This document shows, piece after piece, positions 1 to 64,000 of a stretch of 64,000 nucleotides of DNA. A program made the position numbers and the translations under genes. Origin of the DNA: Acidobacteriota bacterium. GTDB lineage: Bacteria > Acidobacteriota > Thermoanaerobaculia > Thermoanaerobaculales > Sulfomarinibacteraceae. The stretch covers positions 6,067 through 70,066 of the forward strand of contig JAHECW010000005.1 in NCBI GenBank assembly GCA_024641545.1, read 5' to 3'. Below the pieces are notes generated by a model. It was not told where the DNA came from, did no database searches, and saw nothing but the letters and a program-made list of their open reading frames with translations. How positions within the stretch are numbered: position 1 is the stretch's first letter; every line of letters begins with the position of its first letter.

Positions 1-439
1 CCACCCGGTGGTCGCGGTTGATCAGCGCGACAAAGCAGGGGACTTTCTCGAACAGCGCCTGGTACTCGCTCTGGAGCTGTCTCGCGGCGGTCAGATCGGT
101 GGTGATGGCCGCCACGAAGTTCGTCTCGTCCGCGTCGGCCGGGATCGGGGTCAGATTGACCAGATAGTGGACCTCGCGGCCGCGGGCATCGATCCCCGTC
201 TGTTCGAGGGTCCGCGGTCGGCCGTCGCGGAAAACCTCCAGGGCATGGCAGTCGTCGCAGGGTTCATCTCGGTCCTTCGTGATCGAGTAACACGTCCGGC
301 CGCGCGCCGCCCCGAAACAGGCCTCGAAGGCCCGGTTGTGATCAACCACGTTCAACGCCGGGTCGATGACCATCACCCCCGACGGAATCTCGTCGATGAG
401 CCGACCGAGCATCTCGTTTCGCCAGGTTGCCGCGTGCAT
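1..439 (-). CDS. PAS-domain sensor protein, N-terminal part (gene continues beyond the left window edge)
   Basis: Absent from the ORF track because no stop lies in the window. Reverse-complement reading from ATG 439-437 gives MHAATWRNEMLGRLIDEIPSGVMVIDPALNVVDHNRAFEACFGAARGRTCYSITKDRDEPCDDCHALEVFRDGRPRTLEQTGIDARGREVHYLVNLTPIPADADETNFVAAITTDLTAARQLQSEYQALFEKVPCFVALINRDHRV with no stop. PAS-like pattern; GGGAGGTG Shine-Dalgarno 5 nt upstream of the ATG; a second PAS-like repeat starts near the edge. Confidence 0.6.
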   Translation of the reverse strand, partial: MHAATWRNEMLGRLIDEIPSGVMVIDPALNVVDHNRAFEACFGAARGRTCYSITKDRDEPCDDCHALEVFRDGRPRTLEQTGIDARGREVHYLVNLTPIPADADETNFVAAITTDLTAARQLQSEYQALFEKVPCFVALINRDHRV

Positions 440-536
440 CACGACACCTCCCGGCCCCCGCCCGACCGCGTCGCACCATGCGTACGGTCAACCCATCGAG
501 CGGCTGCCCGTCGCGGCCCGGCTGACGCGCCGGCAG

Positions 537-2591
537 TCATTGGAAAAACCCTTCGGCGACAACCACGGGCCGCCCGCCGATCCCATCATCGGGCACGACC
601 TCGATCTCGGATTCGACCCCTCGGTGGCAGAAGCCACAACGGGTCATCACCGGTTCCTCGATCGCTTTCTTGGATTCGTGGGCGCAGTGGCACTCGACAC
701 AGAGCTGGTGCATGGCGAGGCGATATCCGGGAGCGATCCCGGCGATTTCGCTCCGGTCCGCTCTCTCTTCCGGGTCGCTCGCAGCGGACACACCATGGCA
801 CCCGGAACAGGCGATGTCGCCGACGGCGGCGTCGGTCGAGCACTGATGACGGCCCTCGGCGAACGCCTGCGAAATCTCGGCTCGGTGGCACTCGACGCAG
901 GGAGTCGCCGAAGCGCGGTTCTTGACGGCTTCGGTCGCCGGGTGGCAGCGTCCGCAGGAGGCATTGTTGCCGAGCGCGGTGATGTGGTCGTCGTGGATGA
1001 AGGTGTCGGTGCAACGGTACATGTCGGCGTGGCAGGTCGCACACGGCGTGCCCCGCTCAAAGCGGAGGTTGCGATGGTGACAGAGGTTGCACGAGGCCTC
1101 GCCACCGAGCCGGTCGCGGTGGGCGGTGTGGTCGAAGAGCACCGCCCGGCCCGCGCGGTCGCCGTCGATGAGCAGCGCGGTCGTGAATCCCTCGGGGAAC
1201 TGAGCGGGAGCGATCTCGTTGCCGAGGAAGAGCAGGCTCGCCGGCATCGACTCGTCCACCACGAGCCGCACCGCGGCCACCGTCCGAGCCGAACGAGTCG
1301 GCACCGCAGGGGGGTACTTACCACCGGTGGTCGTGGTCTCGAGCACGACCATGCCGACCACGATCCCGATCACCCACCCCGCCGCCGCCAGGTGGGCGCG
1401 GCCGAACCACACCCCACCGAAGTAGTTGTGGGTCAAAGGGTCGGAGATCGGCGGGGTGAAGTGATCGGGATTCGCCGGCGCCTCCTCCCAGACCGGGAAA
1501 CGCTCGACGAAGAAGAGAAAGATCAGGGCCATTCCGGAGACCAATCCGACGCTGACCAGGATCTCGGTCAGGGCCGGAAGGTAGGTTTCCCCGCCGGCCG
1601 CCAGGTGAACGATGCCGCCCACGTCCGCCCGATGGAGGACGAACCCGGCGACGCCGGTGAACGCGCCGACCACGACGGGCCAGTGTTTGTCGGACAGCGA
1701 CGGGAGGTTGAAAAGCACCAACGGAATCACCACCGACATCGCGAGCTCGAGGGCAAAGAGCACCGAGTACCACGATGGCTGTACCAGCAGGTGGAGCTGG
1801 TGGCGAAGACCGAGATCGGTCAGTCTCACCGCGAGATAGAGCAGCAGCACCACCGATGCCGCCCGGACCAGACCGCGGAGCACCGGCCATTCCCCGTGGC
1901 GGTGGTAGAGCCAGGCGGTGGTGCTGCTCTCCACCGCGACCATCATCAAACCGAGCCCGATGGCCGAGACAAAAAAGAGCAGCGGCAGGATGGGTGAATA
2001 CCAAAGCGGGTGGAGACGGTCCTTGGCGAGGAGAAAGAGCGTGCCCAGGGAACTCTGATGGAGGGTGGAAAGGCCGATACCGGCAATCACGAGCACCAGG
2101 CTGACGCGACGCATGACCCGCAGCGCCCGCTCCCACTTCAGACCTTCGAAGAGCACGGGAACGAACTCGAGGGCAAGAACCGTGAGGTAGAGCATGACGC
2201 ACCAGCCGACCTCGAAGAGCGGCGAGTCGGGTTGCCAGAAGACGATCATGCGCCAGATGTTCCACGGCCGGCCGAGGTCGACGAGGAGGCCGAGGGCGAC
2301 GGCGAGATAGCCGAGAAAGGCGGTCAACACCGCGGGCCGGACGAGGCCGTGATAACGGTCGAGGTGGAAGATGTGCACCGTTGCGGCGATCACGAACCCG
2401 CCGGCGGCCAGCGCCACTCCCGAGAGCACGTCGAACCCGATCCACAGACCCCACGGCGTCCCATCCGTGAGCGCCGTGGTGGCGCCGAGGCCGCGCAGGT
2501 AGCGCGCAACGGCCACCGCGGCGGCGATGCCGATCAAGAACCAGAGGACGGCCTTGGTCACGATGAGGCGGGTGTTGTTGGCTTCGTTCAC
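537..2591 (-). CDS. NrfD/PsrC/DsrP-like polytopic membrane subunit fused to a C-terminal heptahaem c-type cytochrome domain
   Basis: GTG start overlapping the upstream stop (GTGA). The first ~430 aa have about 10-11 hydrophobic helices in an NrfD-family pattern. The last ~250 aa are soluble and carry seven CxxCH motifs (CNLCH, CATCH, CGRCH, CVECH, CSGCH, CVECH, CGFCH). Confidence 0.85.
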   Translation of the reverse strand: MNEANNTRLIVTKAVLWFLIGIAAAVAVARYLRGLGATTALTDGTPWGLWIGFDVLSGVALAAGGFVIAATVHIFHLDRYHGLVRPAVLTAFLGYLAVALGLLVDLGRPWNIWRMIVFWQPDSPLFEVGWCVMLYLTVLALEFVPVLFEGLKWERALRVMRRVSLVLVIAGIGLSTLHQSSLGTLFLLAKDRLHPLWYSPILPLLFFVSAIGLGLMMVAVESSTTAWLYHRHGEWPVLRGLVRAASVVLLLYLAVRLTDLGLRHQLHLLVQPSWYSVLFALELAMSVVIPLVLFNLPSLSDKHWPVVVGAFTGVAGFVLHRADVGGIVHLAAGGETYLPALTEILVSVGLVSGMALIFLFFVERFPVWEEAPANPDHFTPPISDPLTHNYFGGVWFGRAHLAAAGWVIGIVVGMVVLETTTTGGKYPPAVPTRSARTVAAVRLVVDESMPASLLFLGNEIAPAQFPEGFTTALLIDGDRAGRAVLFDHTAHRDRLGGEASCNLCHHRNLRFERGTPCATCHADMYRCTDTFIHDDHITALGNNASCGRCHPATEAVKNRASATPCVECHRAEISQAFAEGRHQCSTDAAVGDIACSGCHGVSAASDPEERADRSEIAGIAPGYRLAMHQLCVECHCAHESKKAIEEPVMTRCGFCHRGVESEIEVVPDDGIGGRPVVVAEGFFQ

Positions 2592-3400
2592 GACTCCTCC
2601 TCGTTCCGTTGGACTTCGTCGCCCGGGTCGGCGGTGGCGGCGGTCGGGCCTTCGGCGGCTGCAACCTGGCGCCGCCGTTCGAGCGTCCAGTGGACGCCGT
2701 ACATGAGGCCGGCGACGCCGAAGAAGGTGTAGGGAACGGTGTGCAGGACCTTGCGGGCGAGCTCCGGACGCGATCCGGTGCCGAGATCATCGGGCCAGCG
2801 TGCGTCGGTGAGATCGACGTCCGAGATGGTCAACACCGAGGTGCCGCCGACCTCGTGCTCGCCCCAGATGTGGTCGATGTAGCGCTGTGGCGCCGCGGCG
2901 ATCCTCGAGCGTGCTTCGGCGAGCAGCGCCTCGCGATCGCCGAAGATCGTGGCCTCGGTTGGACAGGCTGCGGTGCAGGCCGGCTGTGAGAGCTCACCCG
3001 CCTTGATCTTGTCGTAACAGAGAATGCACTTGCGCACCCTCGGCGTCGCCGACTCCCACTCGTAGCGTGTCATTGCAAAAGGACAGGCCACCATGCAGTA
3101 GCGACAACCCATGCAGATCACCGGGTTGTAGGCCACCGCGCCGGCTTCGGTCCTGCTCAACGCACCCACCGGGCACGCGGCTGCGCAGGCAGGATCGAGA
3201 CAGTGGCGGCAGTGGAGACGAACGTTCCGGTTACCGGTTTCAACGAGCGTTGTCCACCGGGTGGATGACAGATCGTTGACCCCGCCCTGCCAGCGGTAGG
3301 GCGCATCCGATCCGGTGTCGTTTGTCCGCCGGCACGCGGAGACGCATTCCTCGCAGCCGATGCAGCGGGTCACGTCGGTGAGAATCGCCATGGTCGTCAT
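2588..3400 (-). CDS. 4x[4Fe-4S] ferredoxin-type electron-transfer subunit (NrfC/DmsB/PsrB/DsrO/HmcB-like)
   Basis: Cys clusters CIGCEECVSAC, CRHCLDPACAAACP, CMGCRYCMVACP and CILCYD...CTAACP. ATG overlaps the upstream stop (ATGA). No N-terminal Tat/Sec-like signal is visible. C-terminal hydrophobic helix TVPYTFFGVAGLMYGVHW. Confidence 0.85.
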   Translation of the reverse strand: MTTMAILTDVTRCIGCEECVSACRRTNDTGSDAPYRWQGGVNDLSSTRWTTLVETGNRNVRLHCRHCLDPACAAACPVGALSRTEAGAVAYNPVICMGCRYCMVACPFAMTRYEWESATPRVRKCILCYDKIKAGELSQPACTAACPTEATIFGDREALLAEARSRIAAAPQRYIDHIWGEHEVGGTSVLTISDVDLTDARWPDDLGTGSRPELARKVLHTVPYTFFGVAGLMYGVHWTLERRRQVAAAEGPTAATADPGDEVQRNEEES

Positions 3401-4098
3401 ACCGGCTCTCCCTCCTTGTTCAGGGCCTGCGCGACGTGGCGGCCGGTCTCAGCCGGGAAGTGCCATCCGAGTTGGAAGACCAGACGGGTGAACGGATAGA
3501 GGACACAGTGCGCGATCTTGGTGATCGGAACCAGCACCAATACCAGATCCCCGACAAGCACGTGCAGCAGCAGCATGGTCCGGGCGGCAAACGGGCTGAA
3601 GGCCGGATTCGCCGCCCACCAGCCGAAAAGAACGAGGGCAAACAGGATGACGAGCACGAGCACGTCCCCCGCCCGGGTGATGGCACGCGAACTCGCGGAC
3701 CCGAGCCGGCCCACGACCAGCGCGAGCAACGCCGCCAGGGAAACCAGGGTCACACCGTCGGCAACCGCCTCGGGAATGACCGGCCACCAGACCGGGAGAA
3801 TTCCGGGGAGCAACGCCGCATGCCCGGCCAGAAACAGCGGCACCACGAGCACGCCGACGTGGAAGAGCACCGACGCGGAGCTGTAGACCGGCCGCTTGTG
3901 CCACAAACGGCGGGGCACGAGCCAACCGGCAGTGGCGGCGACAATGTCGCCGAGCGGCAGCCGGCGATCGCCGGCGCGGTGCCACGCAACCGCGATCTGT
4001 CCGACCAGGGTGACGATTCTGTAGCCGAGCCCGAGAACGCACACCGTGAGAGCGATTCGAAAGAGCGGACCACGAGCAAACTCGATCCAGCCGTCCAT
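3397..4098 (-). CDS. NarI/DsrM/HmcE-like membrane cytochrome b subunit
   Basis: 233 aa with 5-6 hydrophobic helices. Conserved-looking intramembrane His residues (LFHVGVL, AGHAAL, LLLHVLVG, KIAHCVL) fit two haem b sites of the nitrate-reductase-gamma family. Sits immediately downstream of the CCG-domain gene. Confidence 0.7.
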   Translation of the reverse strand: MDGWIEFARGPLFRIALTVCVLGLGYRIVTLVGQIAVAWHRAGDRRLPLGDIVAATAGWLVPRRLWHKRPVYSSASVLFHVGVLVVPLFLAGHAALLPGILPVWWPVIPEAVADGVTLVSLAALLALVVGRLGSASSRAITRAGDVLVLVILFALVLFGWWAANPAFSPFAARTMLLLHVLVGDLVLVLVPITKIAHCVLYPFTRLVFQLGWHFPAETGRHVAQALNKEGEPV

Positions 4099-4105
4099 GA
4101 AGACC

Positions 4106-5500
4106 TCACACCTCTGACGCGGCGCCGACGGCCGCGTCGTCGATCTCGATCAGCATTTCCGCCGGCGGGACGATGGCCTTGATCAAGAGGTCGTGCAGGC
4201 CGACGACCCGGACCTGATCCAGCCCGTGGTCCTCGCAGACCTCGCGCAGCTGCTTCTTGCAGTTGGCGCACGGCGCCACGACGATCTCGGCGCCGGTGCG
4301 GCGGATCTGTTCCGCCTTCTTGGCGCCGCCCACCAGGGTTCTGAACTCGCGGATTTCGTCGATGGACACGGTGCCGCCACCGCCGCCGCAGCAGTAGTTT
4401 TCCCGACCCTTCGGGGTCATGTCGACATAGTCGGCGCAGATGTGGCGGAGGATCTCGCGCGGTTGGTCGATGATCCACCCCGTGCGGGCGATGTTGCACG
4501 GATCGTGGTACGTCGTGCGCTGGGAGACGACATCGGGCCGCAACTCGAGCCGGCCCTCCTTCCACGCCCGGTGGGTGTACTCCATGAAGTTCACCACCTC
4601 CGGGGCATCATCGGCGCCGCAGAAGGTCCGGATGAAGAACTTCGCGGACCGGGAGGCGTGGCCGCACTCCCCGATGAGGATCTTCCTCGCGCCCAGCCGG
4701 CGGACCTCCTCGGCCTCCATTGAGACGATCCGGTCGAGCATCCTGTCGGAGTAGAAAAGGCCGTAGTTGATGCCGTCGTACGCTCCCGTACCGATGGTCC
4801 ACGAACCGCCGGTGGCACTCATGACCGCCGCGTTGCCGATGAGGGTGTCGGGTTCGAGCAGATAGTCGCTCACCGCCGGGAAGAAGACATACTCGGTGCC
4901 TTCCCGGTCGATCGGGAACTCGATCTTGAGCCCGACCTCGTCGGCGCAGTCTTCTTCGAGGAACTCGCAGGTGTCGAGGAGGGCCGCCTTGGGGATCGCC
5001 GAGGTGTTGCGGGTGGTCCCGTCGAGTTGCTCCCGCGTCGCGACCACAAGAGCTTTGGGGACGATCCCCACTTCGGCGAGAGACCAACGGGCGAGGTGGG
5101 TGAGGAGCCCGTGGTCGATGCCCATGGGACACTCGAGGTTGCACCGCCGACAGGCCGTGCAGCGGTAGAACTCTTCCGCCATGGTGTTGATGTAGGCCTC
5201 ATCGATCTCGAACGATCGCCCGAACCGCGCCCCCAGGTTTCCGAACGGGGTGAAATACCGGCGATAGACCTTGAGCAGAAGCTCGGACCGGCGGCACGGG
5301 ATGTCGCGGTCCTCTCCCGATGTCTCGTAGACGGGGCAACTGGTGCTGCAGCGGCCGCACCGCGTGGTCACCCGGCAGGCGGTATCGAGCACCATCGCGT
5401 AGTTCGAGTGCGAGAGGATGGCCGCGAGGCCTTCAAGGTACCGCCTCGGCAGATCGCTGGTGTCAACGGGCTCGAGATAGTAGGAACATTCAATGGCCAT
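4106..5500 (-). CDS. DsrK/HdrD/HmcF-like Fe-S protein with CCG (cysteine-rich) domain
   Basis: Two ferredoxin motifs (CGRCSTSCP, CTACRRCNLECP). CCG-domain signature YHDPCNIAR ... NYCCGGGGG ... CANCK. Start trimmed from the track value 5713 to the ATG at 5500 (MAIECSYY...), because a -24/-12 promoter lies at 5545-5562 inside the longer ORF and a GAAGGGA RBS-like stretch precedes 5500. Confidence 0.85.
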   Translation of the reverse strand: MAIECSYYLEPVDTSDLPRRYLEGLAAILSHSNYAMVLDTACRVTTRCGRCSTSCPVYETSGEDRDIPCRRSELLLKVYRRYFTPFGNLGARFGRSFEIDEAYINTMAEEFYRCTACRRCNLECPMGIDHGLLTHLARWSLAEVGIVPKALVVATREQLDGTTRNTSAIPKAALLDTCEFLEEDCADEVGLKIEFPIDREGTEYVFFPAVSDYLLEPDTLIGNAAVMSATGGSWTIGTGAYDGINYGLFYSDRMLDRIVSMEAEEVRRLGARKILIGECGHASRSAKFFIRTFCGADDAPEVVNFMEYTHRAWKEGRLELRPDVVSQRTTYHDPCNIARTGWIIDQPREILRHICADYVDMTPKGRENYCCGGGGGTVSIDEIREFRTLVGGAKKAEQIRRTGAEIVVAPCANCKKQLREVCEDHGLDQVRVVGLHDLLIKAIVPPAEMLIEIDDAAVGAASEV

Positions 5501-5544
5501 GGGAATCCCTTCGGCGCAGCGGGCTGTCGTACCACCCATCGGTA

Positions 5545-5562
5545 GAGCATTTGTTGTGCCAA
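5545..5562 (-). promoter_or_regulatory. Sigma-54 (-24/-12) promoter of the DsrK-like/cytochrome operon
   Basis: The minus strand reads TTGGCACAACAAATGCTC. This is TGGCAC-N5-aTGC with correct GG-N10-GC spacing and one mismatch to TGGCAC-N5-TTGC. It lies ~35 nt upstream of the ATG at 5500 and faces away from a sigma-54 activator gene 145 bp away. Confidence 0.6.
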
Positions 5563-5590
5563 ACCCGAGAATTTTCATGAAACCATTTGT

Positions 5591-5603
5591 TATCAATAAT
5601 TTA
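5591..5603. promoter_or_regulatory. IHF-like bending site between the sigma-54 promoter and the divergent activator gene
   Basis: TATCAATAATTTA fits WATCAANNNNTTR. It lies in the only strongly AT-rich patch of the 5563-5706 intergenic region, ~30-40 bp upstream of the -24 element. Confidence 0.25.
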
Positions 5604-5706
5604 TTAGTGAGTCTGAGAGAAATTTCCGCTTTCGTAATGTCGCGAAATTGGAACTGATGTCTCGAAGGTATTGTAAATATGGAACACTCGATGGATAATC
5701 GGCAAC

Positions 5707-7044
5707 ATGACACACAGGATCGATCCCCGCTATGGCAGCCTGATCTTCGACAACATTCCGCACGGGATCTTCACCGTCGACGCCGAACGGCGAATCACCT
5801 CCTTCAACCGCGCCGCCGAGGAAATCACGGGCTGGTCCCAGGAGGAGGCTCTCGGTCGTCCGTGCACGTCGATCTTCAACTCCAACCACTGCGCCGGCCG
5901 CTGCTTCCTCTTCAACAGCATCGAGCGCGGCGAGCCCCACCGCGACTGCGAGGTCCACATCATCAAGCGAAACGGCACCGAGATCTCGGTCGCGGTGAGC
6001 ACCGCGAGCCTGACGAGTGATGACGGCGAGGTCATCGGCGGGATCGAAATGTTCCGCGACCTCACCGAGGTCAATACCCTCCGGCGGGAACTCGAGGGGT
6101 CCTACCAGATCGGCGATATCGTCTCCAAGAGCGCCGCCATGAAGGGTGTCCGCGATCTCCTTCCGCTCGTTGCCCGCAGCGACAGCACCGTGCTCATCGA
6201 AGGCGAGCCCGGCACCGGCAAAGAACTGGTTGCACGAGCAATCCACAACATGGGTCCCAGGCGGGAGGGCCCGTTTGTCGGGGTCAACTGCGGCGCCCTG
6301 CCGGAATCGCTCGTCGAGTCCGAGCTCTTCGGCCACGTCCGCGGCGCTTTCACCGACGCAAAAAGGGACAAGCCCGGCCGTTTCGCCGCCGCCCAGGGGG
6401 GAACCCTCCTCCTCGACGAGATCGGCGACATCTCGGCCGCGGTGCAGGTCAAACTCCTTCGGGTGCTCCAGGAACGCGAGTACGTGCCTCTCGGATCCTC
6501 GGAGCCCGTCAAGGCCGATGTCAGGATTCTCGCCGCCACCAACCGTGATCTGTCACACGAGGCGATGAACGGCCGCTTCCGCCAGGATCTCTATTTTCGC
6601 CTCAACGTGGTTCGGATCGTGCTGCCGCCGCTGCGTTCCCGGTGGGAGGACATCCCGCTCCTGGTGCAACACTTCATCGAGCGCTTCAACAACCTCCAGG
6701 GGCGCCGGATCTGCGGCATCTCCGAACGCGCCATGACAACCCTCGCGGGTCACTCCTTCCCGGGCAACGTACGCGAACTCGAAAACGCCATCGAACACGC
6801 TTTCGTGGTGTGCGCCGGCAACACCATACGCCGCGAAGATCTGCCGCCGCACATCCGCGGCGAGGCCGCCGTCCCGCCGGAGGCATCCCGGGAATCTGCC
6901 GGCGGTCCGCTCGACGCGGCCGAGGCCGCGGCCATTCGTGACGCTCTCAGGCGCTATTCCAACAACCGAACCGAGACCGCCCGGGGACTGGGCATCTCGC
7001 GGAATACGCTTTGGCGGAAGATGAAGAAATACCGGATACCATGA
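5707..7044 (+). CDS. Sigma-54-dependent transcriptional activator (PAS - AAA+ - Fis-type HTH; no receiver domain)
   Basis: N-terminal PAS (IPHGIFTVDAERRITSFNRAAEEITGW). Walker A GEPGTGKE, GAFTDA loop, LLLDEIGD, PGNVRELEN. C-terminal HTH ETARGLGISRNTLWRKMKKY. Confidence 0.9.
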   Translation: MTHRIDPRYGSLIFDNIPHGIFTVDAERRITSFNRAAEEITGWSQEEALGRPCTSIFNSNHCAGRCFLFNSIERGEPHRDCEVHIIKRNGTEISVAVSTASLTSDDGEVIGGIEMFRDLTEVNTLRRELEGSYQIGDIVSKSAAMKGVRDLLPLVARSDSTVLIEGEPGTGKELVARAIHNMGPRREGPFVGVNCGALPESLVESELFGHVRGAFTDAKRDKPGRFAAAQGGTLLLDEIGDISAAVQVKLLRVLQEREYVPLGSSEPVKADVRILAATNRDLSHEAMNGRFRQDLYFRLNVVRIVLPPLRSRWEDIPLLVQHFIERFNNLQGRRICGISERAMTTLAGHSFPGNVRELENAIEHAFVVCAGNTIRREDLPPHIRGEAAVPPEASRESAGGPLDAAEAAAIRDALRRYSNNRTETARGLGISRNTLWRKMKKYRIP

Positions 7045-7129
7045 TCGATCACGTTCACGTTCCCGGTCGCGGCCTTTTCGGGATCGGAAGCGGGATCGAA
7101 GGTGACAAAGCTCCGAACTCAAAAGGAAC

Positions 7130-7149
7130 GGCCCGCCGATCGGCGGGCC
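7130..7149. terminator. Bidirectional hairpin between convergent genes
   Basis: Perfect 20-nt palindrome GGCCCGCCGATCGGCGGGCC (8-bp GC stem, 4-nt loop). T-rich tract follows on the minus strand (GTTCCTTTTGAG) and a weaker one on the plus strand (GCTGCTGTTCTGATTC). Confidence 0.6.
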
Positions 7150-7177
7150 GCTGCTGTTCTGATTCGATCGTTCGGGC

Positions 7178-8782
7178 CTAGTGCCATTCCCAATCGATAA
7201 ATCCCGGCTTGACGTCGACCATGGCGTTGACGATGAGCTCCACCAGACCGCCGTAGTAGATCCCGGCCTTCTCGAATGCATCGTAGTAGGTGATGATGTC
7301 GCGGATCTGGCCCTTGCAGTTGGAGCACGGCGCGCAGACGTACTTCATGTGCGACGGATCCATGGACTCGTCCTGGAAGGCATTGAGGATCTGGCGGAAT
7401 TTCCGCCGCCCGGTCATCCGATGGCGCCAATCCTTGAAATTGTGGCCCGACATGATGGCGAAGCCCGAACCGCCGCCGCAGCAGTAGTTCTCGACCCCGT
7501 GCGGCGCCATTTCGCGGAAGCGGCCCTCGGGCACCACCGCGTCGATGATCTCGCGCTGCGGCGAGACGATGCCCATGAGGCGCACCAGGTTGCACGGATC
7601 ATGCAGGGTCACCGGGAAGTCGTTGCGGCTCTTGTCGAGCTTGAGCACACCCGATCGGATGATATCGCGCAGGGTCACCATGGAGCTCTCGCGCGGGATG
7701 TTGAGGTCGCCGGTGAGCACCTTGTCGGCGATGACCGTGAGGGCTTTGTGGGCGTGGCCGCACTCACCGAGGACGATCTTTCTGACTCCGAGTTTCTTGG
7801 CGATGGCGGCGTGCCGCACCGCGACCCGCGCGAACTGGACGTCGTCGTACCAGACCCCGTAGTTGATCCCGTCGTAGCCGATGGCATCGGACGACAGGGT
7901 CCAGCTGAGGCCGGCCGCTTCGAAGACCGTGGCGAAGGCGCCGGGGTTCTCGGGCCAGGCCATGATCTCACCGGCATTGTGGATGAGGAGGATGTCGGCG
8001 CCGACCTTGTCGAACGGCGTCTCGATGGTGATGCCGGTGCGCTCCGCGGTGTCTTCGTCGATGAACTCGATGTTGTCCTTGACGATCATCGGGGTCATAC
8101 CGGTGGATGAACCGACCCTGAGCTGAAGCACGGACCCGTCGTCGTGGATCTCCTTGGGAACGATCCCCATCTCCATGCTCGCGATCTTCCGGATCTCGCG
8201 CGACAGCAGCGCGTTGTCGGCGCCGATGGGACAGGTCTGGGCGCAGCGGCGGCAGAGGTTGCAGCGGTAGCTCAACTCGATGAGCCGGGCCACCGTCTCC
8301 CAGTTGAGATCGATGTCGCCGTGCAGCGAAGGCGAGGCCTTCTTGACGTACTTGAAGTAGATCCGGCGCAGGATTTCGGAACGATAGACGGGTCGGTAGA
8401 GTTCGTTCTCACCGCTTTCCTGGAAGATCGGGCAGGCGTCGGAGCAGGTGTGGCACTTGGCGCAGTGCTCCATCGACATCTCGAAGGGCTGGAGGAACGT
8501 CCAGTTGTCGTCGACGCTGAAGAGCTTCTCGAGACCGCTGAGGAAGCCGTTGACCAGCTTGTCTTCCTCTTCCTTGGTCTTCGGTTTCTCGATATTGACC
8601 GCGATGGTGTCGTCGAGAACGACGTACTTTTCGCGGGCGGCGTCGGAGAGCTGGGCGAACTCGGGCTCTTCGTCGATCTTGTCAAAGGGGGGCGGCAACG
8701 GGATCTGTTCGTACTGGTTGATCTGGGCGAGGGGTTCGCCCGGATTCTTCCCCATGTCCTTGACGCTGTTGGGCTGTTTCAT
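7178..8782 (-). CDS. Second DsrK/HdrD-like Fe-S protein with CCG domain
   Basis: CAKCHTCSDACP and CNLCRRCAQTCP ferredoxin motifs. LHDPCNLVR ... NYCCGGGSG ... CAPCSNCK CCG signature. ATG overlaps the upstream stop (ATGA). Confidence 0.85.
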   Translation of the reverse strand: MKQPNSVKDMGKNPGEPLAQINQYEQIPLPPPFDKIDEEPEFAQLSDAAREKYVVLDDTIAVNIEKPKTKEEEDKLVNGFLSGLEKLFSVDDNWTFLQPFEMSMEHCAKCHTCSDACPIFQESGENELYRPVYRSEILRRIYFKYVKKASPSLHGDIDLNWETVARLIELSYRCNLCRRCAQTCPIGADNALLSREIRKIASMEMGIVPKEIHDDGSVLQLRVGSSTGMTPMIVKDNIEFIDEDTAERTGITIETPFDKVGADILLIHNAGEIMAWPENPGAFATVFEAAGLSWTLSSDAIGYDGINYGVWYDDVQFARVAVRHAAIAKKLGVRKIVLGECGHAHKALTVIADKVLTGDLNIPRESSMVTLRDIIRSGVLKLDKSRNDFPVTLHDPCNLVRLMGIVSPQREIIDAVVPEGRFREMAPHGVENYCCGGGSGFAIMSGHNFKDWRHRMTGRRKFRQILNAFQDESMDPSHMKYVCAPCSNCKGQIRDIITYYDAFEKAGIYYGGLVELIVNAMVDVKPGFIDWEWH

Positions 8783-9714
8783 TTGGTCTGGTCCTCCAAG
8801 GTCACGTCAAGCCAGCTTTTCTTACCGTCGGCTCCGATGTGCGGCGCCGACCAGGTCACCGGCCTCGAGAGGAGTTCCTGGATGGTCCCCTCCTGCCGGC
8901 CGCCGGCCAGGTTCGGCTCATCCGACCAGCGGATGGAGTGGTAGGCGAAGTACTTGCCGATGAAATGCGACATATGGGTCGTCGGGATGTAAGCGGTGAG
9001 CAGCGCGAGCAGCACCACCGACAGAGTCAACAGCAGGCCGGCCGGCCCGGCTCCGACCGGTGCGAGGTCGAAGGTCACCAGATTGGTGATGAAGGTGGTG
9101 ACCATGGAGAAATCTCGGTCGTAGACGACAAGAGACACCAACGAGACTCCGAAGGCGGCGATGAAGAAGACGAGGTTGAACAGATCGGCCGGCGCCGTGT
9201 AGTCGCGGAGGGCGCGGCTGCGGCGGCGCATGAAGAGCCCGATGGCGCCGATGATCCCCAAAACCAGCCCTGCCCCACCGAGGAATGGAGCCACGAGGTT
9301 GACGATCTTGGCCACGGGTGCCGCAATGTTCTCCGGAAGATAGCCGACAACCAACCCGCCGGCGAGCATGAGCGCGGTCACGCCGCCCACCAGGTAGAGT
9401 CCGAAGTGAAACGGAAAGGAGCGGGTCCAGAGCTTCTTGTTGTGCTCTCTCAGCGCAACCAGAAAGAGGATCTCCGGCACCATGACCTTGAGCTCGCCGA
9501 AGAGCGAGACCTCGCGTTTCTTGGTCCACCACTCGGTGTCTTCGAGATAGGACCCACCGTACGCGGCCTTTCCACCGCCCTCGTGCGCGACGGGATAGAG
9601 TTCCCACCGCACGTGCATCGGCATCTTCGACCACATCATGAATCGGGCGATGCACGCGATGAGAAAGAAGACGAGGCCGAGGTAGGCGACCACGTACGCG
9701 AAAGTAGTCATCAT
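8779..9714 (-). CDS. Second NarI/DsrM/HmeC-like membrane cytochrome b subunit
   Basis: Polytopic membrane protein with the typical N-terminal stretch MPMHVRWELYPVAHEGGGKAAYGGSYLED...FPFHFGLY. The track start at 9720 is GTG; the ATG at 9714 or 9711 follows a GAGGTG RBS, so the start is uncertain by a few codons. Confidence 0.75.
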   Translation of the reverse strand: MMTTFAYVVAYLGLVFFLIACIARFMMWSKMPMHVRWELYPVAHEGGGKAAYGGSYLEDTEWWTKKREVSLFGELKVMVPEILFLVALREHNKKLWTRSFPFHFGLYLVGGVTALMLAGGLVVGYLPENIAAPVAKIVNLVAPFLGGAGLVLGIIGAIGLFMRRRSRALRDYTAPADLFNLVFFIAAFGVSLVSLVVYDRDFSMVTTFITNLVTFDLAPVGAGPAGLLLTLSVVLLALLTAYIPTTHMSHFIGKYFAYHSIRWSDEPNLAGGRQEGTIQELLSRPVTWSAPHIGADGKKSWLDVTLEDQTK

Positions 9715-10240
9715 TATCACCTCATGGTTATTTTACAGTATTGTGTTACGTCATGCGATAACAGCTTCAACGCGCTCATTCTACTGAAGACGACCGCTGA
9801 TTCTCAAGATTTCGCTCAGCAACGGTTGACCTTCGGATGGGCCCGCGCGCCACTCCACCGATGAACCACTGCCGACGGGACCACATCTCCCGCGATTCGA
9901 GCAATTGCCATTCCTGAGTGAAACGCTCAGCATTGACTCCACCACCGGAGAAGATCGCTCAATCCGTCGCAAGATCAAGTGTTTCGCGATCAAGAAGCTC
10001 CGCGCCGAATCGACTTGTGGTGCAGGTCCGGATCACCGCTGTCGACATGTCGCAATCCTGGAACACCCTCACCCTCCGTTACGGCGAGGTGACACCGGCA
10101 CGTGTATTTGTGCTCAGTTTTGAGATTGAAGCTCGCTGCTGCCGACTTCGAAACCACCCACGAAGGCGCCGGCAGTGTCCGCAGTCTTCGACTCCTGATC
10201 GCGCACAGGCAAGTGGTTTCTTTCACCGCGAGAAGTGCCG

Positions 10241-10268
10241 CGCATCCCTTCGGACTGACAGGGATGCG
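10241..10268 (-). terminator. Hairpin just downstream of the histidine-kinase stop
   Basis: CGCATCCCT-(10 nt)-AGGGATGCG, a 9-bp stem, 14 nt after the stop at 10282. No clear T-run follows, so intrinsic-terminator function is uncertain. Confidence 0.3.
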
Positions 10269-10281
10269 ACACCGAAGGGGA

Positions 10282-11736
10282 TCAGCGGTCGATGATCTCC
10301 GGCGGAATGTGGTGCAACGGAAGCACCATCGTCACCGTCGTTCCGAGTCCCACCGCGCTCTCGAGCGAGACCTTGCCGCCGTGCATCTGCGCTGCTTCCC
10401 GCACGATCGAGAGCCCGAGCCCGGTGCCTTCGGCTTGGGCGTGCTTGGCGTTGGGGGCGCGGACGAACTCGAGAAAGACATCATCCTGGAGCTCCTTCGG
10501 AATTCCGATTCCGTCGTCCGCGACCACTACCATCGCGTGGGATCGATCGATGCCGAGGGCCACGGTGACGGTGCCGCCCCCCGGCTTCGAGTACTTGATC
10601 GCGTTGTGGATCAGATTCTCGAAGGCGTAGACGAGATCCGGAGGCACCGCCCAGTCGAGGACTGCGGCGCCCTCGTTGATGAAGTGCGGAATCAGCTCCA
10701 CATTCGCCTCGCGGGCATAAGGGTCGAGCGCATCGAAGAGGTCGGCCAGAATCTGATTGATGCTGACCTTCCGGGTCCACGGCGCCCGGGCCCGGCCCTC
10801 GCGCATCTTGGCCAGCTCCAGGAGATCGTTGACGATGGCGAGGAGCGAGTCCACCCGCGCCGCGGTTCCCTCCAGCAGCCGGCGACCATCGGCAGACCCC
10901 GGTTCGACGTAACCGTCGATCAGGACCTGAATCGACGTCTTGATGGTTCCCAGCGGTGATCGGAGTTGGTGGGCGGAAATCCTCATGTAGTGCGATTTGC
11001 GACGCTCCACCTGGGCCTGTTCTTCGAGGGCGCGGCGGAGCTCTGTGGAGGTCTCGTGGAGTTCGATGTTGCGCGCCTTGAACCGGCTGGTCACCGAATC
11101 CGTGAGATAGACCACACCAAAGACCAAGACCACGAGCATGGCCATGCTGAGGACGCAGCTGCCGACCGTCGACCGGCCGCCCACAACCGTGGCGACCTGT
11201 GCGAGCACACCCAGGTGCTCGAGGGCAAAGAGACTTGCCGCCGCCCCGGCCACCGCAAAGCCGAGTCCGTACATGGTTCGGCCGTCGATCATGATCGTCC
11301 CGATGGCCATGTGGAAAACCACGAACGGCAGGACCGGGCTGGAGCATCCTCCGGTGAAGTGAACCGTGAAGAAGAGCGCCGCCAGATCGGTCACCATCTG
11401 CAGGATGGCGAGCCCCCTGAGCGCGGCGTAGTCCTTTTCGGGACCGAGCCTCGCCCGGAGCACATGGATGAAGACGACGTTGTAGAGGGCGACCAGCACG
11501 GCGACAACGGCCAGGCTCGGGGAGGTCGAGGGCATGGAGAAATACGGCCCCAGCACCGAAGCCAAAGCGAGGCCGAGGGCGGCCAACCAGCGCAGCTTGC
11601 AGAACCAGAGCAGTCGCTCGTGGAGTTCCCAGGAAAAAATGTAACTGAATCGGTTCTTTTCAGTCCCACTCCGGTGCCGCACCGCAGAACCCGGTGCGCC
11701 CTGGGTCTGCGGACGCGGTCCGGTCGATTCTCCCAT
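10282..11736 (-). CDS. Membrane sensor histidine kinase
   Basis: About six N-terminal hydrophobic helices. HisKA H-box ISAHQLRSPL. HATPase motifs (NLIHNAIKYS, DDGIGIP, GTGLGLSIV). Confidence 0.85.
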   Translation of the reverse strand: MGESTGPRPQTQGAPGSAVRHRSGTEKNRFSYIFSWELHERLLWFCKLRWLAALGLALASVLGPYFSMPSTSPSLAVVAVLVALYNVVFIHVLRARLGPEKDYAALRGLAILQMVTDLAALFFTVHFTGGCSSPVLPFVVFHMAIGTIMIDGRTMYGLGFAVAGAAASLFALEHLGVLAQVATVVGGRSTVGSCVLSMAMLVVLVFGVVYLTDSVTSRFKARNIELHETSTELRRALEEQAQVERRKSHYMRISAHQLRSPLGTIKTSIQVLIDGYVEPGSADGRRLLEGTAARVDSLLAIVNDLLELAKMREGRARAPWTRKVSINQILADLFDALDPYAREANVELIPHFINEGAAVLDWAVPPDLVYAFENLIHNAIKYSKPGGGTVTVALGIDRSHAMVVVADDGIGIPKELQDDVFLEFVRAPNAKHAQAEGTGLGLSIVREAAQMHGGKVSLESAVGLGTTVTMVLPLHHIPPEIIDR

Positions 11737-11739
11737 TGG

Positions 11740-12138
11740 TCAGGGCTTCGCTTCGCCCGGTCCGACGAGCTCACCGACCTTGCGCATGAGATCTTCGGGC
11801 GAGATCGGCTTTTCGAGGTAGTGGTCCGCCGGGACCCACGACTCGTCGACCTCCAGTCGCAGGTTGTAGACGCGATCGACTCCGGTGAGGATGATGATCG
11901 GGATGAGCGCGGTCGCGTCGTTGTTCCGAAGGGAACGGGCGACATCGAACCCCTCGGACATGTGGTCCATCATGACGTCGAGAACAATCAAATCCGGCGG
12001 ATCGTCGTCAACGACCGCCAAGGCTTCGGTGCCGTTGGCAACGGTCCGCACGTGATACCGCGTCCCGAGCACCGCGGCCACCGATTGAACGAAAACCGGA
12101 TCGTCGTCCGCAACCAGCACCGTCGGTCGCGGCATCAT
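11740..12138 (-). CDS. Stand-alone receiver-domain response regulator (CheY-like)
   Basis: 132 aa. VLVADDDP ... DLIVLDVMMD ... ILTG ... YLEKP receiver pattern with no output domain. GGAGTGG RBS. 4-nt gap to the kinase gene. Confidence 0.85.
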   Translation of the reverse strand: MMPRPTVLVADDDPVFVQSVAAVLGTRYHVRTVANGTEALAVVDDDPPDLIVLDVMMDHMSEGFDVARSLRNNDATALIPIIILTGVDRVYNLRLEVDESWVPADHYLEKPISPEDLMRKVGELVGPGEAKP

Positions 12139-12260
12139 CCACTCCGAACCGCGGAGGTTCCGGCCCGGGACCGGCGGCGTCTGTCCATCAACGCGTTCAT
12201 GTCAACAACTCGACAATACCCGAGACCCACTCGATGCAACAAGCGCTGCCGAACTTCATC

Positions 12261-13895
12261 TCATCCGCAGGAGCCGGTGGGACAACCCCGACCGGAGAGG
12301 TGGGCTTCATATTCTTTCCGGAAATTGCCCAGGCCGGTGATGACGGAACCGGTGGCATTGCGACCGAGTTCGCACAGGGACGTCTGTCGAATGTGCCGGC
12401 AGAGCCGTTCCAGACGCTTCAGGTCGGACGCCTCTGCCTGACCCGAACCGATGCGATCGAGGAGATTGAGGACCACCCTGGTCCCGATCCGGCAGGGCGG
12501 ACACGTCCCGCACGACTCTTCGGCGCAGAAGGCAACAAAATAGCGAGCGAGAGCCACCGGACAGCTGCCCGGGCCGAGCACCACGACGCTCCCCGAACCG
12601 AGATTGGCCTCGTGGTTGCGGAGCGACCCGAAATCAACGGTGGTGTCGAACTGGGAGCGAGACAGGGTCACACCACCGGGACCCCCGAGGTGGGCTCCCA
12701 GAACCCCGTCGTCGGCGCCCGCGCCGGCGATCTCCTCAACGATCCTGGCAAGGCTCGTCCCGATCGGCACCTCGGCCACCCCGGGTCTGGGGACGGCGCC
12801 CGACACGCTGACCACCTTGGTGCCGGACGGACGGACATCGGCGCCGAGCCGCTCGGGCAGCACGATCAACGGGATGTTGGCCAGCGTCTCGAGACCGTTG
12901 ATCAAGGTCGGGCAACCCCACAGGCCGCTGACCGCCGGGAACGGCGGACGGGGCCTGGCGACCGCGCGACGCCCCTGGAGCGCGTTGAGCAACGAGGTTT
13001 CCTCGCCACCCATGGACGCCCCGGCGTTCTCGCAGATCTCGATCGAGAAATCGAACCCCGAACCGAGAATCCTCGAACCGAGAAAACCCCGATTCCGAGC
13101 CTGCTCTACGGCCCGCTCGGCGCGGGCGACGGCCAGGCGGTGCTCCGATCGGAGAAACAGCCGACCCTCCCTGGCGCCCACCGCATAGCCCGCGATGGCC
13201 ATCCCTTCGACAACACTGTGCGGGTCTCCTTCGACGAGGGTGCGATCCGCGGTCGGTCCCGGGTCGCCCCCTTCGCCGTTGCCGACGACATATCGGATCT
13301 GTCCCGGCGTGTCGGCGACCAGCGCCCACTTCAACCCGACGGGGAACCCCGCCCCGCTCCGTTCCTGGAGACCGGATCGCTTGACCAGATCGATGATCTT
13401 CACCGGATCGAGATCGAGGAGCGATCGCCGCAGCGCATCATAGGCACCGAGCGTAACCGCGTGTTCCACATCCTCGGGATCGACGACGCCGCACCGGGCC
13501 AGCACCTGACGATCCTGGTTCGCGAAGAACGGATTGTCCGCCAGTCCCCGGTATCGCTGACCGCTCGCGGGTTCGAGATACAGCAATCGGTCGATGACCT
13601 CGGATCGACCGACCGTGCGATCGAGGATCTCGTCCACATCCTCCTGCCTGACCCGACAGTAGAGCACGTCCAGTCCTGGAAGGTGGACCAGCGGACCCTG
13701 ACTGCAGAACCCACGGCACCCGACCACGCACGGCTTCGACTCGATCGTGACCTTTGATCCGGAGCCGGCCGCGCCCCCTTGCAGCGCTTCAATCACCTCG
13801 AGGGCACCGAGGGCGATGCAGCCGCTGCCGCCGCAGACACGAATCGCCACCGGAGTCCGGTCCGGAGCCTGCGAGGCGGTCGTCGGCGCCGTCAA
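12261..13895 (-). CDS. NuoF/HoxF/HndC-like NADH-binding FMN/Fe-S subunit with N-terminal thioredoxin-like [2Fe-2S] domain
   Basis: RVCGGSGC...CRGFCSQGP (2Fe-2S), GAGFPVGLKW (NADH site), GGEETSLLNAL (FMN site), ESCGTCPPCRIG (N3 cluster). Start trimmed from 14015 to the TTG at 13895. That TTG overlaps the NuoE-like stop (TTGA) and follows GGAGGA at a 6-nt spacing. A GTG at 13850 is an alternative. Confidence 0.85.
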   Translation of the reverse strand: MTAPTTASQAPDRTPVAIRVCGGSGCIALGALEVIEALQGGAAGSGSKVTIESKPCVVGCRGFCSQGPLVHLPGLDVLYCRVRQEDVDEILDRTVGRSEVIDRLLYLEPASGQRYRGLADNPFFANQDRQVLARCGVVDPEDVEHAVTLGAYDALRRSLLDLDPVKIIDLVKRSGLQERSGAGFPVGLKWALVADTPGQIRYVVGNGEGGDPGPTADRTLVEGDPHSVVEGMAIAGYAVGAREGRLFLRSEHRLAVARAERAVEQARNRGFLGSRILGSGFDFSIEICENAGASMGGEETSLLNALQGRRAVARPRPPFPAVSGLWGCPTLINGLETLANIPLIVLPERLGADVRPSGTKVVSVSGAVPRPGVAEVPIGTSLARIVEEIAGAGADDGVLGAHLGGPGGVTLSRSQFDTTVDFGSLRNHEANLGSGSVVVLGPGSCPVALARYFVAFCAEESCGTCPPCRIGTRVVLNLLDRIGSGQAEASDLKRLERLCRHIRQTSLCELGRNATGSVITGLGNFRKEYEAHLSGRGCPTGSCG

Positions 13896-14449
13896 CGCCG
13901 GTCCTCCGGCCGACGATCGGGGCCGAGGAGCTCGGTCACGAGATCGCCGGCGGCGGCTTCTGTCTCCACGCCGCGAACCCGGTCCTCGATCCGAATCACC
14001 GGCGCGAGGCCGCACACGGCGAGACAGCGCTCCTGGCGCACGGCGAGGGTCGGCTCGCCGGCGATCGGCGGCCGTTCAGCCACCGCTCGGTTGATCCGGC
14101 GCAGCACCCCTTCCCCTCCACACAGGAAACAGCCGGGTCCGGTGCAGACATCGACGATGAGCCGGCCGCGCCGCTCGGAACTGAGTTGCGGGTAGTAGCT
14201 CACAACCCCGGCAACCTGGGCGGGTGAGAGGCCGAACCGGTCCGCCACCAACTCCTGCACTCTCCACGAGACCCTGTCAAAGACCTGCTGGAGACCCAAG
14301 AGCACTCGAATCAGCCCCTCCCGTCCGCCGGGCGCCTGCGCCAGCAACTCGTCGACCAACTCGATCACCGCCGGATCGAGGGCCTCCGCACCATCGCCGC
14401 CTTCGGTGCCGAAGAAACCGGAGTCGGTGATGTCGTCGGTAATGCTCAT
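13892..14449 (-). CDS. NuoE-like thioredoxin-fold [2Fe-2S] subunit
   Basis: VVSYYPQL...VDVCTGPGCFLCGG...CLAVCGLAPV signature. The ATG at 14449 (MSITDD...) lies 2 nt after the upstream stop; the track start at 14476 is a GTG inside the upstream gene. Confidence 0.8.
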   Translation of the reverse strand: MSITDDITDSGFFGTEGGDGAEALDPAVIELVDELLAQAPGGREGLIRVLLGLQQVFDRVSWRVQELVADRFGLSPAQVAGVVSYYPQLSSERRGRLIVDVCTGPGCFLCGGEGVLRRINRAVAERPPIAGEPTLAVRQERCLAVCGLAPVIRIEDRVRGVETEAAAGDLVTELLGPDRRPEDRR

Positions 14450-14451
14450 CG

Positions 14452-16962
14452 TCAGGCCTTTCTCACCTTGACCCACAGGACCTCGCCGCCCTCTTCAAAG
14501 AGGGTCGAAGCTCCATAGCGGCTTCCAACCCAGGGGACGATTACGGTTCCCTGGAGAACCGTTCGATCGAGCCGGGCACGCAGCAGAACCTCTCCCTTGT
14601 CGCTCGACACCGCGACGACTTCACCGCGAGCCACGCCGAGGGCGCGCGCATCGGCCGGGTTGATCCGAACCGCCACCGTCGGCGACAGTTCCTGGAGCAG
14701 CGCGCTGCGCATGGTGACCGAGCCCGAGTGAAAGAGCTGCGGCGCGGCATCGAGCAGAAAACCCGATGCGCCGGCCGCCGCGCGGGGTGGTGAAACCGGA
14801 GTCAGCCGCCGGGGCTGAGATCGTCGCCACCTCCATCCCACCACCCGATCCAGCTCGCGGAAGAGGGCTTCGCCCGTCGGGAGCGACGAGCCCATCCGGC
14901 GTGCGAGTTCGACCAGGATCACCGTATCCGACCTGACTCCGGCAGGGGGACCGAGCGCTCGCCGCAACGGCCGTCGAATACCGTCGGCGCCCACCGTCGT
15001 TCCTTCGCGTTCGCTGAGAATGGCCGCCGGAAGGACCACGTCCGCTCGTTCGGCGGTGCTCGTTCGAAACGCATCGACGACAACCGAGAAACCCGCACCC
15101 TCCACGACCCGCCGAGGATCTTCGCCGCGCGGAAGCAGGTCGATGGGATCAACGCCGACGAGAAGGAGACCCGATGCGGCGTCGGGACCGGCCTTGACCC
15201 AGTCCGAGACCGACCAACCCGCCTCCGAGATGGTCGCGCGCCCGGTGAGATCCTCGAGCTCGACCGCCTGGTTGATGAGCCGATGGCCGGGCAGGAGACG
15301 CGGGTGGAGGCCGACATCGACCAGCCCCTGGACATTGGACCGACCGCCCAGAACGAGCAAACCCGCATCGCTTCCGCACAACGCCGTCAGTGTCGCGGCC
15401 ACCCGCGCCACCGCCGCCTCGTTCCCGGGCACACCGGAGCCGGTCCCCATGATCATCACCGGCCGGCGTGCGGCCGCCAACCGGGAGGCCAGACCGTCAA
15501 TCCGCTCAGCCGTGAGCCCGGTCGCCCGGGCGACCGATTCCGGCGAGAACGCCTCGATGGATCGACGCCAGGCGTCATACCCCGGCAGGTGTTCGATCCT
15601 CCTCGAACGAGGGCCATCGAGAGCCAACAACCGGACCGCCACGGCAACCAGGAGATCGCTGACCGACCCGGGGGCCGGCCGAAGCACATCGGCCGCGTGC
15701 CGATCGAGGCCGCCCGCAACCGGGCTTACCGCGATCACCGGCACCCCCCGTTGGACCGCCGCCTGCACCAGTTCGGTCTTGACCAGCGGGTGACCCCGAC
15801 TCGGATCACTCCCGAAGACCAGTACGAGATCCGCCAGCCTGATCTCGTCAAAACCCGCAGTCGAACGCGGTCGGTCGAAGACCTCCCAGACCCCGTCCAC
15901 CAGCGCCGGCGCTCCGCCGACCGGCGCCATGTCGACGTGCGGACTCTTGAGCACCTCGCGGGCCAGCGCCTGCAGGAGGTAGCCGTCCTCACAGCTCAGC
16001 CGGCCGCCCCCGGCCACCATCACCGGGCCGCGTCCCGCGGCACGTCGAAGGCCGTCCGCCGCCGACGCCAGGCCTTCCTCCCAGCTCACCTCGACCAGCG
16101 TTCCGTCCTTGCGGACCAACGGCGCTCTCAGGCGTTCGGGGTTCGCCACGACATCGAGACCGAGCCACCCCTTGACGCAGAGCTTGCCGCGATTGGGTGA
16201 ACCACCGACCGCTGAGGTCACGCGTTGGAGCCGGCCTTGGTGGTTCTCCACCGACACCTCGCAACCGCAGCAACAGAAGGAGCAGGTGGTCTTGACCCGC
16301 GCTCGTTGCCAGACCGGGATCGGCGACGCGTACGGCTGCGCCACCAGGGCCCCCACCGGACACGCATTGACGCACTGGCCGCAGAACTCGCAGTCCAGCG
16401 GCCGGTCGAGAAAGGTCGCAACGTGGGTTCCCATACCCCGCCCCAGAAAAGCCAGGGCCGCGACCCCCTGAACCTCCTCACACAGGCGGACGCAGCGACC
16501 GCAGACAATGCACTTCCCAGGGTCGCGAATGATCACCGGGGAGGCTTCGTCTCGCGACGCCGGTTTGAAGTCGAACGGCAGAATGTCGTCCGGGATCCCG
16601 ATCTCGTGGACCAGATCCTGGAGGCGGCAGTCCGCGTTGCGTTCGCAGACCGGGCACTCCATTCGATGATTGAGCACGAGCAACTGGAGTTGCTGTTGCC
16701 GGGCTTCGACCACCGCCGGGCTGTCGGTCAGGATGACCATCCCGTCCTGGATCCGCGTCGAGCACGCCGGGACCAGGGCCCCCGAGGCGTCCGCCCGCTC
16801 GACCACACACATCCTGCAGCCGCCGTACGGCGTCAAACGATCATCGTGGCACAGGGTCGGCAGCCGGATTCCGAGTTCCGAGAGCACGTGGATGAGCAAC
16901 CGGTGCCTGGCCGTTCGCACCGGCCGCCCATCGACCGTGAGGGATACGGGTAGGGTTTCCAT
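14452..16962 (-). CDS. NuoG-like Fe-S / molybdopterin-oxidoreductase-fold subunit (apparently non-catalytic MopB domain)
   Basis: N-terminal 2Fe-2S (LCHDDRLTPYGGCRMCVVE). CPVCERNADCRLQD and CIVCGRCVRLCEE...CEFCGQCVNACP clusters. MopB cluster CSFCCCGC...LCVKG. The region aligned to the formate-dehydrogenase active site reads LKSPHVDMAPVGGAP, with no Cys or in-frame TGA. Confidence 0.8.
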   Translation of the reverse strand: METLPVSLTVDGRPVRTARHRLLIHVLSELGIRLPTLCHDDRLTPYGGCRMCVVERADASGALVPACSTRIQDGMVILTDSPAVVEARQQQLQLLVLNHRMECPVCERNADCRLQDLVHEIGIPDDILPFDFKPASRDEASPVIIRDPGKCIVCGRCVRLCEEVQGVAALAFLGRGMGTHVATFLDRPLDCEFCGQCVNACPVGALVAQPYASPIPVWQRARVKTTCSFCCCGCEVSVENHQGRLQRVTSAVGGSPNRGKLCVKGWLGLDVVANPERLRAPLVRKDGTLVEVSWEEGLASAADGLRRAAGRGPVMVAGGGRLSCEDGYLLQALAREVLKSPHVDMAPVGGAPALVDGVWEVFDRPRSTAGFDEIRLADLVLVFGSDPSRGHPLVKTELVQAAVQRGVPVIAVSPVAGGLDRHAADVLRPAPGSVSDLLVAVAVRLLALDGPRSRRIEHLPGYDAWRRSIEAFSPESVARATGLTAERIDGLASRLAAARRPVMIMGTGSGVPGNEAAVARVAATLTALCGSDAGLLVLGGRSNVQGLVDVGLHPRLLPGHRLINQAVELEDLTGRATISEAGWSVSDWVKAGPDAASGLLLVGVDPIDLLPRGEDPRRVVEGAGFSVVVDAFRTSTAERADVVLPAAILSEREGTTVGADGIRRPLRRALGPPAGVRSDTVILVELARRMGSSLPTGEALFRELDRVVGWRWRRSQPRRLTPVSPPRAAAGASGFLLDAAPQLFHSGSVTMRSALLQELSPTVAVRINPADARALGVARGEVVAVSSDKGEVLLRARLDRTVLQGTVIVPWVGSRYGASTLFEEGGEVLWVKVRKA

Positions 16963-16969
16963 CCCGCCC

Positions 16970-19204
16970 TTACTCCGGCGCCGGAGGAGCCAACCGGCGG
17001 ATGGACCACTTTGATCTGAGTCGGTTGGCGAGCCGCATGACGATGCCGGGTTCGGGGTCGAGGGCGTGTTCGACCGAACTCGGCATCATCAGCAAATCGA
17101 GAAGGTGGATCGTCTCGCGGCCGGCGTCACGCAGCGCGCTTCGGCAGCCGATGCAGTAGGTCACCATGGGCAACCGGGTCTGGCCGGACGCGCGGGCGGC
17201 GATCTTCGAGAAGAGCTCCGGATCGACATTTTCGATCTTGCCGCCCGAACCGCAACACCTGGTCCGCTCGTGCGAGTATTCGGTCTCGACCACCTCGGCG
17301 CCGCTGGTTCTGACCAGGGTTCGGATCGCCGCATGGACCTCGGGATTGTGCCGGCTCCGACACGGGTCGTGAACCGCGAACCGTAGATCATCGTATCGCT
17401 GGATCGGGTCCCAGGTCTCCGCCAGCACCTCCCAAACCGAGCTCACCTGAACTTGTGGAAACCACTCGGTCAGCATCTCCTGACACTGGGGACAGGCAGC
17501 GATGAGCTCCTCGGCACCGAGGTCATCCATGGCAGCGGCAATGTGCTCCCGCGCCCGCGCACCTTCTGCTTCCAAACCGAGAATCTCGGCGGGCACGCCG
17601 CAGCAGTACATCAGAACGCCGATCCTCGGATCCTGGCGCAGGAGGTGTTCATAAAGTACCCGGGTCTGTTTCGGCGAGGTGGCGGGCAGCTCGCACCCGG
17701 TGAAGAAGAGACGCCGGGCACGGCGACGGCCGGGCGCGGCGGCCGCGAGCGAAAAGGTGTTCGACAGCCCGGCCCGGAGTTCACGCTGAACCTGGCGGTG
17801 CTCCGGGAGCGGCGCCAACCCCTCGCGAACCGCCTCCCGGCGCGCCGCGAGCATGAGCTCACCGGTATCCAACCCGACCGGACACAAAGTGGCGCAGAGA
17901 CCGCAGATGTTGCACGAGTAGATCGTCTCCACGTGGTCATCGATACCCGCGGCCACCCGCCGAGCCAGATCGCGCGGCGAGTTGCAGTGGCGGGCGAGAA
18001 ACTCGCAGTCGCGAACACAACGATCGCAGGTGCAATCGAGGCAGCGTTCACCTTCGCCGCGAACCTCCCTCTCGGTCATCGGCGGCGCTGCCGGCTGTAG
18101 GAGCAACGGCGTTCGCTGACGGCGGCGGCGCTCGCTCTCATCGATGCCGAGCTTCCAAAGGAGCGGCGGCGGCTGCGTCGCCGAACCCGGATATTCCAAC
18201 GCTTCACCGTCGATGAAACGACGCGCTGATTCGGCCGCCCGCCGACCGTGGGCCATCGCGTCGATGACCGACGTCGGCCCACTGATGGCGTCGCCGGCGG
18301 CGAAAAGCCCCTCCTCACCGGTTTCGCAGGTCACCGGATCGGCCTTGATGGTGTCCCGAGCGCTGGCCTCGACGGCCCCGGCGCCCGATCGCAGGAGTTC
18401 CTGCCCGCCGGCGAACCCCAGCGTCAAGAGCACCACGTCGTGGCGAGCCCGAAGCTCGGCCAGGCTGAGGTCCCTTCCCAGTTGGACGCCCGTTCGGACA
18501 TCGATCTCGAGCGCCGCGATGATGGAGAGGTCGCGCGCACGTACCCTTGCAGGGAGCCGCCACTGAGGTATCCGGGTGGCCAGGCAACCACCGAGCTGCG
18601 GCTCCCGGTCGAAGATCGACACCTGGAATCCGGCACGCCGGAGATCGTGGGCGGCCATCAATCCCGCGGGGCCGGCGCCGACCACGGCGGCGCGCTGCGA
18701 ACGAGACCCGGCCATGGTCAGGATGTGCTCGGGCTCGCCCTCCTCCGACTCGGCCAGGAAACGCTTGATGTCACGGATCCTGATGGCCCGGTCGAGTTCG
18801 AGTCGCTTGCAGTGAAGCTCACACGGCTGGGTGCAGACGTAGCCGAGGATTCCGGGGAAGGGCAGCTTTTCGCGAACGGTCTGCAGCGCTTCGCGAAATC
18901 TCCCGGCGCGGGCAAGCTGGACATAGAGATGGGCGTCGACCCGGATCGGGCACCGTGCCTCACAGTTGGCTGGACCTTCGCCACGACAGCGGTCGAGCAT
19001 TCTGCCGGCGAGCTCGATCACCCGCGTGCGCATGGCGGTGGGCGAGTCGGACCCGGATCCGCCCGGGCTGGTGCCGCGAACGCCGTACCCGTCACCGGCG
19101 CGTAACATGACCTGCACCATCGGTGTTACCCAACCGACGCGACAAACGGGCGACGGAGAGCGGAGAGGCGCAGCCGCCCGGTACGGTTTCCCATGCCAAA
19201 GCAC
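16970..19204 (-). CDS. Fusion protein: GltD-type N-terminal Fe-S domain + FAD-binding fold + HdrD/GlpC-like 2x[4Fe-4S] + two CCG domains
   Basis: CEARCP...YVCTQPCELHCKR (GltD/DPD domain-II-like). VVGAGPAGLMAAHDL...GGCL and FAAGDA (FAD). CLDCTCDRCVRDCEF and CNICGLCATLCPVG. CCG motifs FFTGCE...MYCCGVPAE and VHDPCRSRH...RCCGSGGK...YCIGC. The true start is uncertain: 19204 is GTG, and ATG candidates lie at 19120, 19108 and 19033. Confidence 0.75.
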   Translation of the reverse strand: MLWHGKPYRAAAPLRSPSPVCRVGWVTPMVQVMLRAGDGYGVRGTSPGGSGSDSPTAMRTRVIELAGRMLDRCRGEGPANCEARCPIRVDAHLYVQLARAGRFREALQTVREKLPFPGILGYVCTQPCELHCKRLELDRAIRIRDIKRFLAESEEGEPEHILTMAGSRSQRAAVVGAGPAGLMAAHDLRRAGFQVSIFDREPQLGGCLATRIPQWRLPARVRARDLSIIAALEIDVRTGVQLGRDLSLAELRARHDVVLLTLGFAGGQELLRSGAGAVEASARDTIKADPVTCETGEEGLFAAGDAISGPTSVIDAMAHGRRAAESARRFIDGEALEYPGSATQPPPLLWKLGIDESERRRRQRTPLLLQPAAPPMTEREVRGEGERCLDCTCDRCVRDCEFLARHCNSPRDLARRVAAGIDDHVETIYSCNICGLCATLCPVGLDTGELMLAARREAVREGLAPLPEHRQVQRELRAGLSNTFSLAAAAPGRRRARRLFFTGCELPATSPKQTRVLYEHLLRQDPRIGVLMYCCGVPAEILGLEAEGARAREHIAAAMDDLGAEELIAACPQCQEMLTEWFPQVQVSSVWEVLAETWDPIQRYDDLRFAVHDPCRSRHNPEVHAAIRTLVRTSGAEVVETEYSHERTRCCGSGGKIENVDPELFSKIAARASGQTRLPMVTYCIGCRSALRDAGRETIHLLDLLMMPSSVEHALDPEPGIVMRLANRLRSKWSIRRLAPPAPE

Positions 19205-19361
19205 GGCATCCGCCGGCCGGGACCAGGGCTCGAATCAGCCGAAACGGTCCACGGCAGCGGCCGGTTTGCCGGTTGAGGTCACGAGTCGTTGGCCGAGGTC
19301 CGGCGCGACAAGCCCCGCGGGAGGTCCATCCAGGCACACCTCACCTCTCGGGCGAAAACGC

Positions 19362-19378
19362 TGCAAGTTGTGTGCCGA
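19362..19378 (-). promoter_or_regulatory. Sigma-54 (-24/-12) promoter upstream of the NuoEFG-like / CCG-fusion operon
   Basis: The minus strand reads TCGGCACACAACTTGCA. This is cGGCAC-N5-TTGCA with exact spacing and one mismatch to consensus. It lies in the gap between the DsbA-like stop (19408) and the fusion gene. Confidence 0.55.
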
Positions 19379-19407
19379 CGAAGTTTGTCGAGCCCGACGG
19401 CGGAGGG

Positions 19408-20541
19408 CTAGGGTTCTTCTCCCTTGGCGAGCCGCGCGATGAGGCCCGGGAACCACTCCGAATCGGGCATCTGGATCATCCAGCCGTTGACGAAATAGGT
19501 CGGCGTGGCGTTGACCCCCATCTGGTGGCCGAGGGCGAGCTGGGAGTGGACCGCCGCCAGCGAGACGTTCCGCAGATAGCAGCCACGAAAGAGGGTTTCA
19601 TCAAGGCCTTGACCGGCGACGAAATCCAACGACGTCTGCGTCACCAGGCCGACCTCCATCTCACGCTGGAGATCGTAGAAGAGCTCCTTGAATCCGATGA
19701 CCTGCTGAGTGTCGAGCTCGCCGACACACCATGTCGCCGACGAGGCGCGAAAGGCCCACGGGTGGATGGAGGTCAGCGGAAAGCTGACCATCCCGTGCCG
19801 CACCGCTCCGCCGTTCTCTTCCATCACTGCTTTGACCATCGGCCACTTGGCCTTGCAGGCCGGGCATTCGAGATCGGAAAACTCGACGATCTCCACCTTC
19901 GCCCCATCGCCGCCCGGGTGGTCCCAGACGACAAATGCGTTGGCGCCGAACTGCGCCCTGCGAATGGCCACCGGATCACCGTCCAACGGCATTCCGGAGG
20001 CCATGATGAGGTAGTTTCCATCCGAGGTCACGGCGACGGGTTTTGGAAACTCGCCATACCCGGTGTCCACAATCAGGTTGAAGGGGATGAGGGCGCCGGA
20101 TGTCGCTCCTTCCGGCACATCCCAACTCAACCTGACCTTCATGTTCATGTTGCGCTGAAGGACTTCCGGCAGGAAGCCTTCGAGGAACGGACGCAGCGAT
20201 CGCGGCGCCGTACCGGTTTGTTGAAAGGGGAGTTGGCCGACGCTGCCGAGATAGGCGAGACCGGTCACCTCGTCGATGACGACGGAAGGCTCGCCGGTCA
20301 GGATCTTGTTCTCGCAGGTGCGGGAAACCCTCACCGTCCGGTACGAACCCGACGGTGTCGGGGTGCGTTGATCGGAGACGATCCTGAATGACGAGTCCGG
20401 ATACCAGGGGATGGACCGCTCGACAAAACGCAGAACGACCGGATCCTGGGCGATGAGCGGATCATCGGCGGCATCCACGACCACGCCGCCGAACACCACG
20501 ATCATCGCCAGCACACCGGTCGAGACCTTATTGAACTTCAT
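19408..20541 (-). CDS. Secreted DsbA-family thiol:disulfide oxidoreductase with an extra N-terminal domain
   Basis: Start trimmed to MKFNKVSTGVLAMIVVFGG (signal-like), preceded by GGGAGG; the longer track ORF overlaps recA. Thioredoxin-fold active site FSDLECPACK. Confidence 0.75.
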   Translation of the reverse strand: MKFNKVSTGVLAMIVVFGGVVVDAADDPLIAQDPVVLRFVERSIPWYPDSSFRIVSDQRTPTPSGSYRTVRVSRTCENKILTGEPSVVIDEVTGLAYLGSVGQLPFQQTGTAPRSLRPFLEGFLPEVLQRNMNMKVRLSWDVPEGATSGALIPFNLIVDTGYGEFPKPVAVTSDGNYLIMASGMPLDGDPVAIRRAQFGANAFVVWDHPGGDGAKVEIVEFSDLECPACKAKWPMVKAVMEENGGAVRHGMVSFPLTSIHPWAFRASSATWCVGELDTQQVIGFKELFYDLQREMEVGLVTQTSLDFVAGQGLDETLFRGCYLRNVSLAAVHSQLALGHQMGVNATPTYFVNGWMIQMPDSEWFPGLIARLAKGEEP

Positions 20542-20561
20542 CCGACCTCCCGACATAGCCA

Positions 20562-20613
20562 AACCAACGCGAGCCGCGACCGATTCCGGCCGCGGCTCCG
20601 GATGACGTTGGTT
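20562..20613 (-). terminator. Compound hairpin downstream of recA
   Basis: AACCAACG..GAGCCGCG-(12 nt)-CGCGGCTC..CGTTGGTT, two nested 8-bp stems starting 6 nt after the recA stop. Only a weak T-tract (GTTGGTTTGG) follows, so it may be a terminator, attenuator or RNA stabiliser. Confidence 0.4.
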
Positions 20614-20618
20614 GTGAA

Positions 20619-21650
20619 TCAATCCGCTTTGGTTTCCGTGGTTTCCGAACCCGGAATCAGCCCGAGCGCCTCGCGCAGCTTGACATCGATTTCGCCCGCG
20701 ATGTCGGAATGATCCGCCAGGTAGGCCCGGGCCGCTTCGCGTCCCTGACCGATCCGCTCTTCGCCGTAGGAATACCACGAGCCGGATTTCTGGATCAGCC
20801 GGTGCTCGACCCCGAGGTCGAGGAGCTCGCCGGTCGCCGAGATCCCCTCGCCGTAGAGGATGTCGAACTCGGCGATCTTGAACGGCGCCGCGACCTTGTT
20901 CTTGGCCACCTTGGCCTTGGTGCGGCTGCCGATGACCTGATCGCCCTGTTTGATCGAGGCGATCCGTCGGATGTCGACCCGCACCGACGAATAGAACTTG
21001 AGCGCTCGTCCGCCGCTGGTGGTCTCCGGGGAACCGAACATGACGCCGATCTTCTCTCGGATCTGATTGATGAAAATCAGACACGTATTGGACTTGGACA
21101 CGATGCCGGCGAGCTTGCGGAGCGCCTGCGACATCAACCGCGCCTGCAGGCCGACCACCGCATCGCCCATGTCGCCCTCGAGCTCGGTCCGCGGCACCAG
21201 CGCCGCCACCGAGTCGATGACGACGACATCCACCGAACCCGACCGGATCAGCGTCTCGGCGATTTCCAGCGCCTGCTCGCCGTAATCCGGTTGCGATATC
21301 AGGAGTTCATCGAGGTTGACGCCGAGTTTGGCCGAATACTCCGAGTCGAGGGCATGCTCGGCATCGATGAACGCGGCCAACCCGCCGGCCGCCTGAGCGT
21401 TGGCGATCACGTGCAGGGCCAGGGTGGTCTTTCCCGAGGACTCGGGACCGTAGATCTCAACCACGCGACCCCTCGGCAATCCACCGACGCCGAGGGCGGC
21501 GTCCAGGGCAATCGAACCACTGGGAATCACATTGACTCGGATCTTCGGCTTTTCCCCGAGCCGCATGACCGCGCCTTTGCCGAACTGACGCTCGATCTGA
21601 CCGATGGCTGTTTCCAGCGCCTTGAGCTTGTCGCCCTTGTTTGTGCTCAT
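20619..21650 (-). CDS. recA: Recombinase RecA
   Basis: [33 protein letters not shown]..., Walker [10 protein letters not shown], and a canonical RecA core throughout. AAGGAGA RBS before the ATG at 21650; the track's longer start was rejected. Confidence 0.97.
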
Positions 21651-21717
21651 CAGGATCTCCTTCTGCAGAATGCAGCGTGGTGGGACCGTTTTATCGTAGG
21701 GGCGGGAGAGCAGCGCG

Positions 21718-24483
21718 TCAAGGTCGTTCGGATAACGATTTACCAAGTTGTTGCTGGAGGTCGTGTTCGAGCACGAGGCGGGAAACAGCGACTTCGCGCC
21801 GAGCCGCCTCGAAACCGCCTGAACACGCCTCGGGTTCGACCGGGGTCATGGACTCCAGCCCAATGCACTCTCCATCCGTGACCAGCGGACCCCGGTTGAG
21901 ATAGAGATGGGTGGCATCACGCCAGCATCGGTACTCGCCCACCACCGGCCCGGAAGCGGGCGAACCGAGGAGATTCCGACCGGTGAAGGCGTACGGCCCC
22001 GGATCCACCCCGAGCAGCGCGAGCAGGGTCGGGGCCACGTCGGCGTGGCCCGCCGGCCGGTTCAGTCCCTCGGTCGGCGCCGTGAGACCCGGGACCCGGA
22101 TCAGCAACGGCACCTGCTGACTCAGGTACCAGCCGGCGGCGTCGTTGGAGGTCCCCAGCGCCCGGGCGATCGCCGGCCGCCACTCGAAACCGGCATCGTG
22201 GTCACCCCAAAGAACCACCACGGTGCGGTCCTCGAGGCCCGATTCTTCGAGCCCGGCCATGAACCCCCGGAGGGCCCGGTCGAAGAAGTGCATGGTGTGC
22301 AGGTAATTGCCGAACGGGGTTCCCTCCCAATCCCCGACATCGAGCTCCTTGTGGTGATCCGGAAAGCCGTCGAACGGATGATGAAGAGAGAGGGTCAGAA
22401 GGTACCCACACCATGGTTCGGCCAACTCGGCCAGGCGCCGCGCCGCCTGGGAGAGAAAATCACCATCGTTGAGACCCCAACCGATCTCCTCGCCGGGGTC
22501 GAAATCATCGGCAAACAGGCTCCGACGGTAGCCGAAGGCCCGGTGGGTCACCCGACGATTCCAGAAGGCGCCGTCAAAGGGTACCGCGGAGAGGGTCTCG
22601 TAACCGTGATCGGCCAGGATCGACGCCAGGGCGGTGTAGTGATTCTCTGCGTAAACGAATGCGGCGGCGCCGCGATCGGGGGGCAGCAACGAGACCTGGG
22701 TCGCGAGCTCCGAATCCGAAGACCGTCCCTCCTCGGTCTGGTCGGTGACGTTGGTGAAGAGGATGTTCCCGGTGGCGAGGGAATTCAGAAACGGGGTCAC
22801 CTCGCGGCCGCCGATGCGATACCCGATGACGAACGCCTGCAGCGACTCCACCTGGATCATCACGAGGTTGCGACCTCTGGCGGCGCCGAAGAATGGACCC
22901 GATCCCGCTCGCAGCTCACGCCGCTCGGCAAAGAAATTCAGGATCTCGAGGAACGCATCCTCGTCAAGCTTGGGGCGCACCACGCTGTGCAGCAGGGATC
23001 CGCCGAGATCCGCGGCATGGAGGTTGAGTACGCCGATCTGACGGGCGAGCTGGGTGGTGTGGAAGATCTGCCGGAAGGACACCGGCTCGCCGCGCATCGC
23101 GATGGCGCCGAGAGCGCCGAATCCGATCACTGCCGACCCGATCACCGCGAACCACCGTCTGCGGTCGATCGACCGATCGTGAATCCGCGCCACCATCCAG
23201 ATCAGCACGAGCGCCACCGGAAGATCGGCCCAGAACCACAGGTCACCCGGTCTGAGGAGGCTGCGAATGCTGGCCTCGACCTGCCCGATCTGGTTGACCG
23301 AGGCCAGGGCCGCCACCGATATCAGATCACCGAAGAAACGCTCGTGGATGAGATCGGCAAAGAGAACCGCCGTCACCAGCGTCGCGGCCGCCCACGAGAA
23401 CCACGGCCGGAGCCTGCCGGGCAGCGCCAGCAGAACCAGTACAGACAGGGCCGCAGTGGCCGCGGCAAAGGACAGACCGGCGGCCGACCACCCGAGACCG
23501 GCGCCGGCGAGAACCCAGCCTTGTTTGACGACCACGACCGCGGCCAACCACAGCACATCCGCCGCGGCCCAAGCTCCGGTGAGACGACCGCGCTGAGACA
23601 ACATCCCCGCGAGAGCCACGACCACGATCACCAGCCCGGACCACAAGAAGGGACTGAGCCCGGCCGGCGGTACGACCAGGACAACGACCCGGGGCTCCGA
23701 ACTGGCGTCACGTTCCGAAAACCAGCACACCCCCTCGTCCACCATGTCCCATTGGAGACGGAAAAGCCCCGCGGACGGCGGCGCCGTCACCACCGCCTCG
23801 AGCTCGATGCCCTCGCCCGGTGCAACCGGCCGAGTCACCGCCGTTCGCCTTCCCTCCCAGGCCACCACTTCGCCATCGGCGTTCGACCAGTGAAACGACA
23901 GCGAGACCGATCCGTCACCGGGCCAGACCACCGACCCGTCGTTGCGCAGCGCCACTCGCGCCGTTCGATCACCCCCGGCGCACAGCGCCCTCGGGGTCTC
24001 CACGCGGAGGAACGAGAAGGCATGCGTCGGCATGACGGTCACGCTTTGGAGATCGACCGGAGTGGGATCGACCTGGGAAACCCACAACACGCCCTCCTCC
24101 ACCACATCCCACTGGAGAAGGTACTCCCCGGCACGGTCGGGAGCGCGCAACTTCACCTCGAACACTCTGCTTGCACCGGGTGCGAGCGGATCCGTGAACT
24201 CGCTTCGTTCGCCGTCCCAGACCACAACCTCACCATCGGCGGCGAGCCAGTGATATCCGAGGGCAAAACCCGACTCCGCCGACCACGGGATCCGGCCCCG
24301 GTTGTGGACCTCGAGTTCGATCCGGATCGTCTCAGCGGTGCGGATGGTCAACGCCGGTCGGGGCTGGGTAACGGCGAGATCGTGGATTTCGCCCCCGCCG
24401 GCTTCTGCCGCCGCCGCAAGGACGACGAAGAACACTCCGAGCGACCACCGCCGTTTGGCCGCCAGGGGCGACACCAGTCTCAC
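21718..24483 (-). CDS. LtaS/sulfatase-family (alkaline-phosphatase superfamily) membrane enzyme with duplicated N-terminal beta-sandwich-like domains
   Basis: C-terminal [14 protein letters not shown]...SDSELA...HHPF...WGDH pattern typical of phosphoglycerol/phosphoethanolamine-transferase-like sulfatases. Central block of ~5 TM helices. Two homologous ~110-aa N-terminal repeats. Signal-like N-terminus; GTG start. Confidence 0.7.
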
Positions 24484-24506
24484 CGCCGTTCGTAGGGGGT
24501 GGCGGG

Positions 24507-25028
24507 TTATTGACCGCTCACCGGGTAGCGCTTGTTGTAGATTTCGATCACGATGCTGGTGAGGTTTGCCGGTTCGGCGACATAGACCATGGGCTGCCCG
24601 CCGAGCAGGAACACCGCGTCAAAGTCGTTTGCCTTGGCGTACTCGCGGCCGATGGCGCCGATCTTCGACGTAATCTCCGCGAGGACCTGGGTCTTCTTGG
24701 TTTCGAGCTCGCGTTCGTAGTCGCGGCGGGCATCTTCGAATTCGCGCATGGCGTCGATCTGTCTTCGTTCCAACTCGGCCAGCGCCTCGGGCGATGCCGA
24801 ACCCCGCTGGGCGTTGAGCTGGTCGCCGAGCGCGAGCACCTGGCCCCTGAGCCGGTCGAGACGGGCGTGAAAGGGCGCCTGCCAGGTCTGAAGTTCGGCG
24901 AGCTTCTTCTTTCCCTCTTCGACCTGCGCAACCGCCTGCTCGGCGTCGACGAAACCGATCTTGCCGGCCGTCGCCGGAAGCGCGGCAAGGAGGAGAACCA
25001 GGATGACGGGGACTGTCAATCGACGCAT
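24507..25028 (-). CDS. OmpH/Skp-family periplasmic chaperone
   Basis: MRRLTVPVILVLLLAALPATAG signal, then GKIGFVDAEQAV..., a coiled-coil-rich sequence, ~170 aa. GGAGGTG RBS before the ATG at 25028. Confidence 0.8.
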   Translation of the reverse strand: MRRLTVPVILVLLLAALPATAGKIGFVDAEQAVAQVEEGKKKLAELQTWQAPFHARLDRLRGQVLALGDQLNAQRGSASPEALAELERRQIDAMREFEDARRDYERELETKKTQVLAEITSKIGAIGREYAKANDFDAVFLLGGQPMVYVAEPANLTSIVIEIYNKRYPVSGQ

Positions 25029-25051
25029 GTGACACCTCCGAGGGACGGCGG

Positions 25052-25060
25052 ATTGTATCA
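25052..25060 (-). promoter_or_regulatory. Possible extended -10 promoter for the skp-like gene
   Basis: The minus strand reads TGATACAAT (TGn + TACAAT) about 24 nt upstream of the start codon. No convincing -35 element. Confidence 0.3.
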
Positions 25061-25070
25061 CGGGAGCGGG

Positions 25071-25198
25071 GTCAGGAAGTCAGGAAGTCAGGAAGTCAGA
25101 AAGTGAGGAGGTGAGGAGGCTGGAGTCTGACTAGCGAGCGTGGCGAGCGCTGACAGCGACCGGAGGGAGCGCTCACTTTCTAACCTCCTCATTCCTCC
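25071..25198. repeat. Intergenic 8-mer word array with inverted partner (locus A)
   Basis: 25071-25118 is six head-to-tail 8-mers: GTCAGGAA x3, GTCAGAAA, GTGAGGAG x2. 25172-25198 (CTCACTTTCTAACCTCCTCATTCCTCC) is an inverted copy of about three such units, with a 10-nt perfect core AGAAAGTGAG/CTCACTTTCT. The spacer contains the hairpin GAGCGCT-(16 nt)-AGCGCTC and the 15-mer GGCTGGAGTCTGACT. Confidence 0.7.
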
Positions 25199-25923
25199 GC
25201 TTCGCCGGTGAATCGATACCCGACCCCTCTGACCGTGTGAAAGTGGCGCGGGTGCTTGGGATCGCCTTCAAAGTGCTTTCGAAGCCGGTGAACAAAGGTG
25301 TCCAGCGTCCGGGTCGCGGTGTCGAAGGTGTATCCCCACACCGTCTCGAGGAGTTCCCCGCGAGTCAGGACGCGGCCGTCGCTTTCGGCAAAGAAACGAA
25401 CCAGCATGACCTCCCGTTCGGTGAGCGAGACCTCCCCGTGTCGGGTTGTCGCCCGCATGGTCGAAAGATCGACCCGGCATTCGCCGATGGCGACGACCGG
25501 ACCGGTATGGGGCGGCGTCTGAGCCCAGGCGGAGCGCCGCAGAATCCCACGCACCCGCAGGACCAGCTCCTCGATGACGAAGGGTTTGGTCAGGTAGTCG
25601 TCGGCGCCGAGTCGGAGCCCGAGGACGCGGTCGGCATCGCTGCCCCTGGCGGTCAGGAAGAGAATCGGGATGTGGTTGCGCCCGGCCCGCAGGCGGCGGC
25701 AGACCTCGAGTCCGTCGATGCCGGGGAGCATGATGTCGAGGACCAGGAGGTCGGGTTGGGGCGAGCCTGCACCGAGGGCTGCCAACGCCGCTTCACCGCT
25801 GCCGACGCTCGCGGTTTCGAACTCCTCCAACTCGAGGTTCCGGCACAGCCCATCGGCGAGATGCTCGTCGTCCTCGACAATCAGGAGACGGATCGGGTCG
25901 GGGGCTGATTCGATTGAAGCCAT
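25189..25923 (-). CDS. OmpR/PhoB-family response regulator
   Basis: Start trimmed to MASIESAPDPIRLLIVEDDEHL. Receiver (DLLVLDIMLPGIDG, LTARG, DDYLTKPF) plus winged-helix output (LTEREVMLVRFF...VRGVGYRF). Confidence 0.9.
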   Translation of the reverse strand: MASIESAPDPIRLLIVEDDEHLADGLCRNLELEEFETASVGSGEAALAALGAGSPQPDLLVLDIMLPGIDGLEVCRRLRAGRNHIPILFLTARGSDADRVLGLRLGADDYLTKPFVIEELVLRVRGILRRSAWAQTPPHTGPVVAIGECRVDLSTMRATTRHGEVSLTEREVMLVRFFAESDGRVLTRGELLETVWGYTFDTATRTLDTFVHRLRKHFEGDPKHPRHFHTVRGVGYRFTGEAEE

Positions 25924-25952
25924 GGTCTGCTTCAATTGTACGCCACTGGGAA

Positions 25953-27101
25953 TCAACCTTCGCCGCACTCCGGACGTTCGATGCCGTGGTCCTTGAGCTT
26001 GCGCCACAAGGTGACGCGTGACACCCCGAGACGATCGGCGGCTTCCTGCATCCGCCACCCGCTTCGATGGAGCACCTCGGTGATCAACCGGGCCTCGAGC
26101 GCCGACAACGGATTCTCCATCCGCAGCAACTCATCCACCAGGTGGCTGCCGTAGCCATCCGCGGCCACACACTCCTCCTCGATCCTGCCGTTGGATGCGG
26201 CGATTGCCGCGACCAGGGCCTGCTCGAGGCGCTCAAGCCCCAGGTCGCACCCCAGACGACCCAACCGCTCCATCGCCCCCGGCGTCACCGTGACACCGGG
26301 CGACAGCGTCTGGGCCCACGCCGTGACCATCGGCGCCAGATCATCCCGCAGCTCTTCTACCGTCGGGAGCGCGACCACTTCGGCGATCACCGTTCCATCC
26401 GCCGGCTGATTTCCAGGTGCGGCCCCGACCACCACCTGCCACCCTTCCGGCGGGTCGCTGGCGAGGAGCGATACCGCCCCGTCACCATCGGCGTACATGG
26501 TCCCGGGCGGCCACGGGGTCGTGTTCTCCCAGGTACCCGTCCACAGCTCGAAGAGTTCGTCCGGCAACCCGGCAAAGCGGTGGACGACCCGTCCGACGTC
26601 GCGGCACGCCGGCCGTTCGCCAACGAGGATGAGATGGCCTCGGGTCCGGCCGTTGCGAAGGAGCTTGGACTTCAGCGACCTCGCGGCGGGTGACGAACCG
26701 GCGAGGTAGAACCCCGGATCCGGATCTCTCGGGCGGAGGATCTCCACCGCGCCGAGAAAACCGCCGTCGTCGTCCCGCAACGGAATCACCGTGACGGTCA
26801 GGGGCACGGCCCGCCCATCCTTGGCGCGATAGACGGTGGCGAAATTGTCGACCCGCTCGATGTCGCTCTCGAGGGCAAAGGTCAACGGACAGGCATTCTC
26901 GCAATCGACACCCTTGGTTGTCAGGCGGCAACGTCCGCCGATGGTCTGATCTTCCTGATAACCCAGCAGGCGCCGCGCGGGAGGATTGACAAACCGCAGC
27001 GTGCGCTGATGGTCGAGCACCAGCACGGCGTCGTCAATCAGCTGCAGCACATCCGCCCACCTCGCCGCGAGGATCGGTTCGAGATCATCCGGTCGATTCA
27101 C
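25953..27101 (-). CDS. PAS - degenerate AAA+ - Fis-HTH regulator (sigma-54-activator paralogue that has lost ATPase/sigma-54-contact motifs)
   Basis: PAS with a GGRCRLTTKGVDCENACP motif. The Walker A position reads LILVGERPACRDVGRVVH instead of GExGTGKE. No GAFTGA loop. C-terminal HTH EAADRLGVSRVTLWRKLKDHG is intact. GTG start. Confidence 0.7.
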   Translation of the reverse strand: MNRPDDLEPILAARWADVLQLIDDAVLVLDHQRTLRFVNPPARRLLGYQEDQTIGGRCRLTTKGVDCENACPLTFALESDIERVDNFATVYRAKDGRAVPLTVTVIPLRDDDGGFLGAVEILRPRDPDPGFYLAGSSPAARSLKSKLLRNGRTRGHLILVGERPACRDVGRVVHRFAGLPDELFELWTGTWENTTPWPPGTMYADGDGAVSLLASDPPEGWQVVVGAAPGNQPADGTVIAEVVALPTVEELRDDLAPMVTAWAQTLSPGVTVTPGAMERLGRLGCDLGLERLEQALVAAIAASNGRIEEECVAADGYGSHLVDELLRMENPLSALEARLITEVLHRSGWRMQEAADRLGVSRVTLWRKLKDHGIERPECGEG

Positions 27102-27136
27102 GCCACACGTAACACGCGACGCCGCGAGCTTATTCG

Positions 27137-27352
27137 CTATCGTTCGATCTCGAGCCCCTCTTCGATCACGGGCTCCGCATCGGCGAAGTACATGGCGGTT
27201 TGGGCGATCGGAACAAACATGGCGTGGCGGCGACCGCGGATCTCGACCACGAGGTGGTAGTACCCCTGCGGAGAGATCGCCACCAGCGTCGCTGCGGTGC
27301 CCTTGGCGTCAATCAGCGGACAGTAGACGGAGACCTTGCCGGGTATCTCCAT
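27137..27352 (-). CDS. Small hypothetical protein (71 aa)
   Basis: ATG preceded by AAGGGAG at 5-6 nt. Fills the gap between two regulator genes on the same strand. No recognisable motif. Confidence 0.45.
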   Translation of the reverse strand: MEIPGKVSVYCPLIDAKGTAATLVAISPQGYYHLVVEIRGRRHAMFVPIAQTAMYFADAEPVIEEGLEIER

Positions 27353-27393
27353 GATTGCTCCCTTCGTCCTTCCTTCACATGGTACCGCGTCGC

Positions 27394-32230
<4,837 letters not shown>

Positions 32231-32254
32231 GGGCGCAGGGGCGATCCTATCAAA

Positions 32255-32279
32255 CCGGCCGGGCGCAATGCCCGGCCGG
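32255..32279 (-). terminator. Hairpin terminator downstream of the secreted repeat-protein gene
   Basis: CCGGCCGGGC-GCAAT-GCCCGGCCGG, a perfect 10-bp GC stem ~40 nt after the stop at 32319, followed on the minus strand by TTTGATAGG. Confidence 0.55.
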
Positions 32280-32318
32280 TGAGTCGATTCTACTTATTGA
32301 TCGGTCAATCGGTCGAAA

Positions 32319-33995
32319 TCAGTCCACCGACACCCCGGCGACACCGCCGTCGGCCTGTGGATTGTCGACGATGAATCGCCGTTCGCCGATAAAGCTCCGT
32401 CCGCCCCATCGATCCTCGGTCCAGATCACCAGCACATGTTCACCATCGGCGAGGTCCGCCGCAACGGTGTCGTAGGCATACGCATAACCGGCGCTCGAGG
32501 TGAAATAGGTCGGGAACCAGGGGTAGAGGCCAATGACCTCGGGGCTCGGGAGGAACATTTGATCGACGAAATCAACGAACTCTCCGTCCACCCAGACCTC
32601 GATCTCTTCGACGAAGTCGAGATCGATGGCCCAGCCGGTCACGTCAACGGTGCCGGTGACGACTTCTTCAGGGGCCGCGGGGGTGTAGATATCGCCCCAG
32701 GACGGCCGGTCCGGGTCGTCGTCACAATCGAAGATCACCGGGATCTGGGCGATGTCCGCGACGTTGTTCTCCAAGTCGCCGGCGCGGATCTTCAGATAGT
32801 GCAGGCCCTGGCGGAATCCCTTGCGGATGATGAGATCCGAGACATCGATGACAAATGCAAACCCGCTGTCCTTGGCGTTGGGCACATCGGAGAAGAGCCG
32901 CAGAATGTCCATCCGCGGGTGGCCGTAGTAGTTCACGTCCATCCGCAGCCAACCGTGCCAGAAACCGGGGAAGTTGGTATCGGCGAGAATCGTCCCGTCG
33001 AGCAGCATCTGAACATAGCCCACGCCACCGTTGTCGACCTGAGCTCCGACATCGAGGGCCCAACCCGTGATCAATTCGGTGACCTGAGGATCTTCGTACG
33101 GCGGGCTCGACCAACCACCGGGATCCGTGCACCCCTTGGCGTACATGGTGTGATTGGCGATGGGCCAGTCGATGGCGCCGAACGGCGGCAGATTGTAATT
33201 GACGTTGAAGGTCTGGACATAGCGGGTACCGATGACCCGCGAGGCGTTTTCGTCATCCACCAGGCGGACGGCGAGGACATGGATCCCGTTGGTCCAGTGG
33301 GTGGTGTTGAGCATCTTGACCCAACCCGCATTCACGGCGTCAGGGTGGGATGGGAACATATGCATGATGTCGGGCCGGTGAACTCCGTGGACAGCGTTGC
33401 CCACCGACACCCCATCGACCAGAATCTCGATGAACCGGATCCCGGAATCATCGAGGGCCCAGCCGGTCACCGGGAAGACGCCGCTCATGGGCTGGTTCTT
33501 GCCGGGAAGCTCGATTTCGCCGAACGGCGCCTGGTTCAGACTGTTATCGACCATCACCGACCGCTCACCGTAGTCCGCCGACGTGCCATCCACGAAGGAA
33601 ACCCGCGCGAAGAGGCTGTGGCTGCCGTCAGTCAGGGACGCGGAGTCGAACGACGTGGCGAATCCCGGCCGTTCGAACGGCGTTCCGGTGTACCAGGGGT
33701 AGGCCTGGAGCACGTCGTAGCGGGGCTGGTAGAGATCAGCCGTTGCGACATAGGCGCCATCCACGTAGAGATCGATTTTATCGACTAAAGTGGGCCCCCA
33801 ATCGCAGTTACGCCACGTCCAATACGAACCGCAGTCCTCACCGTCGTCGAGGACATAGCCCGTGACCGCCACGAGACCGAAAACAGTCGCCCCATCATCG
33901 GGTGTATCGAGGCGGAATATGGTCCCTGCAACGGCGTTCCCGGCGAGCAAAACCGTCACCAGAATGAGTGTCGCAACGATAATTCTGTGACGCAT
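32319..33995 (-). CDS. Secreted protein made of four related beta-sandwich/Ig-like modules
   Basis: Start trimmed to MRHRIIVATLILVTVLLAGNAVAG (signal), with GGAGGA 7 nt upstream. Four modules each contain a (V/I)TG(W/Y)(A/V)(L/I)D motif (VTGYVLD, VTGWALD, ITGWALD, VTGWAID), then (V/L)DG..(V/L), and end in a DG.H.L-type motif. Confidence 0.6.
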   Translation of the reverse strand: MRHRIIVATLILVTVLLAGNAVAGTIFRLDTPDDGATVFGLVAVTGYVLDDGEDCGSYWTWRNCDWGPTLVDKIDLYVDGAYVATADLYQPRYDVLQAYPWYTGTPFERPGFATSFDSASLTDGSHSLFARVSFVDGTSADYGERSVMVDNSLNQAPFGEIELPGKNQPMSGVFPVTGWALDDSGIRFIEILVDGVSVGNAVHGVHRPDIMHMFPSHPDAVNAGWVKMLNTTHWTNGIHVLAVRLVDDENASRVIGTRYVQTFNVNYNLPPFGAIDWPIANHTMYAKGCTDPGGWSSPPYEDPQVTELITGWALDVGAQVDNGGVGYVQMLLDGTILADTNFPGFWHGWLRMDVNYYGHPRMDILRLFSDVPNAKDSGFAFVIDVSDLIIRKGFRQGLHYLKIRAGDLENNVADIAQIPVIFDCDDDPDRPSWGDIYTPAAPEEVVTGTVDVTGWAIDLDFVEEIEVWVDGEFVDFVDQMFLPSPEVIGLYPWFPTYFTSSAGYAYAYDTVAADLADGEHVLVIWTEDRWGGRSFIGERRFIVDNPQADGGVAGVSVD

Positions 33996-34051
33996 CAGGT
34001 GTCCTCCTCTGAAGCGCAGTTCCACGCATACGAAAATCTAACCTGTTCGAT

Positions 34052-34079
34052 GATATACCAAATGTCCGTCAACGGTCAA
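34052..34079 (-). promoter_or_regulatory. Sigma-70-like promoter for the secreted repeat-protein gene
   Basis: The minus strand reads TTGACC-(16 nt)-TATATC with TGG immediately upstream of the -10 element. It lies in an AT-rich intergenic patch ~55 nt upstream of the ATG at 33995. Confidence 0.4.
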
Positions 34080-34173
34080 TTGATTTTGTGATGAGCGGCA
34101 CTTCTTCCGGTTGATTTCTGTGAGTAACCCTTTTCATTTTTTCTTTGAATCTGCGGGCCACAATCTCAGACAA

Positions 34174-35157
34174 TTACGCGTCGGCTTTATCGACGTCCCC
34201 GGATGCCAATTCCTCAACGTGAATCCGCGCGCAATTCGCCAGCGCTTGGAGATCGAAACCACCCTCGAGAAACGACAGAACGCGGCCGCCCGACCACCTT
34301 TGCGCGGTCGCGGCCACCGCCGCGCTCATCCGGCGGAAGCCCGACTCCGTAACCCGCATGCCGCCGAGAGGATCGGCGGCGTGCGCGTCGAATCCGGCCG
34401 AGACGATGATTGCGGCCGGCCGCAGCCTCGAGGCAACCTCGTCGAGGGCCTTTTCGAACGCCGCGCAATAGACCGCGTCGCCTGCGCCCGCCAGGAGCGG
34501 GATGTTCCTCGTGGCGCCCTCGCCCAGGCCTGCGCCGGTCTCGTCGGCGGTTCCGGTTCCCGGGAACCCGGGAAAACCGTGGACCGAGACATAGCCGACG
34601 TCGGGCCGATCATAGAAGCACTGCTGGGTTCCGTTGCCGTGGTGGGCGTCGAAATCGGCGATCAGCACCGTGCCGCCCAGGCTCCCGGCCACGATCTCAG
34701 CAGCAACCGCAACCGAATTGAAGAAACAGTAGCCCTTGGCTGCGGCACGCTCGGCGTGGTGGGAGGGCGGCCGGATGACCACAAAGGCGCGTTCGATCTT
34801 CCGGTTGACCAGGTCGAGAGCCGCGTTCATCGCGAGACCCGCCGCCGCCAACGCGGCGTCGAAGGTCCCCCTGGAAAGCCGGCAGTCGTGGCTGTCCAAC
34901 CAACCGTGGCCCTCTTCCGACGCAGCGCGAAGCCGTTCGATGTAGTCGGCCTCGTGGATCCACTTCAGCACCCCGATGACATCGTCGTCGGGAGGCAGGG
35001 GCGCGTGCCGGTCGACGATCCAGCGGCCGCCGCCATCCGGTTCCAGCGCATCCAGGATCACCCGGACCCGGCGGGAGGACTCGGGATGGCCCAGGCCCGG
35101 GTCGTGGTCAAGAACCCGCGGATTGGAACGGACAAAGACTGGCGAGCGATCAGGCAT
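34174..35157 (-). CDS. Histone-deacetylase-family (AcuC/Hda-type) deacetylase
   Basis: PPSHHAERAAAKGYCFFNSVAVAA, DFDAHHGNGTQ, and GGFD-type C-terminal motifs. Confidence 0.85.
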   Translation of the reverse strand: MPDRSPVFVRSNPRVLDHDPGLGHPESSRRVRVILDALEPDGGGRWIVDRHAPLPPDDDVIGVLKWIHEADYIERLRAASEEGHGWLDSHDCRLSRGTFDAALAAAGLAMNAALDLVNRKIERAFVVIRPPSHHAERAAAKGYCFFNSVAVAAEIVAGSLGGTVLIADFDAHHGNGTQQCFYDRPDVGYVSVHGFPGFPGTGTADETGAGLGEGATRNIPLLAGAGDAVYCAAFEKALDEVASRLRPAAIIVSAGFDAHAADPLGGMRVTESGFRRMSAAVAATAQRWSGGRVLSFLEGGFDLQALANCARIHVEELASGDVDKADA

Positions 35158-35232
35158 CTTCCTCCCGGGCGGCTTTCCGGCACCTCAAGCCTCCTGTTGT
35201 GAAGACCGCGCCATCATACTACCCTGTTGGCG

Positions 35233-36261
35233 ATGAAGAGTCCTGCTGTCCGCATCGGTGTTTCCATCGTGCTCATGATCGCCCTGCTGGCGTTCTTTCT
35301 CTGGAACGTCAACTTCGAGGAGATGATGCACGGCCTCAAGCAGGCGGACCCGTGGCTCGTCGCGCTCGCCGCACTCCTCGCCCTCATCGCCTACTGGGCG
35401 AGGGTGATTCGCTGGATGCTCATTCTCCGGCCGGTGGCGAAGGTCCGTCACTCCAGCGCGCTGCTGGCAACGGTGGTCGGCTACGCCGCCATCACCCTGC
35501 TCCCGGCCCGGATGGGCGACATCATCCGCCCGGTGATCCTGGCCAGACGGGATCACTTTCCGGTCTCCGCCGGACTCGCTTCGATTCTCACCGAACGGGT
35601 CTTCGATCTCTGGACCGTGGTGCTGTTCTTCCTCGTGTTCCTGATCTGGCCCCCGGCCATGGCGGATCTGGACGCCGGCGCCGAGGCCAACCTCCACCTG
35701 CTCCGGGTGTCCGGTTACGCCGTCGGGGTGGCCCTCACCCTCGGGACCTTGGTTCTCCTCGGGCTGTTTCAATACCAGGATCGCTTCGTCGCGATCCTCA
35801 GCCGACCGGTTGAGCGCTTCGCCCCGTCATGGCGCGAAGGATTCACCAATTTCCTCAACCACTTCCTCGACGGCCTCCGCGTCCTCCAGCGCCCCCGCGA
35901 TCTCGTCGTCACCGCCACCGCGTCGTTCGCCCTCTGGTACATCATTTTCTGGCAGGTGAGGGTCACCCTTCTCGCCTTTCATCTCGATTTTCCACTCCGG
36001 GTGGCATTCCTGCTGGTGACCCTGGCCGTCCTCGGCCTCGCCATCCCTACGCCGGGTGGAGTCGGCGGCTTTCACAAGGCGACTCAGGTCGGACTCACGA
36101 CGTTCTTCGCCGTTGAACTCAACCTCGCCACCGCCATCGCCATCGTCTATCACGCCATCTGTTTTGTCCCGATCACGGTGATCGGACTGTTCTGCCTGCC
36201 GCTGCTGGGAATGCGTTTTGCCGATGTCCGCGGGTTGGCCGAAGAAGGCGAAATCGAATGA
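35233..36261 (+). CDS. Flippase-like / lysylphosphatidylglycerol-synthase-TM-region family membrane protein (UPF0104-type)
   Basis: About 8 TM helices. N-terminal pattern SIVLMIALLAFFLWNVNFEEM...ADPWLVALA...RVIRWMLIL. The track start at 35227 is TTG; ATG at 35233. Confidence 0.65.
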   Translation: MKSPAVRIGVSIVLMIALLAFFLWNVNFEEMMHGLKQADPWLVALAALLALIAYWARVIRWMLILRPVAKVRHSSALLATVVGYAAITLLPARMGDIIRPVILARRDHFPVSAGLASILTERVFDLWTVVLFFLVFLIWPPAMADLDAGAEANLHLLRVSGYAVGVALTLGTLVLLGLFQYQDRFVAILSRPVERFAPSWREGFTNFLNHFLDGLRVLQRPRDLVVTATASFALWYIIFWQVRVTLLAFHLDFPLRVAFLLVTLAVLGLAIPTPGGVGGFHKATQVGLTTFFAVELNLATAIAIVYHAICFVPITVIGLFCLPLLGMRFADVRGLAEEGEIE

Positions 36262-36719
36262 TCTGCCCATTCTGCGGCGAATCGTCGAACCGGGTGGTGG
36301 ATTCGCGCGAGGTCCGCGAGGGTGCGGAGATCCGCCGCCGCCGCGAGTGCGCCGAATGCAACCGCCGATTCACCACTTACGAACGGGTTGACGAGCTGCC
36401 GGTCACGGTGGTCAAGCGCGATGGCCGACGCGAGAGTTTCGACCGCGAGAAGCTCCTCAACGGGATGCTCCGCGCATGCGAGAAACGACCGGTCCCGCGG
36501 CGCGATCTGCTCAAGATCGTCGACGTGGTGGAATCCGCCATCGCCTCGCAGGAAGTTCGCGAAATGTCCACCGAAGAGATCGGCCATCTCGTGATCGAAC
36601 GACTGCGCAGTCTGGACCAGGTCGCCTACGTTCGCTTCGCCAGCGTGTATCGCCGTTTCGAGGACGTCAACCAATTCATGGAGGAGCTCAAGTCTCTGCT
36701 CCTCACCCACGACGAATGA
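36258..36719 (+). CDS. nrdR: Transcriptional repressor NrdR
   Basis: MICPFCGESSNRVVDSREVREGAEIRRRRECAECNRRFTTYERV zinc ribbon plus an ATP-cone. ATGA overlap with the upstream gene. Confidence 0.95.
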   Translation: MICPFCGESSNRVVDSREVREGAEIRRRRECAECNRRFTTYERVDELPVTVVKRDGRRESFDREKLLNGMLRACEKRPVPRRDLLKIVDVVESAIASQEVREMSTEEIGHLVIERLRSLDQVAYVRFASVYRRFEDVNQFMEELKSLLLTHDE

Positions 36720-39103
36720 AGAACGGAGAAAGCGGCGGCGAACCGCGCTCCGACGTCCTCGAGCTCGAAACCGACATCGTTCAGATCGCCGATGAGCTTC
36801 CGGTGCTGCCGCTGCGCGACGCGGTCCTCTTCCCGTACGCGATCCTGCCGCTTTCGGTGGACCGGGAGGCCTCATCACTGGCGGTCGACGGTGCCCTCAG
36901 CGGCGACCGAGCGATCCTCCTGCTCTCGCAGCGGGATGGGCAGATCAGCGAACCCGGCGGGGACGACCTCTACTCGGTCGGGTGCGTCGGGACCATCATG
37001 CGGGCGGTGAAGCTCCCGGACGGTAGTCAACGCATCCTGGTCCAGGGTCTCTCGCGCGCCCATGCCGACTACTTCACTAACACCCAACCCTATCTGACGG
37101 CGCGAATCCGCCTCATAGAAGAACCCGCCATCGTCAGCGACGGGCTCGAGATCGAAGCCGCGGTCAGGACCATTCGCACCGGTCTGGAGCAGATCCAGAA
37201 CCTGGGCAAGGGCATCTCGCCCGAGATCATGGTCCTCGCGGCCGATCTCGAGGACCCCATTCGTCTCGCCGATCTCGCCGCCGCCAATCTCGGGCTGCCC
37301 GTCGCCGATGCTCAGGAGGTGCTCGAAACCGCCACGATCGAGGCGCGTCTCGAGCGCGTTCATACGTTGCTCGAACGCGAGATCGCCCTCCTCGAACTGC
37401 AGGAGCGGATCTCGACCCGGGTCCGGAACGAGATGGACCGAGGCCAGCGCGAATATCTCCTCCGGCAACAGATGAGGACGATTCAGATGGAGCTCGGCGA
37501 GATCGACGATTCCGAGGGCGAGGTCCAGGAGTACCGCGAACGCGGCGACAAGGTCGAGCTCCCCCCGGCCGCGAGAAAAGAGTTCGACACCCAACTTCGA
37601 CGACTCGCCACCATGCACCCGGACTCCGCCGAGGCATCCGTCGTGCGGACCTGGCTCGACTGGATGACAACGCTGCCGTGGCAGAAGGCCACCAAAGACA
37701 CCCTCGACATCGCGGCCGCGCGGACGATCCTCGATGAGGATCACTATGATCTCGATCGCGTCAAACAGAGAATCGTGGAGTTTCTCGCGGTTCGCCAGCT
37801 CCAGCCGGAGAGCAAGGGGCCGATTCTCTGCTTTGCCGGCCCACCCGGGGTCGGCAAGACCTCCCTCGGTCGCTCCATCGCCCGGGCCATGGGGCGGAGC
37901 TTTGTCCGCACGTCCATGGGTGGCGTAAGGGACGAGGCCGAGATCCGAGGTCATCGGCGGACCTACGTCGGAGCCCTGCCCGGTCGGGTCATCCAATGTC
38001 TGCAACAGGCGGACAGCATCAACCCGGTCTTCATGCTCGACGAGGTCGACAAGATCGGCTCCGATTTCCGCGGCGATCCGTCCTCGGCGCTCCTCGAAGT
38101 TCTTGATCCCGAGCAGAACCACACCTTCCGCGATCACTACCTCGGAGTGGACATCGATCTTTCGCGGGTTCTCTTCATCACCACCGCCAACGTCACCGAC
38201 ACCATTCAACCCGCCTTTCTCGACCGGATGGAAGTGATCCGTCTCGAGGGTTACACCGAAGAGGAGAAGATCGAGATCGCCCGCCGGCACCTGACGCCGC
38301 GGCAGATTCGCGAGAACGGCCTCACCGACGTGCGTCCCACTTTCACCACGAAGGCCCTGCACGAGCTCGTCGACGGCTACACGCGAGAGGCCGGAGTTCG
38401 CAATCTCGAGCGCCGCATCGGCGCCGTCTGCCGCAAGATCGCGGTTCTCGCCGCCGAGAACCGCCGCCGTCCCCGGCGCATCACCCCATCATTGGTCAAC
38501 AAACTCCTCGGCCCCCGCCCGTACCTGGCCGAGGAACGTCTTCAAGAGAACCGCATCGGGGTCGCCACCGGTCTCGCCTACACCCCGGTCGGCGGTGACA
38601 TCCTCCTCGTCGAGGCCGCGGCATCCGCGACCGACAAGGGCGACCTCAGACTCACTGGGTCCCTTGGCGAGGTCATGAAAGAGTCGGCCACCGCGGCGGT
38701 GACCTTTGCCCGGGCCCACGCCGGCGAGCACGGCATCCCCGACAACTGGTTCGATCGCCATCTGTTGCACATCCACGTCCCGGCCGGCGGCGTTCCGAAG
38801 GACGGACCATCGGCGGGAGTGACGCTGCTTGCAGCCATCGTGTCGGCCGCATCGGGACGCCCGGTCCGTCATGATATCGCCATGACCGGCGAGCTCACGC
38901 TGCGCGGCGATGTTCTTCCCGTCGGCGGGGTCAAAGAGAAGGTCCTGGCCGCGCTCCGCGCCGGAATCCGGCGCATCGTTCTCCCGGCCACCAACAAACG
39001 GGACTTCCTGGAGCTTCCGCCGAATGCGCGGCGGCAGGCCAAGGTCCACTATGTTCACAAGGCCGAAGACGTTCTCAACCTGGTCATCGTCAAGGCCAAG
39101 TAA
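36716..39103 (+). CDS. lon: ATP-dependent Lon protease
   Basis: Start trimmed to the ATG at 36716 (MKNGESGG...), which overlaps the nrdR stop (ATGA). LPVLPLRDAVLFPY N-domain, Walker A GPPGVGKTS, and protease site PKDGPSAGVT. Confidence 0.97.
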   Translation: MKNGESGGEPRSDVLELETDIVQIADELPVLPLRDAVLFPYAILPLSVDREASSLAVDGALSGDRAILLLSQRDGQISEPGGDDLYSVGCVGTIMRAVKLPDGSQRILVQGLSRAHADYFTNTQPYLTARIRLIEEPAIVSDGLEIEAAVRTIRTGLEQIQNLGKGISPEIMVLAADLEDPIRLADLAAANLGLPVADAQEVLETATIEARLERVHTLLEREIALLELQERISTRVRNEMDRGQREYLLRQQMRTIQMELGEIDDSEGEVQEYRERGDKVELPPAARKEFDTQLRRLATMHPDSAEASVVRTWLDWMTTLPWQKATKDTLDIAAARTILDEDHYDLDRVKQRIVEFLAVRQLQPESKGPILCFAGPPGVGKTSLGRSIARAMGRSFVRTSMGGVRDEAEIRGHRRTYVGALPGRVIQCLQQADSINPVFMLDEVDKIGSDFRGDPSSALLEVLDPEQNHTFRDHYLGVDIDLSRVLFITTANVTDTIQPAFLDRMEVIRLEGYTEEEKIEIARRHLTPRQIRENGLTDVRPTFTTKALHELVDGYTREAGVRNLERRIGAVCRKIAVLAAENRRRPRRITPSLVNKLLGPRPYLAEERLQENRIGVATGLAYTPVGGDILLVEAAASATDKGDLRLTGSLGEVMKESATAAVTFARAHAGEHGIPDNWFDRHLLHIHVPAGGVPKDGPSAGVTLLAAIVSAASGRPVRHDIAMTGELTLRGDVLPVGGVKEKVLAALRAGIRRIVLPATNKRDFLELPPNARRQAKVHYVHKAEDVLNLVIVKAK

Positions 39104-39349
39104 CGCGTTTCGTGGAAACCCGGCAGGCAAAAAGCTGATTCGACGATCTCGGGGATAGAAGGCGTCACGCTTTCCCCGATAGCGCCGGTCCTTTCCTCCG
39201 GAAAGCCCCGGCACTCTCGGGGTCTGAGGATTTGTGGCGAACAAAACCAAACCGGGCTCAATGCGACGGATCATTGGCCGAAGGCCAACAGCTCGGGCGT
39301 CCCGGTCAGCTCGCCGATGGGGCTGGCACTAGCACCGGGGGACACAGAC

Positions 39350-39416
39350 AACTCAAACCAAAACCTCAGGAATTCACGGGGAAGGAGCGCAGCGACCTTT
39401 CACGGGGGTTCCTGAG
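39350..39416 (-). terminator. Structured terminator-like element downstream of the decarboxylase gene (locus E of the word-repeat family)
   Basis: On the minus strand: CTCAGGAA-(36 nt containing two TTCACGGGG-type direct repeats)-TTCCTGAG, followed by GTTTTGGTTTGAG. It begins ~18 nt after the stop at 39435. Confidence 0.45.
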
Positions 39417-39434
39417 AACCCGAGGGCGCGCAAG

Positions 39435-40376
39435 CTACTGCCGCTTTTTGAAAAACTCGATCGTCTTCTTCAGACCATGTTCGAGCTCGATCTTCGGCTC
39501 CCAGCCGAGCACCCTGCGGGCCAGGGTGATGTCCGGCTGGCGGACCTTGGGGTCGTTGACGGGCAACTCGTGAAACACGACCTCGGAGGAAGCGCCGATG
39601 ATTCGGATGATCTCGCGCGCGAACTGGAGCACCGTCATCTCCGACGGGTTGCCGATGTTGACCGGCTCATCGTAGTCCGAATTGAGCAGTCGCCAGATGC
39701 CCTCGATGAGGTCGTCGACATAACAGAAGGAGCGGGTCTGCGAGCCGTCGCCAAAAACCGTCAGCGGCTCGTTCGCCAACGCCTGGCAGATGAACGCCGG
39801 CACGACCCGACCGTCGCCGGCCCGCATCCTCGGTCCGTAGGTGTTGAAGATCCTGACGATCCGGGTCGAGAGCCCGTGGTGGCGGTTGTAGGCCATGGTG
39901 ATGGCTTCTGCGAACCGCTTGGCCTCGTCGTAGACTCCTCGCGGACCGACCGGGTTGACGTTGCCCCAGTAGGTTTCGGGCTGGGGGTGAACCAACGGAT
40001 CGCCATAGCTCTCCGATGTCGAGGCGAGGAGAAAACGCGCGCCCTTGGACTTGGCGAGGCCGATCGCCTTGTGGGTCCCCAACGACCCGACCTTGAGGGT
40101 CTGGATGGGCAGTTTGAGATAGTCGATGGGCGATGCCGGGGAGGCGAAGTGCAGCACGAAATCCAACCGACCGGCGACGTGAATGAAATTGGTCACATCG
40201 TGCTCGACGAAGATGAACCCGTCTCGGCCGAAGAGATGTTCGATGTTCTCGAGGCTGCCGGTGATGAGGTTGTCCATGCAGACCACATCGAGACCCTCTT
40301 TGAGCAGCCGCTCACAAAGATGAGAGCCGAGGAAGCCCGCGCCTCCGGTCACCAACGCCCGTCGTTTTCCCGTCAT
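39435..40376 (-). CDS. UDP-glucuronate decarboxylase-like NAD-dependent epimerase/dehydratase (SDR)
   Basis: [43 protein letters not shown], and YDEAKR catalytic motif. ATG at 40376 follows GGAGG at 5 nt; the track start at 40379 is TTG. Confidence 0.85.
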
Positions 40377-40416
40377 CAAGGCCTCCGAGGCGGGAGCCTA
40401 GCACAGTTCAATAAGC

Positions 40417-40441
40417 GAAACCCGCGCGGTGCGCGGGTTTC
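40417..40441 (-). terminator. Hairpin terminator after tRNA-Asn
   Basis: GAAACCCGCGC-GGT-GCGCGGGTTTC, 17 nt after the tRNA 3-prime end. The minus strand continues TTTCGCTTATTG. Confidence 0.55.
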
Positions 40442-40457
40442 GTTGATTGAGATGTTC

Positions 40458-40534
40458 TGGCTCCGCAGGAGGGATTTGAACCCCCAACCTAGTGGTTAAC
40501 AGCCACCCGCTCTACCGTTGAGCTACTGCGGAGC
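40458..40534 (-). tRNA. tRNA-Asn (anticodon GTT), CCA encoded
   Basis: The minus strand reads GCTCCGCAGTAGCTCAACGGTAGAGCGGGTGGCTGTTAACCACTAGGTTGGGGGTTCAAATCCCTCCTGCGGAGCCA (77 nt). 7-bp acceptor stem GCTCCGC/GCGGAGC, anticodon loop CTGTTAA, T-arm GGGGG-TTCAAAT-CCCTC. Confidence 0.95.
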
Positions 40535-40552
40535 ATCAAGCAGCAGGACGGT

Positions 40553-40580
40553 ATTGTAGTCTCCGGTTGTCGATTGTCAA
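40553..40580 (-). promoter_or_regulatory. Near-consensus sigma-70 promoter for tRNA-Asn
   Basis: The minus strand reads TTGACA-(16 nt)-TACAAT, with the -10 element ending 18 nt upstream of the mature tRNA 5-prime end. The -35 hexamer overlaps the TGA stop of the upstream DUF3891-like gene. Confidence 0.6.
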
Positions 40581-41383
40581 CCAAGGGCGGATGCGCGCAG
40601 GAGCGTGAAGTTCAATCTCTCGACGGGAGCCCGCAGGAGAACCTCGCGGAACTCGTCGGCGGAGTCGAAGCGCGTTTCCGGCAGAACACGCCCCTCGACC
40701 TGAAGCCGCACCCGATCCCCCTCCATGGGCCACGGATCGACCCTCCAGTTGGTTTGATCCATGGCGCTGAACCTGACGGATCGAACCTCACCGTCCGCGG
40801 TCGGCGCCGCAACCTCGAACTCCGACGCCAGGGCGGCACAAAGATAGACCGAAACCCTGTCGGCAAGGGTCAGGATGTCGGCATTGGATTGCCGCCTCGT
40901 TCCCCGCAGGCAACCCTGGTAGCGGGCATCCGGACCGAGGATCTCCACCCACTCGTCCTTCCGGCGATTCATCTCGGCTCGGAAGCGCTCCGCGAGGCGG
41001 CCCGACGAGGTGTCCCCACGCGCCAGGTAATCCGCGGTCTTGGTTTCCGCCATCTCGGCGAAATGGCTGGCGACCAGAAGCGCCGCATATCTGCTGTGAA
41101 GGACGGTTCGGGCGACGCACCGACGCCAGATCTCGAGGTGGCGTTCCACCTCCATCCGGTCAAAGGTCCGCGGGCGGCCCTCGTCATCGATTCCCGGCGC
41201 CTCGTCGAATTCGGTCCAGCCGGAGTCGTGGAGCATCACGGCCGCGAGAACCTCGGCTCGGGGGAGCGGCCGGCAGAAGTGTCGATTACCCCAGTGCTCG
41301 GCCAGCTGCCAGGCGAGCCAGGAGTGCGAAGCCTGAGGGATTGCCAGGGTTCGAGTCGGGTCGTCTCCGGTGTGCAGGAACAT
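40577..41383 (-). CDS. DUF3891-like hypothetical protein (HD-like N-terminal motif)
   Basis: Only the C-terminal 268 aa of the 559-aa track ORF are kept (MFLHTGDDPTRTLAIPQASHSWLAWQLAEHWGN...MLHDSGW). The N-terminal extension is Arg/Pro-rich and then antisense to gdhA. Confidence 0.55.
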   Translation of the reverse strand: MFLHTGDDPTRTLAIPQASHSWLAWQLAEHWGNRHFCRPLPRAEVLAAVMLHDSGWTEFDEAPGIDDEGRPRTFDRMEVERHLEIWRRCVARTVLHSRYAALLVASHFAEMAETKTADYLARGDTSSGRLAERFRAEMNRRKDEWVEILGPDARYQGCLRGTRRQSNADILTLADRVSVYLCAALASEFEVAAPTADGEVRSVRFSAMDQTNWRVDPWPMEGDRVRLQVEGRVLPETRFDSADEFREVLLRAPVERLNFTLLRASALG

Positions 41384-41667
41384 CCGATAATTGTACCCGA
41401 TGCGCCGGTCCGGACCGGCTGCTCCCACCGGCGGGGGAGGTTCGGGCGAACCCACTGATCGCCCGGGCCGGACCGCGATCAGCTCGCTGCCGCCGGGTCG
41501 TTCGCCGCAGACGGAGACGGCGGCCCGAACTCGCGCTGGCCGAGTGTTCGGTCGACTCCGACTCGGGCCCTGGCTCAATCTCGACCGCGCCGATCCGCTC
41601 GTCCCTGCGATATCCGCCTTCCGCATCGATCGACACCGGCGCGGCCAGCCGAAGGACCCGAAAAACC

Positions 41668-41697
41668 TTGACTCTCCACCCGTGCGAGGCGTATAAC
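41668..41697 (+). promoter_or_regulatory. Sigma-70-like promoter for gdhA
   Basis: TTGACT-(18 nt)-TATAAC about 55 nt upstream of the ATG. GGGAG RBS 6 nt before the start. Confidence 0.5.
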
Positions 41698-41752
41698 CCG
41701 CAGACGCTTCGTTTCGCTCCGGGACGGCGCGAACGGTAACCAGGGAGTCAAA

Positions 41753-43036
41753 ATGAGCCACGAGTTCAACGCCTTCACCATGGCCCAGCGTCAGTTCGAC
41801 GCGGTCGCCGAACTGCTCCAACTCGACGACGGTATCCGCGATCTGCTGCGGGTGCCGCAGCGCGAGTACCACTTCACCATTCCCATCCGCATGGATGACG
41901 GATCGGTCAAGGTCTTCAGGGGATTCCGCGTCCAGCACAACGACGCCCGCGGCCCCGCCAAGGGCGGCATCCGCTTCCACCCCCAAGAGACAGTTGACAC
42001 GGTGCGGGCCCTGGCCACCTGGATGACCTGGAAGTGCGCCGTTGTCGACATCCCGCTCGGCGGCGGCAAGGGCGGCGTCATCTGCGACCCGCACAATCTC
42101 TCGCCGCGCGAGCAGGAAGCGCTGTGTCGCGGCTGGGTCCGCCAGGTTTCGAAGAACATCGGACCGATCAACGATGTCCCGGCCCCGGATGTCATGACCA
42201 ACCCGCAGCACATGGTCTGGATCCTCGACGAGTACGAGAAGCTCGCCGGCGGCCACTACCCCGGCATGATCACCGGCAAGCCGGTCGAGGTCGGTGGATC
42301 ACTCGGCCGCACCGAAGCCACCGGCTACGGCGTGGTCTATACCGTGCGCGAGGCGCTCAAACGCATGAACCTCTCGATGGGGGAGATCCGCGCTTCGATC
42401 CAGGGCTTCGGCAACGTCGCCCAGTACGCCTCCAAGAAGCTCATCGAGCTCGGTGCGACGGTGGTCGCGGTGTCCTGCTGGGACAACGACGACCAGATCT
42501 CCTACACCTACAAGAAGGCGGACGGCATCGACGCCGATTTCCTGCTCTCGATCACCAATCGGTTCGGCGCCATCGACAAGGCCAAGGCCGAGGCCGCCGG
42601 TTACGAACGGCTCGAGGCCAACGCCTGGCTCGATCAGGATGTGCATATTCTCATCCCGGCGGCGCTGGAAAACCAGATCACCGCCGACAACGTCGAGCGG
42701 ATCCACTCGAACGTCAGGATCGTGGCCGAAGGCGCCAACGGGCCGACCACTCCCGAAGCCGACGAGGTGCTCAAGAAGCGCGGCATCTTCGTCATTCCCG
42801 ACTTCCTCGCCAACGCCGGTGGCGTCACCTGCTCCTACTTCGAGCAGGTCCAGTGCAACACCAACTTCTTCTGGCCCAAGGACGAGGTCCTGAAGCGTCT
42901 CGACCAGAAAATGACCACGGCCTTCCACGCCGTGGCCGATCTGTCCGAGGAGACCGGCGAGTACATGCGCGACGCCGCCTACATGATCGCGATCCAGCGC
43001 GTCGCCACCGCCTGCCACCTCCGCGGCTGGGCGTAG
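41753..43036 (+). CDS. gdhA: Glutamate dehydrogenase (Glu/Leu/Phe/Val dehydrogenase family)
   Basis: GPAKGGIRFHP catalytic Lys motif, IPLGGGKGG, and NAD(P) fold GFGNVAQ. Confidence 0.93.
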   Translation: MSHEFNAFTMAQRQFDAVAELLQLDDGIRDLLRVPQREYHFTIPIRMDDGSVKVFRGFRVQHNDARGPAKGGIRFHPQETVDTVRALATWMTWKCAVVDIPLGGGKGGVICDPHNLSPREQEALCRGWVRQVSKNIGPINDVPAPDVMTNPQHMVWILDEYEKLAGGHYPGMITGKPVEVGGSLGRTEATGYGVVYTVREALKRMNLSMGEIRASIQGFGNVAQYASKKLIELGATVVAVSCWDNDDQISYTYKKADGIDADFLLSITNRFGAIDKAKAEAAGYERLEANAWLDQDVHILIPAALENQITADNVERIHSNVRIVAEGANGPTTPEADEVLKKRGIFVIPDFLANAGGVTCSYFEQVQCNTNFFWPKDEVLKRLDQKMTTAFHAVADLSEETGEYMRDAAYMIAIQRVATACHLRGWA

Positions 43037-43077
43037 ATCCCGAGGTCGACAGTCGACCGTTCACAGTTTCATCTCGG

Positions 43078-43106
43078 AACGCCCGGCTTCGGCCGGGCGT
43101 TTTTTG
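43078..43106 (+). terminator. Rho-independent terminator of gdhA
   Basis: AACGCCCGGC-TTCG-GCCGGGCGTT, followed by a T6 run. Confidence 0.85.
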
Positions 43107-43155
43107 TATCAAAGGCCCGTCGGCGACCCCGGCACCACCGCCCTCGGGGAGTCAC

Positions 43156-43320
43156 CCCAGAGGCACAGAGGGCATCTGACCGACTTCAGCGCCAGACCTT
43201 CGCCGATCCAACCGATGAGACCCCTGCGCGGTTGACTCACCGTTGAAGAACCGAAAGGCGAGGAGCGGAGAGTCAGACTTCAGCCAGCTGACGCTCCCTC
43301 TGTGTCTCCGTGCCCCTGTG
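43156..43320. repeat. Intergenic 8-mer word inverted array (locus B)
   Basis: Left arm CCCAGAGG CACAGAGG (43156-43171). Right arm CCTCTGTG TCTCCGTG CCCCTGTG (43297-43320) is three inverted units. The spacer carries AGTCAGACTTCAGCC (43271-43285), 14/15 identical to the reverse complement of 25118-25132 in locus A. Confidence 0.65.
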
Positions 43321-43351
43321 ATGATTCGGAGACGCCGAATACGAACCAGGG

Positions 43352-45673
43352 CTATTTCGGCGGGCCGAGGAAGGCGAGCGCGCGATCGGCTTCGGCGTCC
43401 ATCACCACGTGCATGAGCCGCCCGCCGCTCACCTCCGGGACATTGATCACCCGGACCACGTGCTCCATGTCCGCGAATTCCGGCGCCACCGTGGCCAGGG
43501 CATTCGGTGAACCGCGGAGGAACTCCTCGTTCCAAACCACCCGCAGATCATCCGGGTAGACGGGCAGGTATGCGATTTTCGATTCCACGAGATCGTTGAA
43601 GAAATGGGTCCCGAACGAGACATCCGGCAGGTAGGAACCCACCTTTCGCGCGATCTCCACCAACATGGCGGTATTGCTGATATCGGAGTAGGTCACCGGC
43701 ACTCCGAGCCGGATGTCGCCCCGGCTTCCCCACCGGCCGGGTCCCATCAGAATGAAGCACCGCGCGGGGAGGATCTGATTCAGCGCGCTGATGGCACGCC
43801 CGACCCGCAGCATGGCGTCCCGGGTCGCCAGCTTCTCATAATCGCGCGGATCGACCAGCACCACGTACTCGATATTCGGGCTCTGCGCCATCTGGACATA
43901 GCGGTTGGCCGAAAAGACCTGATCCGCGGTGTCGACATTTGCCGGCACGACCACCCGCTGTTCGGACGTGCCGAGGCTCAGCGCCCGGCACTGGAGCATG
44001 AAGAGACTCTCGCCGTCATGGGCGAACTCGACATCGACGGGTTCGCCGAGACCGTCCTCGAGAAGATCGAGCATGGTCTTCAGAGCGGCGGGAAACCCCG
44101 ATCGGACCAGACCGTCAAAGGTCACGACCAGCTCGGATGGCTCGACCTGCGCCATGAGGCCGACCATGGGGAGCAGTTGCTGATGGCGGTAGATCGAAAA
44201 GATCTTGTTCATGTTCGGCAGCTTGCGGCCCACCCGGCTGAGGAACCGCTCGATCGGGATCGAATCGAATTGACCTTCGGTCAGGTCGATGACATCGACT
44301 TCGCCCTGAGAGTACCGGTAGACCTCGTCCGGCTGCTGGACCGCCCTCAGCGTCGGTTGTTCGAGAGCGACCAGGACCGGATAGTCGTCGACGGTTCGAT
44401 CGACTGCCCGGGTACCGAGGCCGAGCACCAGCCGGGCCATCCCGTCGGTGTGGCGGATCCTCGGCGACCAGCGCATCTCGCAGCGCGAGAACGCGACCCC
44501 GGCAAAGACCGGGACCTTCATGTTCCCGACCTCGCGACCCACCACCTCCTGGATGAGAATCCCCATCTGTTCCTGGAAGTCGAGCAGGCCCCGGCTCCGC
44601 CGGTACTCGATGGGATCGGGATGGAACACCGAGGCGTAGACCTCGGAGATCGCATTCTCGAGGGAGTCCAGCCGCGCCTCGATTGAGCCCTGGTTGCGGA
44701 TGAACAGGCTCTTGTACTTACCGGAAAAGGCGTGGCCGATGCGATCCTCGAGCAGGCTGGACGACCTGACGACCAGGGGACGCTCGCCGATATCGAGGAG
44801 CATCTGTTCCAGGCCGTCGTGGATGGTCGGAGGCATGGCGCCGTTCTTGAAGAGCCGCTCGACCAGCGGGTACTCCTGCCGCACCTCCTCGATATCCTTG
44901 TACTTGACGTTGATGATCTCCTCGAGATTGTTGTACTGAATGAACTCGAGGATTCCGTTGGACGGCAGAAAGTGGGATCGGGGAATGCGGTACTCGGTGT
45001 CGAAAAGCCCGTCGTACCGAGCCTGCTGCAGGATGGAATGGGCGAGGACGAGACCCGCCGCCTTGCCGCCGAGCCTCCCCTGTTGGCCGTAGGTGGGAAT
45101 GATCCGGTCGAGCACCCAGCCGAAGTCGCTGATCCGGACGAACTTCTTGGCCACGGCGATGAAGTCGAGGTGGTCGGTCAACAACCTTCGAACCAGGGCC
45201 GCCCTGGTCCCGATGATGTCCTCTGGCAGCGACGAGCCCTCACCGGGCGCAAACTCGAGGAACTCGTGCACCCTGTCGCGAAGATCACCGAGCGGTGTGT
45301 CCGGGTCCTCGGCCAGGCGCGCAACCTCGAGAGCGAGCGCCCGCTTCTCGGTGAGGACGATGGTCGTGCCGATCTCCTCCGACGAGAGGTGCTTCTCGGC
45401 ATATTTCAACGCCAGTTCGTACAGGGCGTGACGGCTCTGCTTCGGCAGCCGGGGCTTCGGACGGTTCGGGTCGAGCCGGGCCCGCGAGCCCGACAGATTG
45501 AGGGCGACCGCGATCTCCTCATCGATGTCGTCGAGATCGATGAGACCCCGTCGCTGCATGTCGAGAAGGAGCCGGCGGCACACCCGCTGGGCGAGCCCAG
45601 GGCGCTGCTGCCGAAGCTTGTCGAACCGCTCACGCCAAACCGCCTGCGTCAATAGCCCTCCCGGTCGGGGCAT
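43352..45673 (-). CDS. PEP/pyruvate-binding (ATP-grasp, PEP-synthase N-terminal-like) domain protein
   Basis: GGKAAGLVLAH, VVRSSSLLED and other motifs of the pyruvate-phosphate-dikinase nucleotide-binding domain. No phosphohistidine swivel or PEP-utilising C-terminal domain was recognised. Start trimmed to the ATG at 45673. Confidence 0.65.
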   Translation of the reverse strand: MPRPGGLLTQAVWRERFDKLRQQRPGLAQRVCRRLLLDMQRRGLIDLDDIDEEIAVALNLSGSRARLDPNRPKPRLPKQSRHALYELALKYAEKHLSSEEIGTTIVLTEKRALALEVARLAEDPDTPLGDLRDRVHEFLEFAPGEGSSLPEDIIGTRAALVRRLLTDHLDFIAVAKKFVRISDFGWVLDRIIPTYGQQGRLGGKAAGLVLAHSILQQARYDGLFDTEYRIPRSHFLPSNGILEFIQYNNLEEIINVKYKDIEEVRQEYPLVERLFKNGAMPPTIHDGLEQMLLDIGERPLVVRSSSLLEDRIGHAFSGKYKSLFIRNQGSIEARLDSLENAISEVYASVFHPDPIEYRRSRGLLDFQEQMGILIQEVVGREVGNMKVPVFAGVAFSRCEMRWSPRIRHTDGMARLVLGLGTRAVDRTVDDYPVLVALEQPTLRAVQQPDEVYRYSQGEVDVIDLTEGQFDSIPIERFLSRVGRKLPNMNKIFSIYRHQQLLPMVGLMAQVEPSELVVTFDGLVRSGFPAALKTMLDLLEDGLGEPVDVEFAHDGESLFMLQCRALSLGTSEQRVVVPANVDTADQVFSANRYVQMAQSPNIEYVVLVDPRDYEKLATRDAMLRVGRAISALNQILPARCFILMGPGRWGSRGDIRLGVPVTYSDISNTAMLVEIARKVGSYLPDVSFGTHFFNDLVESKIAYLPVYPDDLRVVWNEEFLRGSPNALATVAPEFADMEHVVRVINVPEVSGGRLMHVVMDAEADRALAFLGPPK

Positions 45674-45749
45674 TGTAGCTTGGCGGGGAGGGCTTTGGGC
45701 CGTGAGATCTCGAGGTCTTGAGGTCGTGAAGTCCGGAGGACCACTGACG

Positions 45750-47102
45750 CTACCCGTCCTCTGGGAGGGCCGGCATCTCGGCCGCCGGTCGCAGGTTTCC
45801 GATGTCGCCGACGATGGTTTCCGCCGAGACCGCATCCACCCCCATCACGTTGTCGCGGGAACTCACCGTCACCGCGGCGTGGCCGCCCTCCTCGAGCGGT
45901 GCGAAAAACGTATAGGTCAGGGTCTCGGCACCCTCATCGCCGGCGAGGTCGAGGATGACACTTCCCATGACCTCGGTGGGCGGCAGCACCAGATCGTGTT
46001 CGCGAACCTCGAGATCGGCGAGCGCGCTGAGGCGCCGACTCAGCTCCGGGTTGTCGGCCTCCCCACCATCTTCGGCCTGCCACATGCCATCGACCCGGTC
46101 GAAACGGGTCTGTCCCGCCGCACCCGCGAACTCGATCTTCGTCACATCCCAGGTCGTCAAGGGCCAGACTCGATTCGACCGCCACAGCACCGGCGCCTTG
46201 GAGAGCCTGGTCACGATGGCCGAGGGCACCCGAAAGAGATCCGATCCGTTGCGACGGCAGACCGCCGTACCGGTTTCTTTGTCGGCGGCGGACAGCTCGA
46301 GGGTGAGCGCGTCGTCTCCGGCCTTGCCTTGCAGGCGCACCCGAAACGCCGGTGGGTCGAGACCGAGGCTTGAAGCATCGGGATCGCCGGGTAGAAACTC
46401 GCTGACCCGGAGGGTGTTGAGCTCGGAGACCAGGCTCCGCATCTGATCGGGATCGGCGAGATCGGCCAGCGGTTCCCGAAGCTGCCACCGACCGCGCACC
46501 TGCTCGGCGCGAATGCGATCCTCGACCGTCTCGATCTCCACCGACTCGAGATCGTGCTCGGGCAGATCGACGACGTCGCGCGATCGCCAGTCGTCGACAT
46601 CCTTGGCCAGATCGGCGGCAAAATACCCCGGAACCAGGATGATCTCCTCGTCCTCATTCCTCCTCACGGCCCGGTTGGATCCGAGGGGCGCCTCGTCGCC
46701 GACCGCGAGGGAGAATCGCCGCCCCTGCGCATCGACGAGAGCGAGTCCGAGAACCGGAGCGTCGAGCCCGTAATCGCCCGGAGCGACCTCTCCTGCGGGG
46801 AGGGTTCTCTCGGCATCGAGGTCGGCGATGGCGTCGACGAACGCCTTGACCGTGGTGGCGTCGGCCGGATACTCCACGGGCTCGACCAGCCGCCACTCGT
46901 CATTGTTCTTGGCGAGACGGATGGAACCATGGCCGGTCTCGAGTTCCAGCGCCACAACCGCGTCCCGGTCGAGATTCGGGAAGAGCCTGTCGGCCCGTTC
47001 TTCGCGCTCATCGGTGGTGGGCTGGTGGCGCTCGACAAAGAAGATGAACAGCCCCAGGGCGATCGCCACCGATACCAGGATGATCAGATTCCTGCTTCGC
47101 AT
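45750..47102 (-). CDS. DUF4340-like protein (single N-terminal TM)
   Basis: MRSRNLIILVSVAIALGLFIFFV anchor. Position immediately after a GldG-like gene is the usual context for DUF4340. GGAGGGG RBS. Confidence 0.55.
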   Translation of the reverse strand: MRSRNLIILVSVAIALGLFIFFVERHQPTTDEREERADRLFPNLDRDAVVALELETGHGSIRLAKNNDEWRLVEPVEYPADATTVKAFVDAIADLDAERTLPAGEVAPGDYGLDAPVLGLALVDAQGRRFSLAVGDEAPLGSNRAVRRNEDEEIILVPGYFAADLAKDVDDWRSRDVVDLPEHDLESVEIETVEDRIRAEQVRGRWQLREPLADLADPDQMRSLVSELNTLRVSEFLPGDPDASSLGLDPPAFRVRLQGKAGDDALTLELSAADKETGTAVCRRNGSDLFRVPSAIVTRLSKAPVLWRSNRVWPLTTWDVTKIEFAGAAGQTRFDRVDGMWQAEDGGEADNPELSRRLSALADLEVREHDLVLPPTEVMGSVILDLAGDEGAETLTYTFFAPLEEGGHAAVTVSSRDNVMGVDAVSAETIVGDIGNLRPAAEMPALPEDG

Positions 47103-47114
47103 CCCGCCCCTCCG

Positions 47115-48596
47115 TCAGTGCCTACGGCGCCGCCACACCATGATTCCCATGGCGATGGCCGCCCCCGGCATGACGAGGAGCACCACCACCAGGATGAGCC
47201 GCATTTTCTGCTGATCGATGAACAGGCTCATGCTCTCCATGTCGTGCGGAGGAATGCCCATGGCATGATCGCGGGCGACCAGCCAGTTGATGGTGTTCAT
47301 GGCCAGGATCTCGTTGCCGGCATTGCCGATGTCGACATCGGTGAGAAAATCCGAGTCGCCGAAGACCGCCAACCTGGATGTGACCTCGGAATCCCCGGCG
47401 GGATGGTCGCCGCCGTCGAGCGCCGCGGCCGCGCTTTCGACCACCACTGCGGGCGCCACCGGCCCCCCGGTGTCGAGACCCGCGTCGAAGACCACCGGTT
47501 CACCGCGCAGCAGCATCCCGAGATCGGTCTCGCCCCAGCCTTCGGTGCTGGTTTCGACCAGAATCCGGGCGTCATCGGAATCGGCGGTCAGCGACCTCGT
47601 CACGGTGAACAGCACCGCGATCCCATCGAGCCCGGTGGTCACCGGGTGATCGGCGAAATCGGTCAGATAGACCGCCGACAGATCAAAGAACGGCAGCTTG
47701 CGCGACGGATCCACCACCAGGTCGTCGTTGACCACGACGCCGCGGGTGGCGAGAAAGGGCTCGAGCCTGGTCTGCCGCATGGTGCCGTCGGGCTCGATGA
47801 GTGGATCGAGGGCCACCATGAGTCGACCTCCACCATCGAGGAAGGCGTCGAGGGCGGCGACCTCGGCCTCGGTGTAGGGGCGGGTGGGACCGACGATGGC
47901 GATGACATCGGCGTCATCGGGAATCACGCCCGAGAGCAGGCTGGCCTCCTCCGCGACCATGTTGTCCTTCTTCATCTTGTCGACCAGGATCGACAGGCTG
48001 CGACCGGCGAGGGCGCCGTCGCCCTGCGACCCGGGAGTGGCTTCGCCGTGGCCGGTGACGAAGTAGATCTTCGGAACCGAGCTGACCACCAGCGACTGGA
48101 TGGCGGAGGTGAACTCCTCCTCGCCCCTGAAAGCCCGCACGGTCGGCTGTTGGCCGTACTGCATCCCCGAGTAGTCGTAGTCCACCATCTGTTCCGATGT
48201 CACGTACTTGGTCCGATCACCGGCGATGAAGACGACGGTGTTGGCCATGGTGATGCCGAACTGCTCGGCCAGGGCTTTTGTCTTGAGCGGCTCGCGTTCG
48301 GGATCGATGTAGTCGAGGACGATCTTGTCCGACACCGCGGCGTAGCGCTCGAGGAGCTCCTGCGCCTGATCGAAGAGCGGGCTGGACGGCACCATGAAGA
48401 CCACGACCCGCACCTCGGTGTCGAGGCCGCGGACCAGGTCGATGGACTTCTCGGAGAGGGTGTAGAGGTTGGACGAGGTCCAGTCCCACCGCCGGTAGTG
48501 CCGGGTCCCGAGCCAGTTGGCCATTCCGACCAGAACCACCACCACGACCAGGGCGGCGACACCCGCCGCACCGTAACGTACGCTTTTCTTTCTCAT
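47115..48596 (-). CDS. GldG-like ABC-transporter auxiliary component
   Basis: N- and C-terminal TM anchors flank a large extracytoplasmic domain (RRWDWTSSNLYTLSEKS...). Follows the ABC-2 permease. Confidence 0.65.
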   Translation of the reverse strand: MRKKSVRYGAAGVAALVVVVVLVGMANWLGTRHYRRWDWTSSNLYTLSEKSIDLVRGLDTEVRVVVFMVPSSPLFDQAQELLERYAAVSDKIVLDYIDPEREPLKTKALAEQFGITMANTVVFIAGDRTKYVTSEQMVDYDYSGMQYGQQPTVRAFRGEEEFTSAIQSLVVSSVPKIYFVTGHGEATPGSQGDGALAGRSLSILVDKMKKDNMVAEEASLLSGVIPDDADVIAIVGPTRPYTEAEVAALDAFLDGGGRLMVALDPLIEPDGTMRQTRLEPFLATRGVVVNDDLVVDPSRKLPFFDLSAVYLTDFADHPVTTGLDGIAVLFTVTRSLTADSDDARILVETSTEGWGETDLGMLLRGEPVVFDAGLDTGGPVAPAVVVESAAAALDGGDHPAGDSEVTSRLAVFGDSDFLTDVDIGNAGNEILAMNTINWLVARDHAMGIPPHDMESMSLFIDQQKMRLILVVVLLVMPGAAIAMGIMVWRRRRH

Positions 48597-48600
48597 CGCC

Positions 48601-49362
48601 CTACCTCCACTTGCCGAGCTCGAGGCTCTTTGTCGACAGGAAAAGGAAGAGGCCGGTGAGCGAGAGCTCGTAGACCACGTACCTCGTGTCGACGATGCCC
48701 TTGGCGTAGTCGGCCATCTGTTGCCACAGATCCGCGTGATCGATCACGGCCCCGAGGCCGGATGACGAGAGCAGCAGACCGCGCGTGAGCGGCAGGCCGA
48801 AGAGGATGATCAGACCGGTGAAGGCGATGACCGCGGCGATGATCTGGCTTCGGGCCAGGGTCGAGGCAAAGAGACCGAGGGAAACAAAGAGCGCACCGAA
48901 GAGCGCGACTCCGAGATAGGACGAGGCCACCGCCCCCCAATCGATCGCCGCCTGGCTCTTGACCATGAGCACGTAGACCAGGGTCGGTGTCCACAGCGCG
49001 AGATAGAAGATGAAAACGGCGGCGAACTTGCCGATGATGACCTGGGTTTCGGTCACCGGCGAGGTCAGGAGGACCTCGATGGTGCCCGATCGCCGTTCTT
49101 CGGCCACGAGGCGCATGGTGATGAGCGGCGCAACCACCAGGAAGAACCAGAAGAAGATCGTGCCGCCGAAGAACGCCTGGAGAATCGACATCGAGGACTG
49201 GCCGGGTTGGCTGAGATACCCGAGGATCAGGCTGAAGAGGGCGCCCTGGAGCAGCAGGAAGGCGGCCAAGACAATATAGGCCAGCGGCGAGGAGAACGTG
49301 GCGATGAGCTCGCGCCGGATGATGGCGGCCAGGGCCCTGAGCCAGATGATCAGTGCCGCCAT
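48601..49362 (-). CDS. ABC-2-type transporter permease (GldF-like)
   Basis: Six hydrophobic helices. N-terminal IIRRELIATFSSPLAYIVLAAFLLLQG pattern. Confidence 0.8.
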   Translation of the reverse strand: MAALIIWLRALAAIIRRELIATFSSPLAYIVLAAFLLLQGALFSLILGYLSQPGQSSMSILQAFFGGTIFFWFFLVVAPLITMRLVAEERRSGTIEVLLTSPVTETQVIIGKFAAVFIFYLALWTPTLVYVLMVKSQAAIDWGAVASSYLGVALFGALFVSLGLFASTLARSQIIAAVIAFTGLIILFGLPLTRGLLLSSSGLGAVIDHADLWQQMADYAKGIVDTRYVVYELSLTGLFLFLSTKSLELGKWR

Positions 49363-49363
49363 C

Positions 49364-50323
49364 TCACACCTCCTGCGCGGCGGACGCGGCCATCGGCGCC
49401 GCGTCGTCCGCCGTCGTCAACCGAACGAAGACATCCTCGAGGGTGGCTCGCTGGGGGGTCAGGCCGAGCAGGATCCACCCGCGGTCCACGGCGAGGTGGA
49501 ACACGCCTTCGCGGGGATCCGCGTCGCCGGCGTGCTCGATGAGGAAGACACCGTCTGCGCGCCGGTTCACCGCCACCACGCCGGGCAAGCGGCCAAGCGA
49601 CTCGGCTGCGTCGTCGCCCGCGCCGCGGATCTCGACCCGCACCACGGGGTTGCCGATGAGTTTCGTGCGCAGGGCTTCGGGGGTCCCGTCGGCGACCACC
49701 CGGCCGTGATCGATGATGAAGACCCGTTCGCAGATCTGTTCGACCTCGGGCAGGATGTGGGTGGACAACACCACCGTGTGATCCCTTCCGAGTTCGGTGA
49801 TGAGCTCGCGAATCTTGATGATCTGGTTCGGATCGAGGCCGACGGTGGGCTCGTCGAGGATGAGCACCGGCGGTTTGTGAATGAGCGCGCCCGCCAATCC
49901 GACCCGTTGGCGATAGCCCTTGGAGAGGGTCCCGATCGCCTGTCTTCGGACATCCGAGAGCATGCAGCGCTCGACGACGTACTCGAGGCTTTCGGAAAGC
50001 TCCGGCCGCCGCACACCCTCGACATCGGCGCGAAACCGCAGATATTCATCCACCCGGAGCTCGGGGTAGAGGGGCACGTTCTCGGGCAGATAACCGATCT
50101 TGCGGCGCAGACCCACGGGATCGGCGTCGAGATCGACCCCGGCGACGACGACGCGACCGGTGGTGGGCGGCAGGAAGCCGGTCATCATCCGCATGACGGT
50201 GGTCTTCCCGGCTCCGTTGGGCCCGAGAAAACCGAGGATCTGGCCTTCCGGCACATGAAACGACAGGCCGTCGACCACAGGGGTGTCGACATAGACCCGA
50301 CTCAGGTTTTCGACCTCGATCAT
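49364..50323 (-). CDS. ABC transporter ATP-binding protein
   Basis: Walker A GPNGAGKTT, signature LSKGYRQR, Walker B VLILDEPT. ATG at 50323 follows GAGGAG; the track start at 50329 is TTG. Confidence 0.9.
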   Translation of the reverse strand: MIEVENLSRVYVDTPVVDGLSFHVPEGQILGFLGPNGAGKTTVMRMMTGFLPPTTGRVVVAGVDLDADPVGLRRKIGYLPENVPLYPELRVDEYLRFRADVEGVRRPELSESLEYVVERCMLSDVRRQAIGTLSKGYRQRVGLAGALIHKPPVLILDEPTVGLDPNQIIKIRELITELGRDHTVVLSTHILPEVEQICERVFIIDHGRVVADGTPEALRTKLIGNPVVRVEIRGAGDDAAESLGRLPGVVAVNRRADGVFLIEHAGDADPREGVFHLAVDRGWILLGLTPQRATLEDVFVRLTTADDAAPMAASAAQEV

Positions 50324-50472
50324 CGACAACTCCTCGATCGCCCGGGAGGGATCACCACCTCCGCGCGGCGGTTCTTCACCGTCTCAAAGGCGCAAGATAA
50401 GCAAGACCGATGCCTGGTGCAAGTCCCTTTGCGGCGCGACCCATCGACTGGATTCACGCCACCTTGGCGCGA

Positions 50473-51060
50473 TTACGCGCCACGAACCGGGGTCACGATG
50501 AGCATCAACGTGGTCGAACCGAGGGTGAACTCGTCCTGGTGGTCCAACTTCACCCTGTCGATTCTCCTGCCTTCAAACCAGGTGCCGTTGGTCGCCTCGA
50601 GATCGATGAGTTCGACATCCAGGTCTCGGATCTCGATCGCGAGATGACGCCTTGACACTTCGGAATCCCGCAACTGGATATCCATGGCCGAGCCCCGACC
50701 AATGAGGATCCGCGGTTTGTGAAGCTGAAAGACGCTGCCCGCCTGCCCACCGGCGATCACGGCGAGTGAATAGCGGGGGTCCGACGGCAACGCGGGAAGC
50801 GGCGAGTCCGGCGCGGGTTTGGGCTCGGGCGCCGCGACGGTCGGCGTCTGATGTTCCGAGGTCAACACTCTCCGCCTGAATCCCGGGACGGCGTCATCTT
50901 CGACCGGCGGCGCCGCGTGACCCGCAGCCCCCAACACCGGATTGACTGCCTCGAACGTGAACCCGCACGACGTACACTTGACCTTCTTGGACGAATCACC
51001 GTCGAAACGGCGTTCATCGTATCGGTATTTTGTCTCACAATCAGGGCAAGTGATGATCAC
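50473..51060 (-). CDS. MJ0042-type zinc-ribbon + FHA-domain protein
   Basis: (M)IITCPDCETKYRYD...VKCTSCGFTFE zinc ribbon. Pro-rich linker. C-terminal FHA (ILIGRGSAMDIQLRDSEVSRRHLAIE...NGTWFEG). GTG at 51060 follows GGAGG at 5 nt. Confidence 0.7.
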   Translation of the reverse strand: MIITCPDCETKYRYDERRFDGDSSKKVKCTSCGFTFEAVNPVLGAAGHAAPPVEDDAVPGFRRRVLTSEHQTPTVAAPEPKPAPDSPLPALPSDPRYSLAVIAGGQAGSVFQLHKPRILIGRGSAMDIQLRDSEVSRRHLAIEIRDLDVELIDLEATNGTWFEGRRIDRVKLDHQDEFTLGSTTLMLIVTPVRGA

Positions 51061-51135
51061 TCCAACCTCCGGGAATCCCTCCACATAGTAGCATCCGACT
51101 CCGCTGCGACCTATCGCCGCGCAGCCCGCCGGCCT

Positions 51136-53214
51136 TCACTCCTGGCCGTTGCCGGCGGCGGTCCACCGGTCCATCCAGTCCAGCACGACCTCGTGCCACT
51201 GAATCGAGTTGAGCGGTTTCAAGACCCAGTGGTTCTCGTCCGGGAAGTAGAGCAACCGTGACGGCACCCCACGCCGCTGCAGCGCGTTGAAGGTCGCGAT
51301 TCCCTGGGTGTCCACGACGCGATAGTCGAGGGCGCCGTGGATCACCAGCTCCGGCGTCTTCCAATTGCCGACGAAGTGAACCGGAGAGTGCCTGGCGTAG
51401 CTCTCGGGATGATCCCAGGGCGTCCCGCCGTGCTCCCACTCCGGGAACCAGAGCTCCTCGGTGTCGTAGTACGCCATCGTCTCGTCGAGATTGCCGTCGT
51501 GGCAGACCAGCGCGGCGAACCGGTCGGTCTGGCCCTGGATCCAGTTGATCATGTAGCCGCCGAAGCTCGCGCCGGCGGCCGCCACCCGGTCGGGATCGAT
51601 CCAGGCGTGCCTGCGGAGGACGTCGTCGAGACCCTTCATGAGATCCTCGTACGGGGCGCCTCCCCAGTCGCCGTTGATGGCGTCGGTGAAGGCCTGACCG
51701 TAACCCGTCGAGCCGTGGAAGTCGACCATGGCGACCGCGTAGCCGTGACCGGCGTAGATCTCCGGATTCCACCGGTAGTGCCAATGATCGTCAAAGCTCC
51801 CCTGCGGACCGCCGTGGATCAGGAACGCGAGCGGGTACTTCTTCCCCGGCACTCGGTTCGCCGGTTCGATGAAGTAGCCGAAGACCTCGTCGCCGTGCGC
51901 ACCGATGAAGGAAAACTGCTGGTAGGCGCCGAAGTCGATGGCCGCGAGCCGGTCGGTGTTGAGGTGGGTGATCTGGAGCGGCTCACCACCGTCCGCCGGA
52001 CGCACGTAGAGCTCCACCGGCGAGGTCAGCCTGTCCTGGGCAAAAAGCAACCGCCCGTCGGGCAGTGGATTCGGGCTCGAGTTGGTGTGCCGCGTCAGCA
52101 GCGCCTGGACCGCGCCGTCGTCGGGGCCGATGCGAAAGATCGAGCGGTTGCCGACATTGTCGGCCGAAGCGTAGATCGACGCCCCGTCCGGCGACCAGAC
52201 GATCCCGCCCGGCGAGCGGTCCCAGGCCTCGGTCAGCACCCGCGCCTCGCCGCCCGGCCAGTCCATCACCATCACCCGGAAGCGATCCGCCTCGTACCCG
52301 GGTCGAGTCATGGCCAGATAGGCCAGCTTCGAGCCGTCGGGCGAGAACGCGGGGGCCGCGTCCCAGGCTCGATTGGCCGTCGTCAGCTTCGCCGCCGGCG
52401 CAGCACCGTCGGTGGCCACCACCCAAAGGTCGTAATCGGTGGACCAGGTCTCCTCGGAACCGTTGACCACCTTGGCGGTGTAGACCAGTGTCGCGTCGTC
52501 TGGGGACACGGTCCAGTCTTCGTCACCACCCCAAGGAACGGTCGGGCAGTCGCCGTCGACAGCGGCCATCAAATCCACCGCTTCGCCGCTCGGCAGTCCG
52601 TCCTCGCCGAGGCCGATCCTGAAGACATGGTTGCGCCGGCCGTCCTTCCACGTGTCCCAGTGCCGGACGAAGGTCCTGTCGAAGATCATCCCGGTGGTTT
52701 TCCGCGCGGCTTCCCTCTCCAACCGCTCGCCGGTGCACAGCACCGGGTCGTCACAGTCGGCATAGACCTTGAGACCGAGATAGAGGGCCCGGACGCCGGG
52801 GCCGACCTTGAGGGCTTCGACGTCGACGGGCAGATCGGTGACCTGCTCCGCCTCGCCGCCGTCGACCGCCATCCGCCACACCTGCGCCGACCCGGAACGA
52901 GCCGACAGGAAGTAGACGGTGCGGGAGTCGGCCCAGCGCGGGCTCCAGTCGGACGCGGCGTTCCTCGTCACACGACGCACAACCGAGCCGTCGGTGGCCG
53001 CCAGCCAGAGGCTCCGGCCGCCGCGGTTGGCTTCGAGATCCATGGTCGACACCACGAAAGCGACCATCGAACCATCGGGGGACGGCCGGGGATCCTCGAC
53101 GCGCTCCATGGCGACGAGATCATGGACGTCAATGGGGTGGGTCTCGGCGGCGACGGTGAGCGCAGCGCAGGAGAGCGCCACGGCGACGCCGACGCTCAGG
53201 CAAGGTCGTTTCAT
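51136..53214 (-). CDS. Secreted S9-family serine peptidase (prolyl oligopeptidase / acylaminoacyl-peptidase type)
   Basis: Signal-like N-terminus, beta-propeller-like N-terminal half, and catalytic GASFGGYM serine motif with downstream D and H regions. Confidence 0.85.
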   Translation of the reverse strand: MKRPCLSVGVAVALSCAALTVAAETHPIDVHDLVAMERVEDPRPSPDGSMVAFVVSTMDLEANRGGRSLWLAATDGSVVRRVTRNAASDWSPRWADSRTVYFLSARSGSAQVWRMAVDGGEAEQVTDLPVDVEALKVGPGVRALYLGLKVYADCDDPVLCTGERLEREAARKTTGMIFDRTFVRHWDTWKDGRRNHVFRIGLGEDGLPSGEAVDLMAAVDGDCPTVPWGGDEDWTVSPDDATLVYTAKVVNGSEETWSTDYDLWVVATDGAAPAAKLTTANRAWDAAPAFSPDGSKLAYLAMTRPGYEADRFRVMVMDWPGGEARVLTEAWDRSPGGIVWSPDGASIYASADNVGNRSIFRIGPDDGAVQALLTRHTNSSPNPLPDGRLLFAQDRLTSPVELYVRPADGGEPLQITHLNTDRLAAIDFGAYQQFSFIGAHGDEVFGYFIEPANRVPGKKYPLAFLIHGGPQGSFDDHWHYRWNPEIYAGHGYAVAMVDFHGSTGYGQAFTDAINGDWGGAPYEDLMKGLDDVLRRHAWIDPDRVAAAGASFGGYMINWIQGQTDRFAALVCHDGNLDETMAYYDTEELWFPEWEHGGTPWDHPESYARHSPVHFVGNWKTPELVIHGALDYRVVDTQGIATFNALQRRGVPSRLLYFPDENHWVLKPLNSIQWHEVVLDWMDRWTAAGNGQE

Positions 53215-53288
53215 CGGAAACCTCCGACCCGGGAAACCGGGCAGGAGACATGGTAGCGCAGCTTTCAGGATGCCGGTTGCACGTCGCG

Positions 53289-53864
53289 TCAGGTCTTCGG
53301 CACCCAGTCTTCAAGTCGACCGGATTCGAACCCGCCTGCGAAGAGGATGCCGGCCGGACGCTCGGCTGCAACTTCGGCCTGGACGGCCTCGGCGACGACG
53401 GGCGCTCCGGACGATGCCTCGCGGACGACCGCCTGCATGAGGTCGGCGGGCTCGGGGTCGGGAGCCTCGATCAGGGCGAACGCGCCGGCCGCTTCGGAAG
53501 GCTCGAAGGTGATGGTTCGAATCGCCGCCATCCGCGACGCCGGCGTCTCAGCGACGGGGGTCGTGCTCTGCGATACCCAGATGGTCCCGACGGCGAGCGC
53601 CACCACCACCGCGGCGGCCGCTGCCATCCATCGGAAACCGCGGCGACGCGCGGGAAGCCGAAGGCCGGCAAACGCCGCGGCGACAGCCTCATCGACCACC
53701 TCGGCCGCTCCACCCTCGAACTGTCCCTGCCACCACGCCCGGCAGACCGGGCAGGACGCACCGACGTTCTCGGCCTCGATGGCGGCGGAATCGTCGAGCC
53801 GGCCGAGCGCGAGGTCGAACACCAGTCGTCCGTGGTCGGGGCAGTTCGGGGAATGCATCATCAT
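53289..53864 (-). CDS. Putative zf-HC2-type anti-sigma factor (single TM)
   Basis: N-terminal CPDH...CPVCRAWW Cys/His pattern, central TM WMAAAAAVVVALAVGTIWV, and an Ala/Pro-rich outside domain. Start ambiguous among three consecutive ATGs. No adjacent sigma-factor gene. Confidence 0.4.
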   Translation of the reverse strand: MMMHSPNCPDHGRLVFDLALGRLDDSAAIEAENVGASCPVCRAWWQGQFEGGAAEVVDEAVAAAFAGLRLPARRRGFRWMAAAAAVVVALAVGTIWVSQSTTPVAETPASRMAAIRTITFEPSEAAGAFALIEAPDPEPADLMQAVVREASSGAPVVAEAVQAEVAAERPAGILFAGGFESGRLEDWVPKT

Positions 53865-53977
53865 CTCCACTGACAAGGACGCTGGCGGATCGCCGAGGTA
53901 ACGCTCACCGGGAAAATCCGTTGATTCGCCCGCCCCGCGTCCGAATCACCGTTTTGCGGAGAATGGTTTAGGCTTCC

Positions 53978-54778
53978 ATGATGGCAAAGTCCCCTCCCAT
54001 CGCAGTTGTCACCGGAGCGTCGAGCGGTATCGGGGCGGCGTCGGCGCTGGCCCTCGCCGAGAACGGTTGGCGCGTGGTGCTGGTGGCGCGTCGCGCCGAC
54101 CGGCTCGCCACGCTCGCTGCCGGGATCGCCGGCGCCGGCGGCGAGGTCCTCGCCGAAGCCCTCGACGCCGCCGACGGCGCCGCCGTCGACGCCATGGCCG
54201 AAAGGGTCCGCGCCGCTTGGGGCGCGCCGTCGCTCATCGTCAACTCCGCCGGCGCCGGAACCTGGCGTTTTCTCGAGGAGACCACGGCCGCTCAGATCGA
54301 CGCCATGATCGGCGCACCCTACCTCGCGGCGGCGCACACCTGTCGCGCCTTCATCGCCGACATGATCGCCGCCGGTCGCGGTCAGCTCATCCACATCGGT
54401 TCGCCGGCATCGATCATCCCGTGGCCCGGCGCCACCGCCTACACCGCTTCGCGCTGGGCGCTCCGCGGTCTGCACGAAGCCCTGCGCCAGGATCTCGGCG
54501 GAACCGGTGTCCGGAGTTCCCTCGTCTACTTCGGCGAGGTTTCGAGCGAGTACTTCGAAGCCAACCCCGACTCCCACGAGCACATCCCCAGCCTCGCCTC
54601 GTGGATTCCGGTCAGCACCCCCGAAACCTGCGCCGGGGTGATTCTCGGAGTCGTCCGCCGGCCGCGGCCGGTGGTCTGCCACCCGTTCGCCCTGCGTCTC
54701 ATGGCCTGGACCGCGGCGCTCGCGCCGGGTCCGACCAGGTGGCTCATCGCACGAACGGGAAGAAGACACGATAAGTAG
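53978..54778 (+). CDS. Short-chain dehydrogenase/reductase (SDR)
   Basis: VVTGASSGIGAA cofactor motif, NSAG, and YTASRWAL (YxxxK-like position). Confidence 0.85.
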   Translation: MMAKSPPIAVVTGASSGIGAASALALAENGWRVVLVARRADRLATLAAGIAGAGGEVLAEALDAADGAAVDAMAERVRAAWGAPSLIVNSAGAGTWRFLEETTAAQIDAMIGAPYLAAAHTCRAFIADMIAAGRGQLIHIGSPASIIPWPGATAYTASRWALRGLHEALRQDLGGTGVRSSLVYFGEVSSEYFEANPDSHEHIPSLASWIPVSTPETCAGVILGVVRRPRPVVCHPFALRLMAWTAALAPGPTRWLIARTGRRHDK

Positions 54779-54818
54779 ACCGCTCAGACGCAAAGAACGC
54801 CAAGCATCACCATCCGAC

Positions 54819-54889
54819 CGATCACATCGGGTGCCGGGCGGTGAACAGCCCGGCAACCGATGTGATCGTGATCCTCTGTGAACTTCGTG
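54819..54889. repeat. Long compound hairpin plus 8-mer words (locus D)
   Basis: CGATCACATCGG (54819-54830) pairs perfectly with CCGATGTGATCG (54857-54868). Nested GCCGGGC/GCCCGGC stem with an 8-nt loop. Immediately followed by CCTCTGTG AACTTCGTG, the same words as loci B and C. Confidence 0.65.
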
Positions 54890-54935
54890 CCGTCACGGTC
54901 TCAACTGTCCCCGTGAGTTGCGCTACCCTTCAGCC

Positions 54936-55829
54936 ATGGACAACACCATCACCTGTGGTGACTGCGGCGCCGATCTCCCCGAGCGCTCGACCATCTGCGC
55001 TTCCTGCGGCTGGGACCTCAGCGCCGCAATCGCGACCCACCCCCGCCGATCGATCGTCGGGATGTTGGGTTCGGGCGGCTGGCGGGTCCTGGTCTACGGC
55101 GCGATCATCCTGCTGCCGATTTTCGGTTTCGCCCGGCTGCGCGACACCGGACCCGGTCCGGACCTGGCGACGACCCTGCGCTGGATGGTCGCCGGCGACG
55201 GCGGCCGCGCCGCCGAACTCGTCACCATTCACCGCGCACACGAGATCGGTGCCGCCGCCTCCCGCTATGCGGTGCGCGAGACCGAGCCCTTCCCCTTTGC
55301 GGGGACGTGGGGGAACGAACTCGCTCCGTACTCGACCATGGCCGTCCGCGGATGGATCCCATTGGTCTTCTTCGGCGCCGACAGCGAGATGGCGCCGGCC
55401 TCGGTTCGCGAGTTCTACGAGATCCGTGAGACCGACGGCTGGGGCCGCGACTACGCAATCAGGACCCGCTTCATCGAACGCGGTGACGGTTGGATGCGCG
55501 AACCCGAGATCGAGGCGGATCTCGCGGCCGGGCTTCAGGCGACGTTCCACACCGTCGATCGCCCCGATCTCGGCGACGGCGACTGGCGGCGGCTCGAGCT
55601 CGTTTCGGCCGGACCCGACGGCGCCTTCGACACCGGGGACGACCTTCGTTTCATCACCTACAGTCTCATCGCCCGTCCCTTGCGGTTGCAGCTCTCACCG
55701 GAAAGGGTGCTCAGACAACACGAGCGCGACTCCACCATCGGGCCCCAGTACTTCCGCGTCGAGGGCAGCGAGTACGACCTCATCGATGCCCGGCTCCTCG
55801 CCGAGTACCGCCTGACGAGTTTGTACTGA
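54936..55829 (+). CDS. Hypothetical zinc-ribbon membrane protein
   Basis: MDNTITCGDCGADLPERSTICASCGWDL zinc ribbon, one TM (WRVLVYGAIILLPIFGF), then a ~220-aa domain with no recognised motif. Confidence 0.5.
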   Translation: MDNTITCGDCGADLPERSTICASCGWDLSAAIATHPRRSIVGMLGSGGWRVLVYGAIILLPIFGFARLRDTGPGPDLATTLRWMVAGDGGRAAELVTIHRAHEIGAAASRYAVRETEPFPFAGTWGNELAPYSTMAVRGWIPLVFFGADSEMAPASVREFYEIRETDGWGRDYAIRTRFIERGDGWMREPEIEADLAAGLQATFHTVDRPDLGDGDWRRLELVSAGPDGAFDTGDDLRFITYSLIARPLRLQLSPERVLRQHERDSTIGPQYFRVEGSEYDLIDARLLAEYRLTSLY

Positions 55830-55924
55830 CCCCCCACAGGGCCACGACAATGGGGCCAGAACACCGGGTCCTGATGATTTCACGCGCGGAGATCGATCGT
55901 GCCGCCCGCAGCGAAGATGCGTGA

Positions 55925-56080
55925 AACACGAAGTTCAACAAGACCCACAAAGAAACCACAAAGTCGCTTTCTGCCTCATCGCACGCCATCGAATGGTGAC
56001 CCACGGTGCGGATCGGAGGGAGCCCGGGTCATTCTCCGATGCTTCGTGGGGCCGTCGCGGTTCTTTGTGCCCTTCGTGTT
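55925..56080. repeat. Intergenic 8-mer word inverted array (locus C)
   Basis: Left arm AACACGAAG...CACAAAGAAACC CACAAAGT (55925-55964). Right arm GGTTCTTTGTGCCCTTCGTGTT (56059-56080) is the reverse complement, AACACGAAGGGCACAAAGAACC. The spacer contains GGAGGGAGC, as in locus A. Confidence 0.65.
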
Positions 56081-56176
56081 CCGAATAACATCGCGGAAGC
56101 CGCACGGATCAATGAGCCGGATGACCCCGATACCTTCAAGCCCCGAGGCCCACCCTGCATCCTCCCGGTCCAGGTA

Positions 56177-59100
56177 TCAGCCGAGGTTGGCGGCCCACGG
56201 GGGTTTGGACCCGAGGTCGTCCTGCAGCGCCCTGACCGTCAGCGGTCCGCGGCGCAGTGTCGCCACCGCCTCGGCGGCGGCGTAGGCGCCCGGGATGGTC
56301 GTGAAGTAGGGCACGTTGGCGTCGAGCGCCGCGCGGCGGATCGACGGCGCGTCGCGGGCCGCCTTGCGGCCGGCCGCGGTGTTGACCACCAGATCGATCC
56401 CGCCCCCGGCCAGCAGGTGGGGGATGTCGGGATCACCCTGGCCGACCTTGAATACCGTTCTCACCTCGGGGTAACCCGCTGCGTGGAGCATCTTCGCGGT
56501 TCCCTCGGTGGCGAGGAGCTCGAATCCGAGTTCCTCGAAGCGCGCAGCCAGCGCCGGCAGACGGGTCTTGTCACGATCGGCAAAAGAAAGCAGCACCTTG
56601 CCCTCTTCGGGGAGCCGCCACCCGGCGGCGAGAGCAGCCTTTGCAAAGGCCTCGCCGAAGGTGCGGCCGCGACCCATGACCTCGCCGGTGGAGCGCATCT
56701 CGGGACCCGGCAGCGGGTCGACCCCCGGGAATCGCTCGAAGGGAAAGACCGGTAGTTTGACCGCCACCTCGGAGGGCACGCCATCGTGAACCCCGAGCTC
56801 GGCGAGACTGGCGCCGGCGCAGACCCGGGCCGCGAGCTCGGCCCACGGCATCCCGGTGGCGCGGGCGAGGAACGGCACCGTCCGCGATGCCCGGGGGTTG
56901 ACCTCGATGAGGTAGACCACGCCCTCCTGAATGGCGAACTGGACATTCATCAGACCACGCACCCCGAGGGCCAGTGCGAGGAGCCTGACCTGGCGTCTGA
57001 GCTCGGCCTGGAGCTCGAGGGGCAGGCTCACCGGCGGGGTCACGGCGCCCGAATCACCCGAGTGGACCCCGGCCTCTTCGATGTGCTCCATGATGCCGCA
57101 GATGACGACCCGCTCGCCGTCGGCGACCGCGTCGACATCGACCTCGGAGGCCTGTTCGAGGAAGTGGTCGAGGAGGACCGGCCGGTCGGGATCGACGGCG
57201 GCGGCCCGTTCGAGGTACTCGGCGAGCTCGTCGGGACCGTAGACGATCTCCATGGCGCGGCCGCCGAGCACATAGGACGGCCTTACCAGGAGCGGGTAGC
57301 CGAGCTCCTCACCGGCGGCCCCTGCCTGGTCGGCGGAGGAGATCATCCTGCCCGGCGGCTGGCGCAGCCCGAGATCGCGCAGCAGCTCCGAGAAACGACC
57401 ACGATCCTCGGCCCGATCGATGGCGTCGCGCGGCGTGCCCCAGATCGGAATCTGGTACTTTTCCAGGTCCCCGGCAAGCTTGAGCGGGGTCTGGCCGCCG
57501 AGCTGGACGATGACGCCCACGGGACGTTCGGCATCACAGATGTCGAGCACGTCTTCGATGTGGAGGGGATCGAAGTGGAGCCGGTCGACGGCGTCGTAAT
57601 CGGTGGACACGGTCTCGGGATTGCAGTTGACCATCACCGCTTCGAAACCCTCTGAACGAACCCCGGCCACCGCCTCGACGCAGCAGGCGTCGAACTCGAT
57701 GCCTTGACCGATCCGCACCGGACCGCCGCCCAGGATGACCACCGACCGGCGGGCCGCGGGCTGCTCGTCGCGGTCGCCGAAACTGCCGTAGAGATACGGC
57801 GTCCGGGCTTCGAACTCGGCGGCGCAGGTGTCGACCCGGCGCCGGATCCGGCGCAGCCCGAGATCGAGTCGACGCTGCCGTTCGGTTTCGGGAGTCGTTC
57901 CCTGAAGCCGCGCCAGTTGACTGTCGGCAAAACCGAGCCGTTTGGCGGCGAGGCGGGTCGGCGCATCGAGCTCCGGGTTCCGCAGCGCGGTCTCGGCCGC
58001 CACCAGACCGCCGATTCGGCGCAGGAACCACGGGTCGACGGCGGTGATCTCGATGAGGCGTTCCTCGCGCCACCCACGGCGCAGGCCCTCGGCGAGCTCC
58101 CACAGGCGTTCGGGCGACGGGATGGCGAGTCTCGCCGCGAGGCCGTCGTCATCCGCCGCTCGCAGATCGGCCGGCGCCTCGAGCGAGTCGCGATCGATTT
58201 CGAGGGAGCGAATCGCCTTGAGGAGGGCCTCTTCGAAGGACCGACCCATGGCGGCGACCTCGCCCACCGCCTTCATCGCGGTGCCGAGGACGGGCTCGGC
58301 GCCGGGGAACTTCTCGAAGGCGAACCGGGGGATCTTGACGACCACATAGTCGAGTGCCGGTTCGAAGCTGGCGGGCGTCGTGCCCGTGATGTCGTTGGAG
58401 ATCTCGTCGAGGCGGCGGCCGAGGGCCACCTTGGCCGCGATTCGGGCAATCGGGAATCCCGTCGCCTTGGAGGCCAGCGCCGACGATCGCGAGACCCGCG
58501 GGTTCATCTCGATGATGGCGTAGCGGCCGTCCTCGGGATTGACCGCGAACTGAACATTGGCGCCGCCGGTGGCGACGCCCACCGCGTCGAGGACGCCGCG
58601 GGCGGCGTCGCGCAGCACCTGGTACTCGCGATCGGTGAGGGTCTGGGCCGGGGCGACCGTGATGGAGTCGCCGGTGTGCACCCCCATGGGGTCGAGGTTC
58701 TCGATGGAGCAGACCACGACAAAGGCGCCCGCCGAGTCGCGCATGACCTCGAGCTCGAACTCCTTCCAACCGAGCACCGAGGTTTCGACCAGAACCTGGT
58801 TGGTCGGCGACGCCTCGAGACCGCGTCGGAGCAGGTCTTCGAACGATTTCCGGTCGAAGGCGGAACCGCCGCCCCAACCGCCGAGAGTGAAGGACGGACG
58901 TAGAATGGCGGGGAGGCCGATGGTTTCGAGTGCGGCGAGCCCTTCCTCGATGGTGGTCACGGTCTTTGCCGGCAGCACCGGCAGGCCCGCCTCGGTCATG
59001 GCCTGGCGGAATTCTTCGCGGTCTTCGGCGAGTCGGATCGACCGGACCGAGGCGCCGAGAAGCTGAATTCCGAGGCGCTCGAGAACGCCTTCCTCGTCGA

Positions 59101-59404
59101 GCGCCACCGCCAGGTTGAGGGCGGTCTGGCCGCCGAGGGTCGGGATGAGCGCGTCGGGCCGCTCGCGTTCGAGCACCGCGGTGACCGATTGCAGGGTCAG
59201 CGGTTCGACATAGGACCGGTGGGCGAGGCGGGCGTCGGTCATGACCGTGGCCGGGTTGGAGTTCACCAGCACGACCCGGCAACCCTCCTCGCGCAGGGCC
59301 TTGACGCCCTGGACGCCGGAGTAATCGAACTCGCAGGCCTGGCCGATCCGGATCGGTCCGGCGCCGAGGATGCAGACCGACTCGGGGATGGCGGGCCGGC
59401 TCAT
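56177..59404 (-). CDS. carB: Carbamoyl-phosphate synthase large subunit
   Basis: 1075 aa. Duplicated ATP-grasp halves ([19 protein letters not shown]... and [16 protein letters not shown]...) and a C-terminal MGS-like domain. Confidence 0.97.
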
Positions 59405-60567
59405 GATTCCGTCTCCCGACAGCGTTGGGCGAATCGCGTGAAGAGTCCGACGGCGTCGTTGGGACCCGGCGCCGCCTCGGGATGGAACTGGACCGCCTCG
59501 ACGCCCACCCTCGGCAGGGCGAGGCCCTCGAGGGTGCCGTCGGTGAGATTGATGTGCGTCACTTCGACCTCGCGCGGCAGCGACGACTCCTCCACCGCAT
59601 AGTTGTGATTCTGCGAGGTCACCAGGACCCGGCCGGTGGCGAGCTCACGCACCGGGTGGTTGCCGCCGTGATGACCATAGGGCAGCTTGACGGTGCGGCC
59701 GCCGAGGGTCAGTCCGAGAAGCTGACAACCCAGACAGATGCCGAGAATCGGTACTTTGCCGACGAGGCCGTCGATGAGCTCGCGGGCGCCGGCCACCGCC
59801 GCCGGATCGCCGGGGCCGTTGGACAGCACCACCCCGGCGTGGCCCCCGGTGAGCACCTCGCGGGCGGATACCGACGGCGGCAGGACCCGAACCCGTAGAT
59901 TCTCGGCGACCAGTCGTCGGAGGATGGAGCGCTTGACGCCGAAGTCGATCACCGCCACCGGCGGCCGGTCTTTAGGGTCCATCGCCGGCGCGGACTCGGA
60001 CGGAGATCTCCACGGGCCCCGGTCCCAGGCGTAGGCCTCACCGCACGCGACCTCGCGGGCGAGATCGCAACCATCGGTTCCCCGCGCCCTGCGCGCGCGC
60101 TCGACGAGCGCATCGACCTCCGTTCCGTCGGTGGCAAGCACCCCGGGAACCGCGCCCGCCGTGCGGATGTGGCGGACGATCGAACGGACATCAAAGCCCC
60201 ATCCAACCGCGACGCCGACGCGACGAAGCCAATCCGAGGCGTCCTCTTCGGAGCGCCAGGAGGACGGCTCGCGGTCGAGATCCTGGACGATGAGCGCCCG
60301 CGCCCACACCCTGTCGGACTCGGCATCGAGGGCGTTGACCCCGACCTGACCGACGTGAGAGGTCGTCAGACAGAGGATCTGCCCGTGGTAGGAGGGGTCG
60401 GTGAGCATCTCCTGGTAGCCGGTCATGGCGGTGTTGAAGACGACCTCGCCGTCGATGATCGCCGGCGCCCCGGCGGCAAAACCGGAGAAAACAGTCCCGT
60501 CCGCGAGGACGAGATGGGCGGGCCGTGGGCTGTCGAGCAGGCGCGGGAGAGAGGAAGTTGTCACCAT
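59401..60567 (-). CDS. carA: Carbamoyl-phosphate synthase small (glutaminase) subunit
   Basis: [16 protein letters not shown]-terminal domain; glutamine-amidotransferase triad region GICLGCQLL ... HNY...FHPE. ATGA overlap with carB. Start ATG at 60567 or 60588; the track's longer start was rejected. Confidence 0.93.
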
Positions 60568-60667
60568 TCTGAGGGCGGAGCTTAGCATGGCTCTTGCGCG
60601 GATTTCCTCCCACTCGGTTTTGCGCCGGCCCACCCGGACGAAGCGCGCTCGCGTATCCTTGAACCAC

Positions 60668-61240
60668 ATGAGCGTTACCAACGACGCATCCGCCTGGGAG
60701 GCCACGGCCGTGCTGGTTCGCCGGGCGCGATCGGGGGATGAACGGGCATTCGCAGAGCTGCTCCAAAGCCACCGAGCCGCCATCACTTCGACGCTGTTCG
60801 CGTGCGGAGTGCGGCAACCGGAGACCGCTCAGGATCTCGCCCAGGACGTCGCTCTGAGAGTGTGGAACAGCCTATCCAGCCTGAACGATCCACGCACCTT
60901 CAAGGCCTGGGTCCGGCGGATCGCCGCCAATGCCGCGCGCGATCACCTCCGGCGAATGGCGGTGCGCAAGGAGGACGAGCTCGACGCCGCACTGCACGTC
61001 GAGTCCGACGACGATCCCCACGTGCAGGCCGAGCGCCTCGCCGAGCTCCGGCTCATGATGACGGCGCTCGACAGCGAGGATGCCGAGGTCGTTGAGCTCC
61101 TCATGGCCAAGGCCGACGGCGAGAGCATCGAGAGCATAGCCGGTCGGCTCTCGCTCAGCGAGGGCGCGCTCAAGATGCGGCTCATGCGGGTACGCAAGAG
61201 ATTGAAGAAGAAACTCGAAGAGTTGCGGCTCGGGAAGTGA
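60668..61240 (+). CDS. ECF-type sigma-70-family sigma factor
   Basis: Start trimmed to MSVTNDAS. Region 2 (FAELLQSHRAAITSTLF...DLAQDVALRVW...FKAWVRRIAANAARDHLRR) and region 4 HTH (IAGRLSLSEGALKMRLMRVRKRLK). Confidence 0.85.
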   Translation: MSVTNDASAWEATAVLVRRARSGDERAFAELLQSHRAAITSTLFACGVRQPETAQDLAQDVALRVWNSLSSLNDPRTFKAWVRRIAANAARDHLRRMAVRKEDELDAALHVESDDDPHVQAERLAELRLMMTALDSEDAEVVELLMAKADGESIESIAGRLSLSEGALKMRLMRVRKRLKKKLEELRLGK

Positions 61241-61282
61241 ACCGGACAGCGGCCGGGGTGGAAGGACGCCCCGCCCGTCGGC

Positions 61283-62473
61283 TTACCTGGCGCCGGGACG
61301 CCACCACGGCTCGAGCCGCCGGCACAGCGCCGCCCACGCGGCATCGGTGTCGATGATGGCGTCGCCGCCGAGCTTGACCAGCATCTCGTCGGCGAGGACG
61401 AGCGCGAGCATGGACTCGACGATCACCGGCGCCGCGCCGATGGCCGTGACATCGGAGCGCTCCCACGCCGTAGCCCCGGCCTCGCCGGTGGTCAGATCCA
61501 CCGAAGGCAGACCCTTGCGCAGCGTCGAGATCGGCTTGAAGTACGCCCGTGCCACGAGATCCTCGCCGTTGGTCACGCCGCCCTCGAGCCCGCCGGCGCG
61601 GTTGCTGTCCCGGCGCAGCCGGCCATCGACGACGCGGATCGCATCGTGCGCCGCGGACCCGAGACACCCCGCGACCTCGATCCCGGCGCCGACGGCGGCG
61701 GCCTTGACCGAGTGGATGCTGACCAACGCCTGGACGATCCGTCCGTCGAGCTTGCGATCCCAGTGGGCGTACGAGCCGAGACCCGGCGGCAGCCCCCGGA
61801 CCACCCCGCCGACCACGCCGCCCATGGTGTCGCCGTCGGTGCGAGCGGCGCGGACCGCCTCCACCAGGTCTCCCTCACGGTCGGGATGAGGCGTCACCAG
61901 GGGCGAGTCGAAGTCGACACCGGCGAGGCCGTCCCAGGTCGGCGGACCATCGCTGACCACGTGCGGTCCGAGCTGGAGCACCGCCGACCGCTGCGCGATC
62001 CCGTAGCGTGCGAGGAGCTGGGCGCAGACGGCGCCGGCCATGACCCGCGCCCCGGTTTCGCGCGCCGAAGCCCGTTCGAGGACGTTGCGCATGTCCTCGA
62101 GCTGATCCGTCGAAGCGCCGCCGGAGTAGTCCGCGTGGCCGGGACGGGGCCGGGTCACGGCGCGGCTGAGCGCCTGCTCCTCGTCGATGGCCCAGGGGTC
62201 CATGATCTCCGACCAGTTTTTCCAATCGCGATTTTCGAGCTCGAGCACCAGCGGACCGCCGATGGTCCGGCCGTTGCGCAGACCGCCGGTGACCACGACC
62301 TCGTCGGTCTCGATGCGTTGGCGGCCGCCGCGGCCGAAACCGTGCTGGCGACGTTTGAGCCAGGAGTTGATAAAGACCTCATCGAGCTCCAGACCCGCCG
62401 GCAACCCCTCGAGAACGGCCGTCAGCCGCGGCCCGTGGGACTCACCGCCGGTGAGAAACCGGAGCCGCCTCAT
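61283..62473 (-). CDS. aroC: Chorismate synthase
   Basis: MRRLRFLTGGESHGPRLTAVLEGLPAGL and downstream canonical motifs (RPGHADY, SARETA). The track start at 62479 is TTG. Confidence 0.95.
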   Translation of the reverse strand: MRRLRFLTGGESHGPRLTAVLEGLPAGLELDEVFINSWLKRRQHGFGRGGRQRIETDEVVVTGGLRNGRTIGGPLVLELENRDWKNWSEIMDPWAIDEEQALSRAVTRPRPGHADYSGGASTDQLEDMRNVLERASARETGARVMAGAVCAQLLARYGIAQRSAVLQLGPHVVSDGPPTWDGLAGVDFDSPLVTPHPDREGDLVEAVRAARTDGDTMGGVVGGVVRGLPPGLGSYAHWDRKLDGRIVQALVSIHSVKAAAVGAGIEVAGCLGSAAHDAIRVVDGRLRRDSNRAGGLEGGVTNGEDLVARAYFKPISTLRKGLPSVDLTTGEAGATAWERSDVTAIGAAPVIVESMLALVLADEMLVKLGGDAIIDTDAAWAALCRRLEPWWRPGAR

Positions 62474-62585
62474 CGCCAAAAACCGCCGAGAATAACGCCA
62501 AATGAAACCATGCTTCAGTTATACGCGGTCCCGGCCCAACCGCCAAGATCGCACGCCGCGGTTCTCTGATATGATCCCTGCGCGC

Positions 62586-64000
62586 CATGGCTGGACGACC
62601 CCGGTTTTCCACGATTCTTATTGTGGGGTGTGCATCGGCGATCACCCTCGTTCCACCCTATGCCGCGGCGCAGCATCAGAGACTCACTCTCCTTCACACC
62701 TCCGATCTCCACGGCAGCGTGCTGCCCTGGGACGACTTCCAGAATCAACCCTCCGATGGTTCGCTGGCGCAGGTTTCGACCCTCGTCAAGCAGATCCGGG
62801 ATGAGGTCGACCACCCGGTCCTGGTTTTCGATTCCGGCGACACCATCCAGGGGACCCCGTTCGAACAGTTCCCCCACGTCCGCTGGTCCGAGCCGAGTCC
62901 GACCATTGCGGCCATGAACCTCATCGGCTACGACGCCATGGCCGTGGGCAACCACGAGTTCAATTTCGGGCTCGATGTCCTGCGCCGGGCCGAGAGCCAG
63001 GCCGATTTCCCCTTCCTTTCGGCGAACACCGTCAATCAGGCCGACTCCCGGCCGGCGTTCCCGACCCACATGGTGATCGAGGCCGGTGATCTCCGAGTCG
63101 GAGTGATCGGCCTCGTGACCCCGAACATCCCGGGCTGGGAGCGGCCGGAACACTATCGGGGCCTGGTCTTTGAGCCCATGGATGCGACCGCCCGGGAACA
63201 GGTCCGGCTGCTGCGCGACAAGGAGGGGTGCGATCTCGTGATCGTCCTCGCCCACACCGGGTTCGAAAAGGACCCCGACGACGGCTCCCCGAGCGGAACC
63301 GAAGTCGAAGATTTCGCCTCGCGTTTGTCGCAGGTTCCGGGCGTTGACGTCCTCCTCACCGGTCACACCCACAAGGACATCCCGCCTCGTCAACTCGCCG
63401 GCGCCATCGTGTCGCAGCCCCGGGCCCGCGCCCGGCTGCTGACCCGGATTGACCTCGAGCTCGAACGTACGGACGACGCTTGGCGACTCGCATCGTGGGA
63501 GGGTCGGAACCTGCCGATCGAGTCCGTCACACCCGACCCGGCGATCCTCGAGCCCATGGCCGCGCTCCACGAACGGGTGGTCGAGGCTCTCGACGGGCCC
63601 GTAGGCCGGGCCGACGCACCCGTCAGCGTGGCCGGTTGCCGGCTCCACGACTGCGCCGCCCTCGACCTCATCCATCAGGTCCAACTCGCTGCTTCGGGAG
63701 CGGATCTTTCGCTCGCATCGCTGCTCACCGATCGCACGCCGGACCTCCCGGCCGGGCCCGTGACCTGGCGTTGGATCTACTCGTTCTATGTCTATCCCAA
63801 TACCCTGGTGAAGGTTGCAATCACCGGCGCCGAGATCAAGGACATCCTCGAACACGCGGCCCGTTACTACAGCGGTCTCGACTGCGATTCGGAGGGTGCG
63901 TGCACGCTATTGACAGATCCCACCGTCCCGCACTACAACGTGGACACGATGGCGGGGGTTTCTTACCGAGTGGACCCCACCCTGCCGGTGGGCCACCGGG
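62586..64000 (+). CDS. Secreted bifunctional metallophosphatase / 5-prime-nucleotidase-family protein (runs off the right window edge)
   Basis: Absent from the ORF track (no stop in the window). ATG at 62586 gives MAGRPRFSTILIVGCASAITLVPPYAAAQHQRLTLLHTSDLHGSVLPWDD...FDSGDTIQGTP...GNHEFNFG...VLAHTGF...LTGHTH..., the calcineurin-like phosphoesterase motif series. The frame stays open to 64000. Confidence 0.8.

Follow-up and report, generated by a model that had tools for sequence, protein, structure and literature searches.

FlxABCD-HdrABC of sulfate reducers is a proposed NADH:DsrC/ferredoxin oxidoreductase, and the Hmc-type complexes of Desulfovibrio (HmcABCDEF; the related Nhc/Tmc) unite a cytochrome b, an NrfD-type protein and a 4x[4Fe-4S] protein with a periplasmic multihaem cytochrome c and a cytoplasmic CCG protein. 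In Geobacter, σ54-dependent quinone:cytochrome complexes are known. Among sulfate/sulfite reducers, stand-alone DsrMK paralogs (dsrM2K2) have been described (Pereira et al. 2011, as cited in PMC6018796), and dsrM2K2 paralogs near dsrAB have already been named (PMC6018796). Also described are the DsrM-1-type complexes (bioRxiv 10.64898/2026.08.25.746951), the Sporomusa-type Nfn (StnABC)/Bfu family (PMC7483475, PMC9304861), and a complete Dsr/Apr/Sat/Qmo pathway in the related Ca. Sulfomarinibacter (PMC8528874). We analyzed a 64,000-nucleotide stretch of DNA (the window) from a Thermoanaerobaculales-type acidobacterial MAG, assigning the domain identity of every gene with Pfam and NCBIfam profiles. 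The region is probably the left two-thirds of a ~30-kb dissimilatory-sulfur (dsr) neighbourhood. Its features are:

2–442, minus strand: N-terminal part of a PAS histidine kinase (Pfam PAS; L089 gene table)
537–2591, minus strand: module a, HmcC/HybB-type NrfD protein with an extra TM helix and a C-terminal seven-CxxCH domain (Pfam NrfD, Cytochrom_CIII)
2588–3400, minus strand: module a, HmcB/HybA-like 4x[4Fe-4S] protein that has a TM helix at its C-terminus (Pfam Fer4_11)
3397–4098, minus strand: module a, M1, HmcE/TmcC-like membrane cytochrome b (NCBIfam HmcE 113.6 bits, TmcC 107.2 bits, both below cut-off)
4106–5500, minus strand: module a, K1, DsrK-like cytoplasmic CCG protein (Pfam Fer4_8 and CCG; NCBIfam DsrK)
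5546–5561, minus strand: σ54-type -24/-12 element TGGCACAACAAATGCT, upstream of K1
5707–7044, plus strand: PAS-σ54 enhancer-binding protein with HTH_8 (Pfam), divergent from module a, to whose cassette it belongs
7178–8782, minus strand: module b, DsrK2, HdrD-type, with one CCG and a GECGH motif (Pfam Fer4_8 and CCG)
8779–9714, minus strand: module b, DsrM2, NarI-type membrane cytochrome b (Pfam Nitrate_red_gam)
10282–11736, minus strand: histidine kinase, 6-TM PilS-like sensor (Pfam HisKA, HATPase_c, 6TM_PilS)
11740–12138, minus strand: stand-alone receiver (Pfam Response_reg)
12261–13850, minus strand: module c, NuoF-like subunit with predicted FMN and NADH binding and an N-terminal 2Fe-2S (Pfam Complex1_51K, NADH_4Fe-4S)
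13892–14476, minus strand: module c, NuoE/HoxE-like [2Fe-2S] thioredoxin-like subunit (Pfam 2Fe-2S_thioredx, 3.8e-22)
14452–16962, minus strand: module c, NuoG/FdsA-like subunit (Pfam 2Fe-2S, several 4Fe-4S, molybdopterin fold)
16970–19120, minus strand: fusion, first gene of module c (Pfam Fer4_20, FAD, Fer4_17, two CCG)
19362–19377, minus strand: σ54-type -24/-12 element CGGCACACAACTTGCA, upstream of module c

The gene order is the fusion and NuoG/E/F-like genes, receiver, kinase, dsrM2K2, the divergent σ54 activator, and K1/cytochrome b/Fe-S/NrfD::heptahaem. What follows module a is visible on contig L089, which is collinear with window positions 1–12591 at 98.7% identity. There the PAS ORF at 2–442 leaves the window as a 602-aa PAS-PAS-PAS histidine kinase, a member of the module a cassette. 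Two receivers come next, and after them lie dsrA, dsrB, a dsrD-like gene, p147 and the dsrL-like and dsrN-like genes, these six being just outside the window. The dsrA gene starts 2.9 kb outside the window, past position 1, and both dsrA (557 bits, NCBIfam cut-off 393) and dsrB (517 bits, cut-off 341) score above threshold. The DsrD-like gene lies directly after dsrB and is assigned from position and size only, without a Pfam match; p147 is a 147-aa gene of unknown kind, the dsrL-like gene is GltD-type (580 aa), and the dsrN-like gene is CobB-type.

The first-pass annotation had found no dsrAB, dsrC, apr, sat, qmo, hydrogenase or formate dehydrogenase active site in the window, and this holds for the 40 window ORFs scanned with profiles (all but about ten, at 51–64 kb). 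Its conclusion that the island has no visible substrate pathway, however, arises from the position of the window edge, which cuts the neighbourhood off before dsrAB. A scan for the DsrC C-terminal motif covered the whole 64-kb window, and neither dsrC nor canonical dsrMKJOP turned up there or along the 9.5 kb past the window edge on L089; the carrier for the present genome is therefore assumed. DsrC is the likeliest candidate for a substrate shared by the modules, and the earlier proposal that the CCG proteins act on a thiol/disulfide carrier that connects NADH, quinone and the periplasmic haems is still the best functional reading. That all three modules form a self-contained NADH/soluble disulfide carrier/quinone-haem circuit, unrelated to Dsr and using a novel carrier, is very improbable. 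The window shows no carrier gene, and K1, K2 and the fusion fall outside named families by HMM cut-offs, as such a circuit would have it; but on L089 dsrA and dsrB directly follow the module a regulators, which largely refutes it already, module b is dsr-linked across phyla, and module a is not co-inherited with b and c.

Module b is dsrM2K2, a paralog pair known from earlier work. Like stand-alone DsrMK, it pairs a NarI-type cytochrome b with a single-CCG HdrD-type protein carrying C-x-H (GECGH), lacks J, O and P, and lies beside dsrAB or after dsrMKJOP. DsrM2 is invariably partnered by K2 and matches NCBIfam DsrM weakly (20.6 bits, cut-off 300), while DsrK2 reaches 330 bits against a DsrK cut-off of 400, forms a clade of its own in an NJ tree, and is unusually conserved, with 67–95% identity over many phyla. 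Where canonical DsrK has C-x-x-D, DsrK2 has C-x-x-C. K1 of module a (273 bits against the same cut-off) shares the single CCG, GECGH and C-x-x-C motifs and forms a separate clade whose nearest neighbour is canonical DsrK. Both K1 and K2 thus lie outside the canonical DsrK clade, with Cys at the position of the conserved Asp500-equivalent of canonical DsrK (bioRxiv 10.64898/2026.08.25.746951). Because of the sub-cut-off DsrK scores and this Cys, their chemistry may differ from trisulfide reduction. In other phyla module b comes directly after canonical dsrC-dsrT-dsrMKJOP-cysG. In L042, where 5/5 Dsr HMMs score above cut-off, M2K2 comes directly after canonical dsrT-M-K-J-O-P, a CoA-disulfide-reductase-like gene and cysG; the same arrangement recurs in L038, L040, L043, L052, L053, L055-57 and L063, and in L040 and L063 the cluster is headed by a bona fide DsrC with the C-terminus ...GPAKGACKVAGLPKPTGCV. 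In L011, L025 and L026, M2K2 lies 2–3.5 kb upstream of dsrAB.

Module c is an uncharacterised complex that matches no named one. It joins an NADH-dehydrogenase part of FdsGBA/NuoEFG descent to a DsrL-like::HdrD fusion. The fusion may start at 19120 (716 aa) or 19033 (687 aa), both lengths being found among cluster members, and consists of a GltD/DsrL-like N-terminus (Fer4_20 and FAD), an HdrC-like 2x[4Fe-4S] segment and an HdrB-like segment in which two CCG motifs are complete. An alignment reveals that its NAD(P)H-binding subdomain is deleted, residues 245–421 of the L089 DsrL having no counterpart. The fusion is a full-length match (residues 70–735 to profile positions 9–661) to NF045663, 'pyridine nucleotide-disulfide oxidoreductase/dicluster-binding protein', a curated family without assigned function, although its 505.8 bits fall slightly below the cut-off of 530. 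The module shares its NuoE-/NuoF-/NuoG-like trio with NAD-dependent formate dehydrogenase, whose FdsA (6tg9) is the best solved relative of the NuoG/FdsA-like subunit (282 bits). The catalytic residues are missing from the molybdopterin fold, however: in an alignment, FdsA Cys386-His387 is replaced by Gly-Gly and Arg587 by Gly. The NuoE/HoxE-like subunit has NCBIfam HoxE/NuoE matches below cut-off. The NuoF-like gene call is 529 aa (from L089), without the C-terminal 2x[4Fe-4S] domain of its 636–637-aa homologues; its alignment with the L091 homologue ends at a CPxGxC motif, beyond which the latter runs on. This sets it apart from BfuB, whose typical C-terminal pair of [4Fe-4S] clusters is present in the 51–55%-identical homologues. 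Pairing the trio with a GltD-like flavoprotein is reminiscent of StnABC/NfnABC (PMC7483475, PMC9304861), except that in module c the GltD-like part is joined to an HdrD module and has no NAD(P)H domain. With FlxABCD-HdrABC it shares a proposed role, NADH-driven disulfide reduction at HdrB-type CCG clusters, but HdrA, MvhD/FlxD and the Flx subunits are absent, NADH entry is NuoEFG/FdsGBA-type, and the domain that holds FAD is of GltD/DsrL type and is fused to HdrCB.

Modules c and b keep their synteny in each of the four distant relatives examined. The block of fusion, NuoG, NuoE, NuoF, receiver, kinase, (rhodanese, VTT), M2 and K2 is kept at 51–55% identity, even with a different upstream flank; the receiver follows module c in every sampled relative that has the module, and the PilS-like kinase travels with it. 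A reading that we think unlikely is that c and b work as a sulfur-oxidising or disproportionating unit with reversed electron flow, the CCG sites oxidising persulfide or DsrC-bound sulfur and passing electrons to menaquinone (b) and NAD+ (c). The DsrL-type gene in the adjoining dsr operon, the rhodanese gene between kinase and M2 in relatives, and the proposal that acidobacterial dsr sets could work in either direction (PMC6018796; PMC8528874) fit this idea. However, the DsrD-like gene, if correctly assigned, is typical of reductive-type clusters, reducing NAD+ with electrons from thiol oxidation would be thermodynamically uphill without coupling, and dsrEFH was seen in none of the loci.

Module a resembles Hmc in composition, and HmcB, HmcC and HmcE are the top NCBIfam matches of three of its subunits, all below cut-off: the 4x[4Fe-4S] protein scores 224 bits against HmcB (cut-off 420, alignment from profile position 36) and NrfD::heptahaem 294 bits against HmcC (cut-off 550), while a Pfam search returned no match for M1. 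Several features differ from Hmc. The cytochrome is heptahaem, cytochrome c3-like and fused to the NrfD C-terminus via the extra TM helix, an architecture found in nearly all of the best 120 90%-identity clusters (49–100% identity). HmcD is absent, the genes run in reversed order (F-E-B-C::A), and the NJ tree places the CCG subunit closer to DsrK than to HmcF. The Fe-S subunit, which could face either side of the membrane, lacks an N-terminal signal peptide and a Tat signal, has no obvious partner for export, and allows no upstream extension of its ORF. A further difference is that module a has σ54 and two-component control of its own.

The complete cassette (σ54 activator, K1, M1, Fe-S, NrfD::cytochrome, PAS kinase, receivers) recurs at 51–60% identity in four unrelated neighbourhoods (L085, L088, L092, L093), with the activator at the same position and no dsr genes within 10 kb. 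Module a is a self-contained, σ54-controlled, Hmc-like cassette whose Dsr link is peculiar to the window lineage. These occurrences also favour a tentative alternative, to which we give less than even weight, that module a works autonomously, as a redox-sensed complex of the inner membrane moving electrons between the quinone pool/cytoplasm and periplasmic or extracellular acceptors, its dsrAB adjacency being incidental; Geobacter Cbc-type or Nhc/Qrc-type complexes would be its models. The close relatives L003 and L004 have a Tmc/Hmc-type cluster where module a would sit, and the σ54-dependent Geobacter complexes offer a precedent. A simple quinol:cytochrome oxidoreductase would have no need of the DsrK-like CCG subunit and cytochrome b, however, yet both are kept, and module a lies ≤7 kb from dsrM2K2 in two phyla (the window lineage and Anaeromyxobacter L063).

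A search for TGGCAC-N5-TTGC with one mismatch returns two sites in 64 kb, those upstream of K1 and module c. The GG-N10-GC core of the K1 element is invariant in five lineages while the rest of the intergenic region is 56% identical, and L004, L081, L090 and L091 have an equivalent of the module c element ahead of the fusion gene. The σ54 wiring proposed earlier is thus borne out for modules a and c, but no σ54 site was found in the window before module b. Other parts of the first-pass annotation fared unevenly. Pfam and NCBIfam agree that each of the three modules has a CCG-domain (HdrD/DsrK-type) protein, and Pfam confirms the histidine kinase and receiver; the genes are not all on one strand, the activator being divergent, and there is no separate PAS sensor within 537–19380, since the PAS ORF belongs to the kinase. 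Its view that the set matches no named complex stands for module c, and for K1 and K2 as sequences outside the DsrK clade, but not for module b. As for the three modules being neighbours in relatives, c and b are, whereas a is found alone elsewhere. Stable synteny exists in c and b only, and the three together do not make up a conserved unit. On L089 dsrA and dsrB are canonical, while K1 and K2 lie outside the canonical DsrK clade and module c outside the named complexes.

From these identities and this synteny a mechanism can be proposed, for which we infer the substrates throughout. DsrAB would reduce sulfite on the carrier protein DsrC, and CCG proteins, fed with electrons from three pools, would use their non-cubane [4Fe-4S] clusters to re-reduce oxidised DsrC (trisulfide/disulfide). 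Module b would oxidise menaquinol at its NarI-type dihaem cytochrome b and pass the electrons to K2. Module c would act as a soluble NADH-dependent reductase, with NADH oxidised at the NuoF-like FMN and electrons moving along the NuoE-/NuoG-like Fe-S chain (a formate-dehydrogenase scaffold whose Mo site is lost) to the Fe-S/FAD of the fusion, which appears to have no NAD(P)H binding of its own, and on to the HdrB-like CCG cluster pair; it would be a functional analogue of Flx-Hdr made of different parts. Module a would be an Hmc-like transmembrane conduit of periplasmic heptahaem, Fe-S subunit, NrfD quinone site, cytochrome b and cytoplasmic K1, probably regulated independently by its PAS-σ54 activator, PAS kinase and receivers; in this lineage it sits between dsrM2K2 and dsrAB. 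The dsrL-like gene is compatible with reductive, oxidative or disproportionating electron flow. Rather than a substrate-less circuit, the modules in the window probably belong to an extended sulfur-respiration locus with two uncharacterised variant complexes.

Open reading frames listed and filtered by codon-position GC, together with Pfam and NCBIfam scans, bear out the parts list of the first-pass annotation, in which three redox gene sets (modules a, b and c) each contain a CCG-domain (HdrD/DsrK-type) protein:

2-442, minus strand: PAS ORF, the start of a histidine kinase extending beyond the window edge
537-2591, minus strand: module a, NrfD::cytochrome protein, seven CxxCH motifs in the C-terminal third
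2588-3400, minus strand: module a, 4x[4Fe-4S] protein
3397-4098, minus strand: module a, M1, HmcE/TmcC-like cytochrome b
4106-5500, minus strand: module a, K1, DsrK-like (Fer4_8 and CCG)
5707-7044, plus strand: PAS-σ54 activator, divergent from K1
7178-8782, minus strand: module b, K2 (Fer4_8 and CCG)
8779-9714, minus strand: module b, M2 (Nitrate_red_gam)
12261-13850, minus strand: module c, NuoF-like protein
13892-14476, minus strand: module c, NuoE-like protein
14452-16962, minus strand: module c, NuoG/FdsA-like protein
16970-19120, minus strand: module c, DsrL-like::HdrD fusion, 716 aa (Fer4_20/FAD/Fer4_17/2xCCG)

Two details of that annotation need correcting, as the genes had been placed on a single strand while the activator at 5707-7044 is on the plus strand, opposite K1, and the separate PAS sensor described within the island is instead the beginning of the off-window histidine kinase (2-442). 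A receiver and a six-TM histidine kinase lie between modules c and b. The scanned stretch outside the island (~19-51 kb of the window) contains housekeeping and regulatory genes, among them recA, ligA, cca, lon, nrdR and gdh. Immediately upstream of module c are a ~380-aa DsbA/Thioredoxin_4-family gene and then recA (19408-20560 and 20619-21746, both minus strand), and the order recA, (ADH), Trx4, module c is kept in the related loci L081-L084 and L090, not in L091.

The apparent lack of a substrate pathway is a window-edge effect, because the dsrA start lies 2.9 kb past the window boundary and 3.4 kb beyond the last module a gene. This is seen in L089 (JGI contig Ga0484983_0000008), a near-identical contig reached via P0241, a cluster member of the NrfD::cytochrome protein, whose first 12,591 bases are collinear with window positions 12591 to 1 at 98.7% identity. 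Past position 1 it continues with the remainder of the PAS kinase, two receivers, dsrA, dsrB and further dsr-type genes, namely a 76-aa DsrD-like protein, a 147-aa protein (p147), a 580-aa GltD-type DsrL-like protein and a CobB-type DsrN-like protein. Both dsrA (TIGR02064, 557 bits against a cut-off of 393) and dsrB (TIGR02066, 517 bits against 341) score above the NCBIfam cut-offs, which overturns the earlier claim that the island has no substrate pathway; the seemingly orphan redox island is a product of where the window was cut. A scan of all frames of the window and L089 finds no DsrC C-terminal motif. K2 shares 91-95% identity with proteins from Acidobacteriota- or Thermoanaerobaculales-labelled MAGs (and from one labelled Methylomirabilota) and 87-88% with those of Ca. 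Sulfomarinibacteraceae, and the relative Ca. Sulfomarinibacter encodes a full Sat/Apr/Qmo/Dsr pathway (PMC8528874).

The p147 gene (L089:18070-18513), which belongs to the acidobacterial dsrAB operon and is flanked there by the dsrD-like and dsrL-like genes, encodes a conserved protein of ~147 aa that has no Pfam or NCBIfam match. It has ExxH-like motifs and may be a ferritin-like protein. Homologues are found at L025:17763-18182, L026:9240-9659 and L042:11696-12118 (minus strand), as well as in L036, L043, L046, L049, L052, L055, L057, L063 and L065, and in distant phyla the gene lies 0.1-4 kb downstream of dsrK2, mostly directly adjacent. We regard p147 as a candidate unnamed dsr-associated gene.

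Module b is the already known dsrM2K2, a DsrMK-like pair without JOP beside dsrAB or dsrMKJOP, as defined in PMC6018796, where sulfate reducers, acidobacterial ones among them, are noted to have this paralog. M2K2 is 67-77% identical across MAGs labelled Planctomycetota, Myxococcota, Gemmatimonadota, Fibrobacterota and others. In L042 the pair is directly preceded by dsrT, dsrM, dsrK, dsrJ, dsrO, dsrP, a CoA-disulfide-reductase-like gene and cysG, a gene order that recurs in nine further loci; five Dsr HMMs all score well over their cut-offs there, with the canonical DsrK at 741 bits. A textbook DsrC (...GPAKGACKVAGLPKPTGCV) heads the dsr-M2K2 cluster in L040 and L063, and in L011, L025 and L026 dsrAB follows the pair at a distance of 2-3.5 kb.

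Judged from its sequence, K2 is not a canonical DsrK, and it is set apart because it scores below the family cut-off, forms its own clade and carries C-x-x-C instead of C-x-x-D. Against NCBIfam NF045796 (DsrK, cut-off 400 bits), K1 reaches 273 bits and K2 330 bits. The K2 clade was seen in a neighbour-joining tree of CCG proteins drawn with no bootstrap or other support values and with no HmcF, TmcB or HdrD references from cultured organisms. A PDB sequence search with K2 as query found no solved DsrK, so the canonical references were taken from loci passing the NCBIfam cut-offs. The criteria described for A. fulgidus DsrK are a non-ligating Cys329 with a nearby His331, and Asp500 replacing a supernumerary Cys ligand (bioRxiv 10.64898/2026.08.25.746951). 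A GECGH (Cys-x-His) motif is common to K1, K2 and the canonical DsrK of L042 and L063, and the column that we infer to be Asp500, assigned by alignment to the canonical DsrK of these MAG loci and not to a solved structure, reads C-A-N-C in K1, C-S-N-C in K2 and C-A-I-D in canonical DsrK. The partners differ as well: K2 is encoded with M alone, K1 with M, an HmcB-type protein and an HmcC-type::cytochrome protein, and DsrJ, DsrO and DsrP are absent from both sets, the module a Fe-S subunit scoring 88 bits for DsrO against 224 bits for HmcB.

Several features of the dsrM2K2 neighbourhood were observed along the way. Between the kinase and M2 the window has a 560-bp non-coding, lower-GC stretch (9715-10281), where relatives at 51-55% identity encode a rhodanese (323 aa) and a membrane protein with a VTT domain; tblastn finds no remnants of either there. 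The CoA-disulfide-reductase-like flavoprotein of ~560-580 aa, encoded between dsrP and cysG just upstream of dsrM2K2 in several phyla (L042:5370-7115; equivalents in L043, L052, L053 and L055-57), may represent an NADH-dependent persulfide reductase (Npsr). A third DsrK/HmcF-like CCG type has a fused C-terminal receiver (DVU0259-type; L045:5326-7089, with equivalents in L037, L041, L046, L050, L056, L061 and L076). Its gene stands with those for an HmcE-like cytochrome b, a PAS kinase and a receiver, often no more than a few kb from dsrM2K2, in MAGs labelled Gemmatimonadota, Planctomycetota and Myxococcota. A CCG enzyme bearing a phospho-receiver is unusual.

Module c combines an NADH module with the DsrL-like::HdrD fusion. 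The nearest solved relative of its NuoG-like protein is FdsA, a subunit of NAD-dependent formate dehydrogenase (282 bits). Alignment to 6tg9 shows that FdsA Cys386-His387 has become Gly-Gly and Arg587 has become Gly, and the formate dehydrogenase reading is rejected because these active-site residues are lost; the protein is predicted to be an electron-transfer scaffold. Residues 33-244 and 422-460 of the neighbouring DsrL align with the fusion, while residues 245-421, the NAD(P)H-binding Rossmann subdomain between the FAD-domain halves of DsrL/GltD proteins, have no counterpart in it, so that NADH must enter at the NuoF-like FMN site. The downstream part of the fusion contains an HdrC-like dicluster domain plus two CCG motifs, both complete, and the protein aligns over nearly its full length with NCBIfam NF045663 (505.8 bits, cut-off 530), a curated family with no assigned function. 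The window NuoF-like protein ends at CPTGSCG, the exact junction where 42%-identical homologues enter a 2x[4Fe-4S] ferredoxin domain, and the homologues in L081, L090 and L091 (636-637 aa) have such BfuB-like C-terminal Fer4 domains. The window lineage thus appears to have lost these clusters, and differs in this from the HydABC-type bifurcating Bfu enzymes, in which BfuB-type NuoF has two C-terminal [4Fe-4S] clusters. The C-terminus (12261-12280, minus strand) is followed by a 122-bp gap at 12139-12260. Flx-Hdr differs too, as neither its HdrA flavoprotein nor its MvhD-like FlxD has a matching Pfam or NCBIfam domain in any gene of the island. No ORF in the 5' leader of module c matches the 85-aa ORF of L081, and a literature search found no description of this architecture and nothing specific on a GltD-HdrD plus NuoEFG complex.

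Homologues that are just 51-55% identical keep the order fusion, NuoG, NuoE, NuoF, receiver, 6-TM kinase, (rhodanese, VTT-domain protein), M2, K2, even with a differing upstream flank, and each of the four distant relatives sampled shows synteny of module c with dsrM2K2. Ca. Sulfomarinibacteraceae have neither module c nor the kinase/receiver pair. The link between modules c and b is the sole inter-module link that synteny supports.

The closest NCBIfam families of module a are HmcC, HmcB and HmcE, and DsrK for K1, all under their cut-offs. Compared with the Hmc complex, module a reaches no cut-off (HmcB 224/420, HmcC 294/550, HmcE 114/275, HmcF 197/750), has seven haems fused to the NrfD subunit in place of a separate 16-haem HmcA, and lacks HmcD. 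The NrfD::multihaem fusion is common; the best-matching 120 clusters (90% identity level) span 49-100% identity, and the architecture is present in almost all of them. The whole cassette (divergent PAS-σ54 activator, K1, M1, FeS protein, NrfD::cytochrome, PAS kinase and receivers) recurs at 51-60% identity in four unrelated contigs (L085, L088, L092 and L093), with different neighbours each time and no dsr genes within 10 kb. Its place is taken by a TmcDCB-HmcABC-type cluster in the close relatives L003 and L004, and by an aquaporin and a transporter in L025. An Anaeromyxobacter MAG with canonical dsrMKJOP (L063) carries the cassette ~7 kb from dsrM2K2. Because the cassette recurs without dsr neighbours and close relatives carry other genes at this site, module a is an autonomous, separately regulated Hmc-like complex, and its site within the dsr neighbourhood is particular to the window lineage. 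The idea of a single novel unit made up of all three modules does not hold, as module a stands alone elsewhere and only the c-b synteny is kept.

By the positive-inside rule, judged by eye, the NrfD part is predicted to be N-in with ten helices, followed by an eleventh helix and a periplasmic haem domain. The Fe-S subunit (2588-3400) has a C-terminal TM anchor and no Tat or Sec signal, with no upstream ORF extension possible; its homologues in the four unrelated contigs are of equal length, and the cassette has no gene for a partner with a Tat signal. The regulators of module a have Cys-rich PAS domains, in the σ54 activator (5707-6100, plus strand; ...RPCTSIFNSNHCAGRC...) and in the PAS kinase (L001:18295-20262; ...CYSLTKKRDEPCDDCH... 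and ...CYRLFKRRGEPCPDC...), suggesting that redox is sensed at a metal, Fe-S or haem site. In close relatives a hybrid cluster of TmcD-TmcC-TmcB, a shortened HmcA-like gene, HmcB and HmcC occupies the module a position downstream of dsrM2K2, at L003:11946-19044, where the TmcD/TmcC reading frames are apparently fused or frameshifted, and also in L004-L009, L021-L023, L028 and L032.

A scan of the 64 kb for TGGCAC-N5-TTGC gives a total count that does not differ from chance; only two sites have one mismatch, 5546-5561 and 19362-19377 (both minus strand), and they are intergenic, correctly oriented and directly upstream of K1 and the fusion, respectively. At the K1 site the GG-N10-GC core is invariant in five lineages, while the rest of the intergenic region is 56% identical. 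For the fusion gene, L004, L081, L090 and L091 have a corresponding upstream site. Module a thus has both a conserved element and a divergent EBP, as expected of a σ54 operon, and module c has an element conserved in five lineages with no adjacent EBP. No site precedes module b in the window, unlike in relatives, which have one before M2. The proposed σ54 wiring of the island therefore has support at modules a and c only.

Gene identities and synteny are direct observations, from which we infer the substrate, the direction of electron flow and any bifurcation. In the best-supported reading, the CCG proteins in the dsr neighbourhood would re-reduce an oxidised sulfur carrier, with DsrC as the most plausible candidate, by drawing on three electron pools, menaquinol through module b, NADH through module c, and periplasmic cytochromes or quinol through module a. 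The earlier idea of a circuit between NADH, a disulfide carrier and quinone or haems survives as this functional reading. It is possible, though we think it unlikely, that module c, dsrM2K2 and the relatives' rhodanese form an undescribed NADH-dependent Hdr-type reductase system of Acidobacteriota, bifurcating or confurcating in BfuB-type homologues, that replaces Flx-Hdr in these phyla. An FDH-derived NADH module would then be wired to a DsrL-like::HdrD fusion whose FAD would be unable to bind NAD(P)H, and homologues with BfuB-type clusters would link NADH, ferredoxin and a DsrC or other persulfide-carrier pool.

Modules a and c represent uncharacterised variants within known types of modular redox complex. 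Thermoanaerobaculia-type Acidobacteriota are abundant in sediments and implicated in sulfur cycling, and the locus points to two candidate electron-input complexes unlike the Desulfovibrio paradigm, a conserved NADH-linked Hdr-like enzyme (module c) and a σ54-switched mini-Hmc cassette (module a), both of which are open to biochemical testing.

Follow-up and report, generated by a model that had tools for sequence, protein, structure and literature searches.

The published lists of respiratory complexes with an NrfD-like membrane subunit and a multihaem cytochrome c give the two as separate polypeptides (PMC8076601, Table 1), in agreement with the initial annotation of the locus described here. 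The Nhc complex consists of a c3-class cytochrome, an NrfC-like subunit and an NrfD-like subunit, without a cytoplasmic module, and in NrfD proteins with ten helices both termini lie on the membrane's N side (PMC8076601). CCG proteins of the DsrK/HmcF type are known to deliver electrons inward, to disulfides in the cytoplasm, the combination of CCG and GECGH being the signature of DsrK, HmcF and TmcB, and DsrJ is a triheme cytochrome with His/Cys ligation (PMC10861901).

In the stretch of Acidobacteriota DNA analyzed here (64,000 nucleotides, hereafter the window), a single gene encodes both a quinone-handling membrane protein and a seven-haem cytochrome, in-frame and conserved. The family to which it belongs is a conserved, yet undescribed, variant of the Hmc-type respiratory complexes.

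A quinone-handling membrane protein and a cytochrome in one gene

The fusion gene starts with GTG, preceded by GGAGGAG, and overlaps the stop codon of the upstream gene by 4 nt. From the N- to the C-terminus, its product begins with an NrfD-type domain of ten helices, followed by helix 11, a short beta linker and, last, a cytochrome c domain of class III that bears seven CxxCH motifs (Table 1). The calculated mass is 74.2 kDa for the apoprotein and close to 78.5 kDa once seven haems are included. The initial annotation had likewise read one 684-aa ORF with about ten NrfD helices, an extra helix and a seven-CxxCH domain, and the ORF, the Pfam matches, the CxxCH positions and the AlphaFold2 (AF2) helices agree with this. 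It had also asked for an assembly-joined frame to be excluded, and the database search rules against such a frame: the same two-domain architecture was found in 119 of the 120 protein clusters that matched best (49-86% identity), both parts lie within a single ORF in 56/64 related loci, and over 100 independent assemblies, drawn from several phyla, repeat the continuous ORF. One member (P0120, locus L068) was considered as a natural split version and rejected, as it has an intact colinear 683-aa frame with one in-frame TGA inside helix 11; this TGA represents either one nonsense mutation or an error in sequencing.

Table 1 Features of the fusion gene and its neighbours in the window
Feature	Position	Strand	Basis
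PAS sensor kinase start, downstream of the fusion gene; runs off the window	2..442	-	Translation, comparison with L001
Fusion ORF, 684 aa; NrfD domain, helix 11, linker, cytochrome c domain	537-2591	-	
Last dihaem lobe, aa 618-684, CxxCH 631/652, invariant H628, then stop codon	537..740	-	Invariant columns, HmcA alignment
Subclade-specific insertion, aa 571-617, with the fifth CxxCH (C595)	741..881	-	Alignment A1
Tetrahaem cytochrome c3-like lobe, aa 481-570, CxxCH 501/517/546/565	882..1151	-	Pfam, alignment to 2bq4, invariant columns
Variable linker with small predicted beta domain, aa 421-480, running into conserved LLIDGxRxGR motif	1152..1331	-	AF2 strands, alignment A1
Eleventh TM helix, aa 396-420; predicted anchor taking the chain from cytoplasm to periplasm	1332..1406	-	Hydropathy, AF2, alignment A1
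Acidic loop between helices 10 and 11, aa 365-395, conserved VWEExPxxPDHFTPP motif; predicted cytoplasmic	1407..1499	-	Alignment A1, loop charge counts
Quinone-interacting membrane domain of NrfD type (HmcC/HybB-like), aa 1-364, with ten TM helices (A, 1-8, B)	1500..2591	-	Pfam, NCBIfam, AF2, Foldseek, HybB residues
HmcB/HybA-like FeS protein, four [4Fe-4S] motifs, C-terminal tail anchor, no Tat signal	2588..3400	-	NCBIfam, Cys motifs, charge counts
HmcE/TmcC-like membrane cytochrome b (NarI/DsrM type)	3397..4098	-	NCBIfam; histidines in helices
HmcF/DsrK-like cytoplasmic CCG iron-sulfur protein	4106..5500	-	Pfam CCG and Fer4_8, NCBIfam
PAS-sigma54 activator, divergent, conserved beside the operon	5707..7044	+	Pfam; same position in L001 and most HmcF-containing loci

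The membrane part matches Pfam NrfD (PF03916) over aa 43-321 (71.6 bits; cut-off, 25.8). Among the NCBIfam models, HmcC ranked first (NF045714, 294 bits against a curated cut-off of 550) and HybB second (285 bits, also under its equivalog cut-off), while QrcD scored far lower; judged by these scores the domain resembles HmcC, yet is not an HmcC orthologue by the NCBI criterion. AF2 placed its helices at aa 7-33, 48-75, 78-105, 124-151, 154-188, 202-228, 235-262, 274-295, 304-327 and 341-364, and a hydropathy scan of the fusion protein gave ten strong peaks and a weak ninth helix. Foldseek returned ActC as the best match of the predicted model (6btm_C, 8k9e_C and 6lod_C; TM-score 0.64-0.66), followed by ActF and then PsrC. 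When the quinone-site and proton-path residues of HybB (PMC8076601, Table 2, HybB row) were compared, 21 of the 25 were identical or conservatively replaced, and most of them are invariant in the 37 family members of alignment A1. The exceptions are S105, T63 and S95, which give way to G, V and A, and Y77, at which either Y or H occurs, the window protein having H. HybB D58 and Y99, essential by mutagenesis as cited in PMC13059093, are both retained, as D54 and Y95 of the fusion protein. The domain presents the features by which NrfD/PsrC family membership was assessed, namely the profile, the predicted ten-helix fold, in which helices A and B flank an eight-helix core made of two four-helix bundles and both termini are on the N side, the quinone/proton residues and an adjacent four-cluster FeS partner.

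Topology and the haem domain

Helix 11 has a hydropathy peak of 2.18 at aa 399-417 and an AF2 pLDDT of about 90, and is present in all 37 aligned members as well as in relatives that have lost the membrane core. The hydrophobic stretch AAAGWVIGIVVGMVVL, which had been proposed to sit where a membrane anchor is needed, lies inside this AF2 helix, in line with that proposal. The AF2 strands of the linker that follows are at aa 437-443, 452-460 and 469-476. The proposal that an odd number of helices puts the haem domain outside was also upheld by the predictions, with ten plus one helices, the N-terminus inside, and K+R counts of 14.0 for the predicted inner loops versus 6.0 for the outer ones. 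Three lines of evidence thus predict a periplasmic haem domain: the positive-inside rule, the resemblance of the fold to ActC, and what has been published on the topology of NrfD proteins with ten helices.

The seven CxxCH motifs are at aa 501, 517, 546, 565, 595, 631 and 652, while 20,000 shuffles of the 264-aa C-terminal part contained a mean of 0.06 and a maximum of 3. Pfam Cytochrom_CIII (PF02085) matches aa 482-569 (35.7 bits; cut-off, 22.9), and the first four haems align end to end with the tetrahaem basic cytochrome c3 2bq4. Histidines 488, 491, 506, 533 and 536 are invariant in this lobe and are the likely distal ligands. The last dihaem lobe could be aligned with the c7-like domain at the N-terminal end of HmcA (1h29 residues 42-112; 2e84 residues 71-146). 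A profile of the whole haem domain gave the 16-haem HmcA as its best match (E = 1.3e-14) and also matched c3, NhcA and ActA. From these matches we classify the domain as a class III cytochrome c (c3/HmcA-like) with presumable bis-His ligation. AlphaFold modelled it with low confidence (pLDDT below 50), and for this reason its geometry was left unused.

The initial annotation had contrasted seven haems with the three of DsrJ. Seven CxxCH motifs are indeed present, with the refinement that the family-wide invariants are six CxxCH motifs and six additional histidines, the seventh motif being that of the C595 insertion. This insertion of roughly 30 aa is limited in A1 to members with at least 59% identity and to P0055 and P0057, the rest being without it; seven motifs were encountered only in the window protein, L004 and the L068 clade. 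No conserved histidine that could serve as the distal ligand of the seventh haem was found in the insertion in A1.

A search of 1.84 billion sequences with the haem domain returned only 288 representatives at E <= 0.001, in which all informative ones have the domain C-terminal to membrane helices; no convincing soluble form was found among the 288. Short matches that might have been stand-alone cytochromes begin mid-linker without a signal peptide, and were rejected as such and treated as fragments.

The operon and its relatives

By sequence similarity the operon reads hmcF-hmcE-hmcB-hmcC::cytochrome, and the HmcF-, HmcE- and HmcB-like genes are translationally coupled with the fusion gene. 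The FeS protein scored 224 bits with the NCBIfam HmcB model, aligned from profile position 36 only, and 88 bits with DsrO. At its tail anchor the K+R count is 1.1 ahead of the helix and 3.4 behind it (n=53). The HmcE-like protein (HmcE, 113.6 bits; TmcC, 107 bits; both below cut-off) has histidines 80, 93, 179 and 197 in helices. The HmcF-like protein (DsrK, 272 bits; HmcF, 197; TmcB, 182; all under cut-offs) has one CCG motif and a GECGH stretch in its ORF translation; the protein probably begins only at M72 of the longest ORF, the homologues being 460 aa. Since all equivalog scores of the four operon proteins are under the cut-offs, none of them is an orthologue of a characterized Hmc subunit. 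The operon contains no separate HmcA or other cytochrome gene, the seven-haem HmcA-like domain being fused instead, and no HmcD was seen, as the four genes overlap or abut and leave no space for another. It likewise encodes no ActB molybdopterin-like domain, ActD, ActE or ActF. Nearby, positions 7178-9720 encode a second DsrK/DsrM-like pair. In L001 the fusion gene is followed by a gene for a 600-aa PAS histidine kinase.

The closest relative, L004, is from an Acidobacteriota MAG (71% identity over the C-terminal part). Hosts identified so far are only uncultured Acidobacteriota, Planctomycetota and their relatives or neighbouring phyla, from soils, peat and sediments; the genome scan, done with seven closer sequences (A3), is biased to Acidobacteriota-like members and missed low-GC relatives. 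The gene order of the window (HmcF-HmcE-HmcB-fusion) is repeated in 39/64 loci, and HmcF is absent from the other 25, at least 4 of which are cut by contig ends. The universal core consists of the HmcB-like protein and the fusion, often with the HmcE-like cytochrome b. Wherever a locus includes the sequence upstream of the fusion, the FeS partner is encoded directly there, with the exception of the core-deleted L054, which lacks HmcB and keeps HmcF, HmcE and an anchored hexahaem protein, indicating that the haem domain is functionally tied to the HmcEF module. The relatives suggest an evolutionary series of full fusions with HmcEF, fusions with a 23-haem cytochrome and core-deleted Tmc-like forms.

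Proposed function and comparison with described complexes

We consider it probable that this single polypeptide unites an HmcC/HybB-type quinone module, helix 11 and periplasmic HmcA/c3-type haems, and that it works in an Hmc-like complex with HmcB-, HmcE- and HmcF-like partners. The 10-helix module, with both termini in the cytoplasm, would be extended by helix 11, which would carry the haem domain to the periplasm; the family core would hold six bis-His haems and the window protein seven. With the tail-anchored four-cluster FeS protein, the fusion would constitute an NrfCD-type quinone:cytochrome c oxidoreductase module with its cytochrome built in, and electrons would travel from the quinone site through the FeS clusters to the haems, as in NhcABC, HmcABC and the ActABC core of alternative complex III. 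In the window, the module appears to be co-transcribed with the HmcE-like dihaem cytochrome b and the HmcF/DsrK-like CCG protein, which would give a four-polypeptide Hmc-like complex passing electrons among the haems on the periplasmic side, the pool of menaquinone and an acceptor of disulfide/trisulfide type in the cytoplasm.

The alternative that survives best, still an unlikely one, is that the module works mainly outward as a quinol:cytochrome c oxidoreductase, like alternative complex III or Cbc, draining menaquinol into periplasmic or extracellular multihaem cytochromes, with the HmcE- and HmcF-like proteins being accessory or belonging to another branch. The composition of the universal core would suit this, as would the structural match to ActC and the match of the haem profile to ActA. 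In addition, two Planctomycetota-type loci without HmcF (L047 and L052) encode an 850-890 aa cytochrome with 23 CxxCH motifs downstream of the fusion. Since 25/64 loci, these two included, show no HmcF, coupling to HmcEF is not a general rule, and electrons may flow in another direction. However, the fusion is translationally coupled to the DsrK/HmcF-like CCG protein in the window and in the 39 loci with the same order, and the window ORFs scanned included no gene for a large multihaem cytochrome.

A puzzle concerns the FeS subunit. The Tat motif of E. coli HybA, NRRNFIK, is missing from the window FeS protein, whose start reads MTTMAILTDVTRC. No Tat signal was found on this subunit in any locus with a readable start, nor is there a conserved Tat-bearing partner, so the predicted periplasmic location of the FeS clusters, and hence the quinone-FeS-haem route, lacks an explained assembly path. 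Apparent signal peptides in the longest HmcB ORFs of GC-rich loci were rejected as spurious frames overlapping the upstream gene. It is conceivable, with a rather low probability, that the subunit reaches the periplasm by an undescribed route (for example, an unlinked carrier, or assembly via the fused cytochrome) or that it faces the cytoplasm. The latter would make this an NrfD-type complex of new topology, in which the fused haems, and not the FeS clusters, serve the quinone site.

It is very improbable that the NrfD part is merely a large membrane anchor without quinone chemistry, the cytochrome trading electrons directly with HmcE/HmcF. Core-deleted relatives (L054, P0158 and forms of 290-310 aa), in which the haem domain is accompanied by just three helices and HmcB is missing, are consistent with such an arrangement. 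Against it, an NrfC-type FeS partner is always encoded directly upstream of the full-length genes, and the quinone-site and proton-path residues are invariant throughout the full-length family; such conservation is unexpected for a mere anchor.

Hardly credible is the DsrP-DsrJ-type fusion put forward in the initial annotation, which would assign the protein to a complex of the DsrMKJOP type that serves dissimilatory reduction of sulfite or oxidation of sulfur. The general plan is shared: DsrMKJOP also has a periplasm-facing NrfCD-like module with a cytochrome c and a cytoplasm-facing cytochrome b with a CCG protein, DsrP, too, belongs to the NrfD proteins with ten helices, and DsrJ is anchored in the membrane (PMC10861901). 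DsrK is also the best model for the CCG protein, and the second pair nearby is DsrK/DsrM-like. However, the membrane part is HmcC/HybB-like by score, the FeS partner scores higher with HmcB than with DsrO, and the neighbours as a whole are HmcB-, HmcE- and HmcF(DsrK)-like. The haem domain, a class III type with bis-His signatures and with HmcA as its best structural relative, is unrelated to the triheme DsrJ with its His/Cys ligation. No DsrP or DsrJ model appeared among the NCBIfam matches of the membrane part at E <= 0.01, in a library that may lack a DsrP model, and the window ORFs scanned yielded neither dsrAB nor dsrC.

Finally, we consider as most unlikely an assembly or frameshift artefact, for which the in-frame TGA of L068 might be cited, because the architecture is conserved in so many independent assemblies and the L068 frame is otherwise colinear, and equally a cut after helix 11 into separate mature proteins, for which sequence alone leaves room, as inspection of A1 by eye revealed no conserved AxA-type site there.

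We found no description of an NrfD::cytochrome c fusion in the searchable literature; an earlier mention in a review is conceivable. Database entries call the family "HybB-like", "Ni/Fe-hydrogenase cytochrome b subunit", "hydrogenase cytochrome b subunit" or "molybdoenzyme membrane anchor"; the name Ni/Fe-hydrogenase cytochrome b subunit is misleading, and under such annotations metabolic reconstructions may infer a hydrogenase or molybdoenzyme that is absent. The anaerobic respiration of the groups in which the family is widespread (uncultured Acidobacteriota, Planctomycetota and their neighbours) is poorly understood, and the recognizable fusion provides a clean marker for an Hmc/Nhc-type module with the cytochrome:quinone subunit ratio fixed at 1:1. 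It also offers a compact structural target for how NrfD-type subunits link quinone chemistry to haem chains, and its signal-less FeS partner poses a concrete puzzle for research on Tat-dependent assembly.

Among the described complexes, HmcABCDEF of Desulfovibrio is built from modules of the kinds seen at the fusion locus: a multihaem cytochrome of class III, an FeS protein with four clusters and a tail anchor, an NrfD protein with ten helices, a cytochrome b resembling NarI and a CCG protein in the cytoplasm, the last two recognized here by models that score under their cut-offs. It differs in that its HmcA is a separate 16-haem protein, whereas here 6-7 haems are fused to the HmcC-like part via the extra helix; in its order, A-B-C-D-E-F in contrast to F-E-B-C without HmcD; in its HmcB, which has an N-terminal Tat signal and a C-terminal anchor, the window protein having the anchor only; and in its host, here Acidobacteriota and other phyla. 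NhcABCD matches the universal core of the fusion loci, and TmcABCD, with a c3-class cytochrome and HmcF- and HmcE-like subunits, has the makeup of the core-deleted L054, but the cytochromes of both are separate and soluble or peripherally bound. In alternative complex III, ActC is the best structural match and ActA, which the haem profile matches, is an anchored c7-like multihaem protein on the FeS subunit above an NrfD-like subunit. Unlike the fused domain, ActA has a separate gene and its own N-terminal helix; ActB has an extra molybdopterin-like domain, and ActD, ActE and ActF have no counterpart here. HybB of E. coli hydrogenase-2 is 32% identical, in addition to sharing 21/25 functional residues, and its partner HybA is, like the window FeS protein, tail-anchored, but HybA bears a Tat signal, HybB is without a cytochrome domain and no hydrogenase is present here. 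A precedent for the covalent arrangement is CbcL of Geobacter sulfurreducens, in which a quinol-oxidising membrane domain and a periplasmic multihaem c-type domain form one polypeptide, the membrane part there being a HydC/FdnI-type dihaem cytochrome b and not a cofactor-less NrfD-family protein.

Conservation of the NrfD-cytochrome c fusion

The initial annotation had described one ORF joining an NrfD-type membrane part to a heptahaem cytochrome c, and its coordinates proved exact (537-2591, minus strand, 684 aa). The gene begins with a GTG codon just after GGAGGAG, and this codon shares a GTGA with the stop of the upstream gene. All seven CxxCH motifs are present (at aa 501, 517, 546, 565, 595, 631 and 652); 14 of the 17 cysteines in the C-terminal 264 aa belong to them, and the 420-aa membrane part has one cysteine only. 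Shuffling the C-terminal part 20,000 times gave 0.06 CxxCH on average and 3 at most, versus the seven present. Pfam assigned aa 43-321 to NrfD and aa 482-569 to the class III cytochrome c family, each above the gathering score.

A frame joined in assembly had been a worry. We searched 5.8 billion clustered proteins, and 119 of the best 120 matches carry both NrfD and cytochrome parts (567-691 aa, nearly all 630-691 aa; identity 49-86%). The other match, P0120, is called as a 414-aa NrfD-only protein because the colinear 683-aa frame in its locus (L068, 2445-4500), with seven CxxCH, is interrupted by a single in-frame TGA within the eleventh helix. A natural split was rejected here, since the otherwise intact frame points to a nonsense change or a sequencing error. 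A scan of genomes, one for each species, yielded 63 loci. All of them belong to metagenome-assembled genomes (MAGs), from Acidobacteriota including Thermoanaerobaculia, Planctomycetota/Phycisphaerae, Latescibacterota, Sumerlaeota, Myxococcales, Thermodesulfobacteriota and bins labelled Fibrobacteraceae. Of 64 loci examined, 56 hold both parts in a single ORF; the remaining eight comprise three cut by contig ends, one core-deleted variant and four interrupted copies, in which the two parts still adjoin on the same strand. This conservation answers the worry: the fusion is not an artefact.

The haem domain alone gave just 288 matches among 1.84 billion representatives (E <= 0.001). The full-length matches are fusions, and the shorter ones are N-terminally truncated fragments or 3-5-helix forms. 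None of these shorter matches has a signal peptide, and therefore no convincing soluble stand-alone version was found.

Quinone module, topology and haem class

We aligned E. coli HybB with 37 sequences of the fusion family. Among the 25 HybB quinone-site or proton-path residues in Table 2 of PMC8076601, 21 are identical or conservatively replaced, most of them invariant in 37/37 sequences. D54 and Y95 are among the retained residues; they correspond to HybB D58 and Y99, and mutants of these two HybB residues lose menaquinone reduction or proton uptake (Lubek et al. 2019, as cited in PMC13059093). For the membrane part, we predict a working quinone module.

From 37 family members, AlphaFold2 predicted ten membrane helices (pLDDT mostly 80-95) and an eleventh at aa 396-420, matching the initial count of about ten NrfD-type helices plus one extra. 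The model also has a small beta domain (aa 437-486); confidence is low in the haem domain, which is to be expected when the haems are absent from a model. In Foldseek, the best match of the membrane part was ActC from alternative complex III (TM-score 0.64-0.66); ActF and PsrC came next. Both termini are cytoplasmic in ten-helix NrfD-like subunits such as ActC (Calisto and Pereira, PMC8076601), and HybB, DsrP and NhcC are predicted to have ten helices of the ActC type (PMC8076601). With the eleventh helix, the haem domain is therefore predicted in the periplasm, as had been proposed from the odd helix count, and a positive-inside check agrees (mean K+R 14.0 in predicted inside loops versus 6.0 outside).

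The initial DsrP-DsrJ label did not stand, because the haem part is of the HmcA/c3 class, not DsrJ. Residues 483-570 align with tetrahaem cytochrome c3 (2bq4) over its entire length, and a profile of the C-terminal region matched 16-haem HmcA structures best (1z1n, E = 1.3e-14, then 2e84, 1h29 and 1gws), followed by c3, a Geobacter c7-type polymer, ActA and NhcA. Six CxxCH motifs and six more histidines (H488, H491, H506, H533, H536 and H628) are family-invariant, which fits six bis-His haems; the fifth CxxCH of the window fusion lies within a ~30-aa insertion limited to its subclade. In some members CxxxxCH replaces CxxCH as the fourth haem motif, e.g. ACDAPACH (proteins P0040, P0041, P0043, P0128 and P0136; loci L006, L008, L009 and L064). 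This variant is common in classical cytochromes c3 too.

Operon context and the signal-less FeS subunit

Features of the fusion operon and its neighbourhood
Feature	Position	Strand	Remark
PAS sensor kinase	2-442	-	downstream of fusion
NrfD-cytochrome c fusion	537-2591	-	last in operon order
HmcB/HybA-like four-cluster FeS protein	2588-3400	-	third in operon order
HmcE/TmcC-like cytochrome b	3397-4098	-	second in operon order
HmcF/DsrK-like CCG protein	4106-5500	-	first in operon order; one CCG motif and GECGH motif
PAS-sigma54 activator	5707-7044	+	divergent from operon
Second DsrK-like CCG protein	7178-8782	-	NCBIfam DsrK 330 bits, cut-off 400
NarI/DsrM-like membrane protein	8779-9720	-	
NuoF-like / FdhA-NuoG-like / flavoprotein-CCG cluster	12261-19204	-	three genes

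The HmcE-like, HmcB-like and fusion genes have 4-nt overlaps with their neighbours. The longest HmcF-like ORF includes 71 extra codons (5501-5713, minus strand) 5' of the homologue start (MAIECSYY...), and this extension is probably untranslated. The same operon and regulator arrangement occurs in the related locus L001 (51% identity) and in 39 of the 64 loci. Compared with the L001 regulators (5482-6828 and 11986-13788), the PAS domains contain conserved cysteine triads, C-x8-C-x3-C in the sigma54 activator and C-x10-C-x2-C in the downstream kinase, which suggests redox or metal sensing. The second DsrK/DsrM-like pair directly adjoins the hmc-like operon. The three-gene cluster encodes a NuoF-like flavoprotein, a molybdopterin FdhA/NuoG-like protein whose N-terminus carries a 2Fe-2S domain, and a 744-aa GltD/HdrA-like flavoprotein that includes a fused CCG domain; three CCG proteins thus lie in 19 kb. 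No dsrAB was seen among the window ORFs scanned.

The FeS subunit starts 12 residues ahead of its first cluster motif (MTTMAILTDVTRC), and the HmcB and HybA profiles align with it only from positions 36 and 38; E. coli HybA opens with the Tat motif NRRNFIK, whereas the window subunit does not. Its N-terminus is short in each related locus with a readable start, and neither a Tat nor a Sec signal was found in any of them (window, L001, L004-L066). Flanking the C-terminal anchor helix, K+R is 1.1 before and 3.4 after (n = 53), which argues for a cytoplasmic tail and predicts a periplasmic FeS domain, on the haem side. There is one precedent for a signal-less, tail-anchored FeS protein beside a HybB-like protein; its presumed carrier is a Tat-exported [FeFe] hydrogenase whose gene lies upstream (PMC10924467). 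No such carrier is visible here, and neither operon type (HmcF-containing or 23-haem-type) has a conserved Tat-signal protein.

Proposed electron flow and relation to known systems

The FeS protein and the fusion together make up the universal unit. Homology to NhcABC, HmcABC and the ActABC core suggests that this unit is a quinone:cytochrome c oxidoreductase module, the fusion taking the place of a separate cytochrome subunit and its own anchor/docking surface. The architecture, the topology prediction and the conserved residues come straight from the analysis; the electron path, direction and substrates we infer as follows: coupled to HmcE and HmcF, the window module would form a four-polypeptide equivalent of the Hmc complex, which may connect menaquinone and redox carriers of the periplasm with a cytoplasmic disulfide/trisulfide acceptor.

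Outward flow, with the same core also feeding large periplasmic or extracellular cytochromes, is a serious alternative, because it is suggested by Planctomycetota-type loci, where a 23-CxxCH cytochrome follows the fusion and HmcF is absent. HmcF was undetected in 25 of the 64 loci (mostly Planctomycetota, some cut off by contig ends). The two examined, L047 (5051-11272) and L052 (4955-11323), encode in order a divergent HmcE-like cytochrome b with no Pfam match, the HmcB-like protein, the fusion and the cytochrome with 23 CxxCH (850-890 aa).

In L054, from a Thermodesulfobacteriota MAG, HmcF and HmcE are directly followed by a 352-aa protein (1645-2715) that combines helices A, B and 11 with a hexahaem domain; all eight helices of the NrfD core have been neatly removed and HmcB is absent, leaving a Tmc-like layout of HmcF, HmcE and an anchored hexahaem protein. 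The core is also lost in P0158, P0197, P0211, P0216, P0230, P0246, P0254, P0255, P0257 and P0259, which retain helix A, one or two more helices and the hexahaem domain.

As the initial annotation had stated for Dsr, Hmc, Nrf and Qrc complexes, the cytochrome is a separate subunit in every NrfD-containing complex reviewed or tabulated (PMC8076601), and our literature searches found no published description of an NrfD::cytochrome fusion. Databases name the family "Ni/Fe-hydrogenase subunit HybB-like", "NrfD/PsrC family molybdoenzyme membrane anchor subunit", "cytochrome c3 family protein" or "Polysulphide reductase". Other families, e.g. CbcL, already provide quinol-oxidising membrane domains fused to multihaem domains, so the fusion principle itself is not new; what makes this family somewhat more interesting is its FeS partner without a signal and its confinement to uncultured phyla. 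The closest known counterparts are the Hmc, Nhc and Tmc complexes of sulfate reducers, together with the ActABC core of alternative complex III. All NCBIfam equivalog scores are under the cut-off, and HmcA, HmcD and a Tat signal are absent; strictly speaking, this is therefore no Hmc complex, although it most likely works like one.

Follow-up and report, generated by a model that had tools for sequence, protein, structure and literature searches.

OrpR (DVU2106) of Desulfovibrio vulgaris Hildenborough is an activator that senses redox changes through a PAS domain in which three cysteines (C52, C61 and C65) are needed for sensing (PMC8359166). This PAS domain carries a [4Fe-4S] cluster, and IHF sites lie between the OrpR binding sites and the promoters (PMC8359166, PMC4641369, PMC3897727). 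Its loop reads GAFTDA, one of the loop variants taken as still competent (PMC4641369), and its regulon, as determined by ChIP-seq, consists only of its two neighbouring orp operons (PMC3897727, PMC8359166; Fievet et al., 2011, 2014, 2021). In Desulfovibrio, a regulatory link between the activator DVU3142 and ohcBAC has moreover been predicted by comparative genomics, and activators of this genus have been assigned TGT-N9/11/12-ACA motif classes (Kazakov et al., 2015, PMC4641369). So far, the class of Fe-S-sensing activators amounts to one Desulfovibrio protein whose target is obscure.

Here, we describe a locus of comparable organization in a window of 64,000 nucleotides (the whole stretch of DNA analysed) from an uncultured member of the Thermoanaerobaculia (Acidobacteriota), in which an operon of four genes (537-5500, ORF coordinates) lies divergent from an activator gene (Table 1). 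Taken as a whole, the region 5546-5706 very probably controls a sigma-54-dependent operon that is governed by the neighbouring activator. Such an architecture is ordinary and of a known kind.

Table 1. Operon, control region and divergent activator gene, with positions counted along the window
Feature	Position	Strand	Sequence	Score or basis
HmcC/NrfD-like membrane protein fused to cytochrome c, 7 CxxCH motifs	537-2591	minus		family matches, translation
HmcB-like 4Fe-4S protein	2588-3400	minus		family matches
HmcE/TmcC-like membrane protein	3397-4098	minus		family matches
First operon gene, DsrK/HmcF/TmcB-like CCG-domain Fe-S protein, 464 aa	4106-5500	minus		family matches
Sigma-54 (-24/-12) promoter	5546-5561	minus	TGGCACAACAAATGCT	sequence, PWM rank, orthologue conservation
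IHF-like core	5591-5603	plus	TATCAATAATTTA	9/9 match to WATCAANNNNTTR
Proximal candidate activator palindrome (UAS 2)	5638-5655	plus/minus	plus TGTCGCGAAATTGGAACT, minus AGTTCCAATTTCGCGACA	orthologue PWM score 15.4
Distal candidate activator palindrome (UAS 1)	5669-5686	plus/minus	plus TATTGTAAATATGGAACA	orthologue PWM score 13.1
Divergent enhancer-binding protein, 445 aa	5707-7044	plus		Pfam: PAS, Sigma54_activat, AAA_lid_14, HTH_8

The promoter and the start of the operon

The original prediction had located a GG-N10-GC motif on the minus strand at 5547-5561, and this is borne out by the sequence, which reads TGGCACAACAAATGC with GG at 5559-5560 and GC at 5547-5548, hence with the GG-N10-GC spacing. 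The corresponding pattern, TGGCAC-N5-WTGCW, has a single match in the window, for 0.07 expected. The checks proposed along with the motif included a comparison with the genome background and a search for rpoN. With a PWM derived from the TGGCAC-N5-TTGC sites of the same genome, the promoter ranks 55th among about 10.8 million genome positions, and rpoN is encoded at G000:C167:16591-18102 (446.8 bits vs a TIGR02395 cut-off of 277.35). Genome-wide, TGGCAC-N5-TTGC occurs in 24 copies, the majority of them directly upstream of co-oriented genes, while the N4 and N6 spacings occur 1 and 7 times, respectively.

The promoter of the window reads TGGCAC-N5-ATGCT, its -12 element being ATGC where TTGC is commoner. 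This departure from the consensus would fit a fortuitous GG-N10-GC match, the operon being then transcribed from a sigma-70-type promoter or its first gene beginning at 5713, as in the mechanical ORF list (4106-5713). Such an explanation is largely refuted and appears extremely improbable. Indeed, each of the 33 orthologous loci carries a -24/-12 element between 56 and 147 nt ahead of its start codon; the strict pattern is found in 28 of these upstream regions, vs 2.8% of shuffled ones, and the five others are GG-N10-GC variants. In an alignment of 13 loci (A1), GG..AC-N5-.TGC is invariant and the flanks diverge. A search of the minus strand between 5300 and 5900 found no sigma-70-like promoter, and the spacer had no Rfam family match at E <= 1. 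Regarding the longer ORF, GC3 is 0.88 in the coding sequence of the first gene and drops to 0.42 over the added stretch (5501-5713), alignments with homologues begin at residue 1 of the protein that starts at 5500, and the extension would cross the start codon of the activator gene. The start proposed earlier, at 5500 instead of 5713, is therefore correct and settles the annotation of this gene, whose ATG (5500-5498, minus strand) follows a Shine-Dalgarno sequence, AAGGGA, at 5511-5506. The distance of about 35 nt given between motif and ATG needs correction, the 3' end of the motif lying 46 nt upstream; of note, a distance of about 35 nt is that of the predicted transcription start (about 5535). 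As judged from its sequence and conservation, the operon promoter is a genuine sigma-54 promoter with a textbook architecture.

The divergent activator and its candidate binding sites

The Pfam domains of the protein encoded from 5707 on the plus strand agree with its earlier description as a PAS-AAA+-HTH enhancer-binding protein. Its AAA+ sigma-54 interaction domain matches PF00158 at 2.4e-66, and many NCBIfam models of enhancer-binding proteins are matched as well, all below their equivalog cut-offs. Among 27 orthologues, the PAS cysteines C53, C62 and C66 (C-x8-C-x3-C) and the GAFTDA loop are both invariant (27/27), and this loop is found in just one of the approximately 14 activators encoded by the genome.

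Upstream of the promoter, two 18-bp palindromes of the form TGT-N12-ACA (consensus TGTTCCAATATTGGAACA) have been identified with a PWM trained on orthologues only, the window being excluded and the paralogous DsrK-like operons (L015-L030) left out. Counted upstream from the -24 T, UAS 2 begins at 94 nt, its centre being at about -111 from the predicted transcription start, and UAS 1, 31 bp away, is centred at about -142; the pair contains a TGGAAC direct repeat with the same 31-bp spacing, and in each palindrome one of the outer triplets is imperfect (AGT..ACA and TGT..ATA). Only eight genome positions, UAS 2 among them, reach a PWM score of 15 or more, and in a scan of the 5.38-Mb genome UAS 1 and UAS 2 form the only pair spaced by 31 bp. 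Palindromes are 31-32 bp apart in 26 of the 30 loci having two sites. The proximal one lies in most orthologues at -92 to -96 or at -103 to -107, that is, in two clusters separated by one turn of the helix (Rayleigh p about 2e-5); by these positions, the palindromes are helically phased with the promoter.

These palindromes are not the inverted repeat AATTTC/GAAATT formerly put forward as candidate activator sites. The latter, a 6-nt repeat with arms at 5621-5626 and 5644-5649 rather than spanning 5622-5651, was rejected: it is absent among the conserved elements, which are the 18-bp palindromes. Its right arm is overlapped by the proximal palindrome. NifA-type upstream activating sequences have the form TGT-N10-ACA. 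Like these sequences and the TGT...ACA motifs of Desulfovibrio, the sites of the window consist of palindromic half-sites for Fis-type HTH_8 domains and stand about 100-150 bp upstream in a helix-face-dependent manner. They are distinguished by a 12-nt spacer, extended half-sites (TGTTCCA/TGGAACA) and a tandem arrangement fixed at 31-32 bp.

Could a genuine sigma-54 promoter respond here to another activator, for example a paralogue from elsewhere in the window or the response regulator of a two-component system, the divergent gene regulating something else? With about 14 activators encoded by the genome, candidates exist, and the assignment of the palindromes to the 5707-7044 protein among them is inferred from synteny. 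This alternative is nonetheless improbable, since the divergent pair is maintained in 30 of 32 related loci (activator orthologues with 53-88% identity), in MAGs labelled as several phyla, since the palindrome positions co-vary with that of the promoter, and since the only 31-bp-spaced pair of the genome is located at the locus of this activator. The divergent activator is thus most likely the protein that switches the operon promoter on. Together with rpoN and the conserved promoter element, the retention of the pair supports the original proposal, a sigma-54 operon under local regulation by a divergent activator. The uncultured bacteria bearing the cassette are labelled Acidobacteriota, Planctomycetota, Eiseniibacteriota and 'Fibrobacteraceae'.

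On the plus strand, two weak sigma-70-like matches, at 5572-5600 and at 5671-5699, are possible promoters of the activator gene, and the overlap between UAS 1 and a sigma-70-like -35 hexamer of this gene suggests that the activator regulates its own expression. A third conserved site, at 10048-10065, may moreover bring the adjacent DsrMK-like pair under the same activator. The paralogous DsrK-like operons (57-64% identity), left out of the site model, have different activator arrangements and no paired palindromes. Most of them have a canonical -24/-12 match, and the PWM finds three isolated single palindromes among them.

The AT-rich spacer and the IHF-like core

As previously noted, the region has a single AT-rich patch, which corresponds to positions 5562-5706 (36.6% GC vs 65.5% for the genome) and is the only one within 4500-7000. 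Between the palindromes and the promoter, it contains an IHF-like core whose centre is some 36 nt ahead of the -24 T and at roughly -62 from the predicted start. Full matches to WATCAANNNNTTR are rare: the 5.38-Mb genome has 13, of which the window contains only this one, and such a match would arise by chance in the AT-rich spacer of 145 bp with a probability of 1.4-1.9%.

Matches of at least 8/9 are found in nine of 33 orthologous spacers, vs 2.4 +/- 1.4 in shuffles; in seven of them the match falls at offsets -36 to -41 and on the strand opposite to that of the operon, and a positional scan across the orthologues peaks at these offsets only. On this same strand, 12 of the 33 loci have a match of at least 7/9 at offsets -41 to -32 (at least 8/9 in seven of them), more than in shuffles or at other offsets. 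The genome encodes four DNABII proteins, all of which score higher against IHF than against HU models.

There is nevertheless close to an even chance that the core is a fortuitous match in an AT-rich spacer, looping being then ensured by the intrinsic flexibility or curvature of the DNA, and several observations point in this direction. At the equivalent place, the same-genus relatives have only 8/9, 6/9 and 6/9 matches, and in many orthologues the spacer is rich in GC (55-76%) and lacks a match to the core. Elsewhere in the genome, no high-scoring -24/-12 site has any of the remaining 12 WATCAANNNNTTR matches in its vicinity. Regarding the DNABII proteins, all four remain below the IHF equivalog cut-offs, the best scores being 105.8 bits vs 115 for IHF beta and 91.3 vs 111 for IHF alpha. 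The IHF-like site of the original prediction is hence partly supported: about one third of the orthologues share it with unchanged offset and strand, and against it stand the lack of a full match in close relatives and the DNABII scores.

Operon products and proposed redox control

The four genes of the operon are tightly coupled, with a 7-nt gap followed by two overlaps of 4 nt, and no terminator-like site was found beyond 537. Their products match the HmcF/TmcB, HmcE/TmcC, HmcB and HmcC models and include a multihaem cytochrome c domain, as do the HmcABCDEF and TmcABCD complexes of sulfate reducers. However, every score falls below the NCBIfam equivalog cut-off (HmcF 197.5/750, DsrK 273/400, HmcE 113.6/275, HmcB 224/420 and HmcC 294/550), so that by these scores the operon is related to the Hmc/Tmc complexes and not a member of them. 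It differs from them also by a reversed gene order and by its cytochrome, whose 7-haem domain forms a single protein with the NrfD-like subunit. In Desulfovibrio, the hmc operon is under the control of Rrf1/Rrf2 and is not known to depend on sigma-54.

With DVU3142/ohcBAC, the locus shares an activator gene divergent from a sigma-54 promoter and, as target, a membrane complex of cytochrome c, Fe-S and membrane subunits from the Hmc/Tmc/Nhc/Ohc group. DVU3142 has a canonical GAFTGA loop, in contrast to the GAFTDA of the window's activator, and the Ohc complex has another subunit set, without the DsrK-like CCG subunit or the NrfD-cytochrome fusion.

The resemblance with OrpR concerns sensor and logic. 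Both are one-component PAS-AAA+-HTH activators encoded beside their sigma-54 targets, with the rare GAFTDA loop and, by motif comparison, an identical cysteine spacing (C52/C61/C65 in OrpR vs C53/C62/C66 in the window). In both cases, palindromic sites are located about 90-130 bp upstream (as predicted in the window), an IHF or IHF-like site lies between them and the promoter, and the activator's own locus stands out, as the seat of the OrpR regulon and, in the window, of the best site pair. In contrast, the target in the window is an Hmc-type redox complex instead of the orp genes, the motif is TGT-N12-ACA instead of GGGCGYRTTTTGCGCCC, and the host belongs to the Acidobacteriota (Thermoanaerobaculia) instead of the Desulfovibrionales. 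Given its Hmc-like target and TGT-N12-ACA sites, the protein is therefore OrpR-like in its sensor and logic and not an OrpR orthologue by function. A homologue search with the PAS region returned 1141 relatives, none of them named OrpR, and a search of the PDB returned generic PAS matches only, such as phytochrome B, DosP and FixL. By analogy with OrpR and on the basis of the shared motif, this PAS domain may sense redox through an Fe-S cluster.

Altogether, we propose that sigma-54 RNA polymerase would bind TGGCAC-N5-ATGCT, as indicated by sequence and conservation, and form a closed complex unable to open unaided. The divergent protein would bind both palindromes, as conserved synteny and the sites themselves suggest, their 31-bp separation corresponding to about three helical turns. 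It would then assemble into an ATPase oligomer whose GAFTDA loop contacts sigma-54 through the looped AT-rich spacer, leading to promoter opening; looping would probably be aided, at about even odds, either by a DNABII protein of the IHF type bound to 5591-5603 or by intrinsic bending of the spacer. Transcription would start near 5535-5536, the leader that precedes the ATG at 5500 being about 35 nt long, and the transcript would carry four coupled genes for a transmembrane redox complex of the Hmc/Tmc/Ohc type. As the C-x8-C-x3-C triad of the PAS domain occupies the positions of the OrpR triad, redox potential or oxidant exposure is the most likely input and, by analogy, the operon would be turned on under reducing conditions.

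The present analysis provides an exact map of a control region, with its promoter, two candidate activator sites and a probable bending site, making the complex approachable by heterologous reporter assays. In uncultured Thermoanaerobaculia, it also connects an Hmc-type electron-transfer complex with a PAS sensor that has an OrpR-like Cys triad, which suggests that the complex, so far uncharacterised, would be made when conditions are reducing and anoxic. More tentatively, and with somewhat less than even confidence, an OrpR-type Fe-S PAS activator may couple ambient redox potential directly to the expression of an undescribed Hmc-like quinone/cytochrome/CCG complex, in a cassette common to several phyla. 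If true, Fe-S-sensing activators would, as a class, extend to the regulation of respiratory machinery across phyla.

A conserved sigma-54 promoter upstream of the operon

The window belongs to a genome of 5.38 Mb (65.5% GC), its relatives are labelled as Acidobacteriota or Thermoanaerobaculia MAGs, and rpoN, which the original prediction had proposed to look for, is encoded in this genome (446.8 bits versus a cut-off of 277 in a profile search). The motif TGGCAC-N5-TTGC has 24 genomic copies, versus one and seven for the wrong spacings N4 and N6, and the majority lie directly 5' of co-oriented genes, which argues that sigma-54 is in active use. Around 2.6 kb beyond the window's left edge, a further canonical site, TGGCACAGGGGTTGCA (positions 3417-3432 of the contig, minus strand), is located 228 nt 5' of a co-oriented gene (contig positions 2005-3204), so the neighbourhood holds several sigma-54-driven units.

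Regarding the Hmc/Tmc-like operon itself, the -24/-12 promoter with GG-N10-GC spacing that had been predicted is present (Table) and conserved in orthologous loci. TGGCAC-N5-WTGCW matches once in the window, versus 0.07 expected, and a position weight matrix (PWM) built from the genome's own TGGCAC-N5-TTGC sites ranks the element 55th among ~10.8 million genome positions, despite a penalty for ATGC at -12. For this element, conservation across orthologues is the decisive test versus chance. When 13 orthologous upstream regions are aligned (identity of the first-gene protein 72-100%), GG, AC and TGC are invariant and the flanks diverge. Moreover, a search of up to 420 nt 5' of the start codon found a strict NGGYAY-N5-NTGCN match in 28 of 33 loci (the window and 32 from the genome collection) versus 2.8% of shuffled regions, a control that ignores kinship among loci. 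The other five have variant elements, e.g. CGGCACGCTCTTCGCC; in all 33 the element sits 56-147 nt 5' of the start codon, and the orthologue consensus is TGGCACG-N2-CC-N-TGCC. On the minus strand of the control region no sigma-70-like site was found, nor did the region match any Rfam family. Transcription of the operon is predicted to start near 5535, which fits the originally stated distance of about 35 nt to the ATG; the 3' end of the motif, however, lies 46 nt from it.

The first gene starts, on sequence criteria, at 5500 and not at 5713, as had been argued. Its ATG is preceded by a Shine-Dalgarno sequence, AAGGGA (5511-5506). That this start is correct follows from three features: homologues match from residue 1 of the 5500-start protein, GC3 is 0.88 in the CDS versus 0.42 in the 5501-5713 extension, and this extension would include the promoter and cross the activator's start codon.

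Features of the control region, the operon and the divergent activator gene
Feature	Position	Strand	Detail
Sigma-54 (-24/-12) element TGGCACAACAAATGCT	5546-5561	-	GG 5559-5560, GC 5547-5548
IHF-like core TATCAATAATTTA	5591-5603	+	9/9 match
Proximal candidate activator palindrome TGTCGCGAAATTGGAACT	5638-5655		PWM score 15.4
Distal candidate activator palindrome TATTGTAAATATGGAACA	5669-5686		PWM score 13.1
Activator	5707-7044	+	PAS, Sigma54_activat, AAA_lid_14, HTH_8 (domain matches)
DsrK/HmcF/TmcB-like CCG Fe-S protein (first gene)	4106-5500	-	family matches
HmcE/TmcC-like membrane protein	3397-4098	-	family matches
HmcB-like protein with 4Fe-4S clusters	2588-3400	-	family matches
HmcC/NrfD-like membrane protein fused to cytochrome c domain, seven CxxCH	537-2591	-	family matches

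Candidate protein-binding sites in the AT-rich spacer

The spacer (5562-5706, 36.6% GC) is the sole AT-rich stretch nearby, as originally noticed. Its IHF-like core, one of 13 full matches in the genome, would be expected by chance in this spacer with a probability of 1.4-1.9%. Across the 33 spacers, matches of at least 8/9 number nine, versus 2.4 +/- 1.4 in shuffles that ignore kinship (0 of 400 reach nine); seven of these nine sit at offsets -36 to -41, all opposite the operon strand, and a positional scan peaks only there. IHF is employed at exactly the corresponding position in the OrpR system (PMC3897727). On the other hand, the match is missing in two of three same-genus relatives, as well as in many loci with GC-rich spacers, and the four DNABII proteins of the genome score best with IHF models but all below the cut-offs. 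No full match was found at the other sigma-54 promoters of this genome. The chances that the core is a functional bending-protein site appear about even.

As for activator binding, the AATTTC/GAAATT repeat first put forward exists (5621-5626 and 5644-5649) but spans just 6 nt, and comparative analysis gave stronger candidates: a pair of palindromes, each 18 bp long, whose consensus TGTTCCAATATTGGAACA is a TGT-N12-ACA motif in which the half-sites are extended. Tabulated on the orthologue set that also trained the palindrome PWM, their spacing is 31-32 bp in 26 of the 30 loci with two identified sites, and the proximal one starts at -92 to -96 or -103 to -107 from the T of TGG, two classes differing by one helical turn (Rayleigh p ~2e-5, the loci being related). 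In the window, alone held out from training, the two best sites land exactly at -125 and -94. Only 17 genome positions score at least 13, the sole pair at 31-bp spacing being the window's two palindromes. Relative to the predicted start, their centres fall near -142 and -111, distances typical of activator sites. The distal palindrome overlaps a sigma-70-like -35 hexamer (match 5671-5699), possibly part of the activator gene's own promoter; the overlap is a hint of autoregulation.

The top genome-wide match to the palindrome PWM is a single site, TGTCGCAATCCTGGAACA (10048-10065, score 17.7), within the 560-bp intergenic region 5' of a DsrM/DsrK-like pair (7178-9720, minus strand). Three same-genus genomes retain it, at 320-328 nt from the start of the DsrM-like gene and with variable flanks. 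Some 135 nt downstream lies a conserved AGGAATGGCAATTGCT (9900-9915, minus strand), a GG-N10-GC element with a perfect -12 and a poor -24, and a conserved CTTGATC-N9-CTTGATC repeat lies between the two. The divergent activator may have a second target here.

The divergent activator and its putative signal

The domain matches bear out the predicted divergent PAS-AAA+-HTH activator. In 30 of 32 loci a divergent orthologue (53-88% identity) lies beside the operon; MAGs labelled Planctomycetota, Eiseniibacteriota and 'Fibrobacteraceae' are among them. All 27 orthologues compared keep the PAS cysteines C53, C62 and C66, and every one of them has GAFTDA as its sigma-54 contact loop, a variant carried by only 1 of ~14 activators of this genome. 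OrpR (DVU2106) of Desulfovibrio vulgaris has the same loop (PMC4641369), and its conserved C52, C61 and C65 are required for redox sensing by a PAS domain with a redox-sensitive [4Fe-4S] cluster; OrpR is on under reducing conditions and constitutive without the PAS domain or the cysteines (PMC8359166). From the common Cys triad and loop we infer a putative OrpR-like redox input; the DNA motif and targets of OrpR differ. A second precedent is DVU3142, which is read divergently from the ohcBAC genes for a cytochrome complex and their sigma-54 promoter (PMC4641369). The tri-Cys PAS domain has >1000 relatives, and some longer ones (430-770 aa; P0006-P0014) appear to carry it in multiple copies, judging from bit scores above the query's self-score.

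The operon and its relatives

Downstream of the promoter are four tightly coupled minus-strand genes, whose products all score below the NCBIfam equivalog cut-offs, so the operon is a relative of Hmc/Tmc and not a member. The HmcB-like subunit has its first cluster motif at the very start, without a Tat/Sec leader, and a hydrophobic helix at its end. No terminator-like site was found after 537, and a gene on the same strand (2-442, cut by the window edge), beginning 94 nt past the last gene, may hence be co-transcribed. Most paralogous DsrK-like operons (L015-L030, 57-64% identity) have a canonical TGGCAC-N5-TTGCT ~100-160 nt upstream, with other activator arrangements and without paired TGT-N12-ACA sites; sigma-54 control thus seems to be the rule for operons of this family in these bacteria.

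Judged from sequence, the control region is laid out in the standard way for a sigma-54 operon under local regulation, a prediction upheld by phylogenetic footprinting. What is new is that uncultured Acidobacteriota pair an Hmc-like complex with an OrpR-like tri-Cys PAS activator, that the TGT-N12-ACA tandem site is defined, and that the whole cassette occurs in MAGs of several phyla.

Follow-up and report, generated by a model that had tools for sequence, protein, structure and literature searches.

The question raised by positions 12261-19204 of the 64-kb window (the whole stretch of DNA that was analysed) is what a NuoEFG-like module does when it is encoded together with a flavoprotein that carries two CCG domains, and where its electrons would end. 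We tentatively favor a cytoplasmic Fe-S flavoprotein of the Bfu lineage, which would act as an NADH-driven reductase of a disulfide-, persulfide- or polysulfide-type acceptor and would end at the CCG clusters of the fusion protein, here called FUS. The ORF calls place four tightly packed genes on the minus strand, in the order FUS-G-E-F:

16970..19036, minus strand: FUS, likely starting at the ATG at 19036 (688 aa); the longest ORF reaches up to a GTG at 19204.
14452..16962, minus strand: G, a NuoG/FdsA/BfuA-like subunit by Pfam, PDB match and ligand alignment.
13892..14449 (longer ORF to 14476), minus strand: E, a NuoE/HydC (BfuC)-like [2Fe-2S] subunit.
12261..13895 (longer ORF to 14015), minus strand: F, a NuoF/HydB (BfuB)-like subunit.

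The ATG at 19036 is the likely start of FUS because a 99%-identical homologue (P0001) begins there; other relatives begin about 22 codons more upstream. FUS and G are separated by 7 nt (GGGCGGG), G and E by 2 nt, and E and F overlap in TTGA, exactly as the first-pass annotation had described, and its architecture of a CCG fusion with NuoG-like, NuoE-like and NuoF-like proteins, the last with an N-terminal 2Fe-2S domain, is borne out by Pfam domains and conserved cysteines. The gene order it had proposed to look for elsewhere recurs in ~50 genomes, nearly all Acidobacteriota. FUS-G adjacency is found in 52/58 family loci, which is every locus with sufficient downstream sequence, and all four genes stand together at ~40. 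All four are under purifying selection (dN/dS 0.11-0.37), and the cluster-ligand cysteines are invariant in the family alignments of FUS (n=51) and G (n=47), the four cysteines of E being conserved in 39-40/40 sequences. Gene order, dN/dS and these cysteines confirm that the locus is real and beyond chance. FUS and G are its invariant core: they remain intact in L027, L041, L060, L046 and L049, where E and F are degenerate or absent, and some relatives have lost E and F altogether, which indicates that NADH input is dispensable in some lineages.

The surroundings of the locus contain the following features:

19408..20541, minus strand: secreted DsbA/Thioredoxin_4-like protein (Pfam) with a CPAC motif, upstream of FUS here and in 18 loci.
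19363..19377, minus strand: sigma-54-type -24/-12-like site CGGCACACAACTTGC upstream of FUS, with one mismatch.
11740-12138, minus strand: stand-alone receiver protein (Pfam), downstream of F.
10282-11736, minus strand: 6-TM histidine kinase (Pfam), downstream of F.
8779-9720, minus strand: NarI-type membrane protein of a DsrMK-like pair (Pfam, NCBIfam).
7178-8782, minus strand: DsrK-like Fe-S/CCG protein of the same pair (NCBIfam DsrK 330 bits, cutoff 400).

In most relatives the receiver and kinase pair sits directly downstream of the genes for the complex, the kinase being present in 31/54 loci and the receiver in 24/54, E/F-less relatives included. A NarI-like gene is found downstream in 20 loci, directly after G in L041, and relatives also have rhodanese, DedA and a DsrMK-like pair downstream. 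Strong terminator-like hairpins occur solely outside the block that runs from the Trx4 gene to DsrK1. The sigma-54-type site is a weak candidate, such sites not being enriched overall in the window, and the wider synteny (recA, Trx4) may be conserved gene order within one phylum. Among the scanned gene-like ORFs of the window there is neither a hydrogenase nor an FDH catalytic subunit nor a Nuo membrane arm, in agreement with the first reading of this DNA, and DsrAB/DsrC are absent from them too. In relatives, whose orthologues might have stood beside hydrogenase or FDH genes, the conserved neighbors likewise include none for a hydrogenase, an FDH or the Nuo membrane arm. The 64 kb yielded no other candidate for a catalytic partner, and no substrate-specific gene (DsrC/TusE, LbpA, CoM/CoB-type) was found nearby.

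FUS, which has more than 490 homologues, is an NfnA-type GltD module minus its NAD(P)H-binding domain, plus an HdrD-like tail in which a pair of CCG domains follows a ferredoxin-like 2x[4Fe-4S] domain:

18737..19009, minus strand: GltD/NfnA-type N-terminal Fe-S domain (Pfam Fer4_20, 4e-16), with C17, C25, C29, C68, C72, C76 and Glu73 invariant.
18197..18700, minus strand: FAD-binding Rossmann domain (GAGPAG), in which the NAD(P)H Rossmann subdomain that GltD/NfnA have (~140 residues) is missing.
17867..18061, minus strand: HdrC-like dicluster domain (CxxCxCxxCxxxC + CxxCxxCxxxCP; Pfam Fer4_17), all cysteines invariant.
17117..17719, minus strand: double CCG module (Pfam CCG in two stretches, 9e-14).

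The AF2 model of FUS (pLDDT 92) has its best PDB folds in NfnABC and StnABC, and by sequence NfnA/StnA are the best PDB matches of the N-terminal half (1e-48 to 1e-50). The Fer4_20 domain, for which cluster number and type are predicted, aligns to NfnA/StnA residues ~92-190. FUS 13-208 aligns to 9bov_A 92-287 and FUS 209-344 to 9bov_A 432-574, and in 51/51 family members the segment joining these two parts is 38-42 residues long and the NAD(P)H-binding subdomain is absent. Because this subdomain is lost, the FUS flavin would be an internal cofactor and not a second pyridine-nucleotide site. Sister families (~840 aa) with the same GltD-HdrD fusion keep the NAD(P)H domain, which suggests an ancestral logic of the fusion that runs from pyridine nucleotide through FAD and Fe-S to CCG; their sequences thereby lend support to NAD(P)H-to-CCG electron flow.

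The closest solved relatives of the locus are the Nfn-Bfu electron-bifurcating transhydrogenases NfnABC and StnABC (PDB 9bov, 9n5u, 8oh5), and not Flx-Hdr. They share with it a HydB-type NuoF-like subunit with an N-terminal [2Fe-2S] domain, a NuoE-like subunit, a NuoG-like subunit with a MopB remnant and a GltD-type Fe-S/FAD module. In NfnA/StnA one polypeptide contains both the GltD-like module and the NuoG-like subunit, whereas here the two are separate polypeptides, and that fusion supports a contact between FUS and G. Compared with these enzymes, FUS no longer has the NADP(H)-binding domain and carries the HdrD-like dicluster and 2xCCG extension, and the F of the window is missing the C-terminal 2x[4Fe-4S] domain. 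In the portion of the 2022 Bfu classification that we consulted (PMC9304861) we found no class with CCG domains, nor any mention of 'CCG' or 'HdrD'. A FUS-like architecture, with an FAD domain that also lacks the NAD(P)H subdomain, is described by NCBIfam NF045663 ('pyridine nucleotide-disulfide oxidoreductase/dicluster-binding protein', diclust_near_Sec), which FUS matches over profile positions 9-661 with 506 bits (cutoff 530). Its members differ from FUS in ~30% identity, ~100 extra C-terminal residues and GGGLSG instead of GAGPAG, and in A. woodii and D. tiedjei they adjoin an XDH-family Mo enzyme, DUF7479, methyltransferase and radical SAM genes, not NuoEFG-like ones.

G carries the Pfam domains Fer2_4, NADH-G_4Fe-4S_3, Fer4_Nqo3, Molybdop_Fe4S4, Molybdopterin (1.5e-26) and Molydop_binding, with ligands for one [2Fe-2S] cluster and four [4Fe-4S] clusters, of which one is His-ligated, two are of ferredoxin type and one is of MopB type. 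Its best PDB match is FdsA (2.5e-83), followed by NuoG. At the FdsA active-site positions, Cys-His is replaced by Gly-Gly and Arg by Gly, and 0/47 sequences have Cys, Sec or His at the active-site position, so that by alignment the molybdopterin-fold domain is without catalytic residues.

On the reading that we favor, F would take the hydride from NADH onto FMN, with E alongside, and electrons would run from the N3-type cluster of F by way of the five clusters in G, which would serve as an FdsA/NuoG-type scaffold without catalysis of its own, to the NfnA-type Fe-S domain of FUS and on to its FAD. In Nfn-type enzymes the corresponding FAD reacts with NADP(H). In FUS an HdrD-like module (2x[4Fe-4S] and two CCG domains with full five-Cys motifs) takes the place of the deleted NADP(H) domain, and this replacement suggests that electrons end at the CCG clusters. 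Most likely, two electrons from NADH would reduce an acceptor of the disulfide, persulfide or polysulfide type, possibly one shared with the adjacent DsrMK-like menaquinol module; that a disulfide is the substrate of FUS is our working hypothesis.

The CCG half of FUS bears on this proposal. HdrD/HdrBC, DsrK and TfrB resemble FUS in that two CCG domains, both with the five-Cys motif CXnCCGXmCXXC, come after a ferredoxin-like dicluster; unlike them, FUS has this module fused to a flavoprotein, and its partner is of NuoEFG type and not HdrA, HdrE or DsrM. The first-pass annotation had made its proposal depend on conserved CCG cysteines, and all ten (CCG1: C448, C478, C479, C515, C518; CCG2: C559, C594, C595, C628, C631), an Hdr-type 5+5 set, are invariant in 51/51 FUS sequences. 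The best NCBIfam match of the C-terminal half is TfrB (74 bits), and HdrC matches to the dicluster domain are weak. By fold, the CCG half is closest to M. smegmatis EtfD (TM 0.61, query-normalised) and then LutA (TM 0.65, target-normalised); by sequence EtfD reaches E 3.5e-5, with HdrB (E 0.06) and HdrC (3e-3) marginal. EtfD and LutA are not disulfide reductases, and the presence of CCG domains does not by itself establish disulfide chemistry.

These matches speak for an alternative to which we give a minor but real chance, namely that the CCG module is an electron wire as in EtfD, GlpC, LutA and SdhE, and that the locus encodes a soluble NADH (or NADH + ferredoxin) dehydrogenase module delivering to a protein partner or menaquinone, most plausibly via neighboring NarI/DsrK-like or Hmc-like membrane complexes. 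The CCG clusters of EtfD relay electrons from ETF to menaquinone (PMC13083937). In L041, L046 and L049 a NarI/DsrK-like pair directly follows FUS-G, with or without degenerate E/F, L063 has a stand-alone HdrD-like gene beside BfuCBA-like and EtfAB genes, and the pairing of NF045663 relatives with XDH-type Mo enzymes suggests that the fusion is a generic electron outlet. However, EtfD (PDB 9ojn) is membrane-anchored with haem b, and in the mycobacterial protein the first CCG cluster is a linear [3Fe-4S], owing to a Thr for the second Cys of CCG1, and the second is capped by His583 (PMC13083937). These Thr and His changes, which make the EtfD clusters non-catalytic, do not occur in the CCG motifs of the FUS family alignment. 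Furthermore, FUS is a soluble protein that has neither a haem domain nor a transmembrane segment. The helix conserved at its C-terminus shows no amphipathic character (muH 0.10-0.14), and with DsrK having its own cytoplasmic CCG site a docking mode for FUS is hard to see.

NADH as the donor hinges on E and F. E matches Pfam 2Fe-2S_thioredx (4e-22; dN/dS 0.25-0.37), and F matches Complex1_51K (7e-32) and NADH_4Fe-4S (2e-27). Against the PDB, F matches T. maritima HydB at 2e-134 and bifurcating HydB/NfnB at 2e-134 to 1e-114, with NuoF at ~1e-80, so that by sequence F and its module are of the HydABC/NfnABC (Bfu) type. F keeps the FMN/NADH fold, the N3-type [4Fe-4S], a CPxGxC site and an N-terminal thioredoxin-like 2Fe-2S domain, which at 22.1 bits is just below cutoff, has four conserved cysteines and aligns to the HydB N-terminus. 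In the clade of the window F has lost the C-terminal 2x[4Fe-4S] ferredoxin domain, and three FMN/NADH motifs that are invariant in ~30 canonical relatives are changed: GRGGAGF to ERSGAGF, CN[AG]DEGDPGAF to GNGEGGDPGPT and GAGAFVCGEE to NAGASMGGEE. FMN and NADH binding by F is thus not assured and its use of NADH is inferred, and the bifurcating or confurcating role that the first-pass annotation had left open is unlikely here, since the lost domain is the one that defines bifurcating BfuB and the motifs are remodelled.

The same changes suggest a further reading, somewhat more doubtful than the wire, that F of this clade no longer oxidises NADH, that FUS and G work as a unit that receives electrons from ferredoxin or some other donor, and that E and F are structural or regulatory remnants nearing loss. 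E and F evolve faster (dN/dS roughly 2x that of FUS/G; identity 41-45% for F where FUS has 52-55%), and in other clades they were lost or decayed independently while FUS and G keep every ligand. But the dN/dS of F (0.17-0.28) and the conservation of its derived motifs across the clade indicate selection for function, GGEET, GLKW and the N3 and N-terminal [2Fe-2S] cysteines are retained, and a site that is altered but not abolished would fit the Asp-to-Glu and Glu-to-Gly changes.

That the locus is a conventional enzyme out of context, whether an Nfn/Stn transhydrogenase, NAD-dependent formate dehydrogenase, NAD-reducing hydrogenase or complex I fragment, is very improbable in spite of the best PDB matches to NfnABC/StnABC (FUS, F) and FdsA (G), given the lack of the NADP(H)-binding domain in 51/51 members and of the FdsA Cys/His/Arg residues in 47/47 G sequences, and given the gene content described above. 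In fold, E and F correspond to FdsG/FdsB and NuoE/NuoF, yet compared with FdsABG and NuoEFG the locus lacks Mo active-site residues as well as genes for membrane or Q-module subunits, and its F is of the HydB type.

FlxABCD-HdrABC, the NADH-dependent Hdr of sulfate reducers, uses an HdrA-type bifurcating flavoprotein, a FlxA-type NAD(P)H/FAD subunit and an MvhD-like subunit. The 64-kb window has no HdrA-type, FlxA-type or MvhD-like gene and its NADH module is of the NuoEF/HydBC type, and the system is distinct from Flx-Hdr, as had been claimed. The functional parallel that had also been drawn survives in the proposed overall logic, from NADH to an Hdr-type CCG site, but does not extend to kinship, which lies with NfnABC/StnABC.

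The proposed complex looks like a previously uncharacterised variant of the HydABC/NfnABC ("Bfu") enzyme family. Because F is a complete BfuB in most relatives, the ancestral enzyme probably also used ferredoxin, and the enzyme of the window's clade is most likely a non-bifurcating derivative that has lost the ferredoxin-binding clusters.

The four genes are predicted to encode a complex of the HydABC/NfnABC (Bfu) kind, with an Hdr-like CCG module taking the place of the NADPH site. They lie in the window as follows.

16970-19204, minus strand: FUS, a GltD/NfnA-type Fe-S/FAD module fused to a dicluster and two CCG domains; longest ORF, the likely start being the ATG at 19036, where a 99% identical homologue (P0001) begins
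14452-16962, minus strand: G, a NuoG/FdsA/BfuA-like protein, by ORF and Pfam
13892-14449, minus strand: E, a NuoE/BfuC-like protein, by ORF and Pfam
12261-13895, minus strand: F, a NuoF/HydB/BfuB-like protein; TTG start, the longest ORF reaching 14015

A check of the sequence reproduced the junctions described in the first-pass annotation (7 nt between FUS and G, 2 nt between G and E, and a TTGA overlap of E and F), and Pfam bears out the domain content of all four proteins: Fer4_20, a FAD Rossmann fold, Fer4_17 and two CCG stretches in FUS; NuoG-type Fe-S domains with Molybdop_Fe4S4, Molybdopterin and Molydop_binding in G; a thioredoxin-like [2Fe-2S] protein in E; and Complex1_51K, SLBB and NADH_4Fe-4S in F, which also has a thioredoxin-like [2Fe-2S] domain at its N-terminus. 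The base composition of the ORFs (GC ~0.67, high GC3) is consistent with real genes. Pairwise dN/dS between the window and relatives whose FUS is 70-88% identical was 0.11-0.23 for FUS, 0.13-0.21 for G, 0.12-0.37 for E and 0.17-0.28 for F, leaving out cells that read nan or >1, which are artefacts of HSP or start-codon offsets. The predicted cluster ligands are invariant or nearly so in 51 FUS, 47 G and 40 E sequences, and this conservation together with the selection indicates that the four genes are functional. That E and F might be pseudogenes is rejected on their dN/dS (0.17-0.37) and intact ORFs. The FUS-G-E-F finding is real, conserved and uncharacterised; we found no paper on this operon or on the related NCBIfam family NF045663, and the operon is not covered in PMC8528874 (sulfur cycling in Acidobacteriota) or PMC9012536 (ANME).

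The N-terminal half of FUS is best matched by the GltD-like part of NfnA/StnA (9bov_A 4e-50, 9n5u_A 8e-49, 8oh5_C 2e-41), compared with ~1e-31 for true GltD, and NfnABC and StnABC are also the best PDB folds for an AF2 model of the whole protein (pLDDT 92, pTM 0.83). The alignments to NfnA/StnA skip from target residue ~287 to ~432. The ~140 residues that FUS lacks relative to 9bov_A, 9n5u_A and 4ylf_B are the NAD(P)H-binding Rossmann domain, in whose place a bridging segment of 38-42 residues is found in all 51 family members. In NfnABC/StnABC, by contrast, the GltD-like FAD module has its NADP(H)-binding Rossmann domain and is fused to the NuoG-like BfuA, whereas here the two are separate genes with a 7-nt gap and the GltD-like part is fused to an HdrD-like module.

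This second module consists of an HdrC-like dicluster and two CCG motifs with five Cys in each. The first-pass annotation had proposed an NADH-dependent disulfide reductase, which unconserved CCG cysteines would refute; all ten are invariant in the 51 sequences, as are the nine dicluster Cys. FUS shares with the HdrB/HdrD CCG module this arrangement of two five-Cys CCG (CXnCCGXmCXXC) domains after a 2x[4Fe-4S] domain. Matches of the C-terminal half to solved proteins are weak by sequence (EtfD 3.5e-5, HdrC 3e-3, HdrB 0.06), and a separate model of this half (pLDDT 83, pTM 0.85) is closest in fold not to HdrB but to M. smegmatis EtfD (TM 0.61), followed by a LutA model. EtfD has non-catalytic clusters: its first CC pair carries Thr at the second position, and its second cluster is capped by a His (PMC13083937). 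FUS has neither the Thr-for-Cys change nor the His cap; both motifs keep CC and the first CxxC, CP[QDR]C, is free of His, so that its cysteine pattern is HdrB-like.

Two further features of FUS deserve mention. Monotopic membrane anchoring through the conserved basic C-terminal helix is unsupported, the hydrophobic moment being 0.10-0.14. Cys151 of the 688-aa protein (Cys207 of the 744-aa ORF; window ~18584-18586), in the FAD-domain motif IGGCL, is present in 50 of the 51 members at a position where GltD/NfnA-type relatives carry Met, Leu or Ala, and this residue could lie near the flavin.

The closest relative of G is FdsA, the alpha subunit of NAD-dependent formate dehydrogenase (2.5e-83), but the Mo-ligand Cys/Sec, adjacent His and catalytic Arg of FdsA are not present in G: VCHSPT is replaced by VGGAPA and LRGQNNVQG by LGGRSNVQG, and none of 47 family members has Cys or His at the active-site position. 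As the catalytic residues are absent, G is a cluster-bearing scaffold, as is NuoG. Its ligands for the [2Fe-2S], His-cluster, two ferredoxin-type and MopB-type clusters are invariant in 47 sequences and E conserves its four [2Fe-2S] Cys; the BfuC [2Fe-2S] and BfuA A1-A5 clusters of the Bfu family are thus both matched. The earlier statement that hydrogenase, FDH and Nuo arm are lacking holds for the scanned gene-like ORFs of the 64-kb window, and orthologues beside hydrogenase or FDH genes, which would have spoken for a lost catalytic partner, were not found in the syntenic loci. Unlike in respiratory complex I, co-located Q-module and membrane-arm genes (NuoA-D, H-N) are absent from the window and from ~50 syntenic loci. 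The parallel drawn with FlxABCD-HdrABC survives as a functional likeness at best. Neither the gene-like ORFs of the window nor the conserved neighbours yielded an HdrA-type flavoprotein, an NAD(P)H-binding subunit of the FlxA type or a MvhD-like subunit.

By sequence, F is of the HydB/BfuB type and not of the NuoF type. Its best solved relative is T. maritima HydB (2e-134), followed by A. mobile NiFe-Bfu subunit B and NfnB/StnB (1e-120 to 1e-114), with weaker matches to Nqo1/NuoF (~1e-80) and FdsB (~1e-75). The alignment to HydB runs from residue ~25, and the N-terminal [2Fe-2S] domain that F shares with BfuB conserves four Cys (VCGGSGC ... VGCRGFC). The 2022 Bfu classification (PMC9304861) gives two features, a conserved BfuBC core and a BfuA subunit that delivers third-substrate electrons. 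As described there, the BfuB core comprises an N-terminal [2Fe-2S], FMN, an N3-type cluster, an unusual pre-C-terminal site and two C-terminal [4Fe-4S], and the C-terminal 2x[4Fe-4S] (B3/B4) domain is missing in non-bifurcating homologues. It names the classes FeFe, NiFe, Nfn, Fdh, F420, Wor, Bam, Codh, Por, Mbh, Nuo and Rub, with H2, formate, NADPH, F420, aldehydes, CO, pyruvate, quinone and peroxide as third substrates; we found no mention of a CCG or HdrD class in the portion of the text consulted.

In most family members F is a textbook BfuB with the canonical motifs GLRGRGGAGFP, CN[AG]DEGDPGAFMDR and GAGAFVCGEETA, the N3 cysteines and CPxGxC, and in ~30 more distant relatives it carries a C-terminal extension of 60 residues with eight Cys. 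In the window F terminates at CPTGSCG, the next gene starting 122 nt beyond the stop. Throughout the window's clade (13 loci scored, from 11 distinct genomes, FUS 70-88% identical) the C-terminal tail is 0-12 residues without Cys, and the 2x[4Fe-4S] (B3/B4) domain of BfuB is absent in 13 of 13 loci. The NuoF fold and N3-type Cys are present in window F, and three flavin/nucleotide motifs are substituted in this clade (GRGG to ER[GSA]G, CN[AG]DE to GNG[ED][AGS] and GAGAFVCGEE to NAGASMGGEE). Lacking the C-terminal domain, F of this clade resembles the non-bifurcating homologues by the criterion given in PMC9304861.

At E<=1e-10, over 490 homologues of FUS were recovered, of which the best 120 are nearly all full-length fusions of identical architecture, the exceptions being three N-terminally truncated fragments. 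A scan of one genome per species yielded 77 loci. The direct family (FUS identity at least 44%, ~55 loci) is labelled Acidobacteriota nearly throughout (Thermoanaerobaculia/-ales, Holophagae, Vicinamibacterales), with a few bins labelled Methylomirabilota, Eisenbacteria or Fibrobacteraceae. The search for the four-gene synteny in other genomes that the first-pass annotation had suggested shows, by tblastn, that G directly follows FUS in every locus with sufficient downstream sequence and that E and F come next in ~40 loci. E and F are missing from L027, where receiver and histidine kinase genes follow FUS-G, and from L041, where a NarI/DsrK-like pair comes directly after G; L060 lacks F, and in L046 and L049 the gene is heavily degenerate. 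As FUS (where wholly on the contig) and G keep all cluster ligands in these loci, they make up the core that does not vary, and the NADH module has proved labile in evolution.

An exhaustive representative search of the FUS superfamily returned 1,681 clusters at E<=1e-30. These fall into three groups: proteins of ~840 aa with an identical layout that retain the NAD(P)H domain (P0125-P0131), proteins of ~770 aa without it, which correspond to NF045663, and the window family of ~710 aa. FUS itself scores 506.2 bits against NF045663 (diclust_near_Sec), below the cutoff of 530, over profile positions 9-661 of 759. The homologue P0132 lacks the NAD(P)H domain whereas the otherwise similar P0131 has it, which indicates that loss of the domain was probably recurrent. 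The groups and this pattern of loss support the view that electrons in the original fusion ran from NAD(P)H through FAD and Fe-S to CCG; in the window family, the NuoEFG/HydABC-type module would stand in for the internal pyridine-nucleotide site.

The distant homologues occur with other partners, an XDH-like enzyme and ETF/acyl-CoA dehydrogenase. NF045663 members in Acetobacterium woodii (L083) and Desulfomonile tiedjei (L084) adjoin an XDH-family Mo enzyme and DUF7479 as well as a UbiE-like methyltransferase and a radical SAM gene, and the NADPH-type fusions of L059 and L061 adjoin the same methyltransferase and radical SAM pair. Across these loci, from Firmicutes, Desulfobacterota and Chloroflexi, GltD-HdrD fusions of either type sit in a recurring cluster of XDH-family Mo enzyme, DUF7479, UbiE-like methyltransferase, C_GCAxxG_C_C and radical SAM (Zn_ribbon_HMPTM) genes, which is an uncharacterised system in its own right. 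At L063:789-14236, from a low-GC lineage, a stand-alone HdrD-like gene (dicluster and two CCG) lies directly upstream of complete BfuC/B/A-like genes, which are followed by EtfB, EtfA, acyl-CoA dehydrogenases and HdrA-like flavoproteins. Here, too, CCG and Bfu components are combined, in a form that matches none of the classes named in the 2022 classification. No clue to the CCG substrate was identifiable in the A. woodii, D. tiedjei, L059, L061 and L063 contexts.

Downstream of F in the window are a stand-alone receiver protein and a 6-TM histidine kinase, then a DsrMK-like pair (a NarI-type membrane protein and the DsrK-like CCG protein DsrK1) and a sigma-54 activator, while upstream of FUS come a secreted Thioredoxin_4 protein and recA. 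The remaining scanned ORFs are housekeeping genes, and DsrAB and DsrC were not found among the scanned gene-like ORFs of the window. Features around the operon, extending to the left end of the window, are as follows.

19408-20541, minus strand: Thioredoxin_4 protein, 377 aa, with N-terminal signal/anchor sequence and CPAC motif
19363-19377, minus strand: sigma-54 -24/-12-like site with one mismatch, upstream of FUS
5677-7041, plus strand: PAS/sigma-54 activator gene, between the two CCG-protein clusters
5547-5561, minus strand: sigma-54 -24/-12-like site with one mismatch, upstream of the second DsrK-like gene
4106-5770, minus strand: second DsrK/HmcF-like CCG protein
3397-4149, minus strand: multi-helix membrane protein, 250 aa, no Pfam match
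2588-3448, minus strand: Fer4_11 protein
537-2786, minus strand: NrfD-like protein fused to a seven-haem cytochrome c (seven CxxCH motifs)

Strong terminator-like hairpins on the minus strand lie at 20571-20598 after recA (12-bp stem) and at 7127-7152 after DsrK1 (11-bp stem), with no others between 7 and 21 kb. They flank the entire block of Thioredoxin_4, FUS-G-E-F, receiver and kinase, NarI-like and DsrK-like genes, which suggests one regulatory or transcriptional neighbourhood. The left end of the window (537-5770, minus strand) is an Hmc/DsrKJOP-like transmembrane redox complex. The sigma-54 sites are one-mismatch candidates and serve as a lead only; with 41 matches where 47 would be expected, the window shows no enrichment of the pattern. 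The Thioredoxin_4 protein has a weak match, at 42 bits (cutoff 190), to the Rcas_1661 thioredoxin-like (seleno)lipoprotein family.

Counted over 54 non-redundant loci, the neighbours are a histidine kinase (31 loci), a receiver protein (24), a NarI-like protein (20), a rhodanese and a DedA/VTT protein (19 each) and a Trx_4 protein (18). The window itself has neither rhodanese nor DedA. In L001-L003 and ~19 other loci a two-domain rhodanese and a DedA/VTT gene stand between the histidine kinase and NarI-like genes, an interval that in the window (9721-10281) is 560 nt without an ORF. On a plasmid of Cetobacterium somerae (L057), a DedA/VTT gene likewise comes after a distant FUS-like gene.

The best-supported electron path leads from F through G and the FAD of FUS to the CCG domains. 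In a cytoplasmic FUS-G-E-F complex, electrons would enter at F (NADH/FMN), pass through the clusters of G and the NfnA-type Fe-S domain to the FAD of FUS, and finally reach the two Hdr-type CCG clusters by way of the HdrC-like dicluster. An acceptor of the thiol/disulfide or persulfide type is favoured by three things taken together: the HdrB-like cysteine pattern, the presence of rhodanese and DsrMK-like genes nearby, and the ancestral fusions of NAD(P)H and CCG domains. We tentatively give an NADH-linked disulfide/persulfide reductase a little less than an even chance. Against it stand the lack of a candidate substrate gene and the structural kinship to EtfD and LutA; a role as an electron wire towards a partner or quinone is rather unlikely, FUS having kept the cysteines that EtfD has changed. 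Also counting against the reductase are the dispensability of E and F elsewhere and the remodelling of F in the window's clade. That F in this clade no longer uses NADH we regard as somewhat less probable again.

The first-pass annotation had left a bifurcating role open, an idea that suits the relatives with full BfuB better than the window, where F is without the C-terminal clusters and has altered motifs. It is improbable, if worth stating, that those relatives are Bfu enzymes whose third substrate is an Hdr-type disulfide and that the window's clade is a recently 'de-bifurcated' derivative. NADH would then deliver its electrons to the FMN/Fe-S site, one going downhill via G and FUS to CCG and the other uphill to ferredoxin. 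If true, disulfide reduction would be coupled to ferredoxin reduction without HdrA, and the family would hold a natural before/after pair from which the site of bifurcation in these enzymes could be located. Conventional enzymes are very improbable: a cryptic FDH or hydrogenase is rejected because active-site residues are absent in 47 of 47 G sequences and partner genes were not found in the window or the syntenic loci, and an Nfn/Stn transhydrogenase is ruled out by the deleted NADP(H) domain of FUS.

How the large family of Bfu-type (HydABC/NfnABC) enzymes bifurcates is still under debate. The natural variants found here (full BfuB, BfuB without the ferredoxin domain, and members without E and F) could be used for testing which clusters bifurcation needs, and so bear on that mechanism; for the present, the value of the putative complex is that of a well-defined, testable target. 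A conserved Acidobacteriota operon with an Hdr-like double-CCG module where an Nfn-type enzyme has its NADPH site would give the Bfu family a thiol/disulfide (or other CCG-type) branch. It would also connect the NADH/ferredoxin pools of Acidobacteriota, which are abundant in soil and sediment, with the adjacent DsrMK-like and rhodanese genes.
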